From: Iphione sp. A-MEVVRFRX5
Lineage: Eukaryota
Assembly (NCBI GenBank): GCA_976226885.1
Contig: OZ320319.1
Span: forward strand, 19,282,001 to 19,346,000
Length of the DNA stretch: 64,000 bases
Reading direction: 5' to 3'
Part shown: positions 1-64,000 of the stretch, one piece after another
Numbering within the stretch: position 1 is the first letter of the stretch
Layout of the letters: the number at the start of each line of letters is the position of its first letter
Translations under genes and position numbers: made by a program
Notes under the pieces: generated by a model
What the model saw: only the letters and a program-made list of their open reading frames with translations
Told to the model about the DNA's origin: nothing
The model's database searches: none

Positions 1-648
1 CCCTAGCACACACAGAGGAAGGGAGTAAGGGGGAGCTACCATCATCACGACCTTGCCCATCCTAGCACATACAGAGGAAAGGAGTAAGGGTGAGCTACCC
101 TCGTCACCACCTTACCCACCATAGCATACACAGAGGAAAGGAGTAAGGGCGAGCTGCCATCCTCACCACCTTATCCACCCTAGCATGCACAGAGGAAGGG
201 AGTAAGGGCAAGTTACCATTGTCACCACCTTACCCACCCAAGCACAAACAGAGGAAGGGAGCAAGGGTGAGCTACCATCATCACTACCTTACCCACCCTA
301 GCACAAACAGAGGAAGGGAGTAAGGGCAAGTTACCATCATTACCACCTTACCCACCCTAGCATGCACAGAGGAAGGGAGTAAGGGCGAGCTACCATCATT
401 ACCACCTTACCCACCCTAGCACACACAGAGGAAGGGAGTAAGGGCCAGCTGCCATCCTCACCACCTTACCCACCCTAGCACACAGTGACAAAGGGAGTAA
501 GGGCGAGCTACCATCATCACCACCTTACCCACCCTAGCACACAGTGACAAAGGGAGTAAGGGTGAGCTACCATCGTCACCACCTTACCCACCCTAGTGAC
601 AAAGGGGGTAAGCTAGAGCTGCCACTGTCACTAGCTTACCCACTCTAG
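1..648. repeat. 59-bp minisatellite, ~11 copies (begins before the window)
   Basis: Unit CCCTAGCACACACAGAGGAAGGGAGTAAGGGCGAGCTACCATCATCACCACCTTACCCA recurs about every 59 nt, degenerating after ~590. Confidence 0.95.
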
Positions 649-2429
649 TAAAACGCACGTGCATACGGTGTATGCAAACCCACTATACATAAGAACTTGA
701 GTGCCACATAAGCTACACACTAAACTCCACTGGAAAAAAGTAAAAACATGTCGATACCAGTTTTCTCCACAGAACTCGCCCTACGGGCTCGTTCAGTGTA
801 TGCGTACATGTTGTTGTGGCAGATAAGCTACTACACATTCAAGTTCGGAGAATTAAGCCAATCTCGTGATAGAAATGATACACAGTGTGAAGCAGATTCT
901 ACAGAGGCACACACAAGGCATACAACTTTCACTGTGCCTTCTATACAAACCAGACCACAGTAGAGAGACAGAGAGCCACACTTCCTATGGCATTCCCTGG
1001 TATAAACAACGGCGACTCTTACAGTGGGCAAGACATATGCCCTATAAAGGTAACAATCAACAGTATTATAAATCAAATCATGCGTATATTTTTTTCCTTT
1101 TTGTACACGTCGTTGATGGTGATCTGTGGAGTGGACTATGATTCAGCTGATAAAATGATCAAATTACACAGTGGTCGAACCGAACGCTCACCGTACAAGT
1201 TTTCCTCGTATCACAATTTATTCTGAGGGAGCCATTGGGCTTGAAACCACAACTTTTAATATCCTTTGACCGAAAAACACCTCATATCCAAACAGAATCT
1301 GAACTTGCTTGGAAAATGGAGAGTTCACTATGCTAGCACTATGCGAACATGCCCATGCCACAGCTGAGGATGGTCTAAACATCACTGACAGTGTGGCCTC
1401 CCGGGTACTGACAAAGCAGAGCGTCTCTGGGGCTCAAGTCAATGCAAATGGATCCACCAGCACCCATTACTCTTGATATGACGGATGCTACCAATGTATC
1501 AATCACTTCTGCTAGTATCCGACCACTCTGCCGACACTGCTCAAGAATTATTTCAGATTTATTCATACATACGGACGTCCTTGCCTCGGCATCATGGGAT
1601 TCTTCATATTTATATGTACTCAATCGTTCAGTCACCTTCAAAGACATGTATGTAATTAAGACATGATACTGGTTTTTCTTTCTTTTTTTTTTAATAGTCA
1701 CTTAGTGCGAGATGTGCTTGCACAGAAGAGACCCTCTATCCCTGTCTCGCACAAACTGCCAAACAATAAACATGAACGTAAACTGGACAAGGCAGACCGA
1801 GGTTCTCACACTTATATACATGCAATGCCACCGTGGGTGAATTACAAACGATCACCATTTTTCAGAGAGCCCAGAAGAGTGACGCATCCTAGCCCCATCC
1901 CCAGATGAAAAGGATGCCTCAATATGTATGAACAGGACCGAGTGATCAGATCCTCAGTACAGCTAAGGAAAGTGAAATTACAACATCGAGTTATTTCGGA
2001 AAATACTAAAATATATATCTGAAACAAAAGTTGCGTCAAAACGCAATGATATAACGACGGTATCATATACTGTAGCGACGGCTTATATATGAGTTTCTTG
2101 TTCAAGGTCAATCGGATATGAAAAGACAACTCTCTCTGCGGACATAAAGCCTCCACAACAGAACGAAAAGCCTATGTTCCATGTTTGATGTCTACTACAG
2201 ACACCCCCTACTACGCACGCAATCGCCACAGTTCCTGCCGTGTCCACAGTACGGAGGTTCTACTGCATTAAACATCCGTATATACACAGTATATATCGCA
2301 GCTTGGATGCTGCCGGGTTTTTGGACTGCTGGATGACCACGGTCTTATTCAAGCGACGAGTACAGTCTAAACAAAAGGTCTTGGTGTTGACACTGCGCCA
2401 TTGACGAGCACCACTGCTGGTTAGTGGCA

Positions 2430-3049
2430 TCACGTTGAGGGTAATAACAGGTCGTCTCCCGTGAGTGAGCTATTCATGTCGGTGGACATGGTGTTACCAA
2501 ACGTCGCACGCGAGGTCAAAAACACTGAGGCTGAGACAGGACCATCATTCTGATCCAGACCCGGCTCCACAGGATCTCTTGTGTCACTGGGCATTGAGGG
2601 ATCAGGATGTAAACTCTCAGGAATACGTGCAGGGTCCAACCTGGTAGTTCCTCCCCTTTGGGCACTGGGCATTGAGGCATTATTATCAATGCCCTCAACA
2701 ATATGCCCAGCGAGATCTATCCTCTCGACCCCTCTTGTGGCCTCATCTACACTAGCATCAGTAGGTTGTGGAAGAGGCATTGAGCCTGATGGGCCTATAC
2801 TGCTTATGGGTGGTCTGTCGTGGATGGACACAGAGTTAACGCTGAACTGAGACGTGCCAGGTTGAACAACCGACTGTCCACCCTGTTTAGCATATACGTT
2901 GCTCGATGATGGCGGTGCATGAGATGGTGGTTGATCTGGTCTACTTGGCTGCTGCACTGAAGGCGGATGTGGTCCATCAGCATGGCGCTGCCAAGAATTG
3001 GGTGCTGATGGCTGGACATTGTTTGGCCTTGCAGCATGGTTTCTATTTG
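2430..3049 (-). CDS. Terminal exon (Pro/Ser-rich, low complexity) of tandem death-domain protein
   Basis: Acceptor tttcatttgacag|CAAAT is phase 1, matching the donor at 4180. Open to TGA at 2432-2430. Confidence 0.7.
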
Positions 3050-4179
3050 CTGTCAAATGAAAAAGGGCAGAGCTCAAATGAGCGCCAACAAAACTCAGCA
3101 CACAAAGGTTCTCTTCTCGCTACAGCATGTTAAACAAAACAGAGCCTTATTACAAAATACAGTTCTCTCTTATGTAAATATTTCTCTTACTCTAGAATTT
3201 AAAAATACGGATATACCTCTCTTAATGACGCTTCTGATAAATGAAGTTTCTTTATATATTGAAAATGGCTCTTTCCAGAGACTGAGGCCACTTTCTCTCA
3301 ACCTAATTCTTTAAAAAGTTAACTTTAAGGGAACACATGTAGTGAAAATTACGCAACTTTCCACATAAAATACTCGGCGTTCAATCCTGTCTATTTACCT
3401 TGGCAACTTAATAATAAAAAATATTTAAAACTTCCACTGATCTTAAGTCAAATATCCGAGCTTAACAGTGTTGTATGGCATGACTTTAAGAGTCAACATG
3501 GTCGTTAAAGGGTTAACAGCAGCTATCCACGTCCCGTCTCCAGTATCTAGCGTCTTTTCTACCACTGATAGCTAGTGCCCACCCTCCCTCTCCTGCCACC
3601 TGTCAATCTTGATGATAACTTCCAAAAACAAAACAAAACAAAAAACAAAAAAAAACAGACATGGCCCTATGGCACTGGTTAATTTTGATATAGATTTCTA
3701 CCGCTTAAATTACTTAAATTACTATCAAAATAGTCAAAAGACTGTGACAGAAGGTAGCGACACCAGCCAGCAGCATTCCTAAAGTCCCTACCTCTCTATG
3801 AGGTGGGGGAAAACAAGAAAAAAACCCTCTATAATCAATTCACGGATTGGTTTTTGAGACAACAGCTGCCCTGGAAAATCAGACCACGCTTTCAAAAAGG
3901 GCGATAATCAAGACAATGGACAAAGAAACCTGTCTAGCATCAAAGCCAATATATCTTCATATCTCTGGAAACAAAGAAGCTATGATAGCAATAATTCACT
4001 AAGTTTGGTATTTTTGCGTCACAGTTCCTCCGTTATGAGAAGCCAAAAACAACTGTCTAAAGCCTAGAGAACTTGCTGCTTGTCTATGCTGGAAACATGT
4101 ATATGTGACATCTTGCTACGGGTGAAGCTATAGCCCCTAATGCGATCTGTGACTTGCTCGAGATAATTGAAAAACCTAC

Positions 4180-4467
4180 CTTCCTGGATGTAGCGAGTCA
4201 CATCTAGTCGTTTGATCTTTTCTAGCGCATTCAAAAGGTCCAGCTGGAGAGTCTGACGGTTTTTGTGGTGGTTCATCCACTTCATCAGCAGTTCCCAACA
4301 GCAGACGTCACCACTCTTGACGATACTGCTCGACTGGAATGAATCCAATTCATAAGAGTCGAAGCCCAGGTAGATGGCGATTCTTTGCCAGTCCCGGGGT
4401 ATACGCTCGGCAATCAGTTGGAAGTACTGATTTGTTGCGGCTGGTGTTAGGTTGTTCAGGTCGTTCA
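4180..4467 (-). CDS. Death-domain exon 2 of tandem death-domain protein
   Basis: 288-nt phase 1-1 exon (tttcag|TGAAC ... GAAG|gtaggt). Translation IAERIPRDWQRIAIYLGF...WELLMKW...LLNALEKIKRLDV fits the death-fold pattern. Confidence 0.85.
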
Positions 4468-4736
4468 CTGAAACAAAATATCAATAAATTGAACAGAAAC
4501 AGACAATAAGATATTGATGAAATGATTTCTGACTACCTAACAGCCTTTGGGCTGCACACTTTATTACATTTCTTCTCTTTTCTTACAACTGAATGATCTA
4601 CATACACATACTGAAATTTCTGAGAGACAGTGTGTTTCAGTATAATGAAGTCTGCTGTAAACATGGTACAGCGCTCTTTTTAAAGACTTAGGCGGATTTC
4701 TAAGGATTTTTAAGGATACATTCTCTCTGTTCATAC

Positions 4737-5050
4737 CTTGCTGCTGCCTTGCGAACTCATTCGTGAGACGTATTAGATCAAAACGACCGGCCTTCTCAAA
4801 GGCAAACTGAAGATTTCGCCATCTGTCAGCTTCGGTTCGTTTGTGCCAGGTGACTAGTAGCTGGAGTGCCCATTTGTCCACACGGTTCTCTGTGTTTCCG
4901 CGGATCAACTCAAGTTCGCTCATCGGCACACCAAGTTGGATACCGAGCCTCTGCCAGTCAGAAGCCAGCAGCCTGCTGATTTCATCCACGACATGAAGGG
5001 GGTATGGTGACCCTATGGAAGAAACACTCGTAAAATTAATATTGTCATCT
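4737..5050 (-). CDS. Death-domain exon 1 of tandem death-domain protein
   Basis: Acceptor ctccccgtag|, donor CAAG|gtatga (phase 1, joins 4467). ISRLLASDWQRLGIQLGV...ALQLLVTW...LQFAFEKAGRFDL is a typical death domain. Confidence 0.85.
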
Positions 5051-5685
5051 CTACGGGGAGAAAAGAAAATAGCCGAAATATAAAAATATGGTTGACGATG
5101 TTTCAAGTTTTGCAAACATGCTGGAATTTTAAGTAGACAAGCAAAAGAGGCATGTTTTTTTTTGTGAACTCTGAGGAAACATTGTCTGTATCCAGATGAT
5201 ACTTCAAAACCAACAGCTATTCGTCTACAAGGAGACATAATGATATCCTAAATATCTTTTATGACAAATATCGCTTAGGGTAACTTTCACTGTGCAAATT
5301 GTTCAATAATGAGAGAGTTGCACTGATAGAACTTTCCGAAAAGCATTCTCCTTGCATTAGGGTATGATATTTGGCCAGTGATAATATCCAGTCTCCTTAA
5401 AAAACTTACTGTGGTGGCACATAAATTTTCAAACAACTGGTCTTACACAACAACTACATGTTAATGCGCGGAACTGGGAAGGAAAAATATGTATCCCTGG
5501 AGTGTACTTGTACCTTACACATGTGAGTTAACAAAAGGAAAGACAAAAAGAAAAGAAAAAAGACAAAAACAAAAGAAAAGACGAAAAGAAACAAGATAGA
5601 TATGTACTTGTACAAGGCAAAATAATGCATTATTAAACTGTAAACAAAAAACTTATTAAAGAGAACATATGCCTTCATTAATAGA

Positions 5686-7268
5686 AGTATCCCTGTATAC
5701 CAAAGTCAGGACGACCTGTTCCATAAAAAACTAAGTTTCTAAGACATTTGGAAAGAACAAACTCGTCATATTTATTTCATCTTGCTGATCTAATTATAGT
5801 TAAGCTAAAGTCATTCAGAGGTCCGGACAGAAAAAAAAGTAGGACAATCTACAGGGCTGTTCCCATGTGTCCATGGTCCTGGATCCATGGTCGGGGAGGG
5901 GAGGGGGTCCATGGAGCGAAAATGGTAAAATGCTCACTCTTTTCCAGACTCCAGACCCACATGGATGAGCAAGATAGAGAAATGAGAATTTAAAGAATAA
6001 GGAACACTGTCTAGCATATGGTATATATTTTCATGTTAAATTATTTATCTAATGTGCATTTCATTTTCAAAAAAACCCACAGTTTCCACTGATATGCTTC
6101 AATCACCACAAAAAAAAACACACAAATTCACCCAATATGCTTTGACCTCCATGAAAAACCATACAAATTCCACTAATGTACTGCAATCTCCATTATTACC
6201 ACAAATTCCACTTATGTACTGCAATCTCCATTATTACCCCAAATTCCACAAATATGCTTCCCTTTCCACACACACCCATCCTCTCCCTGGCAGCTACCTG
6301 ACCGTTCCTGACCAATACACATAGAAACTGGGCGTCCATGGTCATCCAGAAAATCTGCCAGTTTTTCAGATGACCATCCAGGATCATGGACACATGGGAA
6401 CAGCCCTGTAGATTGTCCTACTTTTTTTTCTGTCCGGACCTCTGAATGACTTTAGCTTAACTATAATTAGATCAGCAAGATGAAATAAATATGACGAGTT
6501 TGTTCTTTCCAAATGTCTTAGAAACTTAGTTTTTTATGGAACAGGTCGTCCTGACTTTGGTATACAGGGATACTGAAGTATCCCTGTATACCAAAGTCAG
6601 GACGACCTGTTCCATAAAAAACTAAGTTTCTAAGACATTTGGAAAGAACAAACTCGTCATATTTATTTCATCTTGCTGATCTAATTATAGTTAAGCTAAA
6701 GTCATTCAGAGGTCCGGACAGAAAAAAAAGTAGGACAATCTACAGGGCTGTTCCCATGTGTCCATGGTCCTGGATCCATGGTCGGGGAGGGGAGGGGGTC
6801 CATGGAGCGAAAATGGTAAAATGCTCACTCTTTTCCAGACTCCAGACCCACATGGATGAGCAAGATAGAGAAATGAGAATTTAAAGAATAAGGAACACTG
6901 TCTAGCATATGGTATATATTTTCATGTTAAATTATTTATCTAATGTGCATTTCATTTTCAAAAAAACCCACAGTTTCCACTGATATGCTTCAATCACCAC
7001 AAAAAAAAACACACAAATTCACCCAATATGCTTTGACCTCCATGAAAAACCATACAAATTCCACTAATGTACTGCAATCTCCATTATTACCACAAATTCC
7101 ACTTATGTACTGCAATCTCCATTATTACCCCAAATTCCACAAATATGCTTCCCTTTCCACACACACCCATCCTCTCCCTGGCAGCTACCTGACCGTTCCT
7201 GACCAATACACATAGAAACTGGGCGTCCATGGTCATCCAGAAAATCTGCCAGTTTTTCAGATGACCAT
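5686..7268. repeat. Local inverted triplication/duplication: A-I-A(inverted)-A-I
   Basis: 5684-6375 is repeated near-identically at 6575-7268 (period 891; identical ORF translations). 6376-6574 is the reverse complement of the ~200-bp A block, giving a palindrome centred on 6575-6576. Confidence 0.9.
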
Positions 7269-7422
7269 GGACTACAAAGAAAAAACCTTGACACATGGAA
7301 ACCTGGCTTAACAGGGACACATCTCAAGTAGGGACACCCTAGGAAAGATCCATGGGTCTCCCTTATTACTATCAGAGCCTCTCCACTGTATACTGAATGT
7401 GTAGAAAAAAATCAAAACTCAC

Positions 7423-7449
7423 CTGGGAAATTATCACTATTCATTTCTG
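7423..7449 (-). CDS. Candidate start-codon mini-exon (MNSDNFP) of the death-domain gene
   Basis: ttttttcag|CAGAAATG...CCAG|gtgagt with strong splice sites. Its phase 1 donor does not directly match the phase 2 acceptor at 5050, so an intervening exon would be needed. Confidence 0.35.
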
Positions 7450-9139
7450 CTGAAAAAAGAATCAAAGAGGAATTGTCAATCATACTTTCTTAAAACATAT
7501 ATCGTATGTGCTTAAAAGACACGTGTCAAGAGAGATCAGATAGAGAAAGGAATGGACTATCGTATAGCCTAGATCAAGTGAAAAGTATTCTGGAGCTTAT
7601 AACACAAAGATAGACGAAATTCTAGATTACTGGTCCCGACAGGCAGAGATAATAAATTTAATCCATAGTTAACATCGAGTGACGGGGGGTTGGCCACCCT
7701 AGGGGTGGAGTACCGGTACTGTAGTAATCTAGACTGCACTGCACTGGGACCGGTATACTAGAATTGAGACAATGTAATGTCAGCAGAAAAAAAAAAAACT
7801 GCAAATAGTGACAATCGTACACAGACAACGCGAAGTCGTTATGGAACCAGTAGTTAAGGAAATCAAACCTTGAGCTTCGCGTATCGGTCGTAGTTGATAA
7901 CAGTTAACACACATGTTTGTAACGTCTTCTCAAAATGATTTCGAACTTCTTTGGTCGACTGGACAGAGATATCCTCATACACCTCCCTTTACGCTATACT
8001 GGTCCAAAGGATATTACAGTATTCACCGGCCTCAACCGCCAAATGACAACGTGCCGACGTAGCGTAGTACGCTTATATGGGTAGAACCCTTAATCAACTG
8101 CGCGAAAAATCCCAGATGTGGGAAAACCCAGCATGCTTTAGTCTGCATGTGGTTTTACCTGCGGTTTTACACCGAGCACACTCTGCATTCATCCTAACAC
8201 CGGAATTCAGTTTAATCACACCCAAGCTAATGATACTGGTTGTCCCAGGTTTAATCGACCTGAACAGGCAATGAATAAAAGTAAATACATTTGCATATAC
8301 ATCATGTACATGTATTTCTTGACAAAACAAAAACAAACGGACAACAACGAAGTTTTAGTTTGCGATTGCCAGTCACCTCTGTGCCCGAAGGGCTGATGCG
8401 TGTTATTTCATGCTTTTGATGAAATGAAAATGTTTAAGTTTACCTTAGTAGTATAGTATTCCATAACTCATCCGACAATAATCAGGAAAAATGGAATAAA
8501 TGGTCTTAAACTTTATCAGGAAGTGCAACTAATCTGCACTGCCGGAAGAAGTGCTTCGACTGGTACCTTGTTGTTCGTCTCGGGACCCCCGTTTTTGGGC
8601 AGGTTAGTACGAAGCTCTTTGAGTGCTGTGAGGCATATCCCCAAGTGTTTTAATTGTATATTTTGATTCAGTTATTCTAATAATTTTTATTCGTCTACAA
8701 TACAAGGACCATATGTAACAGACAAGGCACCAGTGCATGTAATGCCGTTTCCGGTAGCAAGAAACAAGTGCCCCGGTCGGTTTTAACTTTGACGTACTTC
8801 TTTAACCTCATCTGTTTCAGCTACAACCACGCAAAATTAGATTTTGAATATTGAAGCAATTCCCAGGGGGAAGAAATGGAAATTCCATAGTGAACATGCA
8901 GGGAGAGAGTGGGCTCGTGAAATGGCGAAATCGACCGTCACCGACTGTCTGCCAAGGAGCGGCAGTCAGTGTGAGCGGCGAAATGGTGGGGACAAGTCAT
9001 AATGTCACTCTGACACCTCTTCTCTTGATCTGGGTACAAACCTGTTGTAGACATGTGAATATCAGTGAAACATACAAAAGCACAGATAGGAAAGCGACCC
9101 TTCAAGAAAGGATAATATAGTTGTTTGTAGAATTTAAGT

Positions 9140-9995
9140 TTAGAAATGTGTTCTCTCTACTTAGTCAATGGAGGTCATATCTGCTGCAGTCTAAGTGCAA
9201 GGTCAGCAGATAGGATGACCTCCATTATATGCAGGCAGTCAAACCAGAAAAGGGGGGAGGAGCATATTCTTTGATGTTAGAGCCAAATTGGAGGCTGAGC
9301 CTCCAGTACCACTTTATCTGAAGCCCTATGGGATTCCCTATGTCGGAAGTAGATCTCTGTTTTCTCTGAAGTTGAGTCCAGGATGGAGGAGGCTAGAGTG
9401 GGAGGGAATCAGATGAGAGTGATTGACAGGTCCTCAGGTCCTGCTGTGAAGCCAAAAGGACTGACCGAGGGGAGGGGGCTGGAGCAGAGGGGCCCTGGTG
9501 GGAACACTCAAGCACGCTGCAGTGGCGCGACTGACTGAGGAGAGGATGCTAGACCGCGAGGGAACTGGGTGGGAACTCTCAAGCACACTGCAGCAGAGCT
9601 ACTGATCGAGGGGAGGGGGCTATAGCAGAGGGAACTGGGTGGGAGGGGGCTGGAGTTGTCCTGGGCACTGCTCCGGTGTCCCGTCACACAACGACTGCGA
9701 ATAGGCCAGGGGGGAGGGGGTTGGAGCCACCAGGACCCTGCCGGGGTGTATCNNNNNNNNNNNNNNNNNNNNNNNNNNNNNNNNNNNNNNNNNNNNNNNN
9801 NNNNNNNNNNNNNNNNNNNNNNNNNNNNNNNNNNNNNNNNNNNNNNNNNNNNNNNNNNNNNNNNNNNNNNNNNNNNNNNNNNNNNNNNNNNNNNNNNNNN
9901 NNNNNNNNNNNNNNNNNNNNNNNNNNNNNNNNNNNNNNNNNNNNNNNNNNNNGTAGAGGAAGAATATGACCTCCATTTGCAGCCCTGGCTGCACC
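9140..9995 (+). mobile_element. Non-autonomous Helentron (HINE/DINE-1-like), spans an N-gap
   Basis: 5' subTIR AATGGAGGTCAT (9167-9178) pairs with its inverted copy ending at 9226. 3' subTIR ATGACCTCCATT (9966-9977) is directly followed by stem-loop TGCAGCCCTGGCTGCA (9978-9993). This is the subTIR+IR ... subTIR+hairpin layout of HINEs. Confidence 0.7.
9753..9952. other. Assembly gap (N run)
   Basis: Run of n. Confidence 1.
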
Positions 9996-10827
9996 TGTTA
10001 CTTGTTCTGGCAATTTAGAAGAGATTCTATCAAAGATTACAACAAAACCTGCTTGCACATAGTGCTAATTAAGTAGGGTGACATTCAAACTTCAAAGAAG
10101 AGGTGGCATTTTGTCCAGGGTGACATTTTGCCTAAGAACCGAAATGGTACATACACAAAAGGTTCTTTAGTACAGTGCGATTGGTAGTCGATATGATTCA
10201 GTGCGGCCGTATCGGTGGCGATATGGTGTTTATTTATGGTGTAAATCATTCAGCAGTGACTAATATGTTCAAGGTAAGGGTTATAACTAATGATTTATGA
10301 ATTTCTTTAATTTTCAGCTGGTACGCCGCTCACAGTTACCGCCACTCACAACAACTGTCAATGACCGCCGCTCACCGTCACTGCCGCTCACAGTGACTGG
10401 TATTCCTGCAAAGAGCCTGGCCCGACCTTTGACCTCCGATGATCAAACTACACAACTACAGGTTTGAGAAATAAAAATGGTGAAGAGACTTTTAAGTCAG
10501 AATAGGGTTCTGATTAGAAGGAATACTTTAGACATGATCAGGGTACCGTTCTTTCAAAGTATCTATCCTCAGGCCAGAACTTGTTCCACCCATCCACTCA
10601 ACAACCAGACTAAGACAAGACAAGAGGAATAAAGGGTGCCGTTTTCTCTGTAAAGTCAGGAAAACCCTGTTTCCCCCAAACGCATTTATTCTAAATGCTT
10701 GGTTATCTTTTCACAGAACCTAGGCTAGCACTTGTTTATTATTGTAAAATTCAACTGAAAGTGAATCGTATCAAAACTTCAGAAGGCAGACGGATAAGGT
10801 GTGGGACCGTCTGTCCCGAAGCTGAAA

Positions 10828-11019
10828 ATGAAGACATGCATGGTTTTGGGTGGCACTAGAGGAATTGGTGCTGCTATGGCCAAAATGCTTCACCGAGATG
10901 GCCTCAGGGTTGCCGTTGCCTCCAAGAATCCAGCCCACGTTACAGAGTTTGTGCAAACGGCTAATGAGGACGGAGGAGATGTCTTGGGCCTCCCCTGTGA
11001 TGTCACCAATGAGTCGCAG
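10828..11019 (+). CDS. CBR4: Carbonyl reductase 4 / 3-oxoacyl-ACP reductase (SDR), coding exon 1
   Basis: MKTCMVLGGTRGIG (Rossmann GxxxGxG motif) ... PCDVTNESQ|gttatt phase 0 donor. Closely resembles the CBR4 N-terminus. Confidence 0.9.
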
Positions 11020-12079
11020 GTTATTATTTTCTTTGGATAAGTATGTTTCTTTCTCGCAGAGACCATCTGTTTATCAGTTCCCACAATATCAAAGGATCAC
11101 TTTATCAAAAGACACTTTATTGAAAATCTATACCAAAAGTGTGTGTGTGGTCAGAGTAGTTTTACATTTCTTAGGCCTAGTTTCCATGTGTTCGGGTTTC
11201 TTTTCCATATACGGTACGGAAGAATCTTGAGAATTTGGCCAAATTTACAGACATTTCCAGACAATGATGAATGGGATATCCACGTGTACAAACTTCCCAG
11301 CCTCTCCCTAGCTTCTCCCTGGCTTCCCTGCTAATGCATGGTATAAACCCACTGAATCTACAGTATAAACCTGCTGTTGAGTGTGTGTGCAGGTGTTTGT
11401 TATTTGTGATGATCTCAAGGAATTCTGCCCAAATCAGTTGAAACCGTGTGTTTGTTGTACTGATCACAAGGAATTCTGAGCAAATAATTTTTTATGCAAA
11501 TTACGTTCAAACGAGAGCATATTTCATTTCACATCTAATATACTGTATGTTCAACAGTCTTCCTGTAACCTTGGCCTGAGAACAATTGTCGCTTTCAACC
11601 TACTAATGTGTCTAGAGTCCAGAGAAATTTACGGACCACCACATACACAAGGAAAACCACCAGTTAATTTACTTCAGATTGTTTCCAAATCCACATACCT
11701 GGGGTCCAGAGGAAACATGCAGACCCATGGAAACTGGGCCTTAGAAACAAAACATTGAGGTGACCAGGTCACATCATTACATAGGTCACATTCAAACGTG
11801 TTCTGTTGCTATGGTAACCAAATGAATAAAAGAAAACAACCTTAATGAACAAATGCATGGCCTTTCATATGATATAATACATTACATATTGTGTACATGT
11901 ACATGTATATGTAATATACCCAAAACTACAGGTAAATTAGTTATGTTTTACCTACATTTATCTGCTCAAATTTCACTCTTTGTAGTGGTTAAGAATGAGT
12001 TTGATAAATTGTCTTTCTATATCATATTGATAAAAAGTCCCTTCTTTCAAGTGACCATTCGATATAGTGGCATGTGACC

Positions 12080-12893
12080 AAAAGTTGTACACACCTTTCT
12101 CATAGCCAGGCAGCCAAGTTTGTTACCAGAGATTCAANNNNNNNNNNNNNNNNNNNNNNNNNNNNNNNNNNNNNNNNNNNNNNNNNNNNNNNNNNNNNNN
12201 NNNNNNNNNNNNNNNNNNNNNNNNNNNNNNNNNNNNNNNNNNNNNNNNNNNNNNNNNNNNNNNNNNNNNNNNNNNNNNNNNNNNNNNNNNNNNNNNNNNN
12301 NNNNNNACTGACTTGGTCGGAAAGCCCCCCTTTAGCATAGGCAGCGTTGTAGCTGGTGGGTGGGAAAGAACAGTCTCCCACAAAGGGTCGTAACTCCATT
12401 ATGGAAATTTATTGCACACCATTCCAGAATAGTCTCAATCTTCCCCGGGTTAAGAGCCACCCCTGCTTGATACCAGGTGGCCCAAGTATGCCACCTCCAA
12501 TTGGAACAGTCAGCACTTGGAGGGTTTTATCTTCAACCCGCCCTGCTCCAGTCATCCCAAGACAGCAAATGTTATGTCCCGTCTGAGCATAAAGAGATGC
12601 GCCAGGTAAACAAGGGAGTCCATTCGAACCATCCCCCACCCGGACCACCTCCGCAATTGTTTCGAAGTGGATTGCTTATTGCAAGCGGCTTTTCCTTAAA
12701 CTGGAACACCCCGCGGGGGTGCATACAGCTGTCTTCTCCCTATTCTCCATCTGCAACCTAACCTGCTACTACCTGAGGCCATGTCCAGTGGGGAGAAGTA
12801 GCATGCTCCCTGCAACAAGTCCAAGGTGTCTTCTGTCCTGGGGAGTGGGTAGGCATCCTTCTTGATCCTATAAATATGACACCAGTAATCCAT
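12080..12893 (-). mobile_element. Degenerate Ty3/Gypsy pol (RT, probably RNase H) fragment in the CBR4 intron
   Basis: KKDAYPLPRTEDTLDLLQGACYFSPLDMASG and GLKIKPSKC*LFQLEVAYLGHLVS are Gypsy RT motifs. They carry stops and frameshifts. Confidence 0.85.
12138..12306. other. Assembly gap (N run)
   Basis: Run of n. Confidence 1.
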
Positions 12894-13136
12894 GCAAAAC
12901 CATCAGCCATCAGCACAGCCGCCTGCAGGTTCGAATGCCTCCCCCCACACACACACACATACACACGGTTGACCTCTTGACTCTCATGAACCCTCTCGTT
13001 AATGATTAGTTCCATCCACCTTACTGTGCCACTGCAGGCAGATTACTATTTTCTTATCAGGCCAAGACTCCTTAGACGTATCCTTTCTTTGCTGGTAGCT
13101 CTGTTTATTCCACACTCATGCTGTAAAAGACATAGT

Positions 13137-13265
13137 TGTCATCATCATCGTTGTCATCACTGTTGTTCTTCTCATTGTCATCATTATCCATCATCATAAT
13201 CGTCGTCGTTTTCATCGTCATCGTTGTCATTGTCATCATCATCATTCATCATCAATAATCATCAT
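13137..13265. repeat. Imperfect (CAT/CGT)n microsatellite, intronic
   Basis: Long catcatcatcgttgtcat tract. Confidence 0.85.
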
Positions 13266-13340
13266 TACCTGCATGAACTACACCAGCTACATAGACAAAC
13301 ATTGTGCAGTTATATTCTGAGTTGTGTGTGCTTTCTGCAG

Positions 13341-13871
13341 GTAATATCTGTGATGAATGAAGTGGCTGATCAGCTCGGACCAATCGAGGTGCTCATCAAT
13401 GCTGCCGGTATCCATGACGACCGACTGCTCGCCAGGACCACAGTCTCAGACATACACGAGCTGCTCAACGTCAACCTGGTTGGCACCATGCTCACATGTA
13501 AGGCGGTCATACGCAGCATGATGCAGCAGAAGTCTGGATGCATCATCAACATAGGAAGCATAGTGGGCAGTAAGGGCAATGCCGGACAGTGTGCATACAG
13601 TGCCAGCAAGGCTGGTATTGAGGGTTTCACCAAGTCCTTGGCAAAGGAGGTAGCAACACGTGGCATCAGGGTGAACTGCATTAATCCTGGGTACATCAGG
13701 ACGGACATGACGGCTGCCTTGGAGGGAAACGCCAGTCTGCTCAAACAGATCCCACTGCAAAGAATGGGAGAAGCTGAGGAGGTAGCACAGGTTGCGCGGT
13801 TCCTGCTCGATGCCACGTACATCACAGGACAAACCATATTCGTGGATGGGGGGCTGCAGATAAACCACTGA
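13341..13871 (+). CDS. CBR4: Carbonyl reductase 4, coding exon 2 (240 aa total)
   Basis: ctttctgcag|GTA phase 0. Contains LINAAGI, IINIGSIVG, catalytic YSASK and ITGQTIFVDGGLQ, matching vertebrate CBR4 motifs. Confidence 0.93.
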   Translation, partial: VISVMNEVADQLGPIEVLINAAGIHDDRLLARTTVSDIHELLNVNLVGTMLTCKAVIRSMMQQKSGCIINIGSIVGSKGNAGQCAYSASKAGIEGFTKSLAKEVATRGIRVNCINPGYIRTDMTAALEGNASLLKQIPLQRMGEAEEVAQVARFLLDATYITGQTIFVDGGLQINH

Positions 13872-13976
13872 GTGTGATACCAGGATAAGGAAGCGACTGT
13901 AGAGGGAAAGATAGGACATAAAGGCCCTGAAAAGGGGGGTAGGTTGAACGGTTAGAAATCTTCTGTCATCATTATC

Positions 13977-14110
13977 AATGGAGGTCACATCTGCGTTTAC
14001 CATGTGCGGTAGCAGATGGTGTGACCTCCATTACTAGAGCGGGGAAAACGCGAAAATGGGGGAGGAGCCTGTTGTTTGATCTTCGCGCCGGCATGGAGGC
14101 TCGGCCTCCA
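13977..14110 (+). other. Candidate Helentron 5' terminus: long hairpin plus second short hairpin
   Basis: AATGGAGGTCAC...ATCTGC/GCAGAT...GTGACCTCCATT (13977-14032) and TGGAGGC-TCG-GCCTCCA (14094-14110). Both are conserved at 9167-9226 and 9289-9305. Confidence 0.7.
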
Positions 14111-15136
14111 AGTACGACTAAGCTTTCGGTTACGATTTGTCATGTAATCTTTCGTAATGCCCCCATGAAGGGTTGAAGTGTTGCCTGGGCGGTTTTGTGG
14201 GAGTGCAGATGTTGTGCGCTCCTGGTGAGCGGGAGGGACGCGGGTGGGAGCTGGAGTGCAGATGTCGCGCGCTCCTCGTGACCGAGAGTGACGCGGTTGT
14301 GTGTGCACAGTTGCGTAATGATGAGAGGTCCAGCGTGATTGACACGTTTATGGGAGGAGACGAGGGTTTAGGAGGATTTCTGGCGCTGGTTGAGCGACCG
14401 GAAGGAGTGACCCGGCTGTTTCAGGTTGAAGCGTCGTTGTGTTACTATGGTGATGAAGTGGAGGCTGTAACGGAAGGAAGTTAGGTGCGAGTGGAGGCCG
14501 TAGCGGTAGAAAAGTTCGCGGGACATTCAAAAGCAGTTGTTTTATCGGCGTTTTTGTTATACTTAATTGTACTGGTCTGTATTCTTTTTAAATGTTTACC
14601 GGCTCAAATTCAATTTTTTAACAAATCGAGTTAATAAACACTTCCAGTTATAAGTGAGAATTAAATATAGTTATTTGTGTGAAGTCGAAACTAGTTTCAA
14701 GTGATGAAAGAATTACAGTAGATGTTTGGAAAGGTTAGTTGAATTAAGGATCGTAGCAGCTGTGCGTGTACTGAACGATTTGGGTTAGTGTACGTGTTTA
14801 TTTTTGGTTCAGGGGAGGGAGAACTTGACTCTGACTGGTCCGGCCGAAACAGGTTGCAACAAGTAGGAGGGCTGCCGGGTATGCACGTAACCTTGGGGTG
14901 CGAGCCGAGGTGGATCCGTCGGCAGGTTGTTGTTCCATCCGGTAATGCGAATGATTACTTGCCTTGGGGACGAAAAATCCTCAAGGTATTTCATTGCCAT
15001 TTGGTGCTTGTTACAGTAAAAAGGGAGAAGTAGGAGTTTGTGAATGTTTCGGGAAGACTGTTGGTGTATGTAGTTTTGCAATGCATTAGCGGGTATGAAA
15101 CACAAATGACATCTATTGAAGCATTTCGATTCGTTA

Positions 15137-15219
15137 GCGCTGCCATCTGGTGTCAAAGTGGCTAACTATGGTGAAATGTCAAAGTGTCCACTTCGATTGG
15201 TCAGTGCTGCCATCTAGTG
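15137..15219 (-). promoter_or_regulatory. Two tandem CTCF-like motifs in a ~67-bp duplication
   Basis: Reverse complements are CACCAGATGGCAGCGC (15137-15152) and CACTAGATGGCAGC (15206-15219), matching the CTCF core. Confidence 0.5.
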
Positions 15220-17898
15220 TTGAAGTGGCGAACTATTGGGAAATGTCAAACTGTTTGATTTTTGCCAATGTTTGTTTGAAGTGAACTTTGCAAAGTTTGA
15301 GATAGGTTTTAACTTTATGGTTCCATTCGTGTGTGTTTGAATGTGGTGTATGTAATCGTTAATGTCTTATATTTGGTGTTGCAGGGTTTGCTAAAGAGGT
15401 ACCTCGGTTTGTATGTGAAAACGTTAGTAATAAGATGCTCGAGTTGGTAATTGAAGTAGATGTTAAGTGGTAATTGTGTTTCTGTTATGTTGTGTTCTAA
15501 TAGGATGTTAAGGTGTTTATATAGGTTAAGGACACAGTATAGTGTGTATTAGTTTCAAGATGAGTGTCATACGAGTGTCAGTTTGAGGGAGTGTTTTGTG
15601 TGATATTGTAAGTGCCTTGAGATATATTAAAAGCAGCAGGAGATATTGTGTACTAGTTTTTATTTGAATAAGTGCAGCACTTGGGGGATGATAGGAACAG
15701 AGCAGGTGTCGGTGACATCGAGATACTTTTCGATCGCTGGTACAAGTGTGTATGTTATGAGTCAACGTGGTTGGCGCCGGTATACGTTGTTTCTGAAACA
15801 TGGAAGTATAATCGAGGAGTAGTTTGTACAAGGTATAGTTGAATGGTAAAGCTAAAAATCAAATTACTCTAGATAATTGAAGTTTTGGTTTTCCCGTGTT
15901 TACTGGTAGGTTGTTGCAGTTATGCTAGGTTGTATCAGTTAAACTGGTGTTAGTTCGTCCATTTTCCACCAGAGTTGATTGAGTTAAGCTATCATTAGTT
16001 CGTTTATTCTCCACCAGACTCGATCGTGGTGTTTACGTTCATGAGGTGGAGGTTTGGCGGAGAGATTTAATAAAATGGCTTTATGTGTATTTGTGAGAAT
16101 ATGCAGTAGTGTAAGTTCTGTAGTGTATGTAAATAATGATTAAGATAACTCATAAAATGGAAAATATAAGTATTAACTGGAAAGTATATAGATCTCTGCA
16201 AATGAGTTCTAAAGACACCACTTGCATGTTCGGTTAAGTTGTATATACTGCTTTGTATGGTTCGGTTTGACATGTTTTCCGGGATGGCTTCTCCCTTGGT
16301 TCGTTGGAGGGCTGCCCGGACACTTAGTGTTTAAGGACGGATTCCACTTGGATTGCCCAGGTCCGGTAGTACTCTGCGTGGTGTTGCCGGCAATTTTTGT
16401 ATAGGGTCGCTGTGATTAGCGGCCTGACAATGAATTAAAGATAAACTTCTTAACTGCAGTGTTACACGTATGAAGTTGTAATATTGTGTACCTGCGTCGT
16501 GAATTACAGGCGCATAATGGAGATTGTCATTGAAGAATTATAAAGTAATTCTGTTTGTGTATCGCAAGGCCCTTGTGTTGTATTACAAAGGGCAAAATAT
16601 ATATGCAGAGGTGATTAACAATGGACGTAAACGAGTAAAGCAAGTTCGATGAAGTTGTACGTGTTCTGAAATTTGAATATTGTTTTAGACCATATTATAA
16701 ATGTTCAGAGTGAATTTGTGAATTGATATTGTGGTAGAATAGTGCAAGCCATAAGTGTGTAGCTGCGGCTATCTATTACAAGTGTGAGGTGATATGATGG
16801 ATGAATGTATAAAGTACAAGAATGCAATAAACGTTTTTCATGAAATTGTTGTATTTGTTGTTTGTTTAGTGTAGTTGTAAGCGGTACGTATTAGTCTGTA
16901 AATGGAATGTATGGAACATCACTTAACATATTTGAACATTGTTCGAGTTTAGTATGGAACATTACTTAATGTAATTGAAGATTGTTCGAGTCTAGTATTA
17001 TCGGAATAATGCATAAGTCGGCGTCAATTTTGTGTGAGTTTTGGGGTTTGGTGGGTAGAATTTGTCAATCACTCAAGGCGTTATCGATAAGGGATCATGG
17101 TGTTAAGGAACAAGAATGTAAATTAGGTTCGAGACTAATGGTTTGGTGGTTACATATACGTTTTGTTTTGGTGTTTTGTAAAATTGGTATGATGTAAATA
17201 TATAGGTTATGTGGCAGATATCAATAATTGGAAGTTTACTACAATGAAGTCAGTATGGGTTTTCATTGCAGATAACTAGATTATGAGGTTAATATAAAAG
17301 TCAAGTAAGCGTTAGGTTGGGAGTAAGTGTAAATGTGTAGTGTATTAACATTGACGGGATTGGTTTTTCGGTGAGAAGTCAACAATATGTTTAGAGTTGC
17401 AACCAGTGTATACAAGAAAGATTATAGCACGTGGAAGATGATGGTGTGAGGACATCTAATCGAGACGGCAGGAAATGTAGTCATCAGTAGCATCTTCAGT
17501 CATGCGATCGTCGGAGGTATGGTGCGGATTCAGGTTTCACAGCAATAAACTTTGTTTTGGAAGAAATAGTGTTTAGTTTATCTTTAAGTTATAGAAGGAA
17601 TTCGTAACGGAATTTTGGAAATTCTATTCTTTCTCAGCTAGTTGCATAATGCAATAAGTTATATACGATTTGTGTTTTAGTTTTTTTCAAGTGATTTGGT
17701 TTGGTTTTACTACTAATGGTAATATTCAAATAGATGTTTTAAAAATTGCAGATAGTGCGCCTTTTTGTTCTGGAAAACGTAGTGGTAAAGTTCCTTCTAA
17801 ATTCGCGTAGGCGCAGGAATGGTAATAGATAGAAGTAGCTGTAGTAGGCAAAGTAAGAGCTACAAGTCGTATTAGTTTTAGATCGGAATGACATATGG

Positions 17899-18628
17899 TA
17901 CTATGGCGTATTTCTAAGGTTTACATAAAACTGAGCAACGATGAAGTGGAAGATATGTGGTTTTTATTCAGAGAAACGAATTATTGAGGTTATTAGAATG
18001 GTTTTACATACAAAAAAACGTATACAGTAGTAGATGTTGGTGACACAGTTGTGTATAGTCGATACAGAATTTAAAGTAAGGCCTAAACAAAAAATATCTG
18101 TGTTTCCGGTAACCCGACCGACCCTTCATTAGACTCTATTGTGATATTTTTTTTTTTCTTGTTTTTTGAATAACTTTGGCATGAATAATGATAGAGACAT
18201 GTTCTATACCTCAAATTGTTCTTTAGTTTTCTGGCTTCCATTTGACATATGTTTTCTTAAAAATCTAACCAGTATAAGTAATATTGCCATACACATCTGT
18301 TGCTTTCAGCGTTCTTTTACAGTGAAAAATAAAGAAAAAAAAAATATGTGATGTACCGACCGACCCTGTATTTTTTTAGCCTGTTACCGGAAACACAGAA
18401 CTTTTTTTTGTAGGCCTAAGGCGTAGTACAAAGTACTATGGCGTATTTCTAAGGTTTACATAAAACTGAGTAAAGATGAAGTGGAAGATATGTGGTTTTT
18501 ATTCAGAAAAACGAATTATTGAGGTAATTAGAATGCTCTTACATACCAAAAACCGTATACAGTAATAGATGTTGGTGACATAGTTGTGTACAGTTGATAC
18601 AGAACTTAAAGTAAGACGTAGTACAAAG
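17899..18628. repeat. ~195-bp tandem duplication interrupted by a MITE
   Basis: tactatggcgtatttctaagg... occurs at 17899 and 18434. The units align end to end once 18080-18419 is removed. Confidence 0.9.
18080..18416. mobile_element. PIF/Harbinger-type MITE (337 bp)
   Basis: TIRs GGCCTA...TCTGTGTTTCCGGTAAC / GTTACCGGAAACACAGA...TAGGCC, with a TAA target-site duplication (18077-79, 18417-19). Confidence 0.85.
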
Positions 18629-20169
18629 AACAAATCAAGATGTAATACAATTGTTTGGCAATAAGTAGTAAAGCACATATATGCAACGCGTCAAGCGAAA
18701 CACCACATTTGACAACACCGGGAATAGAAACTTCAGTAGGTATTCAGTCCAACATTGAAACAGGGTTGGTTATGTTCAATATGTGATAAAGTACCAGTAG
18801 GTGCGGTTCAGTGTACGTCATTGGTTGGCGGTAGCGCCAGGCGTCAATTTAGTTTTATATGTATTAACCGAGGTGTGGGTTTGGGGGATAACTTGATAGT
18901 AATGTAATAGTATAAAATAGAGCTTGTCTAGTGGGAGTACGCGAGGTTGTGAACAGGTAATAGAAGGTGCTGAAACAGGAAAGTGGTCTCAGGGTCAGGC
19001 GTATTGCACCAAACCATTGTTAAGGAAGGATAGTGTTGTAACTCATTGAATGAATCGTATGTACATATCGTCCTTATGAAATAACAATATAAGAGACTCA
19101 GTAAACGGAGCATAGAGTACCGCAAACATATAGTATATATTTACAATCGGTAGAAAAGTTCGTTGGCAAGGTGTTGTGTGTGATATTTTACATGACACCA
19201 CCTATGCAGTGTTTCTATGTGTTTTTCAACTTCGCAGAAACTGAAAACAGTATTTGTAGTTCTTGGTGTACTAGATACTTGCTAGGAAGTCGTACTAAAT
19301 TTGGATACTACATTGTGTAATCGTTGGTCATCGTAGTTCAACTAAGTTTTAAGTGAGCTTAGTTTTGTTCACCATTGAATGAATTTTTGAATTGTACAGT
19401 GCATTCAAAGATGTATATGACGATATACTAAATATTCAGGGAGTATTAAGTATATTGAACAGTTTTAGAAGCTTCTTGAAGTCTAGAGTAGTTTTATAAG
19501 GTGGGGCGCATTTAGTTAGTAATAACAAGTGAGGTTACTGTTTTCACGTTGAAGGAATGTTTTTGTATTGTACAGTCTTTGCAAAACGTTTTTCAGAATA
19601 GAGTAAATACACAGGAAGTTGTAGTAAAGTGATTAAATACTATAAGCTGATACAAGTGGAGAGTGTTATTAGTGGGTTGGGTGATGTTCAATAGGTCGGT
19701 CGGTGAAGGGTAGTGTTGTTTTGCATGAATCAAAGTGTAAAAAATTACAGCGTTGCATAGGTTAGTATATAAGATAAAGTGTAAGGAGAGGGAGTAAAGG
19801 AGTCTGGCGAACATTTTCAGAAGGTGATAAGAAAGGCGTGAGGTGTTCGTGTGTGTTAGGCATAGAGTACCTAAGTGATGTTACAGTTAAGGATATTGGT
19901 GTTGTTTTCAATGTTGTGTATGTATTGTGTTTGAGGGGTTTCACCAGAAACAAAAAGTGAAGGAGGAGTTTGTGGAGTTAGGTTAACGGTAACCTGAAGC
20001 TACTCTCACTTGAAATAGGTTTGTATGAATTTGGTGGAGCAAAGGCCAAACTCAAATTGTGGGTAGTCGCGTCGCTAGTAATGAGTTGGAATAGTAGTCT
20101 TTGTATATATCTATATATAAATTCAGAGGGAAATTTTATAGGAAGCAATGTAGCAGCTTAGTGCAATAG

Positions 20170-21350
20170 TGTGTAAGACAGGAATAGGGTTCCAGTTTGG
20201 ATTCGGGATGATAGGTGGAGGCGCAACAACAGTTCCCTTTGTTTTGGTCGAATCAATAAAAGTTGATCGATATATAGGCAGGAATTGGGTCTTGTTTGGA
20301 AACGGGATGATAGGTGGAAGCGGAACAACAGTTGTTGTTGTATTGGTCGAATCAATAAGAGTTGATCGATATATAGATAGGAACCGGGTTCCAGTTTGGA
20401 AAGGTGATGATACGTGTAAGGGCAACAACAGTTGTTTTTGTATTGTGTTGAATTAACAAATGTTGACAGATATAGTCTTTTGTCATGGTGGGTGTGTTTG
20501 TTGGTTATTGTAGTTGAACAAAGTCTTAAGTGAACTTAGTTTTGTTCACCATTGAATGAATTTCTTTGTGTCATACACTGTTTTCAAAGTTGTCCAGAAG
20601 AGATAGTAAATATACAGGGAGTATTAAGAAGTAGAAGGAGAGGCTCCAACATTGGATGACTGACCTGTCGAATCAATAAGAGTTAATAGATATATAGACA
20701 GGAATACGGTTCCAGTTTGGAAATGGGATGATAGGTTGAAGCCAGGAACAGTAGTAGGAGAGGCCCCAACATTGGATGACTGTGAACTTAGTTTTGTTCA
20801 CCATTGAATGAATTTCTTTGTGTTGTACACTGCTTTCAAAGTTGTCAAGAAGAGATAGTAGATACATAGAGAGTATTAAGAGGTAGAAGGAGTGGCCCCA
20901 ACATTGGATGACTGACCTGTCTAATCAATAAAAGTTGATAGATATATAGACAGGAATACGGTTCCAGTTTGGAAATGGGATGATAGGTTGAAGCCAGCAA
21001 CAGTAGAAGGAGAGGCCCCAACACTGGGTGACTGTAAACTTAGTTTTGTTCACCATTGAATGAATTTCTTTGTGTTGTACACTGTTTTCAAAGTTGTCAA
21101 GAAGAGTTAGTAAATATACAGAGAGTATTAAGAAGTCAAATGAGAGGCTCCAACATTGGAAGACTGCATGTGCTGAACCAATAAAAGTTGACAGATATAT
21201 AGACGGGAATTGGGTTCCAGTTTGGAAATGGGATGGTAGGTGGAAGTGTAGCAACAGTTGGTGCTCAAGTCGAATCAATAAAAAATGATAGATATACCTT
21301 GTTGTCCGTGCGGGTGTGTAAGCGTTGGTCATTGACTTGAAGTAATTTTA
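20170..21350. repeat. Composite tandem array: ~99-bp units, then ~252-bp higher-order units
   Basis: aggaat..ggttccagtttgg occurs at ~20180, 20280, 20379, then at 20700, 20952, 21204 interleaved with a ttagttttgttcaccattg block. Confidence 0.9.
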
Positions 21351-21377
21351 AGTGGGTTTAGTTTTGTTCAAAGTTGA

Positions 21378-22145
21378 ATGAAGTTTTTGTATTGTACAGT
21401 GTTTCTAACGTTGTACATGAAGATATAGTAAATATATAGAGAGTATTAAGAAGTAGAAGGAGAGGTCCCAATATTGGAAGACTGCATGCATTTAGTTTGC
21501 TGGACTCTATTGCACATACAATGGGACCCCTAATGTTAAGAACTACGCTCATTGTAGAGTTTTTACAAGAATAAGACCACAATGTGGAGGAGTGGACCAG
21601 TTTGCTGAAAAGGAGCAGTGGACAGGAAGTCAATGAAGTTTTTGTATTGTACAGTGTTTCTAACGTTGTACATGAAGATATAGTAAATATATAGAGAGTT
21701 TTAAGAAGTAGAAGGAGAGGTCCCAACATTGGAAGACTGCATGCATTTAGTTTGCTGCACTCTATTGCACATACAATGGGACTTCTAATGTTGACAACTA
21801 TGCTCATTGTAGAGTTTTTACAAGAAGAAGACCACAATGTGGAAGAGTGGACCAGTTTGCTGAAAAGGAGCAGTGGACAGGAAGTCAATGAAGTTTTTGT
21901 ATTGTACAGTGTTTCTAACGTTGTACATGAAGATATAGTAAATATATAGGGAGTATTAAGAAGTAGAAGGAGAGGTCCCAACATTGGAAGACTGCATGCA
22001 TTTAGTCTGCTGCACTCTATTGCACATACAATGAGACTTGTTGACAAGTACGCTCATTGTAGAGTTTTTACAAGAAGAAGACCACAATGTGGAGGAGTGG
22101 ACCAGTTTGCTGAAAAGGAGCAGTGGACAGGAAGTCAAGTGGAAG
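21378..22145. repeat. 255-bp tandem repeat, ~3 copies
   Basis: gaagtcaatgaag occurs at 21626 and 21881. The ORF track shows an 85-aa period. Confidence 0.92.
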
Positions 22146-23601
22146 TCAGTTGGACGGACTGAAATAGAAGGAAAGGTCCCAACATTGGACGACTGCATGC
22201 AATTCGTTAATTGCACTGTACTTTACATCCAATGGGACTTTCAACCTTGACAATTTTACTTTCGAGAGCTTTTACAAGTAGAAGACCATACCAGGAGCAG
22301 TATGCTAACATTTTCCATTTAATACAATGGGATTTTGAACCTTGACAACTTTTGTTTTGTAGAGTTTCACAAGAAGAAGACCACAATGTGACAGAGTGGA
22401 AGAGTTTTTGAAAAAGGAGTACAGGATGCCAACAACTCATAGTACGTTGACAGAAAGATTGTAAGCATTAAGTGAGTTTGCACTGTACTGTATATACAAT
22501 GGGACGTCTAACTTTGAAAGTTTCAATTTTTAGGTAATTGTTTCTTAACTATGTGAGTCGGACAATTTGCATACATGGCGTCTTTTTGACTTGCTGTATT
22601 ATATCAGGGACGAAGAATTATTACTGAAGTCAAAGAAGGACCACGTTGTGGAAGAGTCGGCTAAAATAGAAGGAGCAGACATCGATGTGGAGGAGTCAGT
22701 TGGTCACAAAGAGGTAGAACATATGGACGTAGACCATAATGTGGAAGAGTCGGCTGAAAAAGGAGCTGCAGACATTCATGTGTAGGAGTGACTTGCTCAG
22801 AAAGAGGGGGCAGCAGACTTTGATTAGGAGTAGTTGTTGGTATAAAGAAGAAGAATACTCTCATGTGGAAGAATCAACTTGTGGAAGGCGGATTGTGTTT
22901 ATTTTATGGGTACTTATGTGTTAAGTGTTTGTGTTTGTGGGTTCCGGGTTTTGTCAATGAAAGATTTACCATTTGCCCAACAGTCTGGTGTAGTACACAT
23001 GACATATATGTGAAAATCTACCAAGAGAAACCATGAAAAACAGCGGAAATATATGTGGTGAAGAAGAATTTGTTCGTTAGAAAGTGTAGTAGGAAGATGG
23101 TTATGGGTAGACCTGTTTAAGTATATGTGTGTAAGTTTTTGGGGTGTTACTGTTGGCGAACAAATAGTATAAGAGATGGTATGTACACCAATAACTGGCA
23201 GTTTGCTTAATTAACCAGTATCGGTTTGTTTTTGTTACATGTTGTAGTTGTGTTTAACTCATTGGATACTTTTTTGTTTTTATCTAGGGAGTGCGGTGGG
23301 TTAAGGATTTGTTGTCAAAGAAAGATTTTACTATCGGCTAAAAGATTCATGTAAAACATACGATACATATCTGAAGATTTACCAGGAGAAACCACGAAAA
23401 ACAGTGGTAATTATTGTTCAAGAAGAACTTGTATGTTACAAAGTTTAGTAGGAGAATGGTTATGGGTACCTTTGTTAAGTGTATTTGTGTATTTATGGTG
23501 TACTACATTGGAAAACAACTTTTAAAACAAGGTATGTACACAAAGTCACCTGGTAATATATACTACGAAGGCAGTCGGTCGTGATAAAATAGTTACGCTT
23601 C

Positions 23602-23982
23602 ACTGTGTCACATGTTTGAGTTTTGTCAAACTCATCGCACACATTCTTGTTCCAATGTAGGGAGTGTGCGAGGATGTGTAAGCAGCAGATATAATTGAGG
23701 GACATGTTGTGTGTATGGATGTTTAGTGTTGTAGAATAGTTACTGTGTCACATGTTCGAGTTTTGTCGAACTCATCGCACATATTCCTGTTCGAATCGAG
23801 GGAGTGTGCGAGGATGTGTAAGCAGTAGATATAATTGTTGAGGGACATGTTGTGTGTATGGATGTTTAGTGTTGTAGAATAGTTACTGTGTCACATGTTC
23901 GAGTTTTGTCGAACTCATCGCACACATTCTGTTCGAATCGAGGGAGTGTGCGAGGATGTGTAAGTAGTAGATATAATTGTGG
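23602..23982. repeat. ~140-bp tandem repeat, ~2.7 copies, with internal hairpins
   Basis: actgtgtcacatg occurs at 23602, 23742 and 23885. Confidence 0.92.
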
Positions 23983-24369
23983 AATAGGTCGTGTGCTGTA
24001 TGTTTCATGTAGTAAAAAGTATGTTTCATGGTATGTATACTGAATACAGCAGTTGATAGGTAGGAAATAGAGGTTATGCAAGGATATTGTATGTTAAGTA
24101 GTTTTGTTGTGAGGACAAAAGGTTTCTGTATTATTATACTTTATGGGTTTTAAGGTGTTTGCTGGTGTTTCTAGTGTAGTATAGAAATGAGGTGAGGACG
24201 GCAAGTTAAATGCAATTCAAATGAAGACAATGATATTTTATATAATTTGTGGAATTTCGAACGAAGTGTAGGCACGAAGTTGTTCAGGACGAGAAGAAGG
24301 CTGTAATGGATATGAATGAACTGGCAGAACACCATTTATATTAGTAAAAGTATTAAGCAAAATATGACC

Positions 24370-25420
24370 ATTTGTGTAATAAAGGTAGGTGGGACAGTAG
24401 TACACCTGATAAGTGTAAGCTGGAGTTCATAATATAGTACATCTTTGCTAAAAGTGAACCAAGGGATGAAAACGTAAAATGGAGTGTAAAGGCTTAATGA
24501 AAGAAAGTGTGATGATATTTAATTTGACAAGTGTAGGAAGGGGTATCTGGTAATGAGTTTTTTATGTAAACGTGAACCAAAGGATGAAATTGTATAACCA
24601 AGTCTACAGCGTAATAGAGTGCAATAAGCGTAGTAGTATAAAAGGAATGTGGTAGTACGAGGCGAAAGACATAGTGCATAAATGCTTAGGAGTATGACAA
24701 GAACAGGATCAGAAGGAAGTTGCAATGGGCATGAATGAATTGTCGCTTTCTAGTAACTGGTACTAGAAAGCGACAGCAAGATGTAAGTTTTAGTGTAATG
24801 AAGGGAGGTGGGATGGTGTTCGTTTGATAAGTGTAATTCGGATACCACGGAGATGGAAGTTTTAGTGTAATTAAGGGAGGTGGGACGGTGGTACATTGGA
24901 TAAGTGTAACTTTGAGTACACGATATAGTTTTAGTTATTGTAAAAGTGAAAGAAGGGACCAAAACGCAAAATGGAGTCTAGATGCGTAATGAAGGGAAGT
25001 GAGTGGTTTCGTTTGGCACGTGTAAGCTGGAGTATACCATATAGTTTTAGTTGTGTTATCTACGAGTTAATGTAGAGACTGTAGTGATAACTGAGGCATA
25101 GTGTAACGAAGGTAAGTGGGACGGTATTATATCTGACAAGGTTAAGTTGAGTACACGATGTAGTTTAGTTCCGATTTAAAAGTGAACCAAGGGGACAAGG
25201 ATTTTAGTGAAAGAATTAGAGATTAAGAACCGGTCGAGAAGAAGGTTGCAATGAATATTGTTCAACTCGCATAATACTAGTAACGTGCACTGGAATGTGT
25301 CAGGTAAAATCTAGGCTTCAGCGTATGAAGGAAATTGGGATTGTATTTTCCTGACTAGTGTAATATGAAGTATATGATATAGTTTTAGTTTTTTCCTAAA
25401 AGTGAACTAAGGGATAAGGA
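24370..25420. repeat. Diverged array of gggaggtgggatggt...gataagtgtaa / aaaagtgaaccaaggg modules
   Basis: Related motifs at about 24382, 24803, 24875, 24994 and 25109. Confidence 0.7.
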
Positions 25421-25494
25421 TTGAGTGTATTCATGAGAGAAAAAATAGCTGTGAAGGTAGCCCAAGAATGTGAGTTGGATTATTACAGCATTCT

Positions 25495-25715
25495 GTAGAG
25501 GTAGGGAATTTAGGAGATAGTCTGAAGAAGGCATTGATCAAAGAAGCATTGGCATTGATACTTAGGAACTTGAACAATGTAAGGGAAAAATTTATGCAGG
25601 AGCATAACATTCGGTAGAGGTAGGGAATTTAGGAGATAGTCTGAAGAAGGCATTGATCAAGGAAGCATTGGCATTTATACTTAGGAACTTGAACAATATA
25701 AGGGAAAATCCATGC
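25495..25715. repeat. 119-bp tandem duplication (diverged third copy near 25980-26060)
   Basis: gtagaggtagggaatttaggag occurs at 25495 and 25614. Confidence 0.9.
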
Positions 25716-28050
25716 AGGAATGAATCAAGAACTGGACGAGAAGAAGGTTGTAATGGAGATGAAGAAATTGACAGAATTCCATTAAGTTCAACTGGAAAGT
25801 GTCATGTAAAATTTGGCCAATTGTCTAATGAAGGTTGGTGAGACGGAATTACACTTGTTAAGTGTAAGTTGGTTTTTACTATGTAGTTTTAGTTGCTTTT
25901 AAAAGTGAAACAAGGGATAAGGACTTCAGTAAATGAAAATGAGTACGAAGAGCTGTGGAAGCAAGACAAGGACGCGGTATTGGATTAGTATAGTTTTGGG
26001 AGAAGAAGGTACTAATCAAAGAAGCATTGGTACTGAGCAGTGAGGAACCTGAACAATACAAAGGAATTCATTCAATGGTCAACAAGACTAACCTTGAGTT
26101 GCAATAAGTGTGGCGGTGACTTATGTTATTGGCGGAAACATTAGATAGTTATTTACATAATTGGTGAAAGAAATAGAGGCACATGTGTTGGTATTTGACC
26201 GAATGATTGCGGAAAACATTATGGATTTGAATTCAAAGAAGTTTTTAAAGTTTAATTTAGAGGCAAGGTTTGTAACTTAGGTGGGTAGGTTAATTGTTTG
26301 TAGTTAATGCGATAAATACACAATGTTTGGTGTCGATTTCTGATGACCTTGGTAGAAGTACAGGTGGATACAATAGGTAAGTTTGGTAAGTAATAAGGAA
26401 GAAAAGTCAATGTTTTTGTACGCAGAGAAGAATGTATGGATGAGGTTGGTTCTTGAAGAAGTAGACGGAAAGAGGAATAGTTTAGGTGCTAGATTCTTTG
26501 CAAAGAAGAACTGGTGAAAAAATATGCTGCACAAAACAGTTTACAAGGTTATAGAGTCTGTGTCGAGTGTAGTCTGAAGTGGCTGAAGGAAGGTAGCAGT
26601 ATAAGTTTACGATAAGTACTTTTCACACGTTCTCAATGGAAGAATCGAAGTAAATGGATTGAGTGTTCTGGTGCAGGGAGAACACTTCTGAAATGAAATA
26701 CGTGTTAGTTAAGAGTATAAAGTCGAACTCGGTAAGACATAATGTTCGAGACGTGAGAGTGTGATAACAAGACAAGAGGTACAGAGTATTTACTAAAACT
26801 ATACCTAATGTGACAATAATGTGTGTTGTGAAATAATACTAATCTGGAAAGGAGTCAGGTTTAAATCAATTCACTTAGTTGGGATGAAAAGTGTGTGTTC
26901 ATTTCAGTGTCCGTAAAGTAGTCATGGCTCTGACATGATCTTACACATGAAGGTCCACAGAATATACAGTGCTACGTGAAGTAATTTACCAAAGACGTTT
27001 TGGGTTTCTGAAGGAGTTACGGCGGAAAGATGGTTGTAGTCTTGGGGTTGATGTCTTGTCGGGCGCGGAGCAGATGTTTTAGTCAGTAGAATCGTCCGGA
27101 CATGTGACGCGTAGGTAAGTATGGCCGAAGTGCATCTCAGAGTGTCAGGTGCCTGAGATTGGTATTAACCATACTTGGTACAGAAGGCCAGAAGTTAATG
27201 ACGAAACCGGTGTAGAGTGTTGAAGTTATTATGAGGTGTTTCGTTGTCTCGGTGTTCTGTAAAGAAAAATGTGTGTTTTAGGTTGTTGGCGCTTTCAGTA
27301 GAGTAGTGTTAAAATTTCATGAATGGTCAATGAGTTATTGTAGTCGGTATAGTGTATACAAAAGTTGGTAAGTGAAAAATGTATCAGTAAAATAGTCGGT
27401 AAACACAATGTTCTGTGACAACTTTACCAATGTGGAAAACAAGAGAGTGTGCCTATAACTTACCTGAAGTCGTTGTTGAGTTGGAAAAAGGTTACTACAT
27501 GTAATCTTGTGATGGTGTCCGGGGCGATGTGTTGTCCGTGAATGTCTGTAGGAGAAAAGTTGTTGTTAACGATGGTTCCATTTCTGCGTAATTTATGATG
27601 GATAAGTGGAAGTGTACGTAGATTAGGGAGGCAAGCAAAGGACAAGTGTGTAGTTGGTTTTTACATTTAAGGTGTTTGGTGGTGGTAGTGAGTCCCGGCG
27701 GGGTTTGGGATGTAGCATTAATTATTAATTCAATTTGTTTCGTTCATCAGGCATGGATAGTTACAGTGGCAAATGCAGAATATCGGTGCTAGTGTTCATA
27801 TGTGCAACATTTAAACTAGATTAATATGGTATGTTACATCTTGCATAATTTACTGAACTAATGATGTAGATTGAGGATATAACTATATAGTTCAACAATA
27901 GGTTTCATGATGATAGTAACATTGGTAAAAATTAGCTTACAGCTGATTGTTCATATAGTGTTAGTTAGAAGTGGTTGGATTGCCGATTTCAATAATCTAT
28001 GACAACATTGTTAGGGAAGATGTGGTATGTAACGGGACACTAGTAAGTAG

Positions 28051-28515
28051 GATTCCTGGTCAACTGGGCCCGTAAGTCAATTGGGCCCGTCAATTGGGCC
28101 CGTAAGTGATTCGGTCCACCAGGGGACTTGTGCCAGATATACAGGTTCAATTCCTTCTCATGTCAGTTGACATTTTTTCCAGTCACGATTCTTTACAAAA
28201 AAGGGGGGGGGGTGCGGGGGGTCTCCCTCCACCCTTTTCAGTCAAGATCCTTTACAGAAATAAGGGGGGTGTGGGGGGTCTCACATATAGACATATATTA
28301 CCAACAGAATGCACTAGATGGAGTTTGAACATTGTGGCCGCCGCCGCCGACTACGGGCCGGTAGTGCGACAACACAGTGGTTGTTGCCGCGGCCGTTACC
28401 ACCGCCCATTACGGGCCGGCAGTGCGACACTCTCGCCGCCGCCGCCACCACCACCGCCGACTAGGGGCTTAGTTGACGGGTTCAATTGACTTACGGGCCC
28501 AGTTGACCGGTTACC
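28051..28515. mobile_element. 465-bp MITE with 8-bp TSD, possibly Merlin-type
   Basis: TIR core GGTCAACTGGGCCCGTAAGTCAATTG. TSD GTAAGTAG at 28043-50 and 28516-23. The right end reads GGTAA on the reverse strand, as Merlin ends do; the left 7 nt are diverged. Confidence 0.8.
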
Positions 28516-29550
28516 GTAAGTAGTGTGTGTACAAAAGAGGACTCAATTGACAGGGTTTAATCATATATATGCGTATTTGTAGTTTGTATAGGTCAACGTA
28601 AAAATTGTAGTTGCAATTTAGAAGTTGAAAAACTGGGTTGGAAAAAGTAGACCATGGTGAAATTTCTGAAGGCGGAAGTTGTAAGTAGCGTAGGTTAGGT
28701 TGTATTTTGCAAGTGTTAATAGTGAATGTCAAGTGTACATGTTTGGCACTTACCGGAGTTAAGGCGTTTTTATGGTGGATGTTGAGATAGCCGATGTCCT
28801 TATAGTTGTCTATTAGGTATGTATGGTCAACCGCTGAGTTGACAGCTGTAGGGTTTAAACAAAGTGCACAGATATGTAAGTTTGTTGGAACAGGAAGTTG
28901 AAAAGTTGATAAAATGTTCTATAACAAATGGTGTACGGAAGTTTAAAAGTGGCAGTGAAAGTGTCCATCGGGCGGATTGTTTGGCCAAGTTTCTTAACAG
29001 GGTAGTATATGTGTGGAAGAAACTTACAAAGCGTAGCGTTAGTGAAGTGATGAGTATTGTAGAACCAATTCAGTTGAGGTTTAAGTTGACTGAGTATCTA
29101 CAGGTCAGTGCTACGTGTCAGGTGAGTGGTTGTAATTCCGGGAAAAAAAGTGGTCAATTGTGTAATTATAAGTGTGTTCGGTTCATGGACAAATTACACT
29201 TATGATGTCTAGTTGTTTATATGGTTAAAGTATAGGCTCTATATGTACAAATCGGTAAGGGATAACATGTTACTGAAAAGTAGTGTAGAAATTTATGTTG
29301 TTATTTACATTGCGGTTTTACCTTGAAACATAGAGCAGTGATATTCCAAAAGATTTACATTACTTAATTATGAGGACCAGGAAGATTGTCATACACATAT
29401 GATGTTTTTTCCATGCTTTACAGTTAGGTAACGTGTTATATAGGTAGTGTAAAGGTTCTATCAGAACAACATGTACGTTGTTATTGTTTTTGCATATGTT
29501 CGGAATGTAGTCATGGTTTGTAGAGTTTGTATTGTGCGACAAGTGTGTTA

Positions 29551-29770
29551 CAGGGGGGGTCAGGGGGGCTCAATAACGTTTCACCAAGAATTCAGATGAG
29601 CCGAGTGCTTAAAGAAAGGTCAGATAATGCTTCACCATGAAATAATTCCCTGATAATGCTTCACTAGTATTTGCTCAATCACGTTTCACCACAATTGAGA
29701 AGGGCAAATAACGTTTAGCGCTGAACTAAAATCATCAATAACGTTTCACCAAAATAGTTGACACCCCCTG
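29551..29770. mobile_element. 220-bp hAT-type MITE
   Basis: Ends CAGGGGGGGTC / GACACCCCCTG and internal aataacgtttcacca repeats. Flanks share gtgtgtt, but there is no perfect 8-bp TSD. Confidence 0.7.
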
Positions 29771-29897
29771 TGTGTGTTCTTATTGTATAATGTGAGCGTA
29801 ACTGACTAGTATTCAAGTTGGTGTATTAAAATGAAGTTTCCGTCAATCTTATGATGGTGGTCGTATAGTGTGTCGAGTTGTTGTACGTACACGAATT

Positions 29898-30148
29898 ACT
29901 TACTTGTTAATTTGTTGCGACAGCGTGATAGTGAGTGAGGCGGTGACGTCTTCTCACAGCGGTCTGAAGTTATCGTTCGAGTGTAGGCTTGTAGCAAATG
30001 AAGCGATGGTGGCTGTCGGAAACGAAGTGTTGTGGGTGGTATGGATGCGCTAGGTATTTATAGTAAAAGATATGCGGATGTAGGCAGGTCTTGCGGATAT
30101 GCAAATGAGTGGACTGGTTTGTCACGTGCGGGCATAGGTCGTGATTGG
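29898..30148 (-). promoter_or_regulatory. Compact Pol II promoter and first (non-coding?) exon
   Basis: On the - strand: CCAAT (30148-44), E-box CACGTG (30123-28), octamer ATTTGCAT (30106-30099), TATAAATA (30062-55), then donor AA|GTAAGT at 29903. Confidence 0.6.
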
Positions 30149-32084
30149 TGTATCTGCACGGTGGTATCGAGCGGTTGCCTTTGTTATTTGAGGTAGCGGT
30201 TGTAGCTATACCGTGTTGATGGAAGAGTAGGCGGCAGGAAGGGCGCGGCCTGGGGACATCACGGTACCGTCAGAAACATTGCGCAACAGGTCCCTAGCGA
30301 TAAGGCGGGCGAATTGATAAAGCCGGCGGTCGTTAAACTGTCAGTGATAGCAGTCGTTGTTTAAAGCGTTGACTGAAGTTTTATTACACTACCTATATAA
30401 AACGTTGCCCAAAAGTAGTTCCGCTATGGGAGCTGATATATGTGGCACTTCCTCTACACAGTGTGGTGTATCTCTACTGTTCATGATCATTGAAGCATGA
30501 TCTAGTGTTGTAAAATGCTATCTCTATCTCTAAAGCTATGCTTAAGACGTTTGTTGGATATAAAATCGAGTCTGTCGCAATAAGTTGCATAATATGGCGT
30601 GCAGTTGGGTTTAGGTCAGTGATAGCAGTAGCTTGTCGAAGTGTTAGGAAGAACATGTTTTGTTGATAGAAGGCAGTGACGTCGCGTCGCTGGTAAGAAC
30701 TACAATGTGTTAGGAATAGGCGTTGTAAGTGTAATTCAAATGGGATAGTGGTGGTTGACGTTGAAGTGAGCGACATAGGTTGCTGATAAGAAGGATGTGT
30801 GGTTTTGTGATGTTGTTTCGGAAGGGTTCTGGCGTTAGATAATCAAAAGCGTTGTGTAATTAATAGGTGGCGATATTGGTATTGAAAAGTGACTATCAGT
30901 GAAAGACGGTGGTGTGTCTAGTCCATGGCGCCGAGGTACTTGATTAATCACGCGGTTGTAGATTAAGTGCAAGTTACTAGTTGGTTGTTGCAAAGATTTA
31001 AGTTTATGCAAATGGTGGATACGGGTAAATGCGTCGTTAAACTTATTTCCTGGTATTGATTTAGTATTGTTTGAAGTTGAGTGACATATAGGGTCAGCAA
31101 AAGTTCGGTTTAAGTGAAATAATTGCAAGAAAAAGTGTGATAGGAAGAATAACGTTCTCGTTAAAGTGCGCTGGTTAGTGTGGTTGTGTGTAAGTGTAGA
31201 TAAAAATGGAGCAGTTTTGGAAAAAAAGTGAATACAACATCTTTGTGTGCTTCTTAGGTATTGTCGAAAACAGGACTTAAGTGCAAATGCGTAAAGCAAT
31301 TAATAGTAATTAACATGGGGATATTTAAAAGTAGATCTATATGAGTCGTGAATGAGATGTGCATAATTATGGTGGGGTACATTGGGTGACAGAAGAAATG
31401 TTTGCACATATATTGTTATTTGTAGTTTTCGTATTTAAGTTCACTATAAGTAGAATGGTTAAATTGACTTTAACTTTAAACATTAATATACAAAGTGATA
31501 CATATAAAAAGATAATGAGCATTGTAGTATCACATAAGTGAAAAGTCAGTTTTCACCATCTGTTTGTTTGTTTAGTGTGTCGGGTTCACTATATCATTTA
31601 TCTATTTGTTGTTTTCTGAACAATAAGCAGTAGAGGAGTTTTATTGATACTCTTATTCGATTGCGTTGGAGAACCAGGATAGTGGGTGGGCTTTATGTTC
31701 TTTTTTTTTCTGTTATTTTGTTTTGTAGCATTTAGCAGTAGAGGAGTTACTCATATCTCTGATTCGTAGTGGCGGAAAATTAGGACATCTTTAATGTCTA
31801 ATGCCAGGTTATAACAAAAATCAATAGTCTATTGTACGTTCCGCAACTAGTAGCAGAACTAGATAGTTTATATAGTTTAACATCAATACTAGTGGCAGTA
31901 AGAACAACATGACAAGTGATTTCTGGAAACATTTTATTGAACTGAAGGTGGCATGACGTAAGTTTAGGTTTAACTGGTTGCGTTAATTAGTTTTGTTCAT
32001 GCGACGTTAAAAACAACAGTATTTAAAAGTTTATTGTCGTTGAAGAACATATTGTTAAAGTAGATTATTGTCTTTCGAACATTT

Positions 32085-32377
32085 TTATTCAGTTTGCGAA
32101 CAAATGATCGTATTAATGTGGGTATCGACAACGCTTTGATGGCGAACTAGAGCCTCAAATTGCAAGTGGAAGTTTCCGAAAGACTGTTTTGTCATGCTTT
32201 GGTCATGTTGCAAGCTTCTTATTGCGTGACGACAGTGTACGATTTCATCATTTGCCTGGTGTAGTTGCTGTTGGAGTAACTTGTTTTCACTCTGTAGATT
32301 CAATGTGATCGTTCGAAGATAGCTGAGTTCTGCTAGTACATTCTGGATTGCGTCAGCCGGGATCGGAACTGGTTGAA
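32085..32377 (-). CDS. Terminal exon of coiled-coil cargo gene X (paralog of 53735-54054)
   Basis: tttacttccag|TT phase 1 acceptor. LRTITLNLQSENKLLQQQLHQANDE...AIRSL...TKQSFGN aligns ungapped with gene Y at 20/49 identities. Confidence 0.7.
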
Positions 32378-35217
32378 CTGGAAGTAAAGTGCAAAATTAG
32401 TTTGAGGTTGTAGAATGGCGTTCATTTATTGCGGTAGGCACTAGAACAATATGAGGAGTATTATTGGTTATTTGTATAGTTATGAAGTGTTTGTGAAGAC
32501 ATGGTAGCATGTCAGGTCGACTGTGTTCGCATCAGGTTGCGTCCAAGTATCTGAGGAAGAGGATGACTTATTGAACATTTTTTTTTAGTTAATATTAAAA
32601 TTAAACAACTGTGGTTTGGTATGAGTCATGGTAGGTAGAGAGAGAGACTAAGGGAGTCATCAGAGTGGTATTGTGGTTAAGGTTGCTTGTTTTGGGGTCC
32701 TCTGTTGATGATGCGCCAATTGTGTTATCTATAGGCTGACTTAGTATCAAAACAGAAATATATGAATATAATTTGGTAACTACTCCGGTGGGACATGTCG
32801 TAGTTTACTGACAACGTGGTAGGTGTGGAAGGTCCGTACATTTGGGTATATACATGGGTATAACTTAGGCAACTGCTTCGGCGGGATATGCTGTATCTTA
32901 CTTTTAGCGGTGCGGGTGTAGATGGTTCTCACACGCGGGGTATAGTGCTTTAGGTTTAGGGGATAGTAGCAGCAGGCATTCTTGGGGATAGGAAGGAGGT
33001 GAGGCCGGGAAACATGTGAAGGACGGAAATAATTGGGCGCAAATTGTTTTGGTTGGAGGTGTTGTATATTCTAAGGTAATACTGTAGCATAGGGTCTTCT
33101 GAACCAACAAAAGTTAATAGGTGGATAGAGTTTAGTGGAGTGCTATGAGGACACAGTTGTAATAATAAAGACTAAGACTGATATATGTTTAGAAATCTAA
33201 AGAAGTTTCCTTTAAAGATTGCTATAGTGTTCATACTTACAAGTAGTAATAGTTTGTGGGTCCTGACTGGTGGGCAGTAGAGGCACATCGTTTGTAGTCC
33301 AAGTGGCTGAAAGAGAATTAAATCAACAAAGATATAGTCCGAGATGAAACATTACGTATAAGTGGAATACATTGGAAATATGGAAGAAGTAATCACATAC
33401 GAGTTGAATGTATGGTTTATATAAAGTGAGTATTGTTTGCTGGTAAGAATATCTTCACTGGTTGTACGTGTGTTCGTTGTGTTCTGTCTAAGTGTGTAAG
33501 GCGATATGTGTGAAGACTACGGCGTTGTAGCGGCTGATGCGAACCGCATTGAAAATATTGGACGATGTGTTTATATGAGTGTAGTTTGGAAGTTCGCAGA
33601 AATAGTACTTGGAACATTGTATACTGTGTAGTTTGCGGGTAATTAGTACATACCTGTGTCTTTGGTAAGTATCTGTTTAGGTTTCCATACAACTCGTCGG
33701 ATGTCCATATTAGTATAGAAGCCAAGGTGATAAACTGTTAATGGCTTATTGTAAGATTCTTGTATACGACTGTGGTAGTAAATAGTACAATTAGTATGTG
33801 GTAGCGGTACTCGGCGAGAAATGCTGCGAACAAGTAAGTAGAGAGTGGTAGGCGTGGTCCAAACGACCAGAGCGGAACAGTACCGTGTGCAAAGATGTTC
33901 GTGAACTGTGATTGGTTCAAAACTGACCAATCACATAAACGATATGTAAGAGCGTAGTGTGATGACTGAAAACTTAAAAGAGGGTGGGAATATATCTGTT
34001 TTTAACTATATAAGTTTTGTGTTTTAATAATTCAAACATTATGTATAAGAATGGAAAGAGTGTGTGTGTAGTTGAATATTTTTTAGAGTGAATCGGTGTG
34101 AATTTATCAACTATTTATAAGTATGGTTAAAGTATAAGTTTAATTGCAAAATTTTAGGGTTTCGCTGTCAAACGTAACTGTTTTAATAGAAATAGTTTAT
34201 TATTTTCGTGTTTAATATTTAGTGTTACTGTGCACTATTCTTAAAAGGAATGCTAATAGTTTGAATGAGGAAAACCTGAACGCTAATAAAGCAATTAGAA
34301 GAAGTAAAAGGCAAATTAAGCATTGGTGGAAGCGTATACGAATTTAGTCAATAAACTGTTATAGAAGATTTTGTAGACTTGTTTGTTAATATGGTATTAG
34401 TTTTTATCATTTTTAACGAAGTATGTGGGTATTGGAATAAGAAAAATAGTTTTTAAATGTTTTTCAAAAGATGGTAGGGATTGGTTCCGGTCGGTTTGGG
34501 TTTGTGGATTCTTAGCCGCTTTTAAGTTTATGTTTTTATTTGTGCGTTGTACGCTGTGTCGGTTTTTACAGTGTAAGATTTCCGTGACAGATAGTAGAGT
34601 ACTTTGATGTTCTGGTCTTTTTACTTTATGGCGTTGTGGTCGGTATGACACATAGGGGGATGTTTCTACAACAACAAGAGAGTTTGTATTGATGAACATT
34701 TTTTGTGTCGGCAACTGAAGATTAGACAAGTAGGTTTTATATAAAAAGGGTGGGTGTTAGCACAGAGTCCGCATTGTTCATGGTGGCAGCCGAGGTCGGT
34801 AGTGTTCGTGTTATAGTTGGTTGGGTTTGTGGAGAGCAATTCAGAAAGAAGAGGATAGGTGTGTAATGTGAAGGAGGTTAATATTACTGCGACGTCAAAA
34901 GTTGATATTGTTGTGTACGCGTTGTATTTAAATAAGTATAGTTTGGGGTTATGACAGAGTAAAACCACATGTTGTGAAACAATTTTATGTGAAAAGGTTG
35001 GTTGTTCGCAAGTTTATTAGTTTATTGTTGATTTGTAAATGTAGGCTTTTTTCAATCAAAGACTGTGTTGGTGTGCTATCAGTGAGACGATAACCAAATA
35101 ATAGGACGGATAAAAATATAGAGAAAAGTTATTGTTCTTTTATGTGGTATAATGGGAAAGTATTAAGTTTTTGACATTGAATATAAAGTGTTGAAAAAAG
35201 AACAGCTGTACTTTACA

Positions 35218-38200
35218 ATGAAAGTTTTACAAGGTTCTCGGAGTCAAAATAGTAGTGTATATAATCACAGTGGTCGTGGCAATCAATGTACCGCTATTGC
35301 TGCCGGCTGTTTGTTGTATGTGTTCGTTTTTTGTAATGGCATTGTAAATAGTAGACATGTAGACGATGTCCTCGACTTTGGCGACTTTCTGTATACACAA
35401 ATTCGCCGGAGAGTAACTGCTTTGCAATTGACTCCTTGTGAGTTGCCACAATTATTGATTGTAAATAGTAGAAAGATTTTTTTTGATGTGGTGAAATGTT
35501 TTGTTGGTGTACACATACCAAAAGGCGATTCCATATATTTTGCGTTTGTGAAAGCATTCTCGATTAGTCCGTTCTGTATATTTGTTGCACAGCATTTGTC
35601 TATTGCAGTATATTGCAGAACTGGCGTTTACTATATGTTTGATTCTCATGCGCGTTCTAAAAAAGGTTTCCCGTCGGCAGAAGGTACAGCTGTTCACATA
35701 TGTTTTGAAGATTTTTATGAACTTATTGGTCATATAGAAAAGTTATATTATAGTTCACAACAATTCCAGTATGAAATTTCTGTGGTGCATATGGTCCAAA
35801 ATGGATTGTCTGATACGTTCTGTGAAATATTTGTAGATATAAATTCTATTTATCCCAACCGGTTCATTGCTATGGAAGTGATAGAGAATTTGAGGTGTTT
35901 GGTAGGTAAGGATATGTTTCATACAACAGAAAAGTCATGTAGATCTAATGTAAGTGAATCGGTACAAGGAAACAGGTTAACGGATCGGAACGGTAATATT
36001 TCTGGCTTTATCAAAACAACTGGCATTTCTCAGACGTTTAGTAAGACTAAATCCGATCAGAAGAAAAGCAGAAATGGAAGTGCTCGTGTAAAAGAATTTG
36101 TCCAAAAGAGTAGTAACAGTCAAGAAAAAACGGGGCTACAATCTGAAAGGAAGAACACGTGTAGTACAACTAGAAGTGTCAAGAAAAGTAAGTCTCTGAA
36201 AGAACCGAACTGCAGAAGTGTGTTGATAAACAGTGATGGTATGCTTGTACCTAACTTAGTAGCGTTACAACATACCAAAGGTAGAAAAAAGGCTGTTTGT
36301 GGTAAAACTAAAGTGGTCAATGATAAATCCGACATTTTAAATCAAATAATTGGAAACTGTAGTAGTGAAAAGAGTAGGAAGCAGAAGCGGTCTATCAGGG
36401 TAGTTAATTCACAGAATGCAAAAGTTCGCAAGAAAACAAATGGTAATGTTGTTTCTTCTGATACAGATTCAACCGCAAATGAGTTAGACAAGTGTATCAA
36501 GAGTTTTTTTCTTAACATTGAAGAAGGGCCACATTATTGTTGTTGCATGTGTAGCCAGGTGTGGTTTATTCATAGTGTTCGGGAAGTCACTTCAGAAATT
36601 TACTATCATATTCAACATGTAGTAGGTGGTAAGTCTCAAAATGAATGCAAATATATTTGTCAAACATGTTCCAAAGCGATTAGTGACCGTCGTTTACCTC
36701 GTATCTGTTACATGAACGGATTTATATTGCCGACTGTTCCCCATGAGTTACAAATTACTGTCGATGAAGCACGTCTTGTAGCTCGGCGTCTCGCATTTAT
36801 GCAAATACGTTATTTACCCCGTGGTTTTCAATACAGTTTGAAGGGACCTGTTGTAAATGTTTTGGCACGTGTAGAGGATACTGTTGTTCAGTTGCCGAGG
36901 TACATAAATACGGCAGGTACTACATGTGTTCGGTTGAAGAGAAAACTTTCAAACAAGCATGCATACAGGCAATTCAATGTGCGCCCTGTTAATGTGTTGA
37001 AGGCTCTAGAGTGGTTAGTGAAGAATAGTCCTTTGTATAAAGAAGATAATGTTATCATTGATTACGATTGGTTAACGCAAACAGTTAATGCATTGATGAA
37101 CGATGGACCAAGTTTGACAGCTGAATCTGTAGATGAAGCAGCCAATGAGCGTTGTTACAGCGAAAGTTGTAATACTAAGGAACTTGACAATGATGATAGC
37201 GATAGTGATGAAGATAACTTCTCTGAAGTTGATGTCACTGAGAAGGATTTGCAAATGCAAAGTCTTCTAGATGCTCATACTGGGGACTTGTTTTTCGATA
37301 TTGCTCCGGGTGAATACAATATGCCATTGAGTTTAATTTATGACGCAAATGGAGAGTATATGGCTTATCCTCATTTGTATGGTGGAATTAATCCGTATGT
37401 GAATTGTTCGATCCGTTATTCTGATGTGTGTAAATTTGAATTGCGAAATGTTGATAGACGTATCGCAACAAATTTGGAAAATATTTTCTTCAAATATAAA
37501 AAATATCAGAGTCTTTTGATTAAGGCAGTATCGCGTTTTGCACTTCGTCGTAGTAGAAATGTAGGTCATTATTCCAAGATTGATGTGGCAACACGCGAAA
37601 GCAGAGAGAGGCTTCGAACATCTGATGAAGGGTTTTATATGTATAACAGGTTGAGGAATACTCCACAATATTTTGAGCGAGCACAAAGTAATGTTATGGC
37701 TATGATTAGACAACTTGGGTTTCCTACGTGGTTTATGTCTTTGTCTGCTGCTGATCTGTACTGGATACCATTGCTGCGAACACTTGGTCTTTTGATAGAT
37801 AATGTTTTGTATACAGATGAGGAAATAGAAGAATTTTCATGGACTAAGAGGGCTCAGTTAGTTAGTAGTGATCCGGTAACTTGTGCCAGATATTTTGATT
37901 TTCGCTTTGATAAGTTTTTGAGAGGAGTTTTAGAGAGTAAGGCAAATCCCATAGGTGAAGTGGAAGATTATTTCTACCGAGTGGAGTTTCAACATCGTGG
38001 AAGTCCTCATGTTCACATGTTAGTTTGGTGCAAGAATAATCCTCGGTATAGCACAGATAAGCAGAATAGTGTTGAAGTTGCTGAATATATTGATAAGTTT
38101 GTGAGTTGTTCAAGTTCTGTGGAGGACAGCAACAAGAAATTTATCGATCTACAGACGCATAAACATTCTCGAACATGTAGAAAACGTGGCCAGGCTATTT

Positions 38201-41200
38201 GTCGGTTTCACTTTCCTGTTTTTCCTATGCGAAAAACTGAAGTGTTAGAGCCTTTGAAGGATGATTTGGTAGCAATTCGTGATTTTCGACGTGTTTGTGA
38301 ACTTATGAATGATGAAGATAAATTAAGTTCTTTTTCATTTGACGATTTTTTAAAATACTTGGAATTAACCGAAGAGAGGTATATTAGTGCAGTTCGGACT
38401 TCATTAACATCATGGAAAGTGTTTTTGAAAAGAGAACCGAAAGACATACGCGTAAATCCTTATATGAAAAATTTGTTAGGGGTTTGGAAAGCAAATCATG
38501 ATATATCTTATGTTATTGATCCGTATGCTTGTGCAGTTTATATTGTAAGTTATATAAACAAACAACATCGTGGTTTAAGTGTTTTGCTGTCGCAAATATT
38601 AAAAGAATCGAAATCCAAACGGTGTAGTTTGCAAGAACAATTAAAAGAAGTAGGTAAGTGTTTTATAAATAGTACTGAAATAAGTGCGCAGGAGTGTATT
38701 TACATGCTTTTAGGTATGTCAATGACCAAAACAAGTGTTAGTGTGATATATTTAGATACGAAAATTGCTTCCGAAAGACAGCGTATCTTGAAAACCGACA
38801 GTCAACTAGAACAGTTAGAAGATAATTCTACAGATATTTTTGTTGATGATAAAATGGTACTATACCAAGCACGACCTGCATTTTTCGAAGCATGGTGTTT
38901 AGGAGACTATTGTTCTCTCATTACCTTAAGTAAAAGTACAAGTAAGAATGTTTCTGGGTTGGATGATGCGCAAGGAGGCAGTTTTATTCTTTATCGTTCA
39001 AATTCTAAAGTATATAAACGACGTGTAAAGCGGGCTGTGTTGAAATTCAATTGTCCGTCACTTGAAAATAACGAAGAACAATATTTTCGTATTATGCTAT
39101 TGTTATGTTTACCTTGGAGGACAGAACTACCACCAGATAGCAAGTTTACGCAATTGTTTCATAACTTAGAAAGTATTGTTCAACAACAAATAGTAGAAAA
39201 GTTTTGTGTGTTTGTGCAACAGCCAATTCATAATTTGTTAAAACAAATAAATGATTTAGAAAGTAAAAATGTTGACACAAGTACAGTTGCACCAAATACA
39301 GGTTATGAAAATAGTCGTGACAAAGAGGAAATGGACATTCAAGATGATTGTTTGTTTTTCATGGTAAGAGATGATCCGCAGACTGATGTAAATTTTGAAA
39401 AAGATGGTCATGTGTGTGTGCGTCCATCAGTTATTGATAGCATTTGGAGCCGTGGTGAAATGTTGGATAATGTTGCTTTGCTCACCTGTGAGCAACAAAT
39501 AATTTATAAACACATCATGAAAGAGGTGCTGTACGATGCGAATAAATTGCATTTGTTCATAACAGGTGGTGCTGGGGTTGGGAAATCATTGTTATTGAAA
39601 ACAATATACCATAGCTTACAACGTCATTTTAACTTGGCGAGTAATATGTCAGTTTCGGCTCTCTCAGTTTTGTGTGTAGCACCAACTGCTAAAGCTGCGT
39701 TCTTGATAGGTGGGAAAACTATCCACAGTGCCTTGCAGGTATGGAATTATAAGCAAATAGTAGATATGTCAGACAGTACCCTTAATACGCAGTTGTTGAA
39801 ATTTAACGATCTGAAAGTCTTATTGGTCGATGAAGTTTCGATGGTTGGAGCAAACATGCTTGAACGAATACACATACAACTACAAAGACTCAAAGGCAAT
39901 AAACAATTGTTTGGAGGTATACATATTATTTGTTTTGGTGACTTGTATCAACTGCAGCCTGTCAAAGATAGTTGGATATTTTTAGATACAAGTGGTTTAT
40001 CAAGATTGGCTCCAAATTTATGGAGAGAACATTTCCAAATATTTGAATTACAGACTATTGTTCGTCAAGCCAACGACAAAAACTTTGCACAGCTTTTGAA
40101 TCGGTTAAGAGAAGGTTTGCAAACGGAGCAAGACTACAAGATGCTTGAAAGTAGAATCATTGGCAATGTACAAGAGATACCAAGTGGTACTGACTATTTA
40201 TTTTCAACAAACGAAAGCGTAAATAGACATAATGATTTAGCTTTTGAAAATTGCATGTCTGAAAAAACTTGTATTTATGCAAAAGATGTTATTTTGAATC
40301 ATAACTTGAAAGAATCTATTGAAAAGTGTATCGCCTCGACTAGTTTAAGTTTGAAAGACACTGGCGATCTAATGAAAGTTTTAAAAGTAGGTGTTGGTCT
40401 ACGGTACGACATAACTTATAATATGGATACGGAGGATGGTTTGACAAACGGAACTACTGGTACTTTGACAAAAATTCAATATTTTGATGGAATTTCTCAA
40501 CCAAGTATTCTGTGGTTGAAGTTCGATGATCCCAATGTTGGGAAGAATCAGAGGTTGAAGTACCACAAAAGGTTTGCTGTGAACCACGACCCTAGTTGGA
40601 CTCCTTTGTTTGTTGTTAGTAGAAAGTTTGTACTGAAGGGGGAAGTGTACCGCACTCAGTTTCCGCTGCGTCAGTGCAGTGGACGTACTGTACACCGAGC
40701 GCAAGGTACTACCATGTCTTCAGTTGCGGTTCAGTTGTCGCGACCAATTAACGCTCATACGTATTATGTTTGTTTTAGTAGACTGCGCAGTTTGAGTGGA
40801 TTGTATTTACTATCATTTGATAGAACTAAAGTGACAGTGGATGATCGAGTTGTTAAAGAAATGGAACGTTTAAGAAAAGACCGTCAGGTCGCGTTGAATT
40901 TTGTAGATATCCCAATAATTCGAAATGCTTTTGCTGTCACTTTTTTAAACGCTCAATCGTTATTTGGTCATTTTCGCAGCGTTTGTTGTGATAAGTATCT
41001 TTTGAGTAGTACTGTGTTATGTTTCGCTGAAACACGTTTTAAGAGGGATGAAAGTCCTGCAAAGTTTCCTATTATTGGTTTTAAGAATGTGTTTGCATCA
41101 GAACCACAGTTCAATACATCTTTTCGGCCGTCTCATGGTTTAGCTGTATATGTAAGAACAGATTTGACCATTGTAAATACTTACGGTTACCGGTATAATA

Positions 41201-41577
41201 ATTGTGAATATTTGCTGGTGGATTTAAGATGTAGTAGTGAGTTTGAGCTAACAATCTTTATTGTATACAAGGCACCACGTGCATCAATCGAGTCATTCAA
41301 AACTTTACTTCTTACAGCTGTTCCTTATCTACCAAAGAATAATTCGTTAGTTATAGTAGGGGACGTAAATATGTGTTTGTTTGAAGAACGGAATTTAGTT
41401 TTTTTAAATTGGTTGGAAACGACATACGGAGTTCAACAAAAGGTTACAGAAGCTACTACGGATGGAAACACATGTTTAGACTGGTTTTTAACTCAAATGA
41501 GTGTACAAATGTCCATTAGTTATTGTCCCTTTTCATACCATAATGCAATTACTGGAGTTTTACAAGAATTGTGTTAG
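35218..41577 (+). CDS. Helentron Rep/helicase polyprotein (~2119 aa): herpes-tegument-like (peptidase C76) DUB, Zn finger, HUH Rep, PIF1 helicase, APE/EEP endonuclease
   Basis: DUB: GNQCTAIA...FDSHAR. Cys cluster ~36540-36720. Rep motifs PTWFMSLSAAD, VEFQHRGSPHVH, YIVSYINK. Helicase motifs GGAGVGKS, DEVSM, GDLYQL, TIVRQ, QFPL..TVHRAQG. EEP motifs FLNAQSL, CFAET, GDVN, CLDW, SYH. The ORF is uninterrupted. Confidence 0.95.
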   Translation: MKVLQGSRSQNSSVYNHSGRGNQCTAIAAGCLLYVFVFCNGIVNSRHVDDVLDFGDFLYTQIRRRVTALQLTPCELPQLLIVNSRKIFFDVVKCFVGVHIPKGDSIYFAFVKAFSISPFCIFVAQHLSIAVYCRTGVYYMFDSHARSKKGFPSAEGTAVHICFEDFYELIGHIEKLYYSSQQFQYEISVVHMVQNGLSDTFCEIFVDINSIYPNRFIAMEVIENLRCLVGKDMFHTTEKSCRSNVSESVQGNRLTDRNGNISGFIKTTGISQTFSKTKSDQKKSRNGSARVKEFVQKSSNSQEKTGLQSERKNTCSTTRSVKKSKSLKEPNCRSVLINSDGMLVPNLVALQHTKGRKKAVCGKTKVVNDKSDILNQIIGNCSSEKSRKQKRSIRVVNSQNAKVRKKTNGNVVSSDTDSTANELDKCIKSFFLNIEEGPHYCCCMCSQVWFIHSVREVTSEIYYHIQHVVGGKSQNECKYICQTCSKAISDRRLPRICYMNGFILPTVPHELQITVDEARLVARRLAFMQIRYLPRGFQYSLKGPVVNVLARVEDTVVQLPRYINTAGTTCVRLKRKLSNKHAYRQFNVRPVNVLKALEWLVKNSPLYKEDNVIIDYDWLTQTVNALMNDGPSLTAESVDEAANERCYSESCNTKELDNDDSDSDEDNFSEVDVTEKDLQMQSLLDAHTGDLFFDIAPGEYNMPLSLIYDANGEYMAYPHLYGGINPYVNCSIRYSDVCKFELRNVDRRIATNLENIFFKYKKYQSLLIKAVSRFALRRSRNVGHYSKIDVATRESRERLRTSDEGFYMYNRLRNTPQYFERAQSNVMAMIRQLGFPTWFMSLSAADLYWIPLLRTLGLLIDNVLYTDEEIEEFSWTKRAQLVSSDPVTCARYFDFRFDKFLRGVLESKANPIGEVEDYFYRVEFQHRGSPHVHMLVWCKNNPRYSTDKQNSVEVAEYIDKFVSCSSSVEDSNKKFIDLQTHKHSRTCRKRGQAICRFHFPVFPMRKTEVLEPLKDDLVAIRDFRRVCELMNDEDKLSSFSFDDFLKYLELTEERYISAVRTSLTSWKVFLKREPKDIRVNPYMKNLLGVWKANHDISYVIDPYACAVYIVSYINKQHRGLSVLLSQILKESKSKRCSLQEQLKEVGKCFINSTEISAQECIYMLLGMSMTKTSVSVIYLDTKIASERQRILKTDSQLEQLEDNSTDIFVDDKMVLYQARPAFFEAWCLGDYCSLITLSKSTSKNVSGLDDAQGGSFILYRSNSKVYKRRVKRAVLKFNCPSLENNEEQYFRIMLLLCLPWRTELPPDSKFTQLFHNLESIVQQQIVEKFCVFVQQPIHNLLKQINDLESKNVDTSTVAPNTGYENSRDKEEMDIQDDCLFFMVRDDPQTDVNFEKDGHVCVRPSVIDSIWSRGEMLDNVALLTCEQQIIYKHIMKEVLYDANKLHLFITGGAGVGKSLLLKTIYHSLQRHFNLASNMSVSALSVLCVAPTAKAAFLIGGKTIHSALQVWNYKQIVDMSDSTLNTQLLKFNDLKVLLVDEVSMVGANMLERIHIQLQRLKGNKQLFGGIHIICFGDLYQLQPVKDSWIFLDTSGLSRLAPNLWREHFQIFELQTIVRQANDKNFAQLLNRLREGLQTEQDYKMLESRIIGNVQEIPSGTDYLFSTNESVNRHNDLAFENCMSEKTCIYAKDVILNHNLKESIEKCIASTSLSLKDTGDLMKVLKVGVGLRYDITYNMDTEDGLTNGTTGTLTKIQYFDGISQPSILWLKFDDPNVGKNQRLKYHKRFAVNHDPSWTPLFVVSRKFVLKGEVYRTQFPLRQCSGRTVHRAQGTTMSSVAVQLSRPINAHTYYVCFSRLRSLSGLYLLSFDRTKVTVDDRVVKEMERLRKDRQVALNFVDIPIIRNAFAVTFLNAQSLFGHFRSVCCDKYLLSSTVLCFAETRFKRDESPAKFPIIGFKNVFASEPQFNTSFRPSHGLAVYVRTDLTIVNTYGYRYNNCEYLLVDLRCSSEFELTIFIVYKAPRASIESFKTLLLTAVPYLPKNNSLVIVGDVNMCLFEERNLVFLNWLETTYGVQQKVTEATTDGNTCLDWFLTQMSVQMSISYCPFSYHNAITGVLQELC

Positions 41578-41914
41578 TAAACATAAACAGTATATTTTGG
41601 TGTTCATGTGATGAGAAACATTGTAGTGGTCGTAGTAAACAAATGGCATTTGTGTTTGATGTAGTTGTGGTACATTCTGTTTTTCAATGAATTTGGTTGA
41701 ACAACATCAAATTAGGAGTTCGCTACAGTGTGCGTTTGTAAAAACCATATTGTATACAGTGTGTTGCTTGGTTGTCATCATGAACAATGAGTTGTATGGC
41801 GGAAGAATGGTTCAATAGTAGCAGTTAGAAACGTATATACATGAATAAAATACAAGTGCATGTGTTAATGTAGGATTGAAGTTACCTCATTGAATAAGGT
41901 TATTCAGTACATCA

Positions 41915-42183
41915 ACCAATCAGAATCAGCTGTTAGTTGGGCAGTACTGCTATTGGTTTAGGAGGTGTGGTTTGAATACTAATGGGGAGTACCGAGTTGA
42001 ACAACCTGGTGCCGACGCAATGTTGCTTGCATATATTAAGTAAATGACATCATTCCCAGGTCAACCAATCACGAGCGAGGCAGATGTTCGAAAAACAGAG
42101 TGCTTCTATTGGTCAGTAAGCTGCTATTAGCTTATCAAGTGTGGCCTTATATAAGTAGATCTTTCCGAATGGATTAGTTCAGT
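41915..42183 (+). promoter_or_regulatory. Promoter of the RPA-like gene
   Basis: Multiple CCAAT/ATTGG boxes (~41916, 41951, 42065, 42108), TATATAAG at 42148 and Inr-like TCAGT at 42179-83. Confidence 0.65.
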
Positions 42184-42246
42184 GTTAACGTGCTCAAATT
42201 CTGCTACTGGCGGGTAATTCTAGTCAGTACGTTGACAGTTTGGAAG

Positions 42247-44414
42247 ATGGCTTTTGCGGCTGCACGTTCACCAGTTAAAGCAATGCAAAGAACAATTGCA
42301 ATTGCGGATTTGAACGATGTTTGGAACGTTCCACAAGAATTGACGTGCGTTGTTGTGAAATTGGAAGAAGACAGAGGCGAGCTGGCCTTTGGGCCAGACA
42401 AGAACTCGGTTTCTATTCTTCGACGAAAGTTTGTCTTGGCTGATGGTAGCGGTGTCGTGTGCGGACATGCCTACGTGAAGGTGGACTTCGAAGAAGGACA
42501 AACCGTTATTCTGAAAGACTTTGCTGTAAAATGTGGTGAAGTGAAAATCCTCAAAGGCACTACAATTTCAAAGTAAGTTGCAATAGGTTTTGTCTGTTTC
42601 GTTTTTGTCGGAAAACTTTGGTATCGTTAATTGAATAACGTGGATGCAATATAACTCATAGTAATTTGATAGGAATGTTTTGGTTGTAAACTAGTGGACA
42701 TGTTTGTGAAGTGACGCATTTATTAATCGGAATAGTAAAAGTTTCAGTGGTTTTGTAGTTGGGTTTTGATATTGTCGCATTGGTTACAAATTCCTTCCTG
42801 AATTGTATAAAGTGCTATGTTAAAAGTAATAAGTTTCATGGTGTTGATATTATGTTTCAGAGCTACTCCATTGGAAATATCGAATGAACAAGAAGTCAAT
42901 GCTATTGATTTGTTCAAGAGTGACAACACTACTGGTGTGCCTATGAAGACTGTATCGGAGGTGATGAAGTTATCGGATACTGAAACCGTATCCTTTTCGG
43001 GAAACTTATTGAATGTAAGTTTGTACATGGAAGATGTTTTTTGTATTAATCTGCTGGCACTATTTTTTAGTTGAAGAAGTTTCAATTACTATCAGCGTAA
43101 AGACAGTTTAAGCGATGTGTAAAGAACTTTTTAGTATCAAAATAAGTTGTGCGATCTGTTGCTGTATTATATGTGGATTTAACTACAAGTGAGAGAAAAC
43201 TTAGTAATATCAATGTTAATGTTCTGTTGTTGTTTATTCAAAAGGTTGCGCAGTTAAGGACTGTTTCAACAACAAGAGGCCAAAAATATATCCGGGAGTT
43301 GACAATAACTGACGGCAAAGAGACCATTGGTGTCAGTGTGTGGGGAGCAGCTGCGACTATGACGTTTGAAGTTGGTAGGATGTACCGTTTTCGGAATGTT
43401 GTCTACAAGTACAACAGTTACTCAGAAAGTTTCGAAGCTACAGTGAACCATCCAGATGAAATACAGGTAAGGTTTTTTAGAAACACATTGTTAGTGTTCA
43501 GATGAGGTGTTGTTCGAGTAAAAACAATGTATTGAATTGGTTAGTTTAAAGATATAAGGTAAATAGTTTAGACAAGATCTACAAAATACATAGGTTTCAG
43601 ATATGTGAGTAGATGTATTTGGTTGCATTTGTGTTTTTGTTTTAGTTTTGATGTGATAAAAGTTAACTAAGTGGTTGTGCGAAGTCGTAGAAATGGAGAA
43701 TTGTATTTTATACACAACAAGAGAGAGATAGAGAGGAGTGAAAGAGAAAGAGAGAGAGAGAGAATTGTAAGATAGTGCGTTGTTTTGTGACCCCTCATGC
43801 AAGTCTACAACCCTCGGTTTTTCTTGACTGAACAGAGGGGTGTAGGAATATTGACTATGATTGTAGAAAGTAGGGCCATATATGTCAGCCTCCATGACTG
43901 GACTACTTTTAGGGAACATTTTATATAGGTAGTGTAATCATATTGTGTTTCTTTATTTGTACAGTTGATGACAGGCGGAGAATGTGGAGCATCGGCTGCG
44001 ATTAAAATTGATGGAATTGGGAAAGAAACAGAAGACAGTTGGAGGTTGTCGTGTGATGTCGTAAATATTCGCAAATACTTATGGGTGTTGAAAAGCGAAT
44101 TGCGGGATGCTCTTCAAGCGCCATTGACAACAGACAACGACATTATTCCGTATCTTCCGTTCTATCTGGATGGGCAAATCGAGGGAGAACAGCTTATAAA
44201 TATATCGCTTAAGGTTCCTAGTGATGTTCATGTAAAGAGTGCCGAAGTGGTTACTGCGGGTGCGAGTGATAGCTCACAGATGTTGTCTTCAGTTGATGGA
44301 AGTAGTAGCTGTTCGGAAAGCAACGTGCGTGGAACTACTTCAAAACGGCAGGCATGTGAAAAAACTTCAGAGCAACAAATTGCGACACCAGGCAAGAAAA
44401 GTAAAAAGAAGTAA
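42247..44414 (+). CDS. Four-exon OB-fold ssDNA-binding (RPA1-like) protein, ~383 aa; exons 42247-42572, 42861-43014, 43245-43466, 43965-44414
   Basis: All GT-AG junctions are phase-compatible (2, 0, 0) and total 1152 nt. OB-fold patterns RRKFVLADGSG and IRELTITDGKETIGVSVWG...EVGRMYRFRNV. Basic C-terminal NLS-like tail. Confidence 0.8.
43872..43938. repeat. 67-bp element, copy 1 (copy 2 at 51512-51578)
   Basis: agggccatatatgtcagcctccatgactggactacttt...ggtagtgtaat versus agggccacatatgtcagccaccatgaccggactacttt...ggtagtgtaat. Confidence 0.85.
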
Positions 44415-47400
44415 GATAACTGTGTAAAGTGTTGATAATACAGTTTGGTTTGTATTTGTTTGTAACGCAGTTTACACCGATGTCAGGACGTCGAAGTGGG
44501 GATGCAAAACAGGTTGTTGTGTATACCAGTTCATATAAAAATGTGTTTGTATTAGTGGAAAGTATAAGGTTTAGACGAACAGTTAACCAAAAAGGTTATA
44601 GCAGCTTTAAGGTGGGAGTTTATGATTACAATTAGAAGTAACAAAGTTTAGTTAGATTACATATGTTTAGCCTGTAAGTGTATTAGACTTTTTAGCGACA
44701 AGTGATATGAGTGTGGCATAAGTCAACTTGTTTTAAAGTTTATCTTTGTATAATTTTTGGAGAATAAAGAACATCCACCTAATTTGGGTGTGTAGCGTAG
44801 GTCGAAAATAAATAGAACACAATTAAACAAAAATTAATGAGAACAAGTGGTAATATGTTAAGAAACTATATATAATGTTGTTGACATAATAGCGTTTTAG
44901 GTAAAGTTATGTACTATGTAACAGTTTTGTATTATGGTTGTTTAGAGTGAGTGTTTAGTAGTGAGTGTTTAGAGTTGTGTATTTTAGTAGGAGTTGTAAG
45001 GTGTTTTACAACATAGAGGCTCAACGAACAGTAGTATAACTGCTGAAACAAGTGTGCATCTAAGTAACATACTAATATCCACCAAGGATTGTGCACAAGT
45101 GTGGCTGTGTGTGATACATTGTATTACATAGATACAAAATTGGTACGAGTGTTTATGCAAGAACATGTACTAGTTATATGGACAGTGGTAATGGAAATAT
45201 TGTGGTACTGAAAAGGATGTGTAGTATAATGAAGTGTTCAGCTGGAGTTTACTTCATTTAGAATTATGTAAAACTTGATATGAAAGCAATCAGTGGTGTT
45301 TGAGTTGGTATATCAGTCTGTTTAACATTCGATTACGTATGTATCGCCGGTTGTATCATGGTTTAGTGTTTAAGTTTTTAGTTTATAAGTTCAAGTAGAC
45401 TACTTTTGAAAGTTTATGAATAAAAGTTTTCAATCAACTTTTGTGTTACTTGAAGTATTGATGTTTACTATATAGTAGTTTACTTTTGTTAAGGATAATG
45501 TAAAAAATATATATCAAAAAAAGCGAAAACAATATTTTAAGATATACATTTTGGCGAATTTGTTACTGTTTAAGTGACAACTGTTAAAGTGCTGAATTAT
45601 TAATAGATAGTATGAATGTAAACAGTCAATAATTAGCAGTTTAGTGTTGTACGAAATTAAGTATATATTTCGCAGATTTAATAGTTAAACGAAAGATGAA
45701 ACTTAATGTTACTGTAATTGCACAAAATAGTAAATACTTATACAAGTATTGTATTAGAAGTTTTAAAACAAGCATGTAGTTCTTAATGCTTTTGTTTACG
45801 AGATTTGAGTGAACCGAGTGATAAGGTAGTGTTATTATAAATAAATAGCCTTAATATAAATTACAAGAACTAAAGTTCAGTTACCCTATCTCTTTTAAAA
45901 CGGCTGCCGGAAGTAGGTTGAAAGTAGTTCTATTAAGCAGTGTTTTCTTGGGTTTACAAAATAAGATATGTGTGCTCTGTGCTCTTCTCAGAAGGTTTTG
46001 TCATTTGAACATATACTGTAAGACTTTGAAAAAGTATTATAAAGAGTATATTGTTTTACCAGCGGTCGTCTTCTGTTAACTTGACTTAAGCATTGTTGGT
46101 GCAAAGATCAGTGATACTAGCGTAAAAATAGGCGACCCAACAACCGTGATTATACACAACAGTAGCAACAGCTTGACAGCTATGTGGGTGAAGCGTTATG
46201 GGTGATTTTTAATTTTGGGTGAATCGGTATTCAGGCACCTTGGTCTCTTCCCCCCACCTTCCTTCTTTGGTAGTAGTATGATTGACAGCCGCTGACGGTG
46301 GCAAGAGCCGGACGAAGAGTGTTAGTGAATATAGGTGGATTCGTTGGCCGCTTGTTAGCACGGTGACGATGTCGGCGGCGGCGAAAGGTGCTGTCGCGGT
46401 AGGTATACGGGGCAGCCGAGTTGCCTGTTTGTCCGGCAGCGCCGGCGGCAGGTGCTTTCGCAGTAGGCGTATGGGTAAGCTGCGGCGGCGGCTTGGTCGC
46501 CGGCCGTCTATGCACCCGGTGGCAGAGGTAATTTAATTAGGAAAATTTGGAAACAACAGAAAAACCTAATGCCGGTCCCGTTTCTGTCAAACGAATGTTT
46601 GCTCAGAAGAGATGTTCAGTTGTGATTTCTTTGCTGCCGTATTGTGCTCGTAGTTTGAATAATTTCACCTGTATTTGTTTGGTAGACTTCCTCTGGTGTT
46701 TTGTAAGCTGTCAAAATTGACAAGCTTGGTTCTAAGTGGCACAAGTCGTATACTTTTGTGCGGATGGCTATGCCATACGCACTCTATGTTGTGCAGGCTA
46801 GGTGTTAGTTGATATCCACGTAGCGGTGATGTGGTCTAGTACTGGCTGAAGAGGAGGGGTTGTCTTTCTCCAGGTACATTGAGAAGTCGCAGCGATGTAG
46901 TTTACCAGTAGGTTACTGCCGCTGCTCCCTTTACTACTTTTGCCGCATAATAGTTATTTGTCATTGTCTTACTTCTCTTATATTTCGTTTTAACACTCAC
47001 CTACTTTTGCATTTTTTTCGGTGGCGCTGCCGCTGCTACCGTGCGTATGTCGGGCCGGGCGAACAAGTAGTTGGGTGAAGTTACTATTTACTGTTCGGTC
47101 GGTCTACATATACACACATATGCAGTGATTGAGCGTAAAGACCTCGTGACACCCCGTGCTCATGATGCTTGCTTCGGCAACATTCTATTCATATTATTTA
47201 TTTCCAAGCACAAAATTCTGTGTTCGCATATTTTAGTGTCCCGGTTACACGTTTTTTGCGACATAGTGACAGCGTTAAAGTGGGAGTAATAGGGAACTTT
47301 GATATATACAACAGTCTTTCATTTTCGATTAAATCGGAATTAAAGAAATATTCGACAGTTTTAGATTGTATGTCGTTTGTGGACATAGGTACTCAGTGCA

Positions 47401-48917
47401 AGAAATCTTAGTATGAAAGTAGTAAAGTAATTTTTTTAAAAATACAGCAATATAGCAAATGGTAAGCGATTTCGATAAAAAGAGTATACTGAAAGCCGTT
47501 GTAGGAGATAGAATTGCCAAAGATATGAAAATGTAGTTTTTTAGGAAAATAAATCCTTACATTAAACAATAGTTAGCTACCCAAGTCATACCGGTGTAGA
47601 AGCATGTACAGTCTTACCAAAAAGGTGAATGTCATAATCATTGCTGAATTAAAGTGTCGAGTTTAGCATTATGAGATTTGTAAATTTCTAAATGCACAAT
47701 AGATTACATATAGAATGGATCAAGTAGTAGTTAAGTCTGAACCGTATTCATTACATATTATTGTATTTCACAAAGGAGATAATGTTTTGGAGTTTCTAAA
47801 TCGTAGTCTGAAGACATTTCAACCAAATTGTTTGGTAATAAATACAAGAGGTCCAACTACAAATTGTTTTTATTTGTTTATTGATACAAAACAACTTCAG
47901 CAATACAAGGAAGTGTTCTAATATGCACTATTTTCTACTTCAAACTAGTAAACGCTCGTTATATGTAAAGAATATGAAGTGCAACAGGACAAGTTCAAGT
48001 TGTCTATACGTTCTAAAAAAGAAAAGCAATCACTAAAAGACTAAGCGATGGATAACGTACAAGGTATATCATATGACTATATTATGAGTTACTAATTAGT
48101 GTTTTGATACAAAGGATATATAAAACCATTCGATGATACTGTGTGAATAGGTTTAACTACATAGCAGATAGTTTCATACTCCGTGGTTTTTTCGGATCCA
48201 TTTACCAAGTAGTATTATAGTTACATATGAATTCGTTGAGTATATTGCAAAAGTAGTTAATGTAAAACTAATAAACGAGATGAACTGCAACTATATTGCG
48301 TAGTTACTACTTGTGCGTAAAGAGTTGTAATTAAACTAATACCCGTAGCCGTATAATGTTGATACGTAACATTTTAAGTTGTGGATGCTAAAACAAAACC
48401 AATTGTGCTACAACTATAAAAATTGGTTCAAGAAATACAAAAAAAAATCGTTGCATTTAATCTTAAAAAGTGTCACAATGTTGTGATATGTTACTAATTG
48501 AGTTGTTTCACATGAACTACTTGTTGTACAATCAAGCACAGTTCAGTCAAATAAGGCTGTAACAATTACCTGTGTTACCAAAATAAGATGTAACATGTGA
48601 TTATTTTGTTTAATCAATTAAGTATATGTGAAAGTGAAACATTGTTTACTTATTCCGACTGAAATGTAGGCAGAATATTTCACGAAAGCTTCATTGCACA
48701 TGAACTCAAACGTTTCAATATTGTTGACCGATTATGTTCCAATAGCCGTCTAAAAGGTACTTTGGGTGGAATTGTACTACTGGTGGAAGTGTACAAAAGT
48801 AATAGGTTACTTCACGTTATATGATACTGTATGTATAATGTATACAATGAAAGGTAATTAGTCTTGAGGGAAAGGTCGAATGTTTGATGTTCTTACCGTC
48901 TCGAAATTTCTTTGGGT

Positions 48918-50309
48918 CTAAACATTTTGTTCTGTACGATGAACAAGATCCATAATTTGTAGTTGCATACGCAAAATCTGTTTGTTTCGAGCATGTTCTC
49001 TCTGCTGTAACGCATCAGTTTTGAGTTGAAGATGGTTAATATGTTGTTCTTTCTCTGCGAAAACATTCTGCACAGTCCTTATCGTTTTTTGTCTCCACTG
49101 CCGTCTGAACCGTTGTTCTGACTGCAAGTGTCGAGTCCACAGGTCGAGTCGTACTTGAAGCCGCTTGTTCTCTCGTGCCAGTACGCGCGCAGATTGTTCC
49201 GTTGTTTGTAGTTTGAAGGCTAAGCCACGGTTTCGTTCCTGTTGCTGTTCTAGTTTGCGATGTATTTTATCCAGAGTTTTATCTTGTTCATTGACACGCG
49301 TGTTCATCATATGTATGTGTTCACTAATGTGCTTGTAGAGTTGGTTGTCTTGTCGGCCGCAACAATCTGTAAAATATAACAACTTTTGTGAGTTTATACT
49401 AACTAGTTCTTGTTCACTTTGTTTCTGTAAAAAAATGTGTTGTGTAAAAATACATGAGGTTTCATTTATGTAGAAAACCACGTTACAAAATAATAGAGCA
49501 AGATTAGGTTTCAGCAACGTATAACGAAAGTGAAGCTATATCATTGTGCAAGTGTTGGAACTGTGTTGCAGGATTGTTTATACTTACTATGTTTGTTTTT
49601 TGGTTGGTTCTGTATGTTGTTGTCGACAGCATGAACATGTTGGTTTTGACGCGAGTTGTTTCCGTCTAGCTCGTAATCATCTGCAGTAGAGCAAGTAGAC
49701 ATTAGGTATTATAAATTATGAAGTACTGTGGATAATGTAAAGGTTGACAGAAGTAGAATTTTGAACTGCATATTAACAATATCCATAGGCGTTTTTGTTC
49801 TAAAAGTTGTGGCAAACTAATCATATTAAATTCTTTAAAATATTTAGTTTTTGTAGTAGATAACTTGTATTCTGAGAAGTTGTTAGACTTTTACAACAGT
49901 AGAATTAAGAAACATTTTTTGATGTTTGTAATAGGTTTTTCGCGAAAACAACGTGTGCCTATAGGTTCTGAATGAAACTTTTGTTACTTAGTTTGTTGAA
50001 ACTTACTGTTGTTGTTATGGTGGTTTTGATGTCGGATGTTTCGGTGTTGAATTTCGTCGTTGTTGTTGCTATGGCGATGAATGCGTTCGCGGTCGTTTTG
50101 GTGCCGGAAAGTTTCGCGTCTCAAAACGCGGTAGTCGGTGTCCTTGTCCATGTCAGATGAACTGGGGTGTATGCTTTGGTTGCGGACGTTGTCGTTGTTG
50201 TTGCTCTGGCGATAGATACGCTGACTGTCGCTTTGGTGTTGGAAAGTTTGGTGCGTCAAGAAACCGTGGTCGGTGGCTTCGTGGTCGGTGTCAGAGAAAC
50301 TATCTGGTT
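48918..50309 (-). CDS. Cargo gene Z (partial): Asn/His/Arg repeat exon 50309-50007 plus coiled-coil exon 49366-48918
   Basis: Acceptor tattgtag|AA, donor AACA|gtaagt and acceptor tattttacag|AT are all phase 1. Long heptad/QE-rich helix. Upstream exon unresolved. Confidence 0.6.
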
Positions 50310-51305
50310 CTACAATAGAAAATGAAGAATGGTGTTAAAAAGAAGTTCAAATGTTTGTTCCTGTACATATTAACGTAGACTTATTTGCCTGCATTTCAAG
50401 AAACCGTTCGGTTTTTGGCTTTGGTACCGAGGTTCGTAAGATTTCGTCAGTAAATGTGAAGAACAGACATATGTAGGCATGTGAGAAGTCGCACGGCCGG
50501 GACTGGTGGTTCTAAGCTCGAATACAGAACGCCCGCTCTCGGTTATGAATGACTGCACATACAAAAGTATAGTAATAGAAAATTTCGTAAACTTTTACAT
50601 CTGGGTGAGATTTGCTAACTACCGGATTATTTTAAGTTTATAGTTTTATATAGTAGATGTAATCAGTATGCGTTAATACGTATTCGATGTTCAAGTAATG
50701 GTTCCGTTTTAGTTGAGAAAAACGACGTAAACTTCTTAGGAAAAATTGATGTTTTTCCAGGAACAAGTGAATGAATGTCGCGGTCATAGTAGAGAGTGAA
50801 AGTGTGGTTAACTTCATATTGTCATGAATTGAATTTGTCACTAATTGATGTATTAATAGTGTCTAGTTATGTAAGGTTCACATCAAAGGTAAATGTCGGT
50901 GGAGCAGTTCCTAGGTGCTTGCTGATTAGGTTTGTTCACGAGAAGTAGTGTACAATTTGTGTGGATGTACACATTAAATATTGTGAAATATGTAGCTAGT
51001 TCAGTTATGAGCTGGGATTTCGTAAAAGTACACTGTACAATTTGTTATAATATTTAAGTACGCTAAATTAATAAAAATCTTGTTGCCTCAGCATTTATAA
51101 TCTTACCTTTGGAGTGAGTTTGTAGAGATTCTAGTTTGAGGAAATGTTGGTTCATTTTCCCAGTTTTTGAGGAACCTCCGGTGAAAAACTGTGGGTCCAA
51201 TATTTCAGTTAATTCAAGTGAACTGCGATGGCGAACGGTGGATGAAAGAAGTGTGTCTCCAGCCGAAAGAGTTTATATAGGTAGAGCCATCACTAGCGAC
51301 AGTCT

Positions 51306-51825
51306 GACAGAACGTTGTATGCCTGCCGGGATGCGAGCGCAGTGGTGATTGGCCGACCGAGAGTAGTTCGTCGAGAAGATAAGTGATGTCGTTGTGTTTG
51401 TAGACAAGCGCCTACGGCGCCTGCCTTATCAGGCGGAGGGATAGTATTTTACAGCCTTCCGTTCTGCCTGAGTGGACACAGGCGTATTGATACTAAATCT
51501 CGTAAAACCGCAGGGCCACATATGTCAGCCACCATGACCGGACTACTTTCGGCCACCGTTTTTTATGGGTAGTGTAATAAATATGCACAAGTGGCAATGT
51601 GATAGAACGTGGCACGTCTGCTGGGACGCAGACGGAGTTGTGATTGGCTGACCGAGTGTAGTTCGCTCAGAAGATAAGTGACGCGTCGTGTTTGCAGAAT
51701 ACGCCCAAACGACAGTGTGACAGGACATGGTGTGCCTGCCGGGACGTAGGCGGTGTGGTGACTGACCGGCCGAGTGTAGTTCATTGACAAGATAAGAGAT
51801 TTCGCTGTGTTTATAGAATACCCAT
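51306..51825. repeat. Three diverged ~118-bp GC-richer repeats, two with ATTGG boxes
   Basis: gacagaacg..gcctgccggga..gtgattggc.gaccgag.gtagttc..agataag units at ~51306, 51601 and 51719. Confidence 0.8.
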
Positions 51826-53734
51826 ACAAGAAACAAAGAAATGGTACATCCCTACGCTGGTGTATACTGAGACGCTAAGTTTACAACTGAACTGATAAGA
51901 ACAGGAGGTTGGGTGACCAGAGAATGGTGTTCGGTTTTATTGTGTGCAGAAGGCGTTAATATGTGTTTGTAGAAGAAGTTTCAGACTGACCATACGGAAC
52001 AGACCGATGGTATGATGGTGTAGGCAGTTACGTTAAGTTTAAACGGATGTGTTGCGCACAAGTGAGGAGATAAGATTGCAAGTGAACTGTGTTGGCCACG
52101 TGTTTCACTAATTTGTGAAATAGCTTTACATGATTAGCTAATAATGAACACGGATAAAAGTAGTACGTATTAGGCGGTGAAGTTGAAAATACTAAACATT
52201 TTGAGTTCTTATAAGTTGGTATGTTTTCAACGTATTTTTCAAACAGAAATACTAGCTTGATACGGTTTATTTGTAGAAAAGTCTAATGAATTGGTGCCCA
52301 TGAAATTATATTGAATAACGGTTAATCAGCAATAAGTATGGAACCTGGCAGTAGTACTAGTTGTTCTGAAATGTGGCAAGACAATGGCATATAACTTAAC
52401 TTGGAAAAACTTTTGGAATTGTGTAGGAAATAGTAAAAACTGATTAAAATCAATCATTAAAAATAAGTTGTGATAATTCAATATCCGAATGTGTTATTGA
52501 TTACAAAACACAGTAAATATGTTAGTTAAATTCAGATTATTTAATCTATAGGAATTGCTTTAATTTTTGTTATAGTAAATACAACTTAGGTAGACAGAAC
52601 ACAATAGGTTGAAGTTTTCTCTTTATTTAATAGTTACATCCGTACAAGTCAGACAGTTTTATACAACATATGTAGGGTGAATGTTTGTACTTTGTTCGGA
52701 AGTTGTAGTTGTACAAATTCAAATAATTTAGTACGTATCTATAAATGGTTACAACCTAACGACCATCGAATTTCTCTTAATGTTTTAAAAGGCAAGTTGT
52801 AGTGAATGTCTAAAAACTTTATATACTATAGTTATGTATCCGTCAATTTTATAAACTGATTATATCAGACATCTTAAAACATGTGTTAAAATACAAACTT
52901 ATTGTGAGAAGCGTACCAATTTTCTACTGAAAGAAACTAATCTAATATGTTGTTTGGATTTTGTATTACGACTGCTAGTCTACTCTAAACCATTCAGAGA
53001 ATAAAATAACTATAATAACGGTCTTATGAGGAATCTAATTTTATTAAAATAATGAGTCAAGTAAATCAGCTGTTGTATCATTTTTAAGACACTATCGCTA
53101 TAGGCCAAACAAGTGAAATTGTCAATTGCGACATTAACAGTGCCTACCAACACAACACAGCCGATTGGGAATTAGATGATCTCTGAATATATATTCAGTA
53201 TTTAATGTTTATGCAAAATCGTATGTTCATGTACATTTATATTATTTCCGATTATGTCAATGACAGTCAAATAATATGTAAGGACAGTTCAGTTCTTGCA
53301 AAATATCGCTCGACTAGAATATATCAGTAAGAAACTAATATTTTTCGTATTGTAAATAGTTGTTCATTTGAACCTAGTGTTACACACTTTTTGTGCTTAT
53401 AAAAATACATGAGCAACTCATGTCATGTAATACAGCTTCAAAAGTTTAAAGATGATTTAGTTAATAAAACATAAACGCAGTACCATTACAAGTGAGTTGT
53501 ACTATCATGTCTACATAAAGCATACACGACTACAAATAAACTACTGTTCTACTATAATCAAACGGTTCTAACTGTGTCGATTGTCTTCCTGTATTCATAT
53601 ACTTGGATATGTATAAGAACAAAGACAATAATACAACACACAAATATAACACTGATTTTAACGGACAAAATGAATGTAATAGAGTCAATTATATGACTAG
53701 TACAAGCATTTGATACATAACTGGTTTATACAGT

Positions 53735-55160
53735 TCAGCATTCATCTTCCCAAGCTAAATCGATAGGAGGATTTCGAGAACATGAAGCCGAAAGCCGGGT
53801 TTCGAACGACTTTTGTGCATCTTTTATAGCCGTGATGTCTGTTTCAACATTAGAGAGCGACTGCTTTGTTTTGTCGTGGCCATTTAGTAAATAATTAATA
53901 GCGTTATGGTGTTCGATCGCCTCTTGGTTCATCTGTTGTATTTGGCTTTCTAAGTAGCTGTTTTTTTTCTGAAGATTCAATACCGTCATCCGCAAGTGAA
54001 GAACGTCCGTTGATAAGGTTTGTACAAGTTCGTTAAGTAAACGAACGTTGTCATCTGCAAATACATACAATAAACCTGTAAATTGTTTGCTGTATTTCAA
54101 AATTAGGAAAAAAATTAACAATGTATAACAATTTTGCTGCACTAACAACTGTGACAACTGTTAGGTGTAGTTAACTGGTAAGGATCAATCGCAGGTTACA
54201 AGAAACTTGGCTTCAATGTTTTAGTTCTTGGCGTTTGAATGTGATAAAACTTTTACTTTAGTTGTTAGAGATTGCCTTATTTAAGACGTTTAATATTTGT
54301 GCAAGTTATTTTCAGGTCCATCTTATTTACTTAAAGAAAATTAGAACTAGACAACTCCTACATGAATAACTGTATGTTGGCTATGGTCGAAGAAGTATTA
54401 CAAAATCATGTTCACATTGAAATATAACTTACAGTTTGTGCAATTTCTCGCTATGGACGTTGTCACTGTGATTTGCATTTGGTCGCTTGATGCACTATCT
54501 GAAAAGATGAATACCAATATGCATAATAGTCAAGTATTTATGTGTGAATCATAGTATTTACTTAAACACTTAATAGATAATAATAAGTGTTAGTTTCACT
54601 AAATTTAAACTTCTGCAGAAAAATAGTACGTTTTTTTTCAGTTTATAATTAGATATTCGGCAACAAATTGACATGATAAGTTCTAAAGGGTAAATCTCAA
54701 GATAACATGTCTTAGTCGTATGTACTCTGTCTTAGTTTGATCAATTCTGAGTGCTTGAACAAGTCTATCGATCTTAGTTTACGGAACAGACTAACAAAAA
54801 CAATAAACAAGTATTTCAATAATTTTGGAATTATGAATGTATGAGTTAGACAATCTATTTCGAGTGTACAATTCGTCTCAGGCAAATAGTAAATGATGTT
54901 GTTGTCGTAGTCGACATGACAGGAAGTCTTCATCATAAAACACTACTACATTAAATAACAACCGGTGTCGTTGGCTACTGTGGATTATTTCGAGAGCAAT
55001 CGAAACGGAAGAATTCTTTATGGTTCTAAAGAAACTATGATGTTGTATTGCGTCTAGTATTCATCACATACTTACGTGTAGAATCTGCGTGGGTTGTTGC
55101 GTTAACTGGTGGGCTGACATAAACTGGAGTAGGATGTACTATAGTGCTTCTGTCATCCAT
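53735..55160 (-). CDS. Coiled-coil cargo gene Y, 134 aa; exons 55160-55076 and 54054-53735
   Basis: ATG...ACAC|gtaagt phase 1 joins atttgcag|AT phase 1, total 405 nt. Paralogous to gene X. Confidence 0.72.
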
Positions 55161-55800
55161 GTCGTTGAGGTGTTCTTTTAAGAAGACCGATTAGTGAATT
55201 TAATTAATCCGCTAATGTACAATTGTCTAACGTATCACAGTTAAGAATATGTGTCAATTGACGCGTGGAGTCAAACACTAGCTACGCAACTGAGGTGGTA
55301 CTCGAAGTCCAACTTTCACATAGGGTAGCTGAAGAGTCCTCGAATCCTATTGGATAAAGATGGACCACTCATAAGCCGGTTTTACAGGTAGTGTCGAAGC
55401 CGGTAGTGTGGACAGTATTCATGGTGATACGTGCTAAACACTTGCCCTATGACGTCATACCATTAGCAAGAGAACATTTGTCATTATATATAAAATGTTT
55501 ATATGCGTGTTTCCTTTAAAATCTTTATTTCAAATATTGTACATTGGATTCAAAAGACAAATACATGTTTTGTTAAATTAGTTTATTCTTATTCTGAAGA
55601 AAAAGGTGAAATAACAATTGAGGAATTTGGTAAGGAAAAATTTGTTCTATTTGACAGCGGGCATGTACGTTTGCTGCTTTTGTGCATATATATAGAGAAA
55701 TGTTAAATACATAAACTTTATGAGTTTATACTTTTAATTTTCAACATGCAGGCCGTAGCGTTAGATTTTCACACAAAACTTAGTTGGTGTTCTCAATATA

Positions 55801-56050
55801 CAGGGGTGAGGCCAAGAGTGGTCGCAGGGTATCAGGAGCGTCAATGGGGACGTCTTTGATGGTCTCTCACCCTGGAGGGGTGAGGCTGAGAGTGGTCGCG
55901 GGCGTCAACTTCGACGACTTTGATGTTCCTCACACCGTGGAGGGGTTGGCCGGGGTGGTCGCGGGCGTCAACGAGGACATCTCTGATTTTCCTCGCACTT
56001 TGGAGAGGGTCGGCCGGCAGTGGTCGGGTCGTCAACGGTGACGTCTTTGA
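55801..56050. repeat. GC-rich ~63-74-bp tandem repeat, 4 copies
   Basis: gtggtcg(c)gggcgtcaa cores at 55818, 55892, 55955 and 56020. Confidence 0.85.
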
Positions 56051-56587
56051 TACATTTACTTGAATAAATGGCAATTACTACCTATTACCTATCCCTACCT
56101 ATTATTATTGATTTGTAGAGAGAGAGAGAAAGGGATATGATTTCAAGCCCAGACCCCTCCTAAATTACTTTGCGACCGTATTCAGAATTCCGACCATTTT
56201 GGGCCGACCCAAGTGATGGTCGGAAAGTGAGTTTCTCCTGTACATCAATTACGCGTTATACTTAATATTTCCCAGTAGGAACTTGGAGTATTTTAAACTG
56301 ACAATTAGTGTGTGATAAGTTGACAGACTTCATATACATATTATAAATTATGAAACTTTCGTTGCAGAACTAGAATATTGAGAATGCACTGTCAGTACTA
56401 CAAATAGCTACAAAGCATAAAGAAAATTTTAAGTATAAGACGAATGGTTAAAAAGCTTTGTTGTTAACATTTTCTGCATAAATATTGGAATAGGTATTTT
56501 GTTTATGTGTATGTTATAGAAGTACTTAGAAGAAACAATTCATAACACAAAAAGACTGTTCAGTGTTAAGTCTGGAATGTTTATTTG

Positions 56588-58553
56588 TCATTTCTTTTCC
56601 CGGCGGCAACAAACACTGTCAATAAAGAGTTGTAATTCATGTAGCCAGTGATGTATGATATAACGAGGAATTTCATCATCACGCTTAAGTAGTTCATGTC
56701 TAAATATGATGTTGTTTTCTTCTACACCATTTAATGGTAAACAAGTGTCCGGGGTGGTGTAGCCATTTTTATAGTTCATAGTTATTGCTAAACTATTTTT
56801 GGTTACAATGTGGTGGTTGAGTTTGATCTGTTCTCGTGACTTCGGGTGTCCAATTTGCATACCATGGATAGGAAGGAAAATTACATGCTGCATTTTTGAG
56901 GTTACAAGTGTATTGACAATAGTGGTCATGTTGATCCAGGCATCATGCTTCAAGGCTGTAGCTGACGAATACGTAAGTTTGTATTTGTCTTGAAATATCG
57001 ATACTAGATCATCAAGGCCCAAGTATACTAATGTAATATTGGTGTCAATCATTTGTAGCCGGTGAATTTGTTTAATGACATCTTCAATGCGTCCACTAGG
57101 AAAGATTATAGTGGTCCAGTCATACAAGTGCCCAAGAGTGTTCTCCACAATTCGGCTGAAGTCTTGGCCTCGCGTGTCTGTCACCATTGTTACTTTCGGT
57201 TTTGTGTCCATCTGCAGAAAGCGAATTTTTTTTGTATAGTACATAATATTTTGTTAATGAAATCAACAGTTTGTTCAATTTGTAACAAACGGGAAGAATT
57301 GAAATAAGCAATAGTTATATCTCTACCGACATATAGGTTACTTCTACACAATCCATGGAATGCAGCTAAACAACGCCATTATATAATACAACAAAACTGT
57401 ACGTTCTGATTGAATTTCAAATAATGTGATATTTGTTAGATAGAAGCAAATATTTCTGAAATTCCTCCCATCACTATCACTAAAAAGATATGAAGTATAT
57501 ATTTTTTTCATTAAGAACACTAAATGTATGATTCGGCCGTATATAGTTCTACAAAAACAGCGTCAGTTGAATTACAACTTGTACTTATTTATTACAACCA
57601 TTTCGTTATTATAGCAGTTCTATAAAGATTCTTGTAACTTATCACACTGTCGTGGCTGTCAAGGTGGCGGCGTGGTTTTATATAGCCATTATCGAATAGC
57701 ATAACTGAGTGTGAACGTGGCGAGTAGTGGTTTCTCATTGAATACAGGTAATGTTTGTTATACACTTTGTGGTCGGTGCGACATGTATGTTCAATGGTAA
57801 AAACAAAAACTGAAACAAGTCGTTAGTAATCGTAGGTACATATGTTGTCGAGTAGTAATGAACTATCTCTGGATCGAAATTTATCATATACGTTTACAAA
57901 AAGTTTGCTTAAGGACAGCTGGTAGAGAACATGTATCCAAATCAGAGCTGGGCACCCAACAAAAAGTTGTCGCGTTTTTTAACCTCCTTGTCGTAAAAAT
58001 ACAGTTAGTTCGGTACTGAACCAGTGGAAAACAAAAGAGGGTTGTCGCATTCTTTTCAGTCTTTGACGCATGTTTTTAGCGAAATGCGACAGGGTGTCCA
58101 GTCCTGCAAATTCTCTGACATTGTAGTGTTGGTGAAAACCAATGCGTTTTACCGAACTACTGTTTGGATAAAAGTGTTCATTGGTATTTAGTGGTAATAC
58201 GAATTGTTGTTTTCTAACTAATTTTGTTCATTGGAAAATTAATCTTCTGTTGTAAGTTTCCAGGAGTGATTAAACTTACTTTAATTCAATTAAATGCAAA
58301 TAGTATTTACCTTGTAATGACAATATGCTCGCTTAACGTCTTCCTGGTAGGAATTTCGTTTGGTCCAACTGAAGTAGTGTTTGTAGCAGCACGACGTTGA
58401 TACATCTACTGGGCTTTGCGTGTCTCCTACTGATACAGTATGCTGTGCTGATTCGTTGAATCTTACACGCACGTTGTGCGCATGCGCTTGAAACTTGTTA
58501 GAGAATTTAAGAAAAGTATTGGCAGCTAAATTGAGTCTTGTATCGATGTTCAT
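56588..58553 (-). CDS. SGNH/GDSL-fold protein, probably catalytically inactive; exons 58553-58311 (tentative) and 57211-56588
   Basis: Block-like motifs VTDTRG (DSRG type, Ser to Thr), FPSG, YLGLDD and RDDEIP (no DxxH His). AAG|gtaaat and ctgcag|ATG are both phase 0. Confidence 0.6.
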
Positions 58554-59940
58554 TTTACAATATGTTAATCAATGTATCAATATAAGTTTTGAGTCGACTG
58601 TTGACCATAGTTTTGTATTAGTTAATTCTGTAAATGAACGAGTTTACAATGTTTCTTTAACTTGACTGTGCAAAGTTTTAGATTTGTATGTTCAAAACAA
58701 GTATGATACTACTTTTGCAGTCATAGGCGAACAAGATTCTCTATTACAGAACTGGGCATCTAAAACAAAGTTGTTTCAATTATGGCGTATTTCTTAAGGT
58801 CTCTGTCGCAAATTCACCAACTAGTGAAGAGAAAAAGAAAGTTGTCGCATTTCTTAGCATCTCTGTGTCATGTTTTTTACGAAATGCGACAGGTTGCCCA
58901 CCTCTATATTACTTTACCAAATATATACTCGGTCTAAGCCGGAGGTAGCCTGACAGTCACGGATGACATATATCGCTCTTTTTCTCAAGAAAGTGTAGTA
59001 TTCTTACGCTTCTTCGTATTGGTACGTAGAAGTGAAACTTATATAGATGGGCTAGTACTTGAACGTATCTGTCCTGGTAGATTGTAATTTTTACTGCTTC
59101 TACTTTCTCTACAATACACTTTTACTAAACAACCAGTCCAAACGTTAAAACGTGTGAGTTATATGGATGTTCGTACTTGATATACTCGTTGTGTTTCAAG
59201 TGCTATGGAAGTTTGTGTCGAAAAAATTGTCATTTAACATACAACTGGTTTTATAGCAATGACGGGTATTAACGTCGAGCAAGAGCGCGATAAGAACTGA
59301 AATGGACGACAAATGTCGCAATTATCGACTAAAGAATTACAACTACAACCACGTTTAACTAATGTGCAATATTGTACTTTTAAGCACGGTATAAATATCT
59401 AAAGCCACACAAAAATATGTTTTAAGGAATAGGATCAATGAGAGTGTCGTTTCAGTGCAAGCGTGATTTAGAAATGCTTCTGTTTATGTAAAATGTGAGT
59501 TTTACAAATATAGTTACAATAGTTGTTGAGTATGTAGGAATAAATTTTTAGTCTCCCATTATACTGAACAGTTTCGAGCTATAACAGATAATTGTCTTAA
59601 ATAGTTTTCAGAATTGCCTTTGTGCATGTAATCTACGGCAGTTTGACCTGCAGTATATTGTATATTGTTAGGTACTGATGTAAAAGGTGGTATAAAAATG
59701 ACAAAACGCTTATTACTGCAACTTTCAAAAATATTGGTATTGTTATCATTGGTCTTAGACAAAATAGTTTTAAAAAACGACAAACTCATTAGGTACGTTC
59801 ATACTATTTATTTACTAAACTATCAAACAATGATAATTATTGAACGTATTTTATGTAAGTTGAACTTAAACAAACTTAACTAGCACATAACAGCTACATT
59901 CACATGAACATTTTGTAATACATTGTTCTTTGTTTACAAG

Positions 59941-60185
59941 TGTACAAATACGCCTCAAATCAAAATTGTCCAGTACTGTAGCTTTATACAACCACATGAA
60001 GTTTAACTAAAGTATAGTCGCGAGACATCAAAGTAAAACATGTGGTTTGTAGAACGTTGTGTACAAATAGACCTAAATCGACGTTTTGAAGTATTGTAGC
60101 TTTACAGCGACCACATGAAGTTTAACTAAAGTACACTCGTAAGACATCATAGTAAAATATGTAGTTTACAGAGCCTGAGATGCAA
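59941..60185. repeat. ~119-bp tandem duplication
   Basis: tgtacaaata...gtagcttta...accacatgaagtttaactaaagta occurs twice. Confidence 0.85.
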
Positions 60186-60525
60186 AACACTCGACTTCTG
60201 AATTTATACACGATAACAATGAAACCTTTAAATTAAACTTTAAATTATAGTGAAAAGCATTTTCTACGTGTACGCAAACTTATTAAAAATGATGTTTGGT
60301 AGTAGGTATTATTATTGAGAACTGTCAAAAACATTATATTAACAAAGATCTAATTGTTTGGCTGACAAACTCCTGGTTACAATTGAAAAGTCTTGTGCTT
60401 ATGGTTCACCTAAATACTATAACAAAGCTTGACGTAACAAATTTATATTCAAAGTAAACTCCTTCATAGAGGTTGATGACAAACCAGTTCTTGGTACAAT
60501 GTACAGTTTATGTCGGGACTGTACG

Positions 60526-61050
60526 ACAGCAGAACACTACTACTAGTGAAAGTAGATTACGGTTATTTATGTTGAATACAAACAACTACGCTAACAACTT
60601 ATTTCTAAACATAAGTGACTAAATCATATTTTCTATTTTTTCTACTTCTGTGAAAAAAATGCACCGTTTCATATACCATTGTTAGGTTTATCACGCATGA
60701 ATGTTTGTTGTAACCAAATCTTTTATTGGTATTGTAAAACACGACATAGTAAACATGTTCTGTGGTATTAAAATTATTATACGGCAACAGAACAGTACTA
60801 CCAATGAAACTAACTTATGGTTATACATGTTAGAAACAAACAACTACGCTAACAAATGATCTATAAACACATATACTAAAACTTATTTCTACTTTATCAA
60901 CCTTTGTGGAAAAATGCACCGTTTCATATATCTTTGATAAGATTTATTACGCTTTGAATGTTTCTTGTAACCAACTCAATTAGCGGTATCTTAGAGCACG
61001 GAATAGTAAAACATGTTCTGTAGTATGTTGTTGCATCGACCAAAACAACT
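60526..61050. repeat. ~260-bp diverged tandem duplication
   Basis: acaaacaactacgctaac and aaaatgcaccgtttcatata each occur twice, ~259 nt apart. Confidence 0.85.
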
Positions 61051-61083
61051 GAGCATGTTTCTGTCAAAAACTCAACAAACAAC

Positions 61084-62022
61084 TTACTTTTTGATTTGTT
61101 CAACAACAAAGTCAATCGCTTTCTGAACTTCAGTCATTTGCTGTTGCAACATTTCTGTTTTGTGTGCCACTTGTAACAGTCCTTGTTCAAACCCATTTAC
61201 TTTCTTTAGTGCATCAGAAACTTCTTTATGAAGAACATTAACTTCGGCGTGTACAACGGTTAATCTAGTGGTCAGTATCGCTGCTTGCTTGTCTGTACAA
61301 CCCCTATGGTCGATCTGAGTTTGCGCTATTTGAGCTTGCAGTGTGTTTAGACTTTGGTGTAAAAGTGTTATTCTTTTATCAATTGATTCACTTTTCATAT
61401 CTTTTAGTTCGAGAATTCGTTTGGCATTCTGTAAAACACATACTTGGAGCTGTTTTATATGTTGTTGTGCTGTATAAAGCGAATGTGCAGATTTGTCACT
61501 TTTATCACGTCTTGGTGACTTGTGATATGTAACTTCTTCCAGTTGTGCTGGTGGTTGACATGGCTTTTGAAATAGTCGTTTAGGAATCCAACTAGAAACT
61601 AAGTTTTTGTTCTGTTCCTCTACCACTTTTTCCAGTACATTGCCACCATTGGAACTACTATGTGTAGATGGACTTTGATTGTCATCACCTAGCTTAACAG
61701 TTTCTACACTTTCACTAATTGGTATCAAAGTGTATACTATTTCATCTTCACCTGCTATCATTGACTTTTGCTGTTCACCTGAAACAGTGCTTGTTGGTGT
61801 CCTCGAATGCTTTTCATTGCTTATACTTCTAAATAGTTGACTAGTTCCTGAAGTACTAGCGCCTGGTTCAGGCGTTTCAGAAGATTGCTGTGAATGTATG
61901 CAAACCGGACTATCGGATCTAATCACTTGTCGTGATAGTGGTACGACTTCTGTAGTTTCTGGACCACTACTTCCTTCTGTATCTTGTTCGTACAAAATAG
62001 CAGTCTGCTCAGTCATCTTTGC
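61084..62022 (-). CDS. Cargo gene W exon: Ser/Thr-rich disordered N-half plus long coiled coil (~310 aa)
   Basis: ctgcag|GCAAAGATG acceptor and a 310-codon ORF. It ends either at TAA or at donor AA|gtaagt (61087). Confidence 0.7.
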   Translation of the reverse strand, partial: AKMTEQTAILYEQDTEGSSGPETTEVVPLSRQVIRSDSPVCIHSQQSSETPEPGASTSGTSQLFRSISNEKHSRTPTSTVSGEQQKSMIAGEDEIVYTLIPISESVETVKLGDDNQSPSTHSSSNGGNVLEKVVEEQNKNLVSSWIPKRLFQKPCQPPAQLEEVTYHKSPRRDKSDKSAHSLYTAQQHIKQLQVCVLQNAKRILELKDMKSESIDKRITLLHQSLNTLQAQIAQTQIDHRGCTDKQAAILTTRLTVVHAEVNVLHKEVSDALKKVNGFEQGLLQVAHKTEMLQQQMTEVQKAIDFVVEQIKK

Positions 62023-62336
62023 CTGCAGTTCATCCGAAATAGGGAACCCTAGTTCAACGGAAAAATAAGTTTGCGGTAGTATTTAGTATGTGGTGTATGT
62101 ACAACATACATGTAGATATATCACAACAGTTTACAATCGGTCAGAACAATTCCTATTGAGAAACTAATATTTTATACATGAACTTGTATACTTTTTTTTT
62201 AATACAGTATTTACACTGGAAGATTACAGTCATGTGCTTATTGTGATCCAGTTTGTTCTAACTTTGTTGGTTCACTATGATACGTACAGATGATAAATTA
62301 TTCTATGGTATGTATGAGCATTAATGATGATGAATC

Positions 62337-62843
62337 TTATGTACGTGTGAATCTGGTAATACAATTGCATGTTGCCATCTGGTCTTTTATCACTTTGCTG
62401 TGAAATAGATTTGTGTCATATGTATATTGTAGTTTGCGAACCGTCAATATGTACCCACCTTCCGCATCCATAACTTTTTTCCATTGCAGCCATTCTTGTG
62501 CTACTTGTTCATCAGTTTTAAACTTCGACCGTCTCGGATAAGTAGGCGGTAGTCCTACTTCTGAAAGAAAACATTTTTAAAACAATACGTTTCGACTACT
62601 TCACAGTAATGTAGAGTTCATTCAATGATTTATTTTCAAATACAATCAAGTTAAACACCTGCCAACTTCTATTTGGAATTTTAAAACCAGAATTCATCTT
62701 TGAAAAACTTTACTATTGGACACAGTACCTGCTCTTCTCTCTTCACGTCTGGCAGCAGCCATTAGTCGGTTGTGGCGTTTATATGCTTCGTATCGTTCAA
62801 ATGCTCCTGGTTTTTTAGTTTTTACCGGATGCTTTTTTGGCAT
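62337..62843 (-). CDS. Small two-exon basic protein, 112 aa; exons 62843-62729 and 62560-62337
   Basis: caccATG context. GCAG|gtactg phase 1 joins tttctttcag|AA. Translation MPKKHPVKTKKPGAFERYEAYKRHNRL...QEWLQWKKV...; no family recognised. Confidence 0.6.
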
Positions 62844-64000
62844 GGTGTTGTACTAAAAATCAAATAAAATATCCAATTAAGAAACATATTAACTGTAATA
62901 TATAACAACAGAGTTCACATTAGTTCAAACTGTATATTCTGTTAGATAAATCCTTTCTTTACAAAACAGGTAAACGTTCATTTAGCTTCTCAGTCTTTAT
63001 CCTAAAGTTATTCCCACGCTAAGTTAAACCGTTAAGAACCGTATGAATGCATGAACTACTGCTGCGCTGGAACCGTATCATATATTAGTATTCTATAGTA
63101 TAAAGTGGACAGTGTAGTGATTTACGAAATTAACAACTTTCGATTTACTAAGTCACAAATACAAACTACTTTTATTGCTGAACGACGTTTCTAGGTTATA
63201 CGGCATGTAATCACTAGAAAACACAAATTTCACCTGATTTAAACACAGGTGTGGATTAAGCATCGATACCAGTGCTACTAGAAATGAGCTATAGTGCATG
63301 TTATACATCAATTTCGACGTGCGGTTGAACCGCTTGAAATAATATTAAGAATATTGTTAATTGACACGTATCTTCATCAACTGTTTCACAACTGTATAAT
63401 AAAAAGACTAAATATATGTGTTCAGATGCATTTCAAATTGAGATTTCTAGTAACCTATACGTACATTTCAAAACTTAAACTAAACCATTCAAATAATAGA
63501 TTTGAACAAAATAGTAAAATACTTACTTACTAGTCACAAACGAGTGAAGATATGTGTACACAGACGTACAACTGTTCAACACTTAATGACCACAAACTGG
63601 TTAAGTGTTCTGTCTTGTAGGGCGCGCGTACTAGATGGAGATTAAAGGCGTGGTTAGTCTTACAACTACTTGAATATTCATGACTTTAACTGACCAATCA
63701 CAAAACAAGAAGTGAGCACGGGTTTATGTAACACGCCTACAATTCGTCTGTAAAGGATGATGTTGACCATCTGGCCTTTTATGACCTTCGGTTCTGCTTG
63801 GTTGCATAGACAAAGGTAGTGATACTCCACTGTATGTAGTAAGAAGGGCTATTTAGTCAGGGTCCACGTCCGGACTTCCTTAAACGACGTTTTATATGTG
63901 TAGTGTAATTCTGTCAAACAGTTGGACTGTTGAAGGGGTGTTACTGCGTGGTGGTTCCCGGAAGTCTCTTGATTAAAATGTTCAAAAAATGCCGCTACTG

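What the first reader, a model, noticed from the sequence alone, without database searches (positions are those of the whole stretch)
9140..14120. Small HINE supplies the key to the giant element's ends, with compensatory changes in the hairpin
9140-9315 and 13952-14120 are diverged homologs. The stem reads GGTCAT/ATGACC in one and GGTCAC/GTGACC in the other (paired change), loops differ, and both keep a 3-nt bulge and a second TGGAGGC-NNN-GCCTCCA hairpin. The small copy ends in subTIR plus stem-loop (9966-9993). This orients both elements on +, the same strand as Rep, and predicts the giant's 3' signature. The repeated GGAGG/CCTCC cores are candidate Rep recognition sites (inference).
Basis: partly seen in the sequence, partly recalled or inferred. 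Interest (0 to 1): 0.75.

Follow-up and report, generated by a model that had tools for sequence, protein, structure and literature searches.

The report
Helentron transposon left ends, one orphaned
Two diverged copies of the folded left end of a known type of rolling-circle transposon (Helentron) are really there, one on a short gene-less copy with a proper right end and one 21 kb upstream of an intact transposase gene, but the right end predicted for the large element is not in the window.

Summary
9140-9313 and 13952-14119 are true homologs: local alignment score 106 against 22.6 +/- 2.5 for shuffles. Both fold into the same bulged 18-20 bp hairpin plus a second TGGAGGC-NNN-GCCTCCA hairpin. 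The stems are 34/36 identical, and the two differences form one compensatory pair (T·A to C·G). Loops and spacers are only about 50% identical.

The small copy has the textbook layout of a non-autonomous Helentron (HINE):
- 5' subTIR with a nearby complementary inverted repeat
- 71-bp central tandem repeats
- a 14/14 complementary 3' subTIR, followed directly by a palindrome

A 200-N gap separates its 3' 41 nt from the rest, so its size and continuity are unproven.

The 2129-aa ORF at 35188-41577 is a Helentron transposase (OTU, DUF6570, Rep with the GSPHVH signature, PIF1 helicase, weak AP-endonuclease). It lies on the same strand as both modules.

The predicted 3' signature of the giant element was tested five ways and is absent from 14.1-64 kb. 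The link from module to Rep rests only on orientation, on the lack of any nearer module, and on a strong strand bias that starts within about 0.5 kb of the module. One compensatory pair in two sequences is suggestive, not covariation. Overall this is a new member of a known kind. Earlier notes of this scan report similar giant Helentrons on other pieces of this genome.

The parts
9140..9166 (+). Small copy: 27-nt 5' leader starting TTAGAAAT. Homology with the large copy begins here.
   Evidence: Leader identity is 20/27. The upstream flanks are not significantly alike.
9167..9226 (+). Small copy: hairpin 1. The 5' subTIR AATGGAGGTCATAT pairs with a nearby inverted repeat. Lower stem 12 bp, 3-nt bulge AGG, upper stem 8 bp, 17-nt loop.
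   Evidence: -18.7 kcal/mol, z -6.9..
9247..9263 (+). Small copy: conserved G-rich box GAAAAGGGGGGAGGAGC.
   Evidence: 16/17 identical to 14052-14068.
9289..9305 (+). Small copy: hairpin 2, TGGAGGC-TGA-GCCTCCA.
   Evidence: 2 matches, 0 expected; -7.0 kcal/mol; present in the centroid fold.
9459..9644 (+). Small copy: central 71-bp G-rich tandem repeats (2.6 copies before the gap).
   Evidence: Interior GC skew is +0.30.
9753..9952 (.). 200-N assembly gap inside the small copy. The size and continuity of the element are unknown.
   Evidence: No reads were available.
9964..9977 (+). Small copy: 3' subTIR ATATGACCTCCATT, a 14/14 complement of 9167-9180.
9978..9993 (+). Small copy: 3' palindrome TGCAGCC-CT-GGCTGCA directly after the 3' subTIR.
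   Evidence: -5.6 kcal/mol, z -1.9; the only subTIR-plus-palindrome site in the window.
13952..13976 (+). Large copy: 25-nt 5' leader starting TTAGAAAT, 80 nt after the stop codon of a short-chain dehydrogenase ORF.
13977..14032 (+). Large copy: hairpin 1. The 5' subTIR AATGGAGGTCACAT pairs with GTGACCTCCATT. 3-nt bulge GGT, upper stem 6 bp, 17-nt loop.
   Evidence: -18.8 kcal/mol, z -6.7..
14052..14068 (+). Large copy: G-rich box GAAAATGGGGGAGGAGC.
14094..14110 (+). Large copy: hairpin 2, TGGAGGC-TCG-GCCTCCA. Homology with the small copy ends at 14119.
14120..52700 (+). Strand-biased body (G about 26%, C about 12% on +) that starts at the large copy's module and contains the Rep gene. The right limit is only approximate, and whether it is one mobile unit is not shown.
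35188..41577 (+). Intact 2129-codon Helentron transposase ORF: OTU-like protease, DUF6570, HUH Rep, PIF1 helicase and a weak C-terminal AP-endonuclease.
43146..43502 (+). Possible exon of an OB-fold (RPA/SSB-like) helper gene downstream of Rep.
   Evidence: Weak only: OB_MEIOB_N, E 0.042.

Best explanation
Both stretches are left terminal modules of one Helentron (HLE2) subTIR family.

The small copy (9140 to about 9993-10006) is a non-autonomous HINE. It has a left module, central tandem repeats and a right end made of a subTIR plus a palindrome.

The second module (13952-14119) is the left end of a diverged relative. It points the same way as an intact Helentron Rep/helicase/endonuclease gene 21 kb downstream. 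It most likely marks the left boundary of a long element that carries that gene. The right end of that element lies beyond 64000 or has been lost.

Inferred mechanism:
- The HUH Rep acts on the + strand when that strand is single-stranded.
- It recognises the conserved hairpins, whose stems all present TGGAGG/CCTCCA, and nicks in the T-run 25-27 nt upstream of hairpin 1.
- The 5'-to-3' PIF1-type helicase peels the strand off.
- Transfer ends at the 3' subTIR and palindrome. The 3' subTIR repeats the 3' arm of hairpin 1 (ATGACCTCCATT) in direct orientation.

Shown: the homology, the folds, the conservation pattern, the gene identity and the orientations. Inferred: the nick sites, the role of single-stranded DNA, Rep binding to GGAGG, and the link between module and Rep.
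For: - Homology of the modules, with sharp bounds.
- Identical fold architecture with strong z-scores.
- Stems 34/36 identical with one compensatory pair, against about 50% identity in the loop, bulge and spacers.
- The 3' subTIR is 14/14 complementary and is followed by a palindrome.
- 71-bp central repeats.
- TGGAGG/CCTCCA occurs 4 times per module against 0.53 per kb in the window, with none of 20000 shuffles reaching 4.
- The ORF carries Herpes_teg_N/OTU, DUF6570, Helitron_like_N and PIF1, the Helentron-diagnostic FYRVEFQHRGSPHVH (criteria in PMC4067079) and a weak Exo_endo_phos domain. Its relatives are OTU-Rep-PIF1(-EN) proteins of marine invertebrates.
- This layout matches published HINE and HLE2 descriptions (PMC4067079, PMC7492417, PMC11417382).
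- For the link to Rep: same strand; no other module in 64 kb by covariance model; and a strand-bias domain that begins within about 0.5 kb of the module and runs through the Rep gene.
Against: - No 3' end for the large element anywhere in the 50 kb downstream. Published work says right ends are usually better conserved than left ends (PMC11417382).
- A 21-kb distance from left end to Rep is far beyond ordinary Helentrons.
- Only two copies could be examined. No other copies, empty sites or reads were available, so the exact termini and the TT target are unproven.
- The small copy is split by a 200-N gap.
- ORFs at 32.1 kb and 53.7 kb (minus strand) are paralogous, so they sit on both sides of Rep. 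That also fits a shorter Helentron sitting inside a gene array.
Confidence: 0.62

Rival explanations
1. The module at 13952-14119 is an orphan left end. It could come from a HINE or from a 3'-truncated copy, and it merely lies upstream of an unrelated or separately bounded Helentron core. On this reading there is no giant element that starts at 13952.
For: - No matching right end in 50 kb.
- The Rep gene is 21 kb away.
- 3'-truncated copies are a known outcome for these elements (PMC7492417).
- Paralogous minus-strand ORFs flank Rep on both sides.
Against: - No other left module or subTIR pair nearer to Rep.
- The strong strand bias starts at the module and continues uniformly through 21 kb into and beyond Rep.
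- The module's hairpins are intact.
Confidence: 0.3
2. The small element is an ordinary cut-and-paste TIR MITE with target-site duplications, and the inverted repeats are transposase-binding TIRs.
For: - A 14-nt inverted repeat near both ends.
- A 7-nt TTTAGAA occurs at 9139-9145 and again at 10014-10020.
Against: - The inverted repeats are subterminal. Homology with the second copy extends 25-27 nt outside the left repeat.
- The ends are asymmetric: two hairpins on the left, one palindrome on the right.
- The sequences directly outside the repeats are not duplicated.
- The TTTAGAA repeat is no better than chance (63% of 500 shuffles aligned at least as well).
- A Helentron Rep gene of matching orientation is present.
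Confidence: 0.04
3. The conserved palindromes work as double-stranded symmetric protein-binding sites, or are kept symmetric by repair between the arms. On this reading they are not single-strand hairpins, and the paired change says nothing about folding.
For: - A paired change keeps dyad symmetry as well as it keeps pairing.
- With two sequences the covariation control is uninformative.
Against: - A conserved 3-nt bulge position and a conserved 17-nt loop length with diverged sequence fit a folded strand better than a symmetric duplex site.
- HUH enzymes act on single strands. This is established knowledge of the IS200/IS605 family and of Helraiser, not tested here.
Confidence: 0.15

Closest known systems
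HINE / DINE-1-type non-autonomous Helentrons (Thomas et al. 2014, PMC4067079; oyster Cg_HINE, PMC7492417)
   Same: - A 5' subTIR whose inverted-repeat partner lies just inside it.
- Central satellite-like tandem repeats.
- A 3' subTIR followed by a short palindrome.
- T-run at the boundary.
- No coding capacity in the readable part.
   Different: - The partner repeat is 36 nt away. The distance is 1-12 nt in oyster and 3-22 nt in DINE-1.
- The interval holds a second nested stem, giving an 18-20 bp bulged hairpin.
- There is an extra TGGAGGC hairpin and a conserved G-box.
- The leader is 25-27 nt, against 2-4 nt in the mite families.
- Copy number and the TT target could not be tested.
Autonomous Helentron, HLE2 subgroup b (HELIANO, PMC11417382)
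   Same: - One ORF with OTU/Herpes_teg_N, DUF6570, HUH Rep, PIF1 helicase and a C-terminal EEP endonuclease.
- Plus orientation relative to the left end.
- A possible OB-fold helper gene.
   Different: - The left end is 21 kb upstream of Rep.
- No right terminal repeat or stem-loop within 22 kb downstream of Rep.
- The body has an extreme strand bias that was not seen in a related locus (L007).
- The best protein relatives are only 39-40% identical.
IS200/IS605 (IS608 TnpA) single-strand transposition (analogy only)
   Same: - An HUH enzyme.
- Subterminal hairpins on one strand at both ends.
- The left cleavage site lies some tens of nt 5' of the left hairpin, and the right site a few nt 3' of the right hairpin.
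   Different: - A different enzyme class: Y1 HUH without a helicase, in bacteria.
- No evidence here for guide-sequence base pairing.
- Nothing was tested biochemically.

Membership tests
HINE (non-autonomous Helentron) | 11-15 nt subterminal inverted repeats at both ends | tested here: met
   9167-9180 against 9964-9977, 14/14 complementary. An assembly gap lies between them.
HINE (non-autonomous Helentron) | Inverted repeat complementary to the 5' subTIR just inside it (DINE-1 and oyster type) | tested here: met
   9215-9226 pairs with 9167-9178, and the fold is significant.
HINE (non-autonomous Helentron) | Short palindrome (stem-loop) after the 3' subTIR | tested here: met
   9978-9993, 7-bp arms.
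HINE (non-autonomous Helentron) | Central tandem or microsatellite repeats, and no coding capacity | tested here: met
   A 71-bp unit in 2.6 copies. The only ORFs here run through the N gap. The content of the gap is unknown.
HINE (non-autonomous Helentron) | Insertion between T and T without target-site duplication | tested here: inconclusive
   Both 5' boundaries start with a T-run (GT|TTAGAAAT and GG|TTAGAAAT). The 3' terminus cannot be fixed without more copies or an empty site.
HINE (non-autonomous Helentron) | Interspersed multicopy family that shares its termini with an autonomous partner | not testable with these tools
   The genome is not searchable. Scans of the metagenome, genome and viral collections gave only chance hits, and no run was listed.
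Helentron (HLE2 subgroup b), large element | HUH Rep plus PIF1-like helicase with the Helentron signature (F/Y-x-R ... RGSPHxH) and the DUF6570 marker | tested here: met
   (Helitron_like_N 1e-28, PIF1 5e-23, DUF6570 3e-18). One search shows FYRVEFQHRGSPHVH.
Helentron (HLE2 subgroup b), large element | C-terminal AP-endonuclease domain | tested here: inconclusive
   Exo_endo_phos, E 6e-5, 23.3 bits, just under the 24.5-bit cut-off.
Helentron (HLE2 subgroup b), large element | Right terminal inverted repeat plus 3' stem-loop matching the left end | tested here: not met
   Absent from 14.1-64 kb by pattern, blastn-short, inverted-repeat-plus-palindrome scans and covariance model. It may lie beyond the window.
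TIR MITE | Inverted repeats at the very termini, flanked by a target-site duplication | tested here: not met
   Homology extends 25-27 nt outside the left repeat. There is no duplication next to the repeats.

The most novel reading that the evidence does not exclude
The module at 13952 is the true left end of a single rolling-circle element of at least 38-50 kb. Its whole transferred strand is depleted of C (G 26%, C 12%) from the first bases after the terminal hairpins. On this reading the strand bias is a footprint of repeated single-strand passage, and Helentrons in this animal reach the size of small DNA viruses.
Probability: 0.25. Interest if true: 0.7.

Novelty: new member of a known kind. 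Interest (0 to 1): 0.35.

Why it matters
The small copy gives a clean, oriented template for the ends of this genome's Helentron family. That template is what is needed to delimit the unusually long Helentron-linked regions that this scan has noted on several pieces of the genome.

The terminal module is a concrete substrate for the first biochemical test of how a Helentron (HLE2) Rep recognises its ends. It has two hairpins with a shared TGGAGG core, a conserved bulge position and a G-box. As far as the papers read here show, such biochemistry has been done only for the Helitron-1 enzyme Helraiser.

By itself the finding is a good annotation of a known kind of element, not a new mechanism.

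Tried and rejected
- Reads: the look-up of sequencing runs listed no run. Read laying was therefore unusable, and neither the gap nor insertion polymorphism could be checked.
- Other copies: the hairpin pattern in the metagenome, prokaryote-genome and viral collections gave six chance palindromes, such as bacterial terminators. The findings index gave nothing by sequence.
- Giant 3' end: subTIR patterns with up to 3 mismatches, with or without a following palindrome. blastn-short with the small 3' end and with both modules. All inverted 10-12-mers between 13.9-35.2 kb and 41.6-64 kb with a palindrome after the right arm. All GC-containing palindromes from 41.6 to 64 kb. None was convincing. 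A 14-nt inverted pair at 33477/52591, near the fall in strand bias, is within chance expectation and has no hairpins.
- Covariance model of the module over the window with filters off: only the two known copies.
- TGACCTCCATG at 6143 and 7034 belongs to an unrelated duplicated repeat.
- Homology upstream of TTAGAAAT: a GATA[G/A]G[A/G]AAGCGAC block lies 42-54 nt upstream of both copies, but it is not significant (p 0.05-0.16).
- TTTAGAA as a target-site duplication, or as the start of a tandem copy after the small 3' end: no better than chance.
- A related Helentron locus from another animal (L007): no similar termini and no strand bias.
- Published HINE supplements: the subTIR core appears only inside oyster satellite monomers, not as termini.
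- Rfam: no hit in the window.
Full report
**Observation**

The two stretches are real homologs. A local alignment of 9100-9752 against 13900-15000 is bounded at 9140-9313 and 13952-14119. It scores 106 against 22.6 +/- 2.5 (max 33) for shuffles. It begins at a shared TTAGAAAT, and no alignable sequence follows.

Both modules contain the same features in the same order:
- a 25-27 nt leader
- a long hairpin: lower stem AATGGAGGTCA[T/C] with [A/G]TGACCTCCATT, a 3-nt bulge on the 3' side, upper stem ATCTGC/GCAGAT (two more pairs in the small copy), and a 17-nt loop
- a G-rich box, GAAAA[G/T]GGGGGAGGAGC
- a second hairpin, TGGAGGC-NNN-GCCTCCA

As single-stranded DNA the long hairpins fold at -18.7 and -18.8 kcal/mol, z -6.9 and -6.7. 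Both hairpins appear in the centroid fold of each whole module. The second-hairpin pattern occurs only at these two places in 64 kb, with none expected by chance.

**The paired change**

Of the 18 shared pairs in hairpin 1, 17 are invariant and one (T·A to C·G) changed on both sides. The stems are 34/36 identical. The loop, bulge and spacers are about 50% identical.

My own estimate: given two changes among 36 stem positions, the chance that they fall on one pair and keep pairing is about 1% (1/35 x 1/3). With two sequences the tool's shuffle control is uninformative (261 of 500). This is one suggestive event, not a covariation analysis. It also cannot separate a folded strand from a symmetric duplex site.

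**The small copy**

Its 3' part reads ATATGACCTCCATT (9964-9977), a 14/14 complement of the 5' subTIR. TGCAGCC-CT-GGCTGCA follows immediately (9978-9993). This is the only subTIR-plus-palindrome site in the window. A 71-bp G-rich tandem array occupies 9459-9644.

This is the published HINE layout: 5' subTIR with a nearby complementary repeat, central repeats, and 3' subTIR plus palindrome (PMC4067079; PMC7492417; PMC11417382).

The inverted repeats are subterminal, the ends are asymmetric, and no duplication adjoins the repeats.

**The gaps**

The 200-N gap at 9753-9952 lies between the tandem array and the last 41 nt of the small copy. No sequencing run was listed, so continuity and true length are unknown, and 'small' is an assumption. 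The second gap (12138-12306) lies in the spacer and touches neither module.

**The transposase**

ORF 35188-41577 (+) is open for 2129 codons. It carries:
- Herpes_teg_N/OTU, DUF6570, Helitron_like_N and PIF1
- the Helentron-diagnostic FYRVEFQHRGSPHVH (criteria from PMC4067079)
- a borderline C-terminal Exo_endo_phos domain

Its best public relatives are OTU-Rep-PIF1(-EN) proteins of hemichordates, sea cucumbers and bivalves, at only 39-40% identity. The host is therefore not in the protein collection. Plus orientation relative to the left end is the usual arrangement (PMC4067079).

**Testing the prediction**

I looked for it between 14.1 and 64 kb in these ways:
- patterns with up to 3 mismatches
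- blastn-short with the small 3' end and with both modules
- all inverted 10-12-mers paired with a downstream palindrome
- all GC-containing palindromes right of Rep
- a covariance model of the module, filters off

Nothing was found. Right ends are reported to be better conserved than left ends (PMC11417382), so this absence is meaningful. The right end is either beyond 64000 or lost, or the module is not the end of the element that carries Rep.

**What links the module to Rep**

Three things link them, none decisive:
- they are on the same strand
- there is no other module or subTIR pair nearer to Rep
- a striking compositional domain begins at the module

On the + strand, G is about 26% and C about 12% uniformly over 14120-35187 (GC skew +0.34 to +0.38). 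The skew is +0.20 in the Rep ORF and +0.29 at 41.6-46.9 kb, and it fades to zero by about 58-60 kb. The sequence to the left, up to 13.5 kb, is at -0.05.

The onset lies within about 0.5 kb of 13952. The small copy's interior has the same bias (+0.30). C is depleted in every dinucleotide context, but T barely exceeds A, so plain C-to-T deamination of a single strand does not explain it. A related locus from another animal shows no such bias.

Against a single giant unit, minus-strand ORFs at 32.1 kb and 53.7 kb are paralogs and lie on both sides of Rep. That also fits a shorter element sitting inside a gene array.

Earlier notes of this scan (s1-356235, s1-334799, s1-327826, s1-325128) report similar long Helentron regions with unresolved 3' ends, and the same odd strand bias, on this and other pieces of the genome. 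I treat these as leads only.

**Mechanism (inferred)**

- The Rep acts on the + strand.
- It recognises the hairpins, whose stems all present TGGAGG/CCTCCA. This motif occurs 4 times per module against 0.53 per kb in the window. The arms of a hairpin are not independent, so there are effectively three sites per module, counting the G-box.
- It nicks in the T-run upstream of hairpin 1.
- It ends transfer at the 3' subTIR and palindrome.

The 3' subTIR repeats the 3' arm of hairpin 1 in direct orientation. The same + strand word, ATGACCTCCATT, therefore stands at both ends. This recalls the subterminal hairpins of IS200/IS605, by analogy from established knowledge and not tested here.

**Verdict**

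This is a new member of the known Helentron/HINE kind, with a somewhat elaborate left module. The key fits the left end only. Whether a giant element exists remains open.

Noticed in passing
window 14120-52700 (fading to about 59500): Extreme strand bias on the + strand: G about 26%, C about 12%, with C depleted in all dinucleotide contexts. CpG observed/expected is 0.86-1.0 inside, against 0.57 in the left flank. The onset is sharp at the 5' module and the decay on the right is gradual. The cause is unknown.
   Followed up: partly
window 13200-13871 (+): An ORF encoding the C-terminal three quarters of a short-chain dehydrogenase (adh_short_C2, 4.5e-47) ends 80 nt before the large copy's left end. 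Its N-terminal part is encoded by a (TCA)n-like microsatellite (13131-13265). No exon for the Rossmann-fold start was found upstream.
   Followed up: partly
window 30380-30449 (+), 43872-43938 (-), 51512-51581 (-), 29419-29452 (-): A roughly 70-nt repeat containing TATATAAAA occurs in both orientations around the Rep gene. It may be a promoter or first-exon module shared by a local gene family.
   Followed up: partly
window 32088-32396 (-) and 53738-54160 (-): Two minus-strand ORFs, one on each side of Rep, are paralogs (30% identity over 98 aa, E 5e-8). The second has coiled-coil-like weak Pfam hits.
   Followed up: no
window 20176-25719: A run of satellite-like tandem arrays with units of 99, 252, 255, 143 and 119 bp lies inside the strand-biased body. 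These resemble the central repeats that HINEs carry.
   Followed up: no
window 9085-9098 and 13884-13897: The block GATAGGAAAGCGAC / GATAAGGAAGCGAC lies 42-54 nt upstream of both left ends. It is not significant on its own (p 0.05-0.16), but it could mean that the true 5' termini lie further out.
   Followed up: yes
window 5684-7272: An unrelated 891-bp unit is duplicated directly at 100% identity, with a 199-nt inverted segment between the copies. This is probably another transposon or an assembly duplication.
   Followed up: no
window 1-708: A 59-bp tandem repeat array lies at the left edge of the window.
   Followed up: no
window 4564-5238 (-): An ORF with a weak Death domain hit (E 9e-5). 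It is probably an exon of a host gene.
   Followed up: no
window 43146-43502 (+): An ORF with a faint OB-fold (MEIOB/RPA-like) hit lies downstream of Rep. This fits the single-strand-binding helper gene that many Helentrons carry.
   Followed up: no

What the first reader, a model, noticed from the sequence alone, without database searches (positions are those of the whole stretch)
13952..64000. A >=50-kb multi-gene Helentron: rolling-circle element of small-DNA-virus size
Seen: a terminal hairpin at 13977 homologous to a complete small HINE, an intact Rep-Hel-EN gene, a spliced RPA-like gene, at least six spliced cargo genes with their own promoter-like motifs, and no recognisable host housekeeping gene in 50 kb. 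Known: Helentrons carry Rep/PIF1/endonuclease and sometimes RPA or proteases, and described autonomous copies are typically much shorter. Inferred: this is one giant self-replicating unit with a dedicated accessory gene set. No capsid gene was recognised.
Basis: partly seen in the sequence, partly recalled or inferred. Interest (0 to 1): 0.92.

Follow-up and report, generated by a model that had tools for sequence, protein, structure and literature searches.

The report
Large intact Helentron with strand-skewed body
The window holds an apparently intact rolling-circle transposon (Helentron) whose body, marked by a strong one-strand loss of cytosine, spans about 32-39 kb: near the largest known of its kind, but not shown to be 50 kb or to carry a dedicated gene set.

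Summary
A Helentron-type 5' hairpin lies at 13977-14032. It is homologous to the 5' end of a small non-autonomous relative (HINE) at 9140-~9999. An unbroken 2129-aa OTU/DUF6570/Rep/PIF1/endonuclease ORF lies at 35188-41577. A four-exon OB-fold (RPA/SSB-like) gene lies at 42247-44414. Five small spliced minus-strand gene models have no database relatives.

The RepHel-sense strand is strongly C-poor (GC skew +0.3 to +0.5) from the 5' terminus to about 45.85 kb. The skew is weaker (+0.15 to +0.25) to about 52.7 kb and near background beyond. RepHel and RPA fourfold sites share it. Three nested MITEs and five related Helentron loci do not.

I read this as one Helentron of 32-39 kb. That is within the known range (Repbase maximum 39,893 nt). 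About 18 kb of its 21-kb 5' region shows no coding signal. No 3' terminus exists in the window. "At least 50 kb" and "dedicated accessory gene set" are not supported: three of the five orphan genes lie outside the skewed domain, and only the RPA-like gene recurs beside a related RepHel. No second copy could be fetched, so the bounds remain inferred.

The parts
9140..9999 (+). Small non-autonomous Helentron relative (HINE-like). It has a 5' subTIR at 9167-9178 with partner arm at 9215-9226, ~71-nt central tandem repeats, a 3' subTIR at 9966-9977 and a palindrome at 9978-9993. It contains the N run 9753-9952, which was left untouched. The 3' end is approximate.
   Evidence: structure as defined in PMC4067079
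13952..14119 (+). 5' terminal region of the large element, 73% identical to the 5' end of the small element. The start is good to about +/-15 nt. An apparent extension of homology back to ~13884 is not significant (P = 0.13).
13977..14032 (+). 5' hairpin made of the subTIR (13977-13988) and its inverted partner (14021-14032), with an inner stem.
   Evidence: -18.8 kcal/mol, z -6.2; 0 of 200 shuffles fold as well
14094..14110 (+). Second short hairpin, conserved in the small element at 9289-9305.
14120..32084 (+). Long C-poor 5' region without a convincing coding signal. Tandem arrays lie at 15125-15254, 16909-16998, 20176-20474, 20530-21258, 21377-22138, 23602-23980 and 25489-25719. Diverged ~500-bp repeats lie at 24.3-25.9 kb.
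   Evidence: Pfam negative
18079..18417 (.). Nested MITE-like insertion with 35-nt inverted ends; GC skew -0.10.
28058..28508 (.). Nested MITE-like insertion with 47-nt inverted ends; GC skew +0.02.
29540..29770 (.). Nested small insertion with short inverted ends (bounds approximate); GC skew -0.01.
32085..32377 (-). Terminal coiled-coil exon of gene model g32. The 5' exons, somewhere up to ~33.4 kb, are unresolved. It is a paralogue of the last exon of g54 (about 30% identity).
33909..34020 (.). Promoter-like region upstream of RepHel: a divergent CCAAT pair (33909-33916 on the minus strand, 33926-33933 on the plus strand) and a TATA-like box near 34008.
   Evidence: sequence motifs only, no expression data
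35188..41577 (+). RepHel-EN transposase ORF, 2129 aa, unbroken; first ATG at 35218. Domains: OTU-like protease, DUF6570, HUH Rep, PIF1 helicase, AP-endonuclease-like.
42247..44414 (+). RPA/SSB-like OB-fold gene, 383 aa. Four exons: 42247-42572, 42861-43014, 43245-43466, 43965-44414. CCAAT boxes at 41915 and 42064; TATA at 42145.
48918..51155 (-). Gene model g49, 297 aa, four exons, coiled-coil C-terminus, no relatives found. Promoter-like TATA near 51272-51281, a CCAAT box at 51346, and a 108-nt upstream repeat in three copies.
13952..52700 (+). Strand-asymmetric compositional domain, my best estimate of the element. The core, 13952-~45850, has GC skew +0.33 to +0.47 in non-coding DNA. A second tier, ~45850-52700, has lower and patchy skew (0.05-0.37 per 400 nt; +0.15 to +0.25 in the g49 block from 47.4 kb). 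The right edge is supported between 52297 and 52916.
53735..55160 (-). Neighbour gene model g54, 156 aa, three exons, outside the domain (intron skew +0.08).
56588..58553 (-). Neighbour gene model g57, 288 aa, two exons, outside the domain. Its 221-aa ORF has no relative among 1.84 billion representatives.
61084..62843 (-). Neighbour gene model g61, 393 aa, three coding exons, outside the domain. A copy of the ~70-nt TATA motif lies at its promoter (63850-63915).

Best explanation
This is one autonomous Helentron (Helitron-like element group 2), inserted about 80 nt downstream of the stop codon of a host short-chain dehydrogenase gene.

Anatomy, 5' to 3':
- a terminal region with the family's subTIR hairpin (13952-14119);
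- about 18 kb of non-coding, tandem-repeat-rich DNA with three later MITE insertions;
- a small minus-strand coiled-coil gene (g32);
- a CCAAT/TATA promoter region;
- the intact OTU/DUF6570/Rep/PIF1/endonuclease gene;
- a four-exon OB-fold single-strand-binding gene.

This core ends near 45.85 kb. A further block carrying g49 (to ~52.7 kb) shares the element's signature more weakly. I read that block as DNA joined to the element later, for example by read-through past an earlier 3' end, which is the usual route of Helitron gene capture.

Shown: the parts, their integrity, and a common cytosine-poor RepHel-sense strand from the terminus onward.

Inferred:
- that the skew marks the unit's extent;
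- that it arises because this is the strand a Rep/PIF1 enzyme peels off, so it is repeatedly single-stranded and loses cytosines (C>T and C>G);
- that the 3' terminus is lost, diverged or unrecognised.
For: - Terminus: the hairpin and 168 nt are homologous to a complete HINE-like element, with a compensatory stem change. No second terminus-type hairpin or subTIR lies between 14.2 and 35.2 kb. There is no second RepHel fragment in the window.
- Coding: RepHel is unbroken with its catalytic columns kept. Its relatives are bivalve-type Helentron proteins at up to 38% identity.
- RPA-like gene: the splice model is open. Exon 3 matches an ORF about 2.4 kb upstream of RepHel in L001 (E = 1.5e-6). 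The two-sequence profile hits RPA/SSB folds.
- Unity: GC skew rises at the terminus and stays at +0.3 to +0.5. Values by part: RepHel fourfold sites +0.31 (n = 755), RPA fourfold sites +0.36, RPA introns +0.44, g32 intron +0.42, RepHel upstream region +0.47, g49 introns +0.25, g54/g57/g61 introns +0.03 to +0.09.
- Nested MITEs have skew -0.10 to +0.02, so the skew is not simply a property of the place.
- Five related Helentron loci have fourfold skew within +/-0.1.
- Copies of four tandem arrays differ 3.2 times more often at C than at G sites (P = 1.8e-4). Both C>T and C>G are in excess. A and T sites are equal.
- In Helraiser, only the plus (top) strand is cleaved and peeled off (PMC5876387).
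- Size and terminus-to-Rep distance (about 23.6 kb) lie inside the catalogued maxima (PMC11417382).
Against: - No 3' subTIR plus palindrome exists anywhere right of RepHel, so the element is not bounded on both sides.
- The right edge of the skew is stepped and patchy (45.85 kb, 52.7 kb, a weak step at 59.7 kb), not sharp like the left edge.
- The ML left change-point falls at 13554, inside the G-rich last exon of the host gene, so coincidence with the terminus is good only to a few hundred bases.
- Paralogous coiled-coil exons (g32 and g54) and the ~70-nt TATA motif occur on both sides of 52.7 kb. That fits either capture from a local gene family or a longer element.
- No other copy, empty site or transcript could be examined. 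The host genome and its near relatives are absent from the searchable collections.
- The single-stranded-DNA origin of the skew is an inference. Related Helentrons lack it.
Confidence: 0.55

Rival explanations
1. One reading: a single Helentron of at least 50 kb runs off the right end of the window, and all the small spliced genes are its own accessory set.
For: - No 3' terminus lies in the window.
- The ~70-nt TATA motif and the coiled-coil paralogues lie on both sides of 52.7 kb.
- Weak positive skew (about +0.1) persists to ~59.7 kb.
- None of the genes right of 44.4 kb has any known relative.
Against: - The signature shared by the terminus, RepHel and RPA drops to background-like values after 52.7 kb. 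Introns of g54, g57 and g61 have skew +0.03 to +0.09, and the 58.6-61.1 kb spacer has +0.01.
- Left-flank host windows vary by as much, from -0.16 to +0.22.
- None of the orphan genes is found beside five related RepHel genes.
- The length would exceed every catalogued Helitron-like element.
Confidence: 0.15
2. There are two or more elements in a row. An ordinary-sized Helentron (about 34-46 kb: promoter, RepHel, RPA-like gene) has unrecognisable ends. It lies downstream of an unrelated long non-autonomous or truncated HINE-like element that owns the 13952 terminus. Both are in the same orientation and of the same skewed lineage.
For: - Typical autonomous elements are under 12.3 kb, with the terminus under 5.3 kb from Rep.
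- The small element at 9.1 kb is also G-skewed (+0.26), so skew may be common to this lineage's members.
- 14.5-32 kb has no coding signal and consists of satellite-like arrays of the kind HINEs carry (PMC7492417, listed).
Against: - No subTIR, terminal hairpin or 3' palindrome lies anywhere between 14.2 and 35.2 kb to end one element and start another.
- Skew is uniform across the supposed junction; no supported change-point falls within 14.1-35 kb (lnL gain 3.3).
- A terminus-to-Rep distance of 23.6 kb is within the known maximum of 27.5 kb.
Confidence: 0.2
3. The skewed block is a property of the chromosomal locus, for example very heavy one-directional germline transcription or a fixed replication direction. 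The Helentron merely sits in it, so the skew says nothing about element bounds.
For: - Transcription- and replication-linked strand asymmetries are well known (established knowledge).
- Array copies that may have diverged in place still show the C-site excess.
- The right edge is gradual.
Against: - The magnitude (+0.4) is many times the transcription-linked skews reported in animal nuclear genomes (my own knowledge, not tested here).
- The skew is indifferent to gene orientation: g32 and g49 run against it.
- It begins within a few hundred bases of the element's terminus.
- Three insertions inside it have no skew.
Confidence: 0.1

Closest known systems
Helentrons (endonuclease-encoding Helitron-like elements, HLE2 subgroup b) of bivalves, mites, mosquitoes and fishes
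   Same: - One large protein with OTU-like protease, DUF6570, HUH Rep, PIF1 helicase and a C-terminal AP-endonuclease-like domain.
- A companion OB-fold (RPA-like) gene.
- A 5' subterminal inverted repeat with an adjoining inverted partner.
- A non-autonomous HINE partner nearby.
   Different: - At most 38% protein identity to any relative found.
- Terminus-to-Rep distance is about 23.6 kb, against under 5.3 kb in 75% of catalogued elements.
- No recognisable 3' end.
- Strong strand asymmetry, absent from five related loci.
- The RPA-like gene lies downstream on the same strand here; in L001 it lies upstream on the opposite strand.
DINE-1 / HINE non-autonomous elements
   Same: The 9140-~9999 element has subTIRs, a 5' inverted partner, central tandem repeats and a 3' palindrome, as defined in PMC4067079.
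   Different: It is only 73% identical to the large element, over 168 nt of the 5' end, and its subTIR differs by one base. It is therefore a related family, not a deletion derivative of this copy. Its middle is masked (N run).
Large gene-capturing Helitrons (Repbase maximum 39,893 nt)
   Same: Tens of kb in length. Host-like genes sit in both orientations inside the element. The suggested stepwise growth at the 3' side fits end read-through capture (capture model from PMC4067079).
   Different: Those are mostly non-autonomous group-1 Helitrons carrying gene fragments. Here the element is autonomous and of group 2, and the inner genes look complete but have no known relatives.
Strand asymmetry of animal mitochondrial DNA and other replicons with a long-lived single strand
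   Same: One strand is rich in G and poor in C, with much weaker AT skew. The bias is also seen at fourfold sites. The mitochondrial comparison is from established knowledge.
   Different: This is a nuclear, integrated transposon. The excess is cytosine-specific (C>T and C>G) with no A/T-site asymmetry. No replication origin is known.
Giant cargo-carrying mobile elements (Starships, Mavericks/Polintons, Teratorn)
   Same: Tens of kb in length, with genes beyond the transposase.
   Different: The transposase type is different. No capsid, packaging, polymerase or integrase gene was found in any ORF tested. I did not test these families beyond Pfam.

Membership tests
Helentron (HLE2) | RepHel protein with an HUH Rep domain and a PIF1-type helicase | tested here: met
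   Helitron_like_N E = 1e-28; PIF1 E = 4.8e-23. HxH at 941-943, Walker A at 1460-1467 and DE at 1548-1549 are invariant against 12 relatives.
Helentron (HLE2) | [quoted passage not shown] | tested here: met
   Exo_endo_phos scores 23.4 bits (E = 5.6e-5), just under Pfam's 24.5 cutoff. N1921, E1948, D2059, N2061 and D2098 are invariant against relatives, several of which carry PF03372 or PF14529. Met, but marginal by score.
Helentron (HLE2) | DUF6570 domain (marker of group 2) and an OTU-like protease | tested here: met
   DUF6570 E = 2.6e-18; Herpes_teg_N (OTU-like fold; the name does not imply a herpesvirus) E = 2.2e-7. Marker status from PMC11417382.
Helentron (HLE2) | Companion RPA-like single-strand-binding gene (frequent, not universal) | tested here: met
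   Open 4-exon model. Relative beside RepHel in L001, E = 1.5e-6. The profile hits RPA/SSB folds, best E = 0.0039. Pfam alone is sub-threshold.
Helentron (HLE2) | 5' subterminal inverted repeat with an adjoining short inverted repeat | tested here: met
   13977-13988 and 14021-14032; homologous to the HINE 5' end.
Helentron (HLE2) | 3' subterminal inverted repeat followed by a short palindrome | tested here: not met
   No plus-strand match with 2 or fewer mismatches right of RepHel. No hairpin preceded by a subTIR-like sequence in 41.6-64 kb. It may lie outside the window, be lost, or differ from the HINE's.
Helentron (HLE2) | Insertion within TT without target-site duplication | tested here: inconclusive
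   The homologous region begins TTAGAAAT in both elements. Without a 3' end or an empty site the target cannot be read.
Helentron (HLE2) | Repeated in the genome with the same ends; empty sites exist | not testable with these tools
   The host genome is not in any searchable collection. Best protein hit is at most 38% identical. Pattern scans gave only chance bacterial hits.
HINE / DINE-1 (the small element at 9140) | subTIRs, 5' inverted partner, central repeats, 3' palindrome, no coding capacity | tested here: met
   The 200-nt N run hides part of the middle.
   No 3' terminus. The shared skew ends near 52.7 kb.
Virus-like replicon | Capsid or packaging gene | tested here: not met
   No such Pfam family in 36 ORFs of 71 aa or more. 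Orphan proteins could hide one. AF2 models were too poor to search.

The most novel reading that the evidence does not exclude
The cytosine-poor RepHel-sense strand may be the accumulated footprint of the element's single-stranded (peeled-off) phase. If so, this Helentron lineage has taken most of its substitutions while replicating or transposing rather than while sitting in the chromosome, as a virus-like replicon would. The stepwise fall in skew (+0.4, then +0.2, then +0.1 or less) would then date successive 3' read-through captures of neighbouring host genes. Skew would become a sequence-only ruler for the extent and age structure of rolling-circle elements.
Probability: 0.2. Interest if true: 0.8.

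Novelty: new variant of a known kind. Interest (0 to 1): 0.5.

Why it matters
Helentron ends are hard to find, and autonomous copies are usually mapped only within 10 kb of the transposase gene (the default window of the current annotation tool). This copy has its 5' end 21 kb upstream, so elements of this type can be under-called.

Suppose the strand asymmetry really tracks the transposed strand. It would then be independent, sequence-only evidence for which strand moves in group-2 elements. So far that is shown only for a group-1 Helitron. It would also give a way to see how much flanking DNA an element has taken up, and in what order.

If the asymmetry is only a local oddity, the finding is a large but otherwise ordinary Helentron.

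Tried and rejected
- Second RepHel fragments in the window: tblastn with the window's own protein and 40 relatives found none.
- 3' terminus: pattern search with up to 3 mismatches, blastn-short with both HINE ends, and two hairpin scans found none.
- Extension of 5' homology back to ~13884: not significant, P = 0.13.
- Other copies: protein searches with RepHel, g61 and RPA exon 1, a representative search with g57, and exact-pattern scans of metagenome and genome contigs with the 5' hairpin arm. The six pattern hits are bacterial, lack the partner arm, and match the number expected by chance.
- Pfam on 36 ORFs outside RepHel: nothing above threshold. The coiled-coil exons give only sub-threshold RasGAP_C-type hits.
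- PDB profile search with the g32/g54 exon pair: only non-significant coiled-coil matches, E of 0.086 or higher.
- AlphaFold on RPA exon 1 and on g57 as single sequences: pLDDT 45 and 39, too poor for a fold search, so none was run.
- Rfam: no family.
- APOBEC-like context preference: no TC or CC bias in dinucleotide ratios or in array differences.
- The 255/252-bp arrays as coding repeats: the periods are multiples of 3, but stops occur in every plus-strand frame, and the long minus-strand ORF is what a G-poor strand gives by chance.
- A complete splice model for g32: the candidate first exon is out of frame with the last exon, so it is left unresolved.
- Nested-insertion ends around the low-skew patch at 45.8-49.4 kb: none found.

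Method note: array differences were polarised per column by the 2-of-3 state and only counted. Consensus lines printed by the alignment tools were not used.

Full report
**1. What is in the sequence**

The window is animal DNA.
- Its left 14 kb holds Death-domain ORFs (4067-5247, minus strand).
- It also holds the last exon of a short-chain dehydrogenase (13338-13868, stop at 13869-71).
- Two N runs (9753-9952 and 12138-12306) were left as they are.

- **Hairpin.** The arms 13977-13988 and 14021-14032 are exact complements. Together with an inner stem they fold at -18.8 kcal/mol (z = -6.2).
- **Homology to a small element.** 13952-14119 is 73% identical to 9140-9313.
- **The small element is HINE-like.** It carries every landmark that defines HINE/DINE-1 elements (PMC4067079): subTIRs at both ends, an inverted partner next to the 5' subTIR, central ~71-nt repeats and a 3' palindrome.
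- **Structural constraint.** One stem pair differs between the two elements by a compensatory change.
- **5' boundary.** An apparent extension of homology ~65 nt further left is not significant (P = 0.13).

**2. The transposase and its companion**

The ORF 35188-41577 has 2129 codons with no stop or frameshift seen.
- Pfam finds an OTU-like protease (under the family name Herpes_teg_N), DUF6570, the Helitron Rep domain and PIF1. An AP-endonuclease-like C-terminus scores just below threshold.
- Against 12 relatives, 221 columns are invariant. They include the HxH motif, Walker A and B, and the endonuclease catalytic residues.
- The nearest proteins in 5.8 billion are at most 38% identical. The named ones come from bivalves.
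- No second RepHel fragment is in the window.

Downstream lies a four-exon gene (42247-44414) behind two CCAAT boxes and a TATA box.
- All its introns are GT-AG, and the joined exons read open for 383 codons.
- Pfam gives only sub-threshold OB-fold hints.
- Exon 3 matches an ORF ~2.4 kb upstream of RepHel in the related locus L001 (E = 1.5e-6).
- A two-sequence profile brings up replication factor A, SOSS-B1 and archaeal SSB as 11 of the 12 best PDB matches (best E = 0.0039).

So "RPA-like" holds, at modest strength.

**3. The other genes**

Open, ATG-to-stop, GT-AG models can be drawn for four minus-strand genes:

| Model | Length | Exons |
|---|---|---|
| g49 | 297 aa | 4 |
| g54 | 156 aa | 3 |
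| g57 | 288 aa | 2 |
| g61 | 393 aa | 3 coding |

A fifth, g32, can be drawn only for its last exon.
- Most end in a coiled coil. The last exons of g32 and g54 are about 30% identical.
- A ~70-nt TATA-containing motif recurs at 30380 (+), 43872 (-, inside RPA intron 3), 51512 (-) and 63850-63915 (-), with a partial copy at 29419 (-).
- None of these proteins has any relative. g57 gave 0 hits among 1.84 billion representatives, g61 gave 0, and Pfam gave nothing.
- None appears beside five related RepHel genes.
- From 14.5 to 32 kb there is no convincing ORF excess over composition-matched simulations.
- That stretch is tandem arrays, three MITE-like insertions and unassignable C-poor DNA.

**4.

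The plus strand, which is the RepHel sense strand, is strongly C-poor. Non-coding DNA of 14.5-34 kb is A 0.30, C 0.12, G 0.26, T 0.32.
- **Left edge.** GC skew rises from about 0 to +0.3 to +0.5 at ~14.0 kb. The maximum-likelihood change-point falls at 13554 because the host gene's last exon is itself G-rich.
- **Right side.** There is a secondary step near 45.85 kb, the main change-point at 52714 (support 52297-52916), and a faint step at 59.7 kb.

Skew by part:

| Part | GC skew |
|---|---|
| RepHel upstream region | +0.47 |
| RPA introns | +0.44 |
| g32 intron | +0.42 |
| RPA fourfold sites | +0.36 |
| RepHel fourfold sites (n = 755) | +0.31 |
| g49 introns | +0.25 |
| g57 intron | +0.09 |
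| g54 introns | +0.08 |
| g61 introns | +0.03 |
| 58.6-61.1 kb spacer | +0.01 |

- The three nested insertions have -0.10, +0.02 and -0.01.
- Five related Helentron loci have fourfold skew within +/-0.1 and flat flanks.
- Among copies of four three-copy tandem arrays, differences fall on C sites 3.2 times more often than on G sites (30/93 against 24/187, P = 1.8e-4).
- In those arrays both C>T and C>G are in excess, A and T sites are equal, and there is no neighbour preference.
- Two full-text searches linking Helitron-like elements with GC skew found nothing. The library is limited, so this is not proof of novelty.

**5. Reading**

The shared signature ties the 5' terminus, the 21-kb 5' region, RepHel and the RPA-like gene into one unit with one history.
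- Its indifference to gene orientation, and its absence from later insertions, argue against a purely local cause.
- The core is 13952-~45850 (31.9 kb). With the weaker g49 block it reaches ~52.7 kb (38.8 kb).
- Both figures, and the 23.6-kb terminus-to-Rep distance, lie inside the ranges catalogued for Helitron-like elements: lengths up to 39,893 nt, terminus-to-Rep up to 27,501 nt, helicase-to-3'-end up to 16,811 nt (PMC11417382).

As for mechanism, only the plus strand of the Helitron Helraiser is cleaved and peeled off (PMC5876387). A strand that is repeatedly single-stranded would lose cytosines. That explanation, and the idea that the steps in skew mark successive 3' captures, are inferences.

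**6. What remains open**

- No 3' subTIR plus palindrome occurs anywhere right of RepHel.
- No second copy, empty site or transcript could be examined, because the host genome is not in the collections.
- The alternatives therefore stay alive: a longer element (0.15), two elements in a row (0.20), and a locus-level skew (0.10).
- The claims "at least 50 kb" and "dedicated accessory gene set" are not supported by anything I could compute.

**7. Verdict**

This is a real and apparently intact Helentron. It is large but within the known range, it has an unusually distant 5' end, and it shows an unusual strand asymmetry that appears undescribed. I file it as a new variant of a known kind, with interest 0.5.

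Noticed in passing
window 13952-52700: Strong cytosine-specific strand asymmetry of the element: GC skew up to +0.5 and AT skew near 0. It is shared by fourfold sites of RepHel and RPA, and absent from nested MITEs and from five related Helentron loci. Tandem-array copies differ 3.2 times more often at C than at G sites, with both C>T and C>G in excess.
   Followed up: yes
window 29419-29452(-), 30380-30449(+), 43872-43938(-), 51512-51581(-), 63850-63915(-): A ~70-nt TATA-containing motif in five copies. Two sit at the promoters of minus-strand gene models (g49 and g61), and one sits inside intron 3 of the RPA-like gene. It could be a shared core promoter of a local gene family or the end of an unrecognised repeat.
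   Followed up: partly
window 18079-18417, 28058-28508, 29540-29770: Three MITE-like insertions with inverted ends and normal base composition lie inside the skewed domain. The first is flanked by a 188-nt direct duplication (17898-18085 and 18433-18620, 92% identical).
   Followed up: partly
window 5684-7272: Two identical 300-nt copies lie 891 nt apart, with 199-nt inverted arms (99% complementary) between them. This is either a foldback-like structure or an assembly duplication.
   Followed up: no
window 1-650: A 59-nt tandem array of about 10 copies at the left edge of the window.
   Followed up: no
window 4067-5247 (-): Two ORFs with Death domains (E = 4e-12 and 9.6e-5), presumably exons of a host gene.
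   Followed up: no
window 13338-13871 (+): The last exon of a host short-chain dehydrogenase (adh_short_C2, E = 5e-47). Its stop codon is only ~80 nt before the Helentron's 5' end, so the element sits in or just after the gene's 3' UTR.
   Followed up: partly
window 1-13200 versus 14000-64000: CpG observed/expected is 0.44-0.62 in the left host flank but 0.7-1.07 across the element and everything to its right. The right-hand 50 kb therefore looks unmethylated, or young, compared with the left flank.
   Followed up: no
window 24741-24775: A perfect 15-bp stem with a 5-nt loop inside the ~500-bp repeat region. It is unrelated to the terminal hairpin.
   Followed up: no
window 46200-47100: A GC-rich block (49-54% GC) with GGC/GCC runs that partly match the inside of the 28058 MITE (27-nt inverted match, 81%). 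It lies in a low-skew patch and may be another nested insertion, but no ends were found.
   Followed up: partly
L001 5805-9421 (-): In the closest related Helentron locus, the OB-fold companion gene lies upstream of RepHel on the opposite strand, not downstream on the same strand as in the window.
   Followed up: partly

Follow-up and report, generated by a model that had tools for sequence, protein, structure and literature searches.

A mutational strand asymmetry that reverses sign along an 80-kb Helentron/Helitron2 transposon of Iphione sp.

Results

The strand skew in the DNA analyzed here belongs to an 80-kb Helentron/Helitron2 (HLE2) rolling-circle transposon, family A. The window, i.e., the whole 64,000-nucleotide stretch from Iphione sp., holds only the left 50 kb of this element, which starts at 13,975/13,976 and extends to ~30 kb beyond the window end. 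We favor, with some hesitation, a reading in which a C>T-type footprint loads the plus strand over the left two thirds of the element and the minus strand on the right, each strand probably being single-stranded near its own 5' end while the element replicates. The observations behind this reading are the boundaries of the skew, its linear gradient, a substitution spectrum that is mirrored between left and right, and the lack of asymmetry in the two youngest tips. The window contains the following features.

13976..64000, plus strand: left 50 kb of the 80-kb family A element, from comparison with copies C13, C1 and C4
13976..14032, plus strand: left terminus, 5' asymmetric terminal inverted repeat and 5' hairpin (fold and motif positions)
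13975..45000, plus strand: zone of strong G over C excess (2-kb skew 0.20-0.48), including degenerate tandem arrays
18079..18417, no strand: nested MITE that the four copies share; it served as a mutation reporter
28058..28508, no strand: nested MITE without skew
32088..32396, minus strand: coiled-coil ORF, paralogue of 53,738-54,160 (30% identity, E 3e-10)
35167..41577, plus strand: intact RepHel ORF of 2,136 aa (Pfam and family comparison)
42178..44414, plus strand: four exons of one or more genes, conserved in families B, D and E
45001..64000, plus strand: zone of declining skew in which current substitutions are still C>T on the plus strand
48921..62576, minus strand: cluster of conserved ORFs (48,921-49,535; 53,738-54,160; 56,591-57,253; 61,087-62,082) and an exon (62,340-62,576)

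Identity, ends and genes of the element

Family A has four copies, 98-99.8% identical, at loci C15 (the window copy), C13, C1 and C4. The C13 copy is 99.8% identical to the window copy over 13,972-93,995, with unrelated flanks beyond, and the right end falls at window-equivalent position 93,993 (G000:C15:19,375,993). The 5' terminal inverted repeat (13,977-13,989) pairs with a reverse copy at 14,020-14,032 to give the 5' hairpin. The right 30 kb contains the zero crossing of the skew, an arm with partial homology to family F, a truncated relative, and the 3' end structures, i.e., an inverted repeat at 93,954, a 3' hairpin and a terminal CTTG followed by T. Recurrence of the 13-bp repeat of position 13,977 at 93,954 and hairpins predicted by DNA folding at both ends are as expected of Helentrons. 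In all 20 loci, the left terminus was preceded by TNNT, with a T directly before CAATGG, and T followed CTTG at all 10 right ends of long elements seen. As judged from these junctions, the element appears to insert between T and T without target-site duplication, as Helentron/Helitron2 elements do. Helitron1 elements are marked by 5'-TC, CTRR-3', no inverted repeats and insertion between A and T; the CTTG end, inverted repeats and T^T site rule out a canonical Helitron1. Among the loci examined, two of 16 short non-autonomous copies were complete, and these are likely to be end-derivatives, hence not independent.

RepHel comprises a herpes-tegument-like deubiquitinase, DUF6570, an HUH Rep, a PIF1 helicase and a predicted AP-type endonuclease. 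Pfam matches above cut-off were Helitron_like_N (1e-28), PIF1 (5e-23) and DUF6570 (2e-18). The C-terminal endonuclease matched Exo_endo_phos under the Pfam cut-off (E 0.0016), with its motifs kept in 5/5 family copies; such a C-terminal domain, as predicted here, is the mark of the Helentron variant. The closest RepHel proteins show 42-47% identity across residues 700-1200; the named ones come from bivalves, a hemichordate, a sea cucumber and a nemertean, and two further ones are labelled as bivalve-symbiont MAGs. A metagenome scan with a four-sequence Rep alignment gave 64 pattern matches, 0 of them confirmed. The plus-strand exons at 42178..44414 had no convincing match in Pfam (three of the four exons) or PDB (one exon); from their position, we suspect a candidate RPA/OB-fold protein. 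No polymerase domain was found among the subset of ORFs scanned.

In the available parts of the reports, Helentron/Helitron2 elements are described with asymmetric terminal inverted repeats, hairpins, T/T insertion and a RepHel with DUF6570 and endonuclease (PMC3627910, PMC4067079, PMC11417382, PMC5148889), and a tegument-type deubiquitinase has also been reported in them (PMC9741609). Family A shares the terminal repeats, both hairpins, the T/T site, the RepHel domains and the deubiquitinase; it differs in its 80-kb length, several conserved extra genes and a sign-reversing mutational gradient, of which we found no description in the literature searched.

GC skew along the element

Over the whole element, GC skew declines in a straight line from +0.46 to -0.24 (R2 0.89 over 40 bins), crossing zero at ~66.5 kb and halting at both element ends. 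The linear fit beats one step (logL gain 547 vs 442), and the gradient is unchanged when exons are removed. Cumulative skew climbs and then drops, with its peak at 67,477. Within the window, positions 13,975-64,000 hold 11,547 G and 6,992 C (GC skew +0.246, AT skew -0.034), and the first four 10-kb blocks have skews of 0.34, 0.36, 0.26 and 0.20. The left flank (1-13,974) holds 2,850 G and 3,060 C (skew -0.036), and 51 host 10-kb windows had a mean of 0.019 (sd 0.067, range -0.09 to +0.25). Skew is 0.01 in the kb before the element start and 0.33 in the kb after. The left likelihood change point, 13,498, is ~480 bp too early because a G-rich host dehydrogenase exon lies directly upstream; the right change point is 93,981 vs a true end of 93,993. 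A host replication-origin context was ruled out, as the pattern goes with the element to four loci and ends at its termini.

The original prediction had placed a boundary near 13.95 kb and a skew outside host DNA, and both are borne out, as are its spot base counts (6/6 exact). Its claim that the skew runs over 14130..64000 is right for the left, where the skew is strong, but not as far as 64,000, as 59,001-64,000 is balanced (G 857, C 862; skew 0.00); the G20/C9 spot at 63,901 that it had taken as a sign of skew is local noise. Past the window end the skew is negative, reaching -0.2 to -0.3. The nested MITEs do lack skew, as it had proposed (-0.10 vs flanks of 0.34, and 0.02 vs 0.40), although their inverted-repeat arms force part of this. 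Skew over genes of both orientations holds for substitutions and for the DNA between minus-strand genes (0.21, 0.20, 0.15, 0.04), but was not confirmed at four-fold sites, where plus genes have skews of +0.31 (RepHel, G138/C72) and +0.35, and minus genes -0.03 (G36/C38 pooled over four ORFs) and -0.27 (G11/C19 in a fifth).

Polarized substitutions and reporters

The longest resolved branch, C1, carries 222 polarized changes over 65,693 sites, vs 85 in its sister lineage. C>T and G>A numbered 44/11 left of the crossing and 7/18 right of it (Fisher 1.3e-5; right side alone, p 0.004). C>G and G>C changed likewise (11/2 left, 1/4 right), as did all changes to G/T vs those to C/A (121/42 left, 21/38 right; Fisher 2.3e-7). 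The C>T rate on the plus strand fell from 12.35 to 0 per 1,000 C along the element (p 1e-7). G>A was nearly absent at 20-50 kb (one event in ~6,000 G sites) and appeared further right. In an independent, unpolarized comparison with C4, the rate of C<>T per C divided by that of G<>A per G was 4.27, 2.17, 1.64, 1.24 and 0.56, left to right. The youngest tip branches, C15 and C13, were symmetric (18/16, 7/5 and 13/13, 9/7).

The MITE at 18079..18417 showed C>T 4 and G>A 0, and 9/10 of its derived changes were to G or T on the plus strand. The MITE at 28,058 was excluded as a reporter, with no full-length dispersed copies among those listed. An insertion on the right gave G>A 17/C>T 6 and G>C 8/C>G 1; its control copies, only ~82% identical to it, are tilted in this direction too (G>A 19/C>T 11). 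Left tandem arrays had C>T at 17 of 100 C vs G>A at 11 of 194 G (p 0.0045), and asymmetry in the right arrays was not significant (p 0.26). APOBEC/AID-type signs were sought as a 5' preference, which was not found (A 7.5, C 8.4, G 4.7, T 6.0 per 1,000), and as clustering, likewise not found among 64 events (gap sd 858 vs mean 887; gaps <100 bp 9 vs 5.8 expected).

These data support the proposed link between the skew and replication of the element itself. The plus strand had been named as the exposed strand, and this stands for the left two thirds, which are C>T-loaded; in the right third it is the minus strand that is loaded. The proposed A>G deamination found no counterpart, as polarized A>G and T>C changes show no strand asymmetry (20/16 left, 9/4 right; 34 vs 26 overall; symmetric model best).

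Sister families in the same genome

The sign reversal is firm only in family A, and sister families have a weak gradient or none. Families B, C, D and E are as long as A and have the right end in common. The compositional slopes of B, C and D (-0.024 to -0.030 per 10 kb) fall within the range of 10 host stretches (-0.054 to +0.049); that of E is 0.000, its left end not being found within 153 kb. Tips of family B have a left excess (31/12) without reversal on the right (21/16), and the sole family B comparison that reverses is the unpolarized one of B with B11 (0.60, p 0.03). At Rep four-fold sites, families B and D have a skew of +0.02 and family A one of +0.31. Across A, B, D and E, these sites are 31-60% identical and too saturated to polarize by parsimony.

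Discussion

Under the favored reading, RepHel would make a nick at the left end of the plus strand, from which its PIF1 helicase would peel that strand rightwards. The peeled strand would be turned double-stranded from its 3' (right) end, so that its left end would wait longest. Re-synthesis of the donor or circle may keep pace early and then, less certainly, lag or stall about two thirds along, which could leave the minus-strand template bare on the right; reuse of donors and circles would make the changes heritable. The chemistry could be cytosine deamination (C>T, C>G) with translesion bypass of other lesions, giving G or T on the exposed strand. The spectrum carries neither an adenine-deamination signal nor a deaminase motif.

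Seven models were compared by AIC on three data sets. Only one, with plus-strand exposure linear and minus-strand exposure a late step, was within 2 AIC units of the best in all three. A constant lag (both strands linear) was 11-16 AIC units worse, and a late stall therefore has to be assumed; a smooth power-law rise of minus-strand exposure did better than linear but stayed behind a step or hinge. The stall is fitted at positions from 0.63 to 0.83, depending on the data set. Besides the sister families, the right tandem arrays and the leaning control copies, further findings weigh against the favored reading: the measured spectrum predicts a left AT skew of -0.40 vs the observed -0.03; the reversal comes mainly from one family and one polarized branch, which has 25 events of the C>T/G>A type right of the crossing; and four-fold sites of minus genes lack a plus-strand G excess.

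Purified Helraiser (Helitron1) transposase made junctions without cellular proteins, 4/26 of them from the minus strand, and Helraiser donors are reused and its dsDNA circles re-replicated (PMC5876387). Its plus strand is likewise nicked and peeled from the left end; the single fork proposed for it, with leading and lagging synthesis, would, however, be expected to give one sign of asymmetry along the element, whereas that of family A is graded and reverses. In break-induced replication, the leading-strand template is reported to be mutagenic ssDNA (PMC9262586). For the vertebrate mtDNA heavy strand, the available part of the report describes a C>T rate linear with position, read as single-stranded time (PMC8565317). 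Family A has a similar C>T gradient on the displaced strand; in mtDNA as described there, A>G also follows a gradient and a single strand is loaded, whereas family A has symmetric A>G, asymmetric transversions to G/T and a loaded strand that switches. Rolling-circle plasmids also have replication-linked GC skew on an HUH replicon, but their cumulative skew, in the part of the study available, rises throughout with one sign (PMC3269016), whereas that of family A rises and then falls.

Synthesis might instead displace strands from both ends, with forks meeting at ~0.65-0.75 of the length, and we regard this as possible but unlikely. The left nick would be on the plus strand; on the right, a minus-strand nick or a target-primed start would come from Rep, acting at the second inverted repeat, or from the endonuclease domain. 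Each old strand would be exposed on its own side only, as in adenovirus-type linear replicons. A shared-switch hinge is best on five substitution classes and a shared step on C>T plus C>G, and the late appearance of G>A, the cumulative-skew peak and the same 13-nt repeat near the 5' end of both strands, with both ends reading CAA inward, all agree. Against this, the hinge falls 11.8 AIC units behind when C>T is fitted by itself, families B and D have the same kind of ends without clear reversal, and Helraiser cuts only a plus-strand junction oligonucleotide (PMC5876387). The model fits do not separate displacement from both ends from late uncoupling. As a speculative generalization, which we doubt to the same degree, the inverted repeats of Helitron2/Helentron would license a second, minus-strand initiation at the right end, so that these elements copy from both ends and the skew gradient maps the fork meeting point. 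Grigoriev reportedly described in 1998 a linear, sign-changing skew in adenovirus, which arises as each strand is displaced starting at its 5' end. Compared with such adenovirus/Polinton-type replicons, family A shares the linear sign change between termini, as reported for adenovirus, but they have a protein-primed polymerase and long terminal inverted repeats, whereas family A has only the 13-bp asymmetric repeat and no polymerase in the ORFs scanned; adenovirus is a linear virus genome and family A an integrated HUH transposon.

Bidirectional replication of a dsDNA circle, with variable termination and an origin that lies at the joined ends or close to them, we consider improbable. The lagging-strand template would be the plus strand in the left part and the minus strand in the right part, and averaged termination would give a linear skew, as in the eukaryotic N-domain concept. 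The signs agree, one branch fits a step while composition is linear, joined ends would give a jump from -0.24 to +0.46, and re-replicated circles are known from Helraiser. The 4- to 6-fold C>T asymmetry, however, is well above what coupled eukaryotic forks without a deaminase give, which to our knowledge is far below that level; the deaminase motif is lacking, and the element codes for a nickase-helicase, not an origin-binding initiator.

Transcription-associated asymmetry, with the non-template strand of plus genes on the left and minus genes on the right deaminating, would match the left-to-right change in gene orientation and the four-fold skew in plus but not minus genes. It is nonetheless very improbable: genes turn minus at 48.9 kb, yet across the minus-gene cluster, through 62.7 kb, we counted C>T 13 and G>A 0 on the plus strand, which argues against transcription as the cause and agrees with the original prediction that the asymmetry does not track gene direction. 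In addition, chromosome-resting copies mutate symmetrically, and the orthologous Rep gene is unskewed in B and D.

Single-strandedness of the plus strand alone, with C>T and A>G fading toward the 3' end, fits the fall in C>T from ~12 per 1,000 C to ~0 and the family B tips, but is already contradicted in family A and scarcely credible there. It yields neither negative skew nor the right-side G>A excess, has no A>G asymmetry to draw on and is 31-37 AIC units behind the best two-strand model, so the weaker skew after ~46 kb, which leads into a reversal of sign, is not just shorter exposure of one strand. Just as unlikely, and largely refuted by the polarized substitutions, is a gradient that arose by accident from a mosaic history, with G-rich tandem arrays to the left and a C-rich arm captured to the right. 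Family A is a mosaic: homology to the last exons of B/D stops at 62.9 kb, and by 70.4 kb an F-like arm has begun, on either side of the zero crossing. A lagging history probably smooths composition; in B/D, for example, the 61-kb gene sits only 4-5 kb before the right end. R2 is, however, still 0.87-0.89 with repeats and exons masked, and recent substitutions and nested repeats show asymmetry still arising. A search near the crossing turned up neither a relic terminal repeat nor a 3' hairpin.

We know of no strand-tracking experiment for Helitron2/Helentron. The strand-level Helitron model considered here comes from one reconstructed Helitron1 (PMC5876387); family A adds a strand- and position-resolved mutation record in a natural, recently active element, i.e., of which strand was bare, where and for how long. 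This record indicates that the minus strand is exposed as well, which a single coupled fork does not predict. Displacement from both ends, if true, would mean converging strand-displacement forks, like those of a linear virus, and a eukaryotic transposition mode distinct from the one-strand Helitron1 model. The approach is a cheap genomic assay, applicable to any long Helitron of which at least three copies exist, and tells apart mutations acquired during replication and those acquired in the chromosome, as in the sister lineages with 222 vs 85 changes. The autonomous elements found here measure 73-80 kb, and family A, at 80 kb, is ~2x the 39 kb of maize Helitrons, the largest size in a 2019 review (PMC6431247).

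Results

Searches of the element's own genome (G000) placed its left end at 13,975/6 and found four copies, named here by contig: C15 (the window copy), C13, C1 and C4. C15 and C13 align at 99.8% identity as far as window-equivalent 93,995 (beyond 64,000, coordinates are the G000:C15 position minus 19,282,000); the element is thus 80 kb long, with 62% of it inside the window. A 13-bp asymmetric repeat, a hairpin at each end and a T/T insertion site match the Helitron2-type ends described in the accessible parts of PMC3627910, PMC11417382, PMC4067079 and PMC5148889. On every feature tested, the element (family A) is an HLE2 member, with the following genes:

35,167-41,577: RepHel ORF, 2,136 aa, with tegument-type deubiquitinase, DUF6570, Helitron Rep, PIF1 and a weak AP-endonuclease match
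35-44 kb, plus strand: conserved genes
32, 49, 54, 57, 61-62 and 80 kb, minus strand: conserved genes

The last AP-type endonuclease motif, usually SDH, reads SYH at the Rep C-terminus (~41,530-41,550) in 5/5 family copies; endonuclease activity may be changed. Between copies, the Rep ORF carries 26 synonymous and 26 non-synonymous changes; as neutral change would make the latter roughly three times more numerous, the family A lineages were likely active. Helentrons are known to carry the tegument-type domain as a passenger (PMC9741609). A non-autonomous 840-bp element with ends of the same kind lies 4 kb upstream (9,165-10,005), and the end motif gave about 1,000 first-look candidates genome-wide.

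Across 13,975-64,000 the plus strand contains G 11,547 and C 6,992 (skew +0.246), and the flank upstream of 13,975 contains G 2,850 and C 3,060 (-0.036). Six spot G/C counts in the original prediction were all exact on recount, and the skew does not extend into host DNA, as it had held. Its boundary near 13.95 kb coincides with the element's left end, the likelihood change point falling at 13,498. The skew does not reach 64,000 as claimed: mostly 0.2-0.5 per kb at 14-45 kb, it declines afterwards to 0.00 at 59-64 kb, where the last spot was noise. The observation is therefore partly confirmed, and is extended here. Host 10-kb windows from fetched flanks (n=51) had a skew sd of 0.067 and a maximum of 0.25.

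After tandem repeats and host-like insertions were masked (9,353 of 80,021 bases), GC skew fell from +0.46 to -0.24 along the element, with a slope of -0.088 per 10 kb (R2 0.89 over 40 bins; 0.87 without exons), change points at 13,498 and 93,981, and a zero at 0.66 of element length, about 66.5 kb. A line gained more log-likelihood than a single step (547 vs 442). Ten host stretches of 30-80 kb gave slopes of -0.054 to +0.049 with R2 <=0.26. AT skew showed a small gradient in the opposite direction (-0.07 to +0.05, p 0.001). Two short non-autonomous loci, L012 (0.23/0.07/-0.29 by thirds) and L020 (0.07/0.09/-0.32), repeat the plus-to-minus pattern on a small scale, probably as a legacy of long-element ends.

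The skew had also been claimed to hold over genes of both directions. This was so for polarised changes at 48.9-62.7 kb (C>T 13, G>A 0) and for intergenic DNA among the minus genes, where skew stays positive while declining, but not for the minus genes' four-fold sites (G36/C38 in four ORFs; G11/C19 in a fifth, all small counts). In sister families the fifth gene is found 4-5 kb from the right end, and it may therefore retain an older composition. A conserved 221-aa minus-strand ORF at 56,591-57,253 appears SGNH/GDSL esterase-like by eye; a Pfam search with it gave no match.

Substitutions were polarised with C4 as outgroup over 65,693 of 80,021 sites, dropping tandem repeats, gap-adjacent columns and clustered mismatches and setting aside eight conflicting sites. 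Changes numbered 222 on C1, 46 on C15, 42 on C13 and 39 on the C15+C13 internal branch, with 757 unpolarised for C4. The left/right cut, element position 52,500, came from the composition fit.

Plus-strand changes on the C1 branch
C>T/G>A: left 44/11 (6.9 vs 1.1 per 1,000; p 5e-10), right 7/18 (p 0.004)
C>G/G>C: left 11/2, right 1/4
G>T/C>A: left 10/1, right 1/3
T>G/A>C: left 22/7, right 0/4
A>T/T>A: left 14/5, right 3/5
A>G/T>C: left 20/16, right 9/4

The short internal branch leaned the same way (18/10 and 3/8, p 0.07), and the C15 and C13 tips had symmetric spectra. In the C4 comparison the ratio of C<>T per C to G<>A per G fell monotonically from 4.27 to 0.56, a measure that is unpolarised and so partly sensitive to base composition. 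Nested repeats, each set against 10 dispersed copies, served as reporters: 9/10 derived changes in a left MITE were to G/T, and a right insertion had G>A 17, C>T 6, G>C 8 and C>G 1, although its controls also leaned towards G>A (19, against C>T 11). Tandem arrays agreed on the left (p 0.0045), but gave no significant difference on the right (p 0.26). The substitutions showed neither sequence-motif preference nor clustering, and single C>T changes no dipyrimidine preference. Four tandem CC>TT changes on C1 (22,976; 46,253; 51,821; window-equivalent 80,433) all fall on the locally loaded strand, with ~0.05 expected from independent events; a UV or oxidative origin is possible. About a dozen further CC/TT-type doublets occur in the C4 comparison.

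Seven exposure models were fitted to the C1 and internal branches with three class sets (C>T; C>T and C>G; five classes).

dAIC of exposure models under the three class sets
Plus-only fading: 31, 34, 37
Both strands linear: 14, 16, 12
Shared step: 1.9, 0, 7.5
Shared hinge: 11.8, 6.0, 0
Plus linear with late minus step: 0, 1.5, 0.8

Minus-strand loading is therefore needed, confined to roughly the right third. An earlier interpretation, exposure of a displaced plus strand fading toward its 3' end with C>T and A>G deamination, survives in part: plus-only fading lies 31-37 dAIC behind the best model, and A>G is near symmetric.

Sister families, with Rep identities of 57-81% among best matches, have the same ends as A where B and C (one family, 74-76 kb) and D (73 kb) are concerned. 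Their slopes (-0.024 to -0.030) lie within the host range, and E has a slope of 0.000 across 98 kb (left end not found); A is about three times stronger, at a guess through more replication rounds per unit time. Rep four-fold skew was +0.31 in A, +0.02 in B, +0.03 in C, +0.02 in D and +0.17 in E. Unpolarised ratios in B, read from left to right, were 3.1, 2.1, 1.3, 0.9 and 1.1, and its polarised tips went from 31/12 to 21/16, a left excess without clear reversal. Over the final 8 kb, skew is for the most part negative in B, C, D and E; a truncated relative, F, is strongly negative over 18 kb.

Ends are shared and accessory genes shuffled across this giant Helentron clade of 73-80 kb (E possibly at least 98 kb), with loci at G000:C1:173.5 Mb, C10:33.9 Mb, C10:78.3 Mb, C11:15.4 Mb, C22:48.1 Mb and C2:18.4 Mb; three minus-strand genes, for example, precede Rep in B/D but follow it in A.

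Discussion

The asymmetry is element-bound, graded, sign-reversing and missing from the youngest tips, and we infer single-strand exposure as its cause. The loaded-strand spectrum (C>T, C>G, G>T, A>T, T>G) fits deamination with bypass of abasic or oxidised bases; polymerase error bias is another possible source. At equilibrium, the spectrum as measured would give the left side a GC skew of +0.59 and an AT skew of -0.40, whereas the observed values are +0.23 and -0.03. Either the sequence is thus still a long way from equilibrium, or the estimates for the A/T classes are poor.

Common to the three leading readings is that both strands were exposed during the element's own replication, which we consider probable. 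We tentatively rank highest, at somewhat under even chances, a strand that would be peeled from the left end, with coupling that would fail late along the element. Two-ended initiation is a less likely account; the fit does not tell converging forks apart from late uncoupling. The switch position is also where a body resembling B/D (homologous up to 62.9 kb) joins an arm resembling F (from 70.4 kb onwards), and a relic terminus sought at this join was not found. Bidirectional circle replication seems improbable. In the portions of PMC5876387 available, it is the plus strand that undergoes nicking and transposition, both donors and circles can serve again, and purified enzyme forms junctions with no cellular proteins present; the authors propose a fork that combines leading and lagging synthesis.

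Adenovirus and N-domains offer parallels to the gradient. Exposure gradients in mtDNA (PMC8565317) and one-sign skew in rolling-circle plasmids (PMC3269016) are known. Full-text searches, with subscription journals, Repbase reports and supplements outside their scope, turned up, among the top matches listed, no paper that describes strand skew or a mutational gradient for Helitrons; the accessible parts of a strand-asymmetry review (PMC10030826) and a wheat Helitron paper (PMC13286980) contain nothing on either. The maize Helitron maximum is 39 kb in the accessible part of one review (PMC6431247), and the HELIANO supplementary tables could list similar-sized elements.

CpG observed/expected is 0.79 for the whole element and 0.55 for host flanks, being near 1 across much of the element and 0.2-0.5 in some tandem arrays, which suggests little time spent methylated. 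The C4 copy contains a 29-kb insertion (element positions 26,522-55,641) that shows no skew gradient. It has terminal inverted repeats and a duplication resembling TTAGG, and its putative nuclease ORF we take, from its motif, to be Harbinger-like. The host flank holds a long short-chain dehydrogenase exon (13,200-13,871, plus strand; adh_short_C2, E 5e-47) ending ~100 bp upstream of the insertion site, a Death-domain ORF (4,567-5,247, minus strand) and, at 5,684-6,874, a 300-bp identical duplication with 199-bp inverted arms.

What the first reader, a model, noticed from the sequence alone, without database searches (positions are those of the whole stretch)
32085..55160. Paralogous coiled-coil genes on opposite arms of the element
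Exon X (32085-32377) and exon Y (53735-54054) align without gaps at 20/49 identities (LR..LNLQ..N..L..Q..Q.N.E.....AI..L......TKQS..N). Both are - strand with phase 1 acceptors. Conserved protein but diverged DNA implies an old duplication under selection within the element. This ties the two arms together and argues against random host capture. No family recognised.
Basis: seen in the sequence. Interest (0 to 1): 0.72.

Follow-up and report, generated by a model that had tools for sequence, protein, structure and literature searches.

The report
Old duplicated coiled-coil gene beside Helentron
Two real, anciently duplicated copies of a small orphan coiled-coil gene sit on either side of a rolling-circle transposon (Helentron), one intact and one with a disabled first exon, but nothing shows that both are carried by the transposon.

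Summary
X (32085-32377, -) and Y (53735-54054, -) share 20/49 gapless identities, extending to 26/85 (BLASTP E=1e-10). No shuffle reaches the score, even shuffles that keep the heptad pattern. Each is the other's only hit in the window.

I extended it to a two-exon gene. Y has an ATG at 55160, a 28-codon exon 1, a C|GTAAGT donor, a 1021-nt phase-1 intron and exon 2, giving 134 aa. X has the homologous exon 1 (33491-33401), the same donor and phase, and a 1023-nt intron. X exon 1 has TTA in place of ATG and an in-frame TAA.

The introns keep no similarity. Exon identity runs codon position 2 > 1 > 3 (p=0.002), so both copies were under purifying selection for a long time. The product is one ~90-residue heptad helix.

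No relative turned up among 1.84 billion proteins, Pfam, PDB, or viral and metagenome contigs. Six related Helentron copies (seven loci, 10-kb flanks) share only RepHel and RPA-like genes with the window.

X lies inside the G-rich strand-composition domain around RepHel (14-45.5 kb). Y lies outside it. No element termini were found. "Two arms of one element" is therefore unproven; a local or Helentron-associated gene duplication is more likely.

The parts
55076..55160 (-). Y exon 1: ATG at 55160 (G at -3, G at +4), 28 codons plus 1 nt, Pro/Thr/Ser-rich, followed by the donor C|GTAAGT whose G is at 55075
   Evidence: it is the first ATG after an in-frame stop; phase 1 matches the exon 2 acceptor
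54055..55075 (-). Y intron, 1021 nt, GTAAGT...TTTGCAG, phase 1
53735..54054 (-).
   Evidence: a 141-codon open frame where 0.03 are expected locally
33401..33491 (-). X homologue of exon 1: TTA (33491-33489) where Y has ATG, in-frame TAA at 33419-33417, and the same donor context C|GTATGTGAT with G at 33400
   Evidence: 8/20 identities, at the predicted position and phase
32378..33400 (-). X intron, 1023 nt, phase 1; no similarity to the Y intron; + strand G 28%, C 12%
32085..32377 (-).
35188..41577 (+). Intact 2129-aa Helentron RepHel: OTU-like (Herpes_teg_N), DUF6570, Helitron_like_N, PIF1 helicase, and a weak AP-endonuclease match
42190..44414 (+). RPA-like OB-fold ORFs (42190-42576, 43149-43505, 43965-44414). 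Apart from RepHel, these are the only window ORFs shared with related Helentron loci
13900..45500 (.). Strand-composition domain: + strand G about 26%, C about 12%, GC skew +0.3 to +0.5. It contains X, RepHel and the RPA-like ORFs but not Y

Best explanation
X and Y are two copies from an old DNA-level duplication of a small, lineage-restricted two-exon gene. The gene has an exon 1 of about 28 codons, a phase-1 intron of about 1.02 kb, and a terminal exon of 96-105 codons. Its product of about 130 aa is a short Pro/Thr-rich N-terminus followed by one unbroken helix of about 90 residues with 12 heptads, most likely a parallel coiled-coil dimer (inferred). Both copies were kept by purifying selection for much of the time since the duplication (shown semi-quantitatively). 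Y is intact. X has lost the start codon and gained a stop in the homologous exon 1, so it is probably a recent pseudogene or now uses a different first exon (inferred). The pair brackets a Helentron core (RepHel plus RPA-like genes) but is not a conserved Helentron accessory gene. X lies in DNA with the Helentron's unusual G-rich strand composition and Y lies in DNA without it. The likeliest history is therefore that one whole small gene was copied locally in association with Helentron DNA (capture, transduction or end bypass) and then retained, rather than one giant element maintaining two cargo paralogues. What the protein does is unknown. My best guess is a dimeric scaffold or adaptor, because the conserved residues are mostly on the solvent-exposed heptad positions.
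For: Homology: with negative controls. Whole-gene duplication: the exon 1 homologue lies at the predicted place, 1023 versus 1021 nt upstream, with the same donor context and phase. On sequence alone it is only the third-best non-self hit in the window (E=0.3), but my estimate is that a chance hit would fall at the right place about 5e-4 of the time. Selection: identity by codon position is 49%, 60% and 34% (chi-square 12.1, p=0.0023). pS is 0.70 against pN 0.48, NG86 ratio 0.41 and ML 0.15-0.31, with dS saturated. The introns do not exceed shuffles and reach at most 29% identity on any near diagonal, a JC distance of at least 2.1. The position-2 JC distance is only 0.57. If X had drifted neutrally throughout, position-2 identity would be at most about 0.39 (inference from these numbers). 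Structure: the AF2 model of Y exon 2 is one helix over residues 2-92, mean pLDDT 90. Core residues fill 68-72% of a/d positions against 15-18% elsewhere in both copies, in the same register, with a conserved Asn at an a position. 16 of the 25 identities fall on non-a/d positions. Y intact: its 141-codon open frame compares with 0.03 expected locally. X defects. Not a conserved Helentron gene; no relatives. Composition: the X gene has skew +0.37 and the Y gene +0.11. RepHel four-fold sites have GC skew +0.31, against -0.24 to +0.24 in six relatives. Precedent: gene capture by Helentrons, and gene duplicates associated with their non-autonomous derivatives (PMC4067079).
Against: The element boundaries are unknown, so Y could still lie inside a very long 3' arm. 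The skew is patchy to the right and rises again to about 0.3 at 49.5-52.5 kb. Only one copy of this Helentron family was available. The nearest relatives are only about 40% identical in RepHel, so a lineage-specific accessory gene would escape the linkage test. If X was captured and then moved, its position 12-20 kb from Y would be a coincidence unless the copying was local. X's open frame is no evidence of current function: about 9 such frames are expected by chance on that G-poor strand. There is no expression evidence for either copy. An alternative first exon for X is possible but speculative (ATG 33617, donor at 33520). The dimer assignment rests on general coiled-coil rules, not on a test.
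Confidence: 0.55

Rival explanations
1. One reading: X and Y are both cargo of one giant Helentron (at least 23 kb, perhaps about 42 kb), kept as two diverged accessory genes by selection acting on the element.
For: Both flank an intact RepHel, on the strand opposite to it. Both show a coding-constraint signature. X shares the RepHel domain's strand composition. Weaker skew persists to about 59 kb. Helitron-like elements up to 39.9 kb exist, and accessory genes have been captured repeatedly (PMC11417382; PMC4067079).
Against: No termini were found. Y's intron and flanks lack the skew. Y is 13-14 kb beyond the helicase domain, against less than 3.3 kb in 75% of elements. X exon 1 is disabled although RepHel is intact. 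No X/Y relative lies near six related Helentron copies, and none was found anywhere else.
Confidence: 0.15
2. Ordinary tandem host paralogues. A lineage-specific host gene duplicated in tandem long ago. The Helentron core and repeat arrays inserted between and around the copies later. The strand skew is a regional in-situ process unrelated to mobility.
For: The copies have the same orientation, the same exon-intron structure and a 21-kb spacing. Host genes lie nearby: a CBR4-like exon ending at 13871 and Death-domain ORFs. Four - strand ORFs on the right exceed chance expectation and could be a host gene cluster. No linkage to Helentrons elsewhere was found.
Against: X's intron and both of its 2-kb flanks carry the full skew (+0.34 to +0.42) with no island of host-like composition. 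RepHel's synonymous sites carry the same bias while the 2129-codon frame is intact. That points to a property acquired under selection in the element lineage rather than to decay in place (inference).
Confidence: 0.25
3. No homology: two unrelated coiled-coil-like open frames that resemble each other through heptad periodicity and Q/N/L-rich composition.
For: Both give only generic, sub-threshold coiled-coil hits in Pfam. Open frames of this length are common on the G-poor strand around X.
Against: None of 20000 heptad-class-preserving shuffles reaches the observed score, z about 7. Two other coiled-coil ORFs of the window do not match the profile. The acceptor position and phase are shared, and a collinear exon 1 with the same donor exists. 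The codon-position pattern is that of coding sequence.
Confidence: 0.02

Closest known systems
Gene capture and transduction by Helitron-like elements (maize and bat Helitrons; histone gene fragments in Culex Helentron-Cq-32A; a transmembrane gene fragment in the Phytophthora proto-Helentron)
   Same: It is a DNA-level copy that keeps its intron. It lies next to RepHel in DNA with the element's composition, a paralogue exists elsewhere, and the copy now carries a stop and lacks the start codon (PMC4067079).
   Different: A whole gene was copied rather than a fragment. The copy is very old (introns randomised) and was under purifying selection for a long time after the duplication. The putative parent lies only about 20 kb away. 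Inclusion within element termini is not shown.
Gene duplicates associated with non-autonomous Helentrons (DINE-1/HINE) at duplication breakpoints in Drosophila
   Same: The paralogues are in the same orientation, with Helentron-type DNA (RepHel plus arrays of tandem repeats) between and around them (PMC4067079; PMC7492417).
   Different: Breakpoints cannot be traced here, because the flanks and introns have lost all similarity.
Recurrent Helentron accessory genes (OTU protease, RPA-like, AP endonuclease, SET and hypothetical ORFs of the proto-Helentron)
   Same: It is a small extra ORF close to RepHel, and X is upstream and divergent, as the RPA-like gene is in L001 and L003.
   Different: Those genes recur across families and species, whereas X/Y do not recur in six related copies or in any database searched.
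Short parallel dimeric coiled coils of the leucine-zipper type with a polar Asn at an a position
   Same: The a/d heptad pattern is unbroken over about 12 heptads, an Asn at an a position is conserved in both copies, and a single long helix is predicted.
   Different: There is no basic region and no match to any zipper family. Pfam bZIP_2 gives E=0.27 and RasGAP_C is below its threshold. The oligomer state is untested.

Membership tests
Cargo or accessory gene of a Helentron (HLE2) | Lies between the element's termini (12-16 nt subterminal inverted repeats, 3' stem-loop, T-T insertion site) | tested here: inconclusive
   Exact 13-mer inverted matches between the arms were at chance level or belong to a ~150-nt dispersed repeat. 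A 12-mer search allowing one mismatch and requiring a downstream hairpin gave 290 candidates, none distinctive. There are no notable hairpins in 44.3-48 kb.
Cargo or accessory gene of a Helentron (HLE2) | Recurs with RepHel in other copies or other genomes | tested here: not met
   The X/Y profile HMM against six-frame translations of seven loci (six independent copies, 10-kb flanks) gave a best E of 0.43. Only RPA-like ORFs are shared. There are no true relatives among 1.84e9 representatives. Other copies within the source genome could not be searched.
Cargo or accessory gene of a Helentron (HLE2) | Shares the mutational and compositional history of the element | tested here: inconclusive
   X meets this: gene skew +0.37 and intron G 28%, C 12%. 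Y does not: gene skew +0.11 and intron G 17%, C 14%.
Helitron-type captured host gene | A paralogous (parental) copy exists outside the element, and the captured copy keeps genomic structure (introns) | tested here: met
   Y is a paralogue lying outside the strongly skewed domain. X keeps the intron position, phase and donor. Which copy derives from which, and whether X lies within the termini, is not established.
Tandem duplicate of a host gene | Same orientation and same exon-intron structure, with both copies in host (non-mobile) DNA | tested here: inconclusive
   Orientation and structure are met. Host status of the DNA around X is doubtful, because it carries the full skew with no host-like island.
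Two-stranded parallel coiled coil | Continuous heptad repeat with a hydrophobic a/d core in a long helix | tested here: met
   Core residues fill 68-72% of a/d positions against 15-18% elsewhere, in the same register in X and Y. AF2 predicts a helix over residues 2-92, with pLDDT of 90 or more for 87 of 105 residues.
Two-stranded parallel coiled coil | Oligomer number and strand orientation | not testable with these tools
   Only monomer prediction is available. 'Dimer' is inferred from the conserved Asn at an a position (established coiled-coil rules).
Pfam RasGAP_C (PF03836) and other named coiled-coil families | Score at or above the family's gathering threshold | tested here: not met
   X scores 23.1 bits against a cut-off of 26. 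Y scores 14.4 bits. All other hits are weaker and scattered over unrelated coiled-coil families. The best PDB profile search hit has E=0.09.

The most novel reading that the evidence does not exclude
A Helentron lineage that carries its own intron-containing coiled-coil accessory gene, unrelated to any known protein, in two anciently diverged and selected copies inside a giant (23-42 kb) element. The G-rich strand composition of that element would record long-term passage through a single-stranded intermediate.
Probability: 0.15. Interest if true: 0.7.

Novelty: new member of a known kind. Interest (0 to 1): 0.4.

Why it matters
If X, or both genes, travel with the Helentron, this would be a whole, spliced, selected accessory gene of a rolling-circle transposon with no known relatives. 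Whole-gene capture by such elements is considered rare, and the known Helentron extras (OTU, RPA, endonuclease) all have recognisable ancestry. If they do not travel with it, this is an ordinary old duplicate pair of an orphan gene in a transposon-rich region. Its main use would then be as a clean local example of conserved exons against randomised introns. The more unusual lead is the 30-kb strand-composition domain that the intact transposase shares with its non-coding surroundings. That domain could give a sequence-only way to delimit DNA with a long history in such elements.

Tried and rejected
- **Word search with Y exon 2:** no candidate found.
- **Profile search of 1.84e9 representatives:** five hits with E<1e-3. 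All are repeat proteins (TPR, PAS) or bacterial coiled coils matched in several short stretches, so I rejected them as relatives.
- **Viral and metagenome contig scans with the X/Y alignment:** pattern matches only, none confirmed.
- **PDB sequence profile search:** nothing below E=0.09.
- **Foldseek with the single-helix model:** one match at E=7, meaningless as expected for a lone helix.
- **RasGAP_C hit of X (E=9e-5):** below the gathering score, and Y's best hits go to other coiled-coil families. I treated it as coiled-coil bias.
- **More homologous exons between the arms:** tblastx at two sensitivities found only exon 2, plus the weak collinear exon 1.
- **Intron alignment (global, local and diagonal windows):** indistinguishable from shuffles.
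- **Element termini:** exact and one-mismatch inverted-repeat searches, with and without a 3' hairpin requirement, gave only chance-level candidates.
- **Extra RepHel fragments in the arms:** none.
- **L004 versus L005 for the size of a related element:** they are 99.9% identical to the ends of the fetched DNA, so they may be haplotigs and are uninformative.
- **Context ORF 56591-57244:** no relatives, and the AF2 model has pLDDT 37, so no fold search was run.
- **dN/dS as a number:** dS is saturated and NG86 fails on the core, so only the direction is used.
- **Joined two-exon product:** never built or submitted.
- **Other constraints:** the N runs at 9753-9952 and 12138-12306 were left untouched. 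Nothing suggests human sequence.
Full report
**1. The observation**

On the - strand, the frame left by a phase-1 acceptor is open for 96 codons in X (32375-32088, stop TAA 32087-32085). It is open for 105 codons in Y (54052-53738, stop TGA 53737-53735).

- BLASTP extends the match to 26/85 identities with one gap, E=1e-10.
- The local alignment score is 113, against a maximum of 65 in 5000 shuffles.
- Because both are coiled coils, I also shuffled within heptad classes (a/d versus the rest). The observed gapless score is 109, against a mean of -12.9, sd 16.5 and maximum 63 in 20000 trials.
- In tblastn against the whole window, each is the other's only significant hit, E about 3e-7.
- Two other coiled-coil ORFs of the same window (48921-49517 and 61087-62016, both -) do not match the X/Y profile (E=0.14 and 0.45).

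The similarity is homology, not periodicity or composition.

**2. Gene structure**

A sensitive tblastx of the two upstream regions gave one weak collinear hit, 33488-33429 against 55154-55095. Reading the DNA turns this into a gene model.

Y:
- ATG at 55160. It is the first ATG after an in-frame stop, with G at -3 and G at +4.
- 28 codons plus one base, then the donor C|GTAAGT (G at 55075).
- A 1021-nt intron ending in TTTGCAG.
- Exon 2 follows. The split codon is C+AT, and the product is 134 aa.

X:
- The homologous stretch runs 33491-33401 and ends in the same donor context, C|GTATGTGAT (G at 33400), in the same phase.
- The intron is 1023 nt, and the acceptor falls at the same alignment position as in Y.

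On sequence alone the exon 1 match is weak: E=0.3, the third-best non-self hit in the window. I estimate the chance that one of the few best random hits falls within a few bases of the predicted place, on the right strand, at about 5e-4. The shared donor and phase add to that. So a whole two-exon gene of about 1.4 kb was duplicated at the DNA level.

X's copy of exon 1 is not intact. It has TTA where Y has ATG, and an in-frame TAA (33419-33417) 18 nt before the donor. An upstream ATG (33617) with a mediocre phase-1 donor (33520) could rescue X, but that is speculation.

**3. Selection and age**

- Over 88 gaplessly aligned codons, identity is 43, 53 and 30 at positions 1, 2 and 3. Heterogeneity chi-square is 12.1, p=0.0023, and composition alone predicts 27%.
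- Only the proposed frame is open in both copies.
- pS is 0.70, close to saturation, and pN is 0.48. NG86 gives 0.41 and ML gives 0.15-0.31, with dS well above 1. Only the direction is trustworthy.
- The introns are indistinguishable from shuffled sequence in global, local and diagonal-window tests. The best near-diagonal identity is 29%, a JC distance of at least 2.1. Position 2 of the exon stands at 0.57.

If X had drifted neutrally since the duplication, its share of the intron distance (at least about 1.1-1.25) would leave position-2 identity at or below about 0.39. The observed value is 0.60. This is my inference from those numbers: X was also under purifying selection for a substantial part of its history.

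Evidence for present-day function differs between the copies. Y's 141-codon open frame is unexpected, with 0.03 expected in its 5-kb surroundings. About nine frames as long as X's are expected by chance on the G-poor - strand of the left arm.

**4. The protein**

- AlphaFold2 on Y exon 2 (by reference, single sequence) gives one helix over residues 2-92, mean pLDDT 90, and a disordered 13-residue tail.
- Both copies have the same unbroken heptad register for about 12 heptads. Core residues fill 68-72% of a/d positions against 15-18% elsewhere.
- Both copies have an Asn at the same a position.
- 16 of the 25 gapless identities fall on non-core positions, for example the TKQS block.

From general coiled-coil rules I infer a parallel dimer with a conserved surface. 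That suggests a scaffold or adaptor, but the function remains a guess.

No family is recognised. Pfam hits are all below threshold and scattered. The PDB profile search gives nothing below E=0.09. Foldseek is uninformative for a lone helix.

**5. Relatives**

- The word search with Y found nothing.
- The X/Y profile against 1.84 billion representatives gave five hits at E<1e-3. All are repeat proteins matched in several short pieces.
- Viral and metagenome contig scans gave nothing.

The family is an orphan as far as these collections reach. The source genome itself appears to be absent from them: the best RepHel relatives are about 40% identical, and the window's own protein is not among the hits.

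**6. Is it part of the Helentron?**

The 2129-aa ORF at 35188-41577 (+) is an intact Helentron RepHel with OTU-like, DUF6570, Rep, PIF1 and weak AP-endonuclease matches. RPA-like OB-fold ORFs follow at 42190-44414.

I fetched seven loci around its closest relatives, with 10-kb flanks. These represent six independent copies, from an ENA assembly and from Saccostrea.
- The X/Y HMM finds nothing in them; the best E is 0.43.
- Among all window ORFs of at least 50 codons outside the RepHel ORF itself, only the RPA-like ones recur there; the remaining matches lie in other reading frames that overlap RepHel.
- There are no other RepHel fragments in the window.

No termini could be identified.

Size argues mildly against Y's inclusion. 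Y lies 13-14 kb beyond the helicase domain. In Repbase, 75% of autonomous Helitron-like elements have less than 3.3 kb there (maximum 16.8 kb), and 75% are shorter than 12.3 kb overall (PMC11417382).

**7. Composition**

From about 13.9 kb, directly after the stop of a host CBR4-like SDR exon, to about 45.5 kb, the + strand has G about 26% and C about 12%.
- RepHel's four-fold degenerate sites share the bias: GC skew +0.31, AT skew -0.16. Six relatives range from -0.24 to +0.24, with A more frequent than T.
- Because the 2129-codon frame is intact, I infer the bias was acquired under selection in the element's lineage rather than by decay in place.
- X's intron and both of its 2-kb flanks carry the full bias (+0.34 to +0.42). 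Y's gene and flanks do not (+0.11 to +0.15), and Y exon 2 sits where the skew is about 0.

So the two "arms" do not share one compositional history. X has long lived in Helentron-type DNA and Y has not. The skew to the right is patchy and returns to about 0.3 at 49.5-52.5 kb, so this does not strictly exclude a composite long 3' arm.

**8. Verdict**

The inference that the pair ties two arms of one element together and argues against host capture is not supported.

| Reading | Probability |
|---|---|
| A local, probably Helentron-associated, whole-gene duplication that was retained for a long time. Y is now intact; X has a disabled first exon and is embedded in Helentron-type DNA. | about 0.55 |
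| Plain tandem host paralogues, with the skew arising in situ. | about 0.25 |
| Chance resemblance. | about 0.02 (effectively excluded) |

Gene capture by Helentrons, and gene duplicates associated with their non-autonomous derivatives, are documented (PMC4067079).

**9. Limits**

- Only one copy of the element family was available.
- There is no transcript evidence.
- The joined 134-aa product was not submitted to any tool.
- The N runs were left alone.
- Nothing suggests human sequence.

Noticed in passing
window 13900-45500 (patchy to about 59000): There is an extreme strand asymmetry: the + strand has G about 26% and C about 12%, GC skew +0.3 to +0.5, over about 32 kb. It starts right after a host gene's stop codon and covers tandem-repeat arrays, X, RepHel and the RPA-like ORFs. 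RepHel's four-fold sites share it (+0.31) while six related RepHel genes do not. It could be a mutational footprint of the single-stranded transposition intermediate, but the cause is unexplained.
   Followed up: partly
window 13200-13871 (+): This is the terminal part of a short-chain dehydrogenase. Pfam adh_short_C2 gives E=5e-47, and the best solved relative is human CBR4 (4cql, E=5e-53). The stretch is GC-rich (about 50%) and open for 223 codons. It is the last recognisable host gene before the skewed domain.
   Followed up: partly
window 4067-4480 (-) and 4567-5247 (-): Two adjacent ORFs have Death-domain matches (E=4e-12 and 9e-5). They are probably exons or tandem copies of a host death-domain gene.
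   Followed up: no
window 48921-49535, 56591-57253, 61087-62082 (all -): Together with Y, these make four - strand open frames of at least 141 codons in 44.4-64 kb, where 0.24 are expected. Two are coiled-coil-like, and none has a Pfam family. ORF 56591-57244 has no word-search relatives, and its AF2 model is unusable (pLDDT 37). They may be a cluster of orphan genes.
   Followed up: partly
window 32378-33400 and 54055-55075: The X and Y introns are 1023 and 1021 nt long although no sequence similarity survives. This is either coincidence or a constraint on intron length.
   Followed up: partly
window 30380-30520 (+), 43800-43990 (-), 51440-51630 (-): A dispersed repeat of about 150 nt occurs in three copies at about 80% identity, one on each side of RepHel in opposite orientation. 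It is probably a small non-autonomous element, not the element's termini.
   Followed up: partly
window 16900-26100: There are several unrelated tandem-repeat arrays (periods 43, 99, 119, 143, 252 and 255, and units of roughly 500 nt), all on the G-rich strand. A recurring palindromic motif (GTGAAC...GTTCAC) starts the 252/255-nt units. This resembles the central repeats of non-autonomous Helentrons described in oysters (PMC7492417).
   Followed up: no
L001 8977-9438 (-), L003 8957-9421 (-), L004 630-902 (-): In related Helentrons the RPA-like OB-fold gene lies upstream of RepHel on the opposite strand. In the window it lies downstream on the same strand. The accessory gene has therefore changed side and orientation within this clade.
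   Followed up: partly
L004 17634-18683 (+), L005 8288-9337 (+): A 349-aa NADAR-domain ORF lies 470 nt downstream of a related RepHel. L004 and L005 are 99.9% identical over 17.8 kb. They are either haplotigs or a Helentron of at least 17.8 kb that carries this gene.
   Followed up: no
window 13975-14035: A hairpin with a stem of about 20 bp lies about 100 nt after the CBR4-like stop codon, at the very start of the skewed domain.
   Followed up: no
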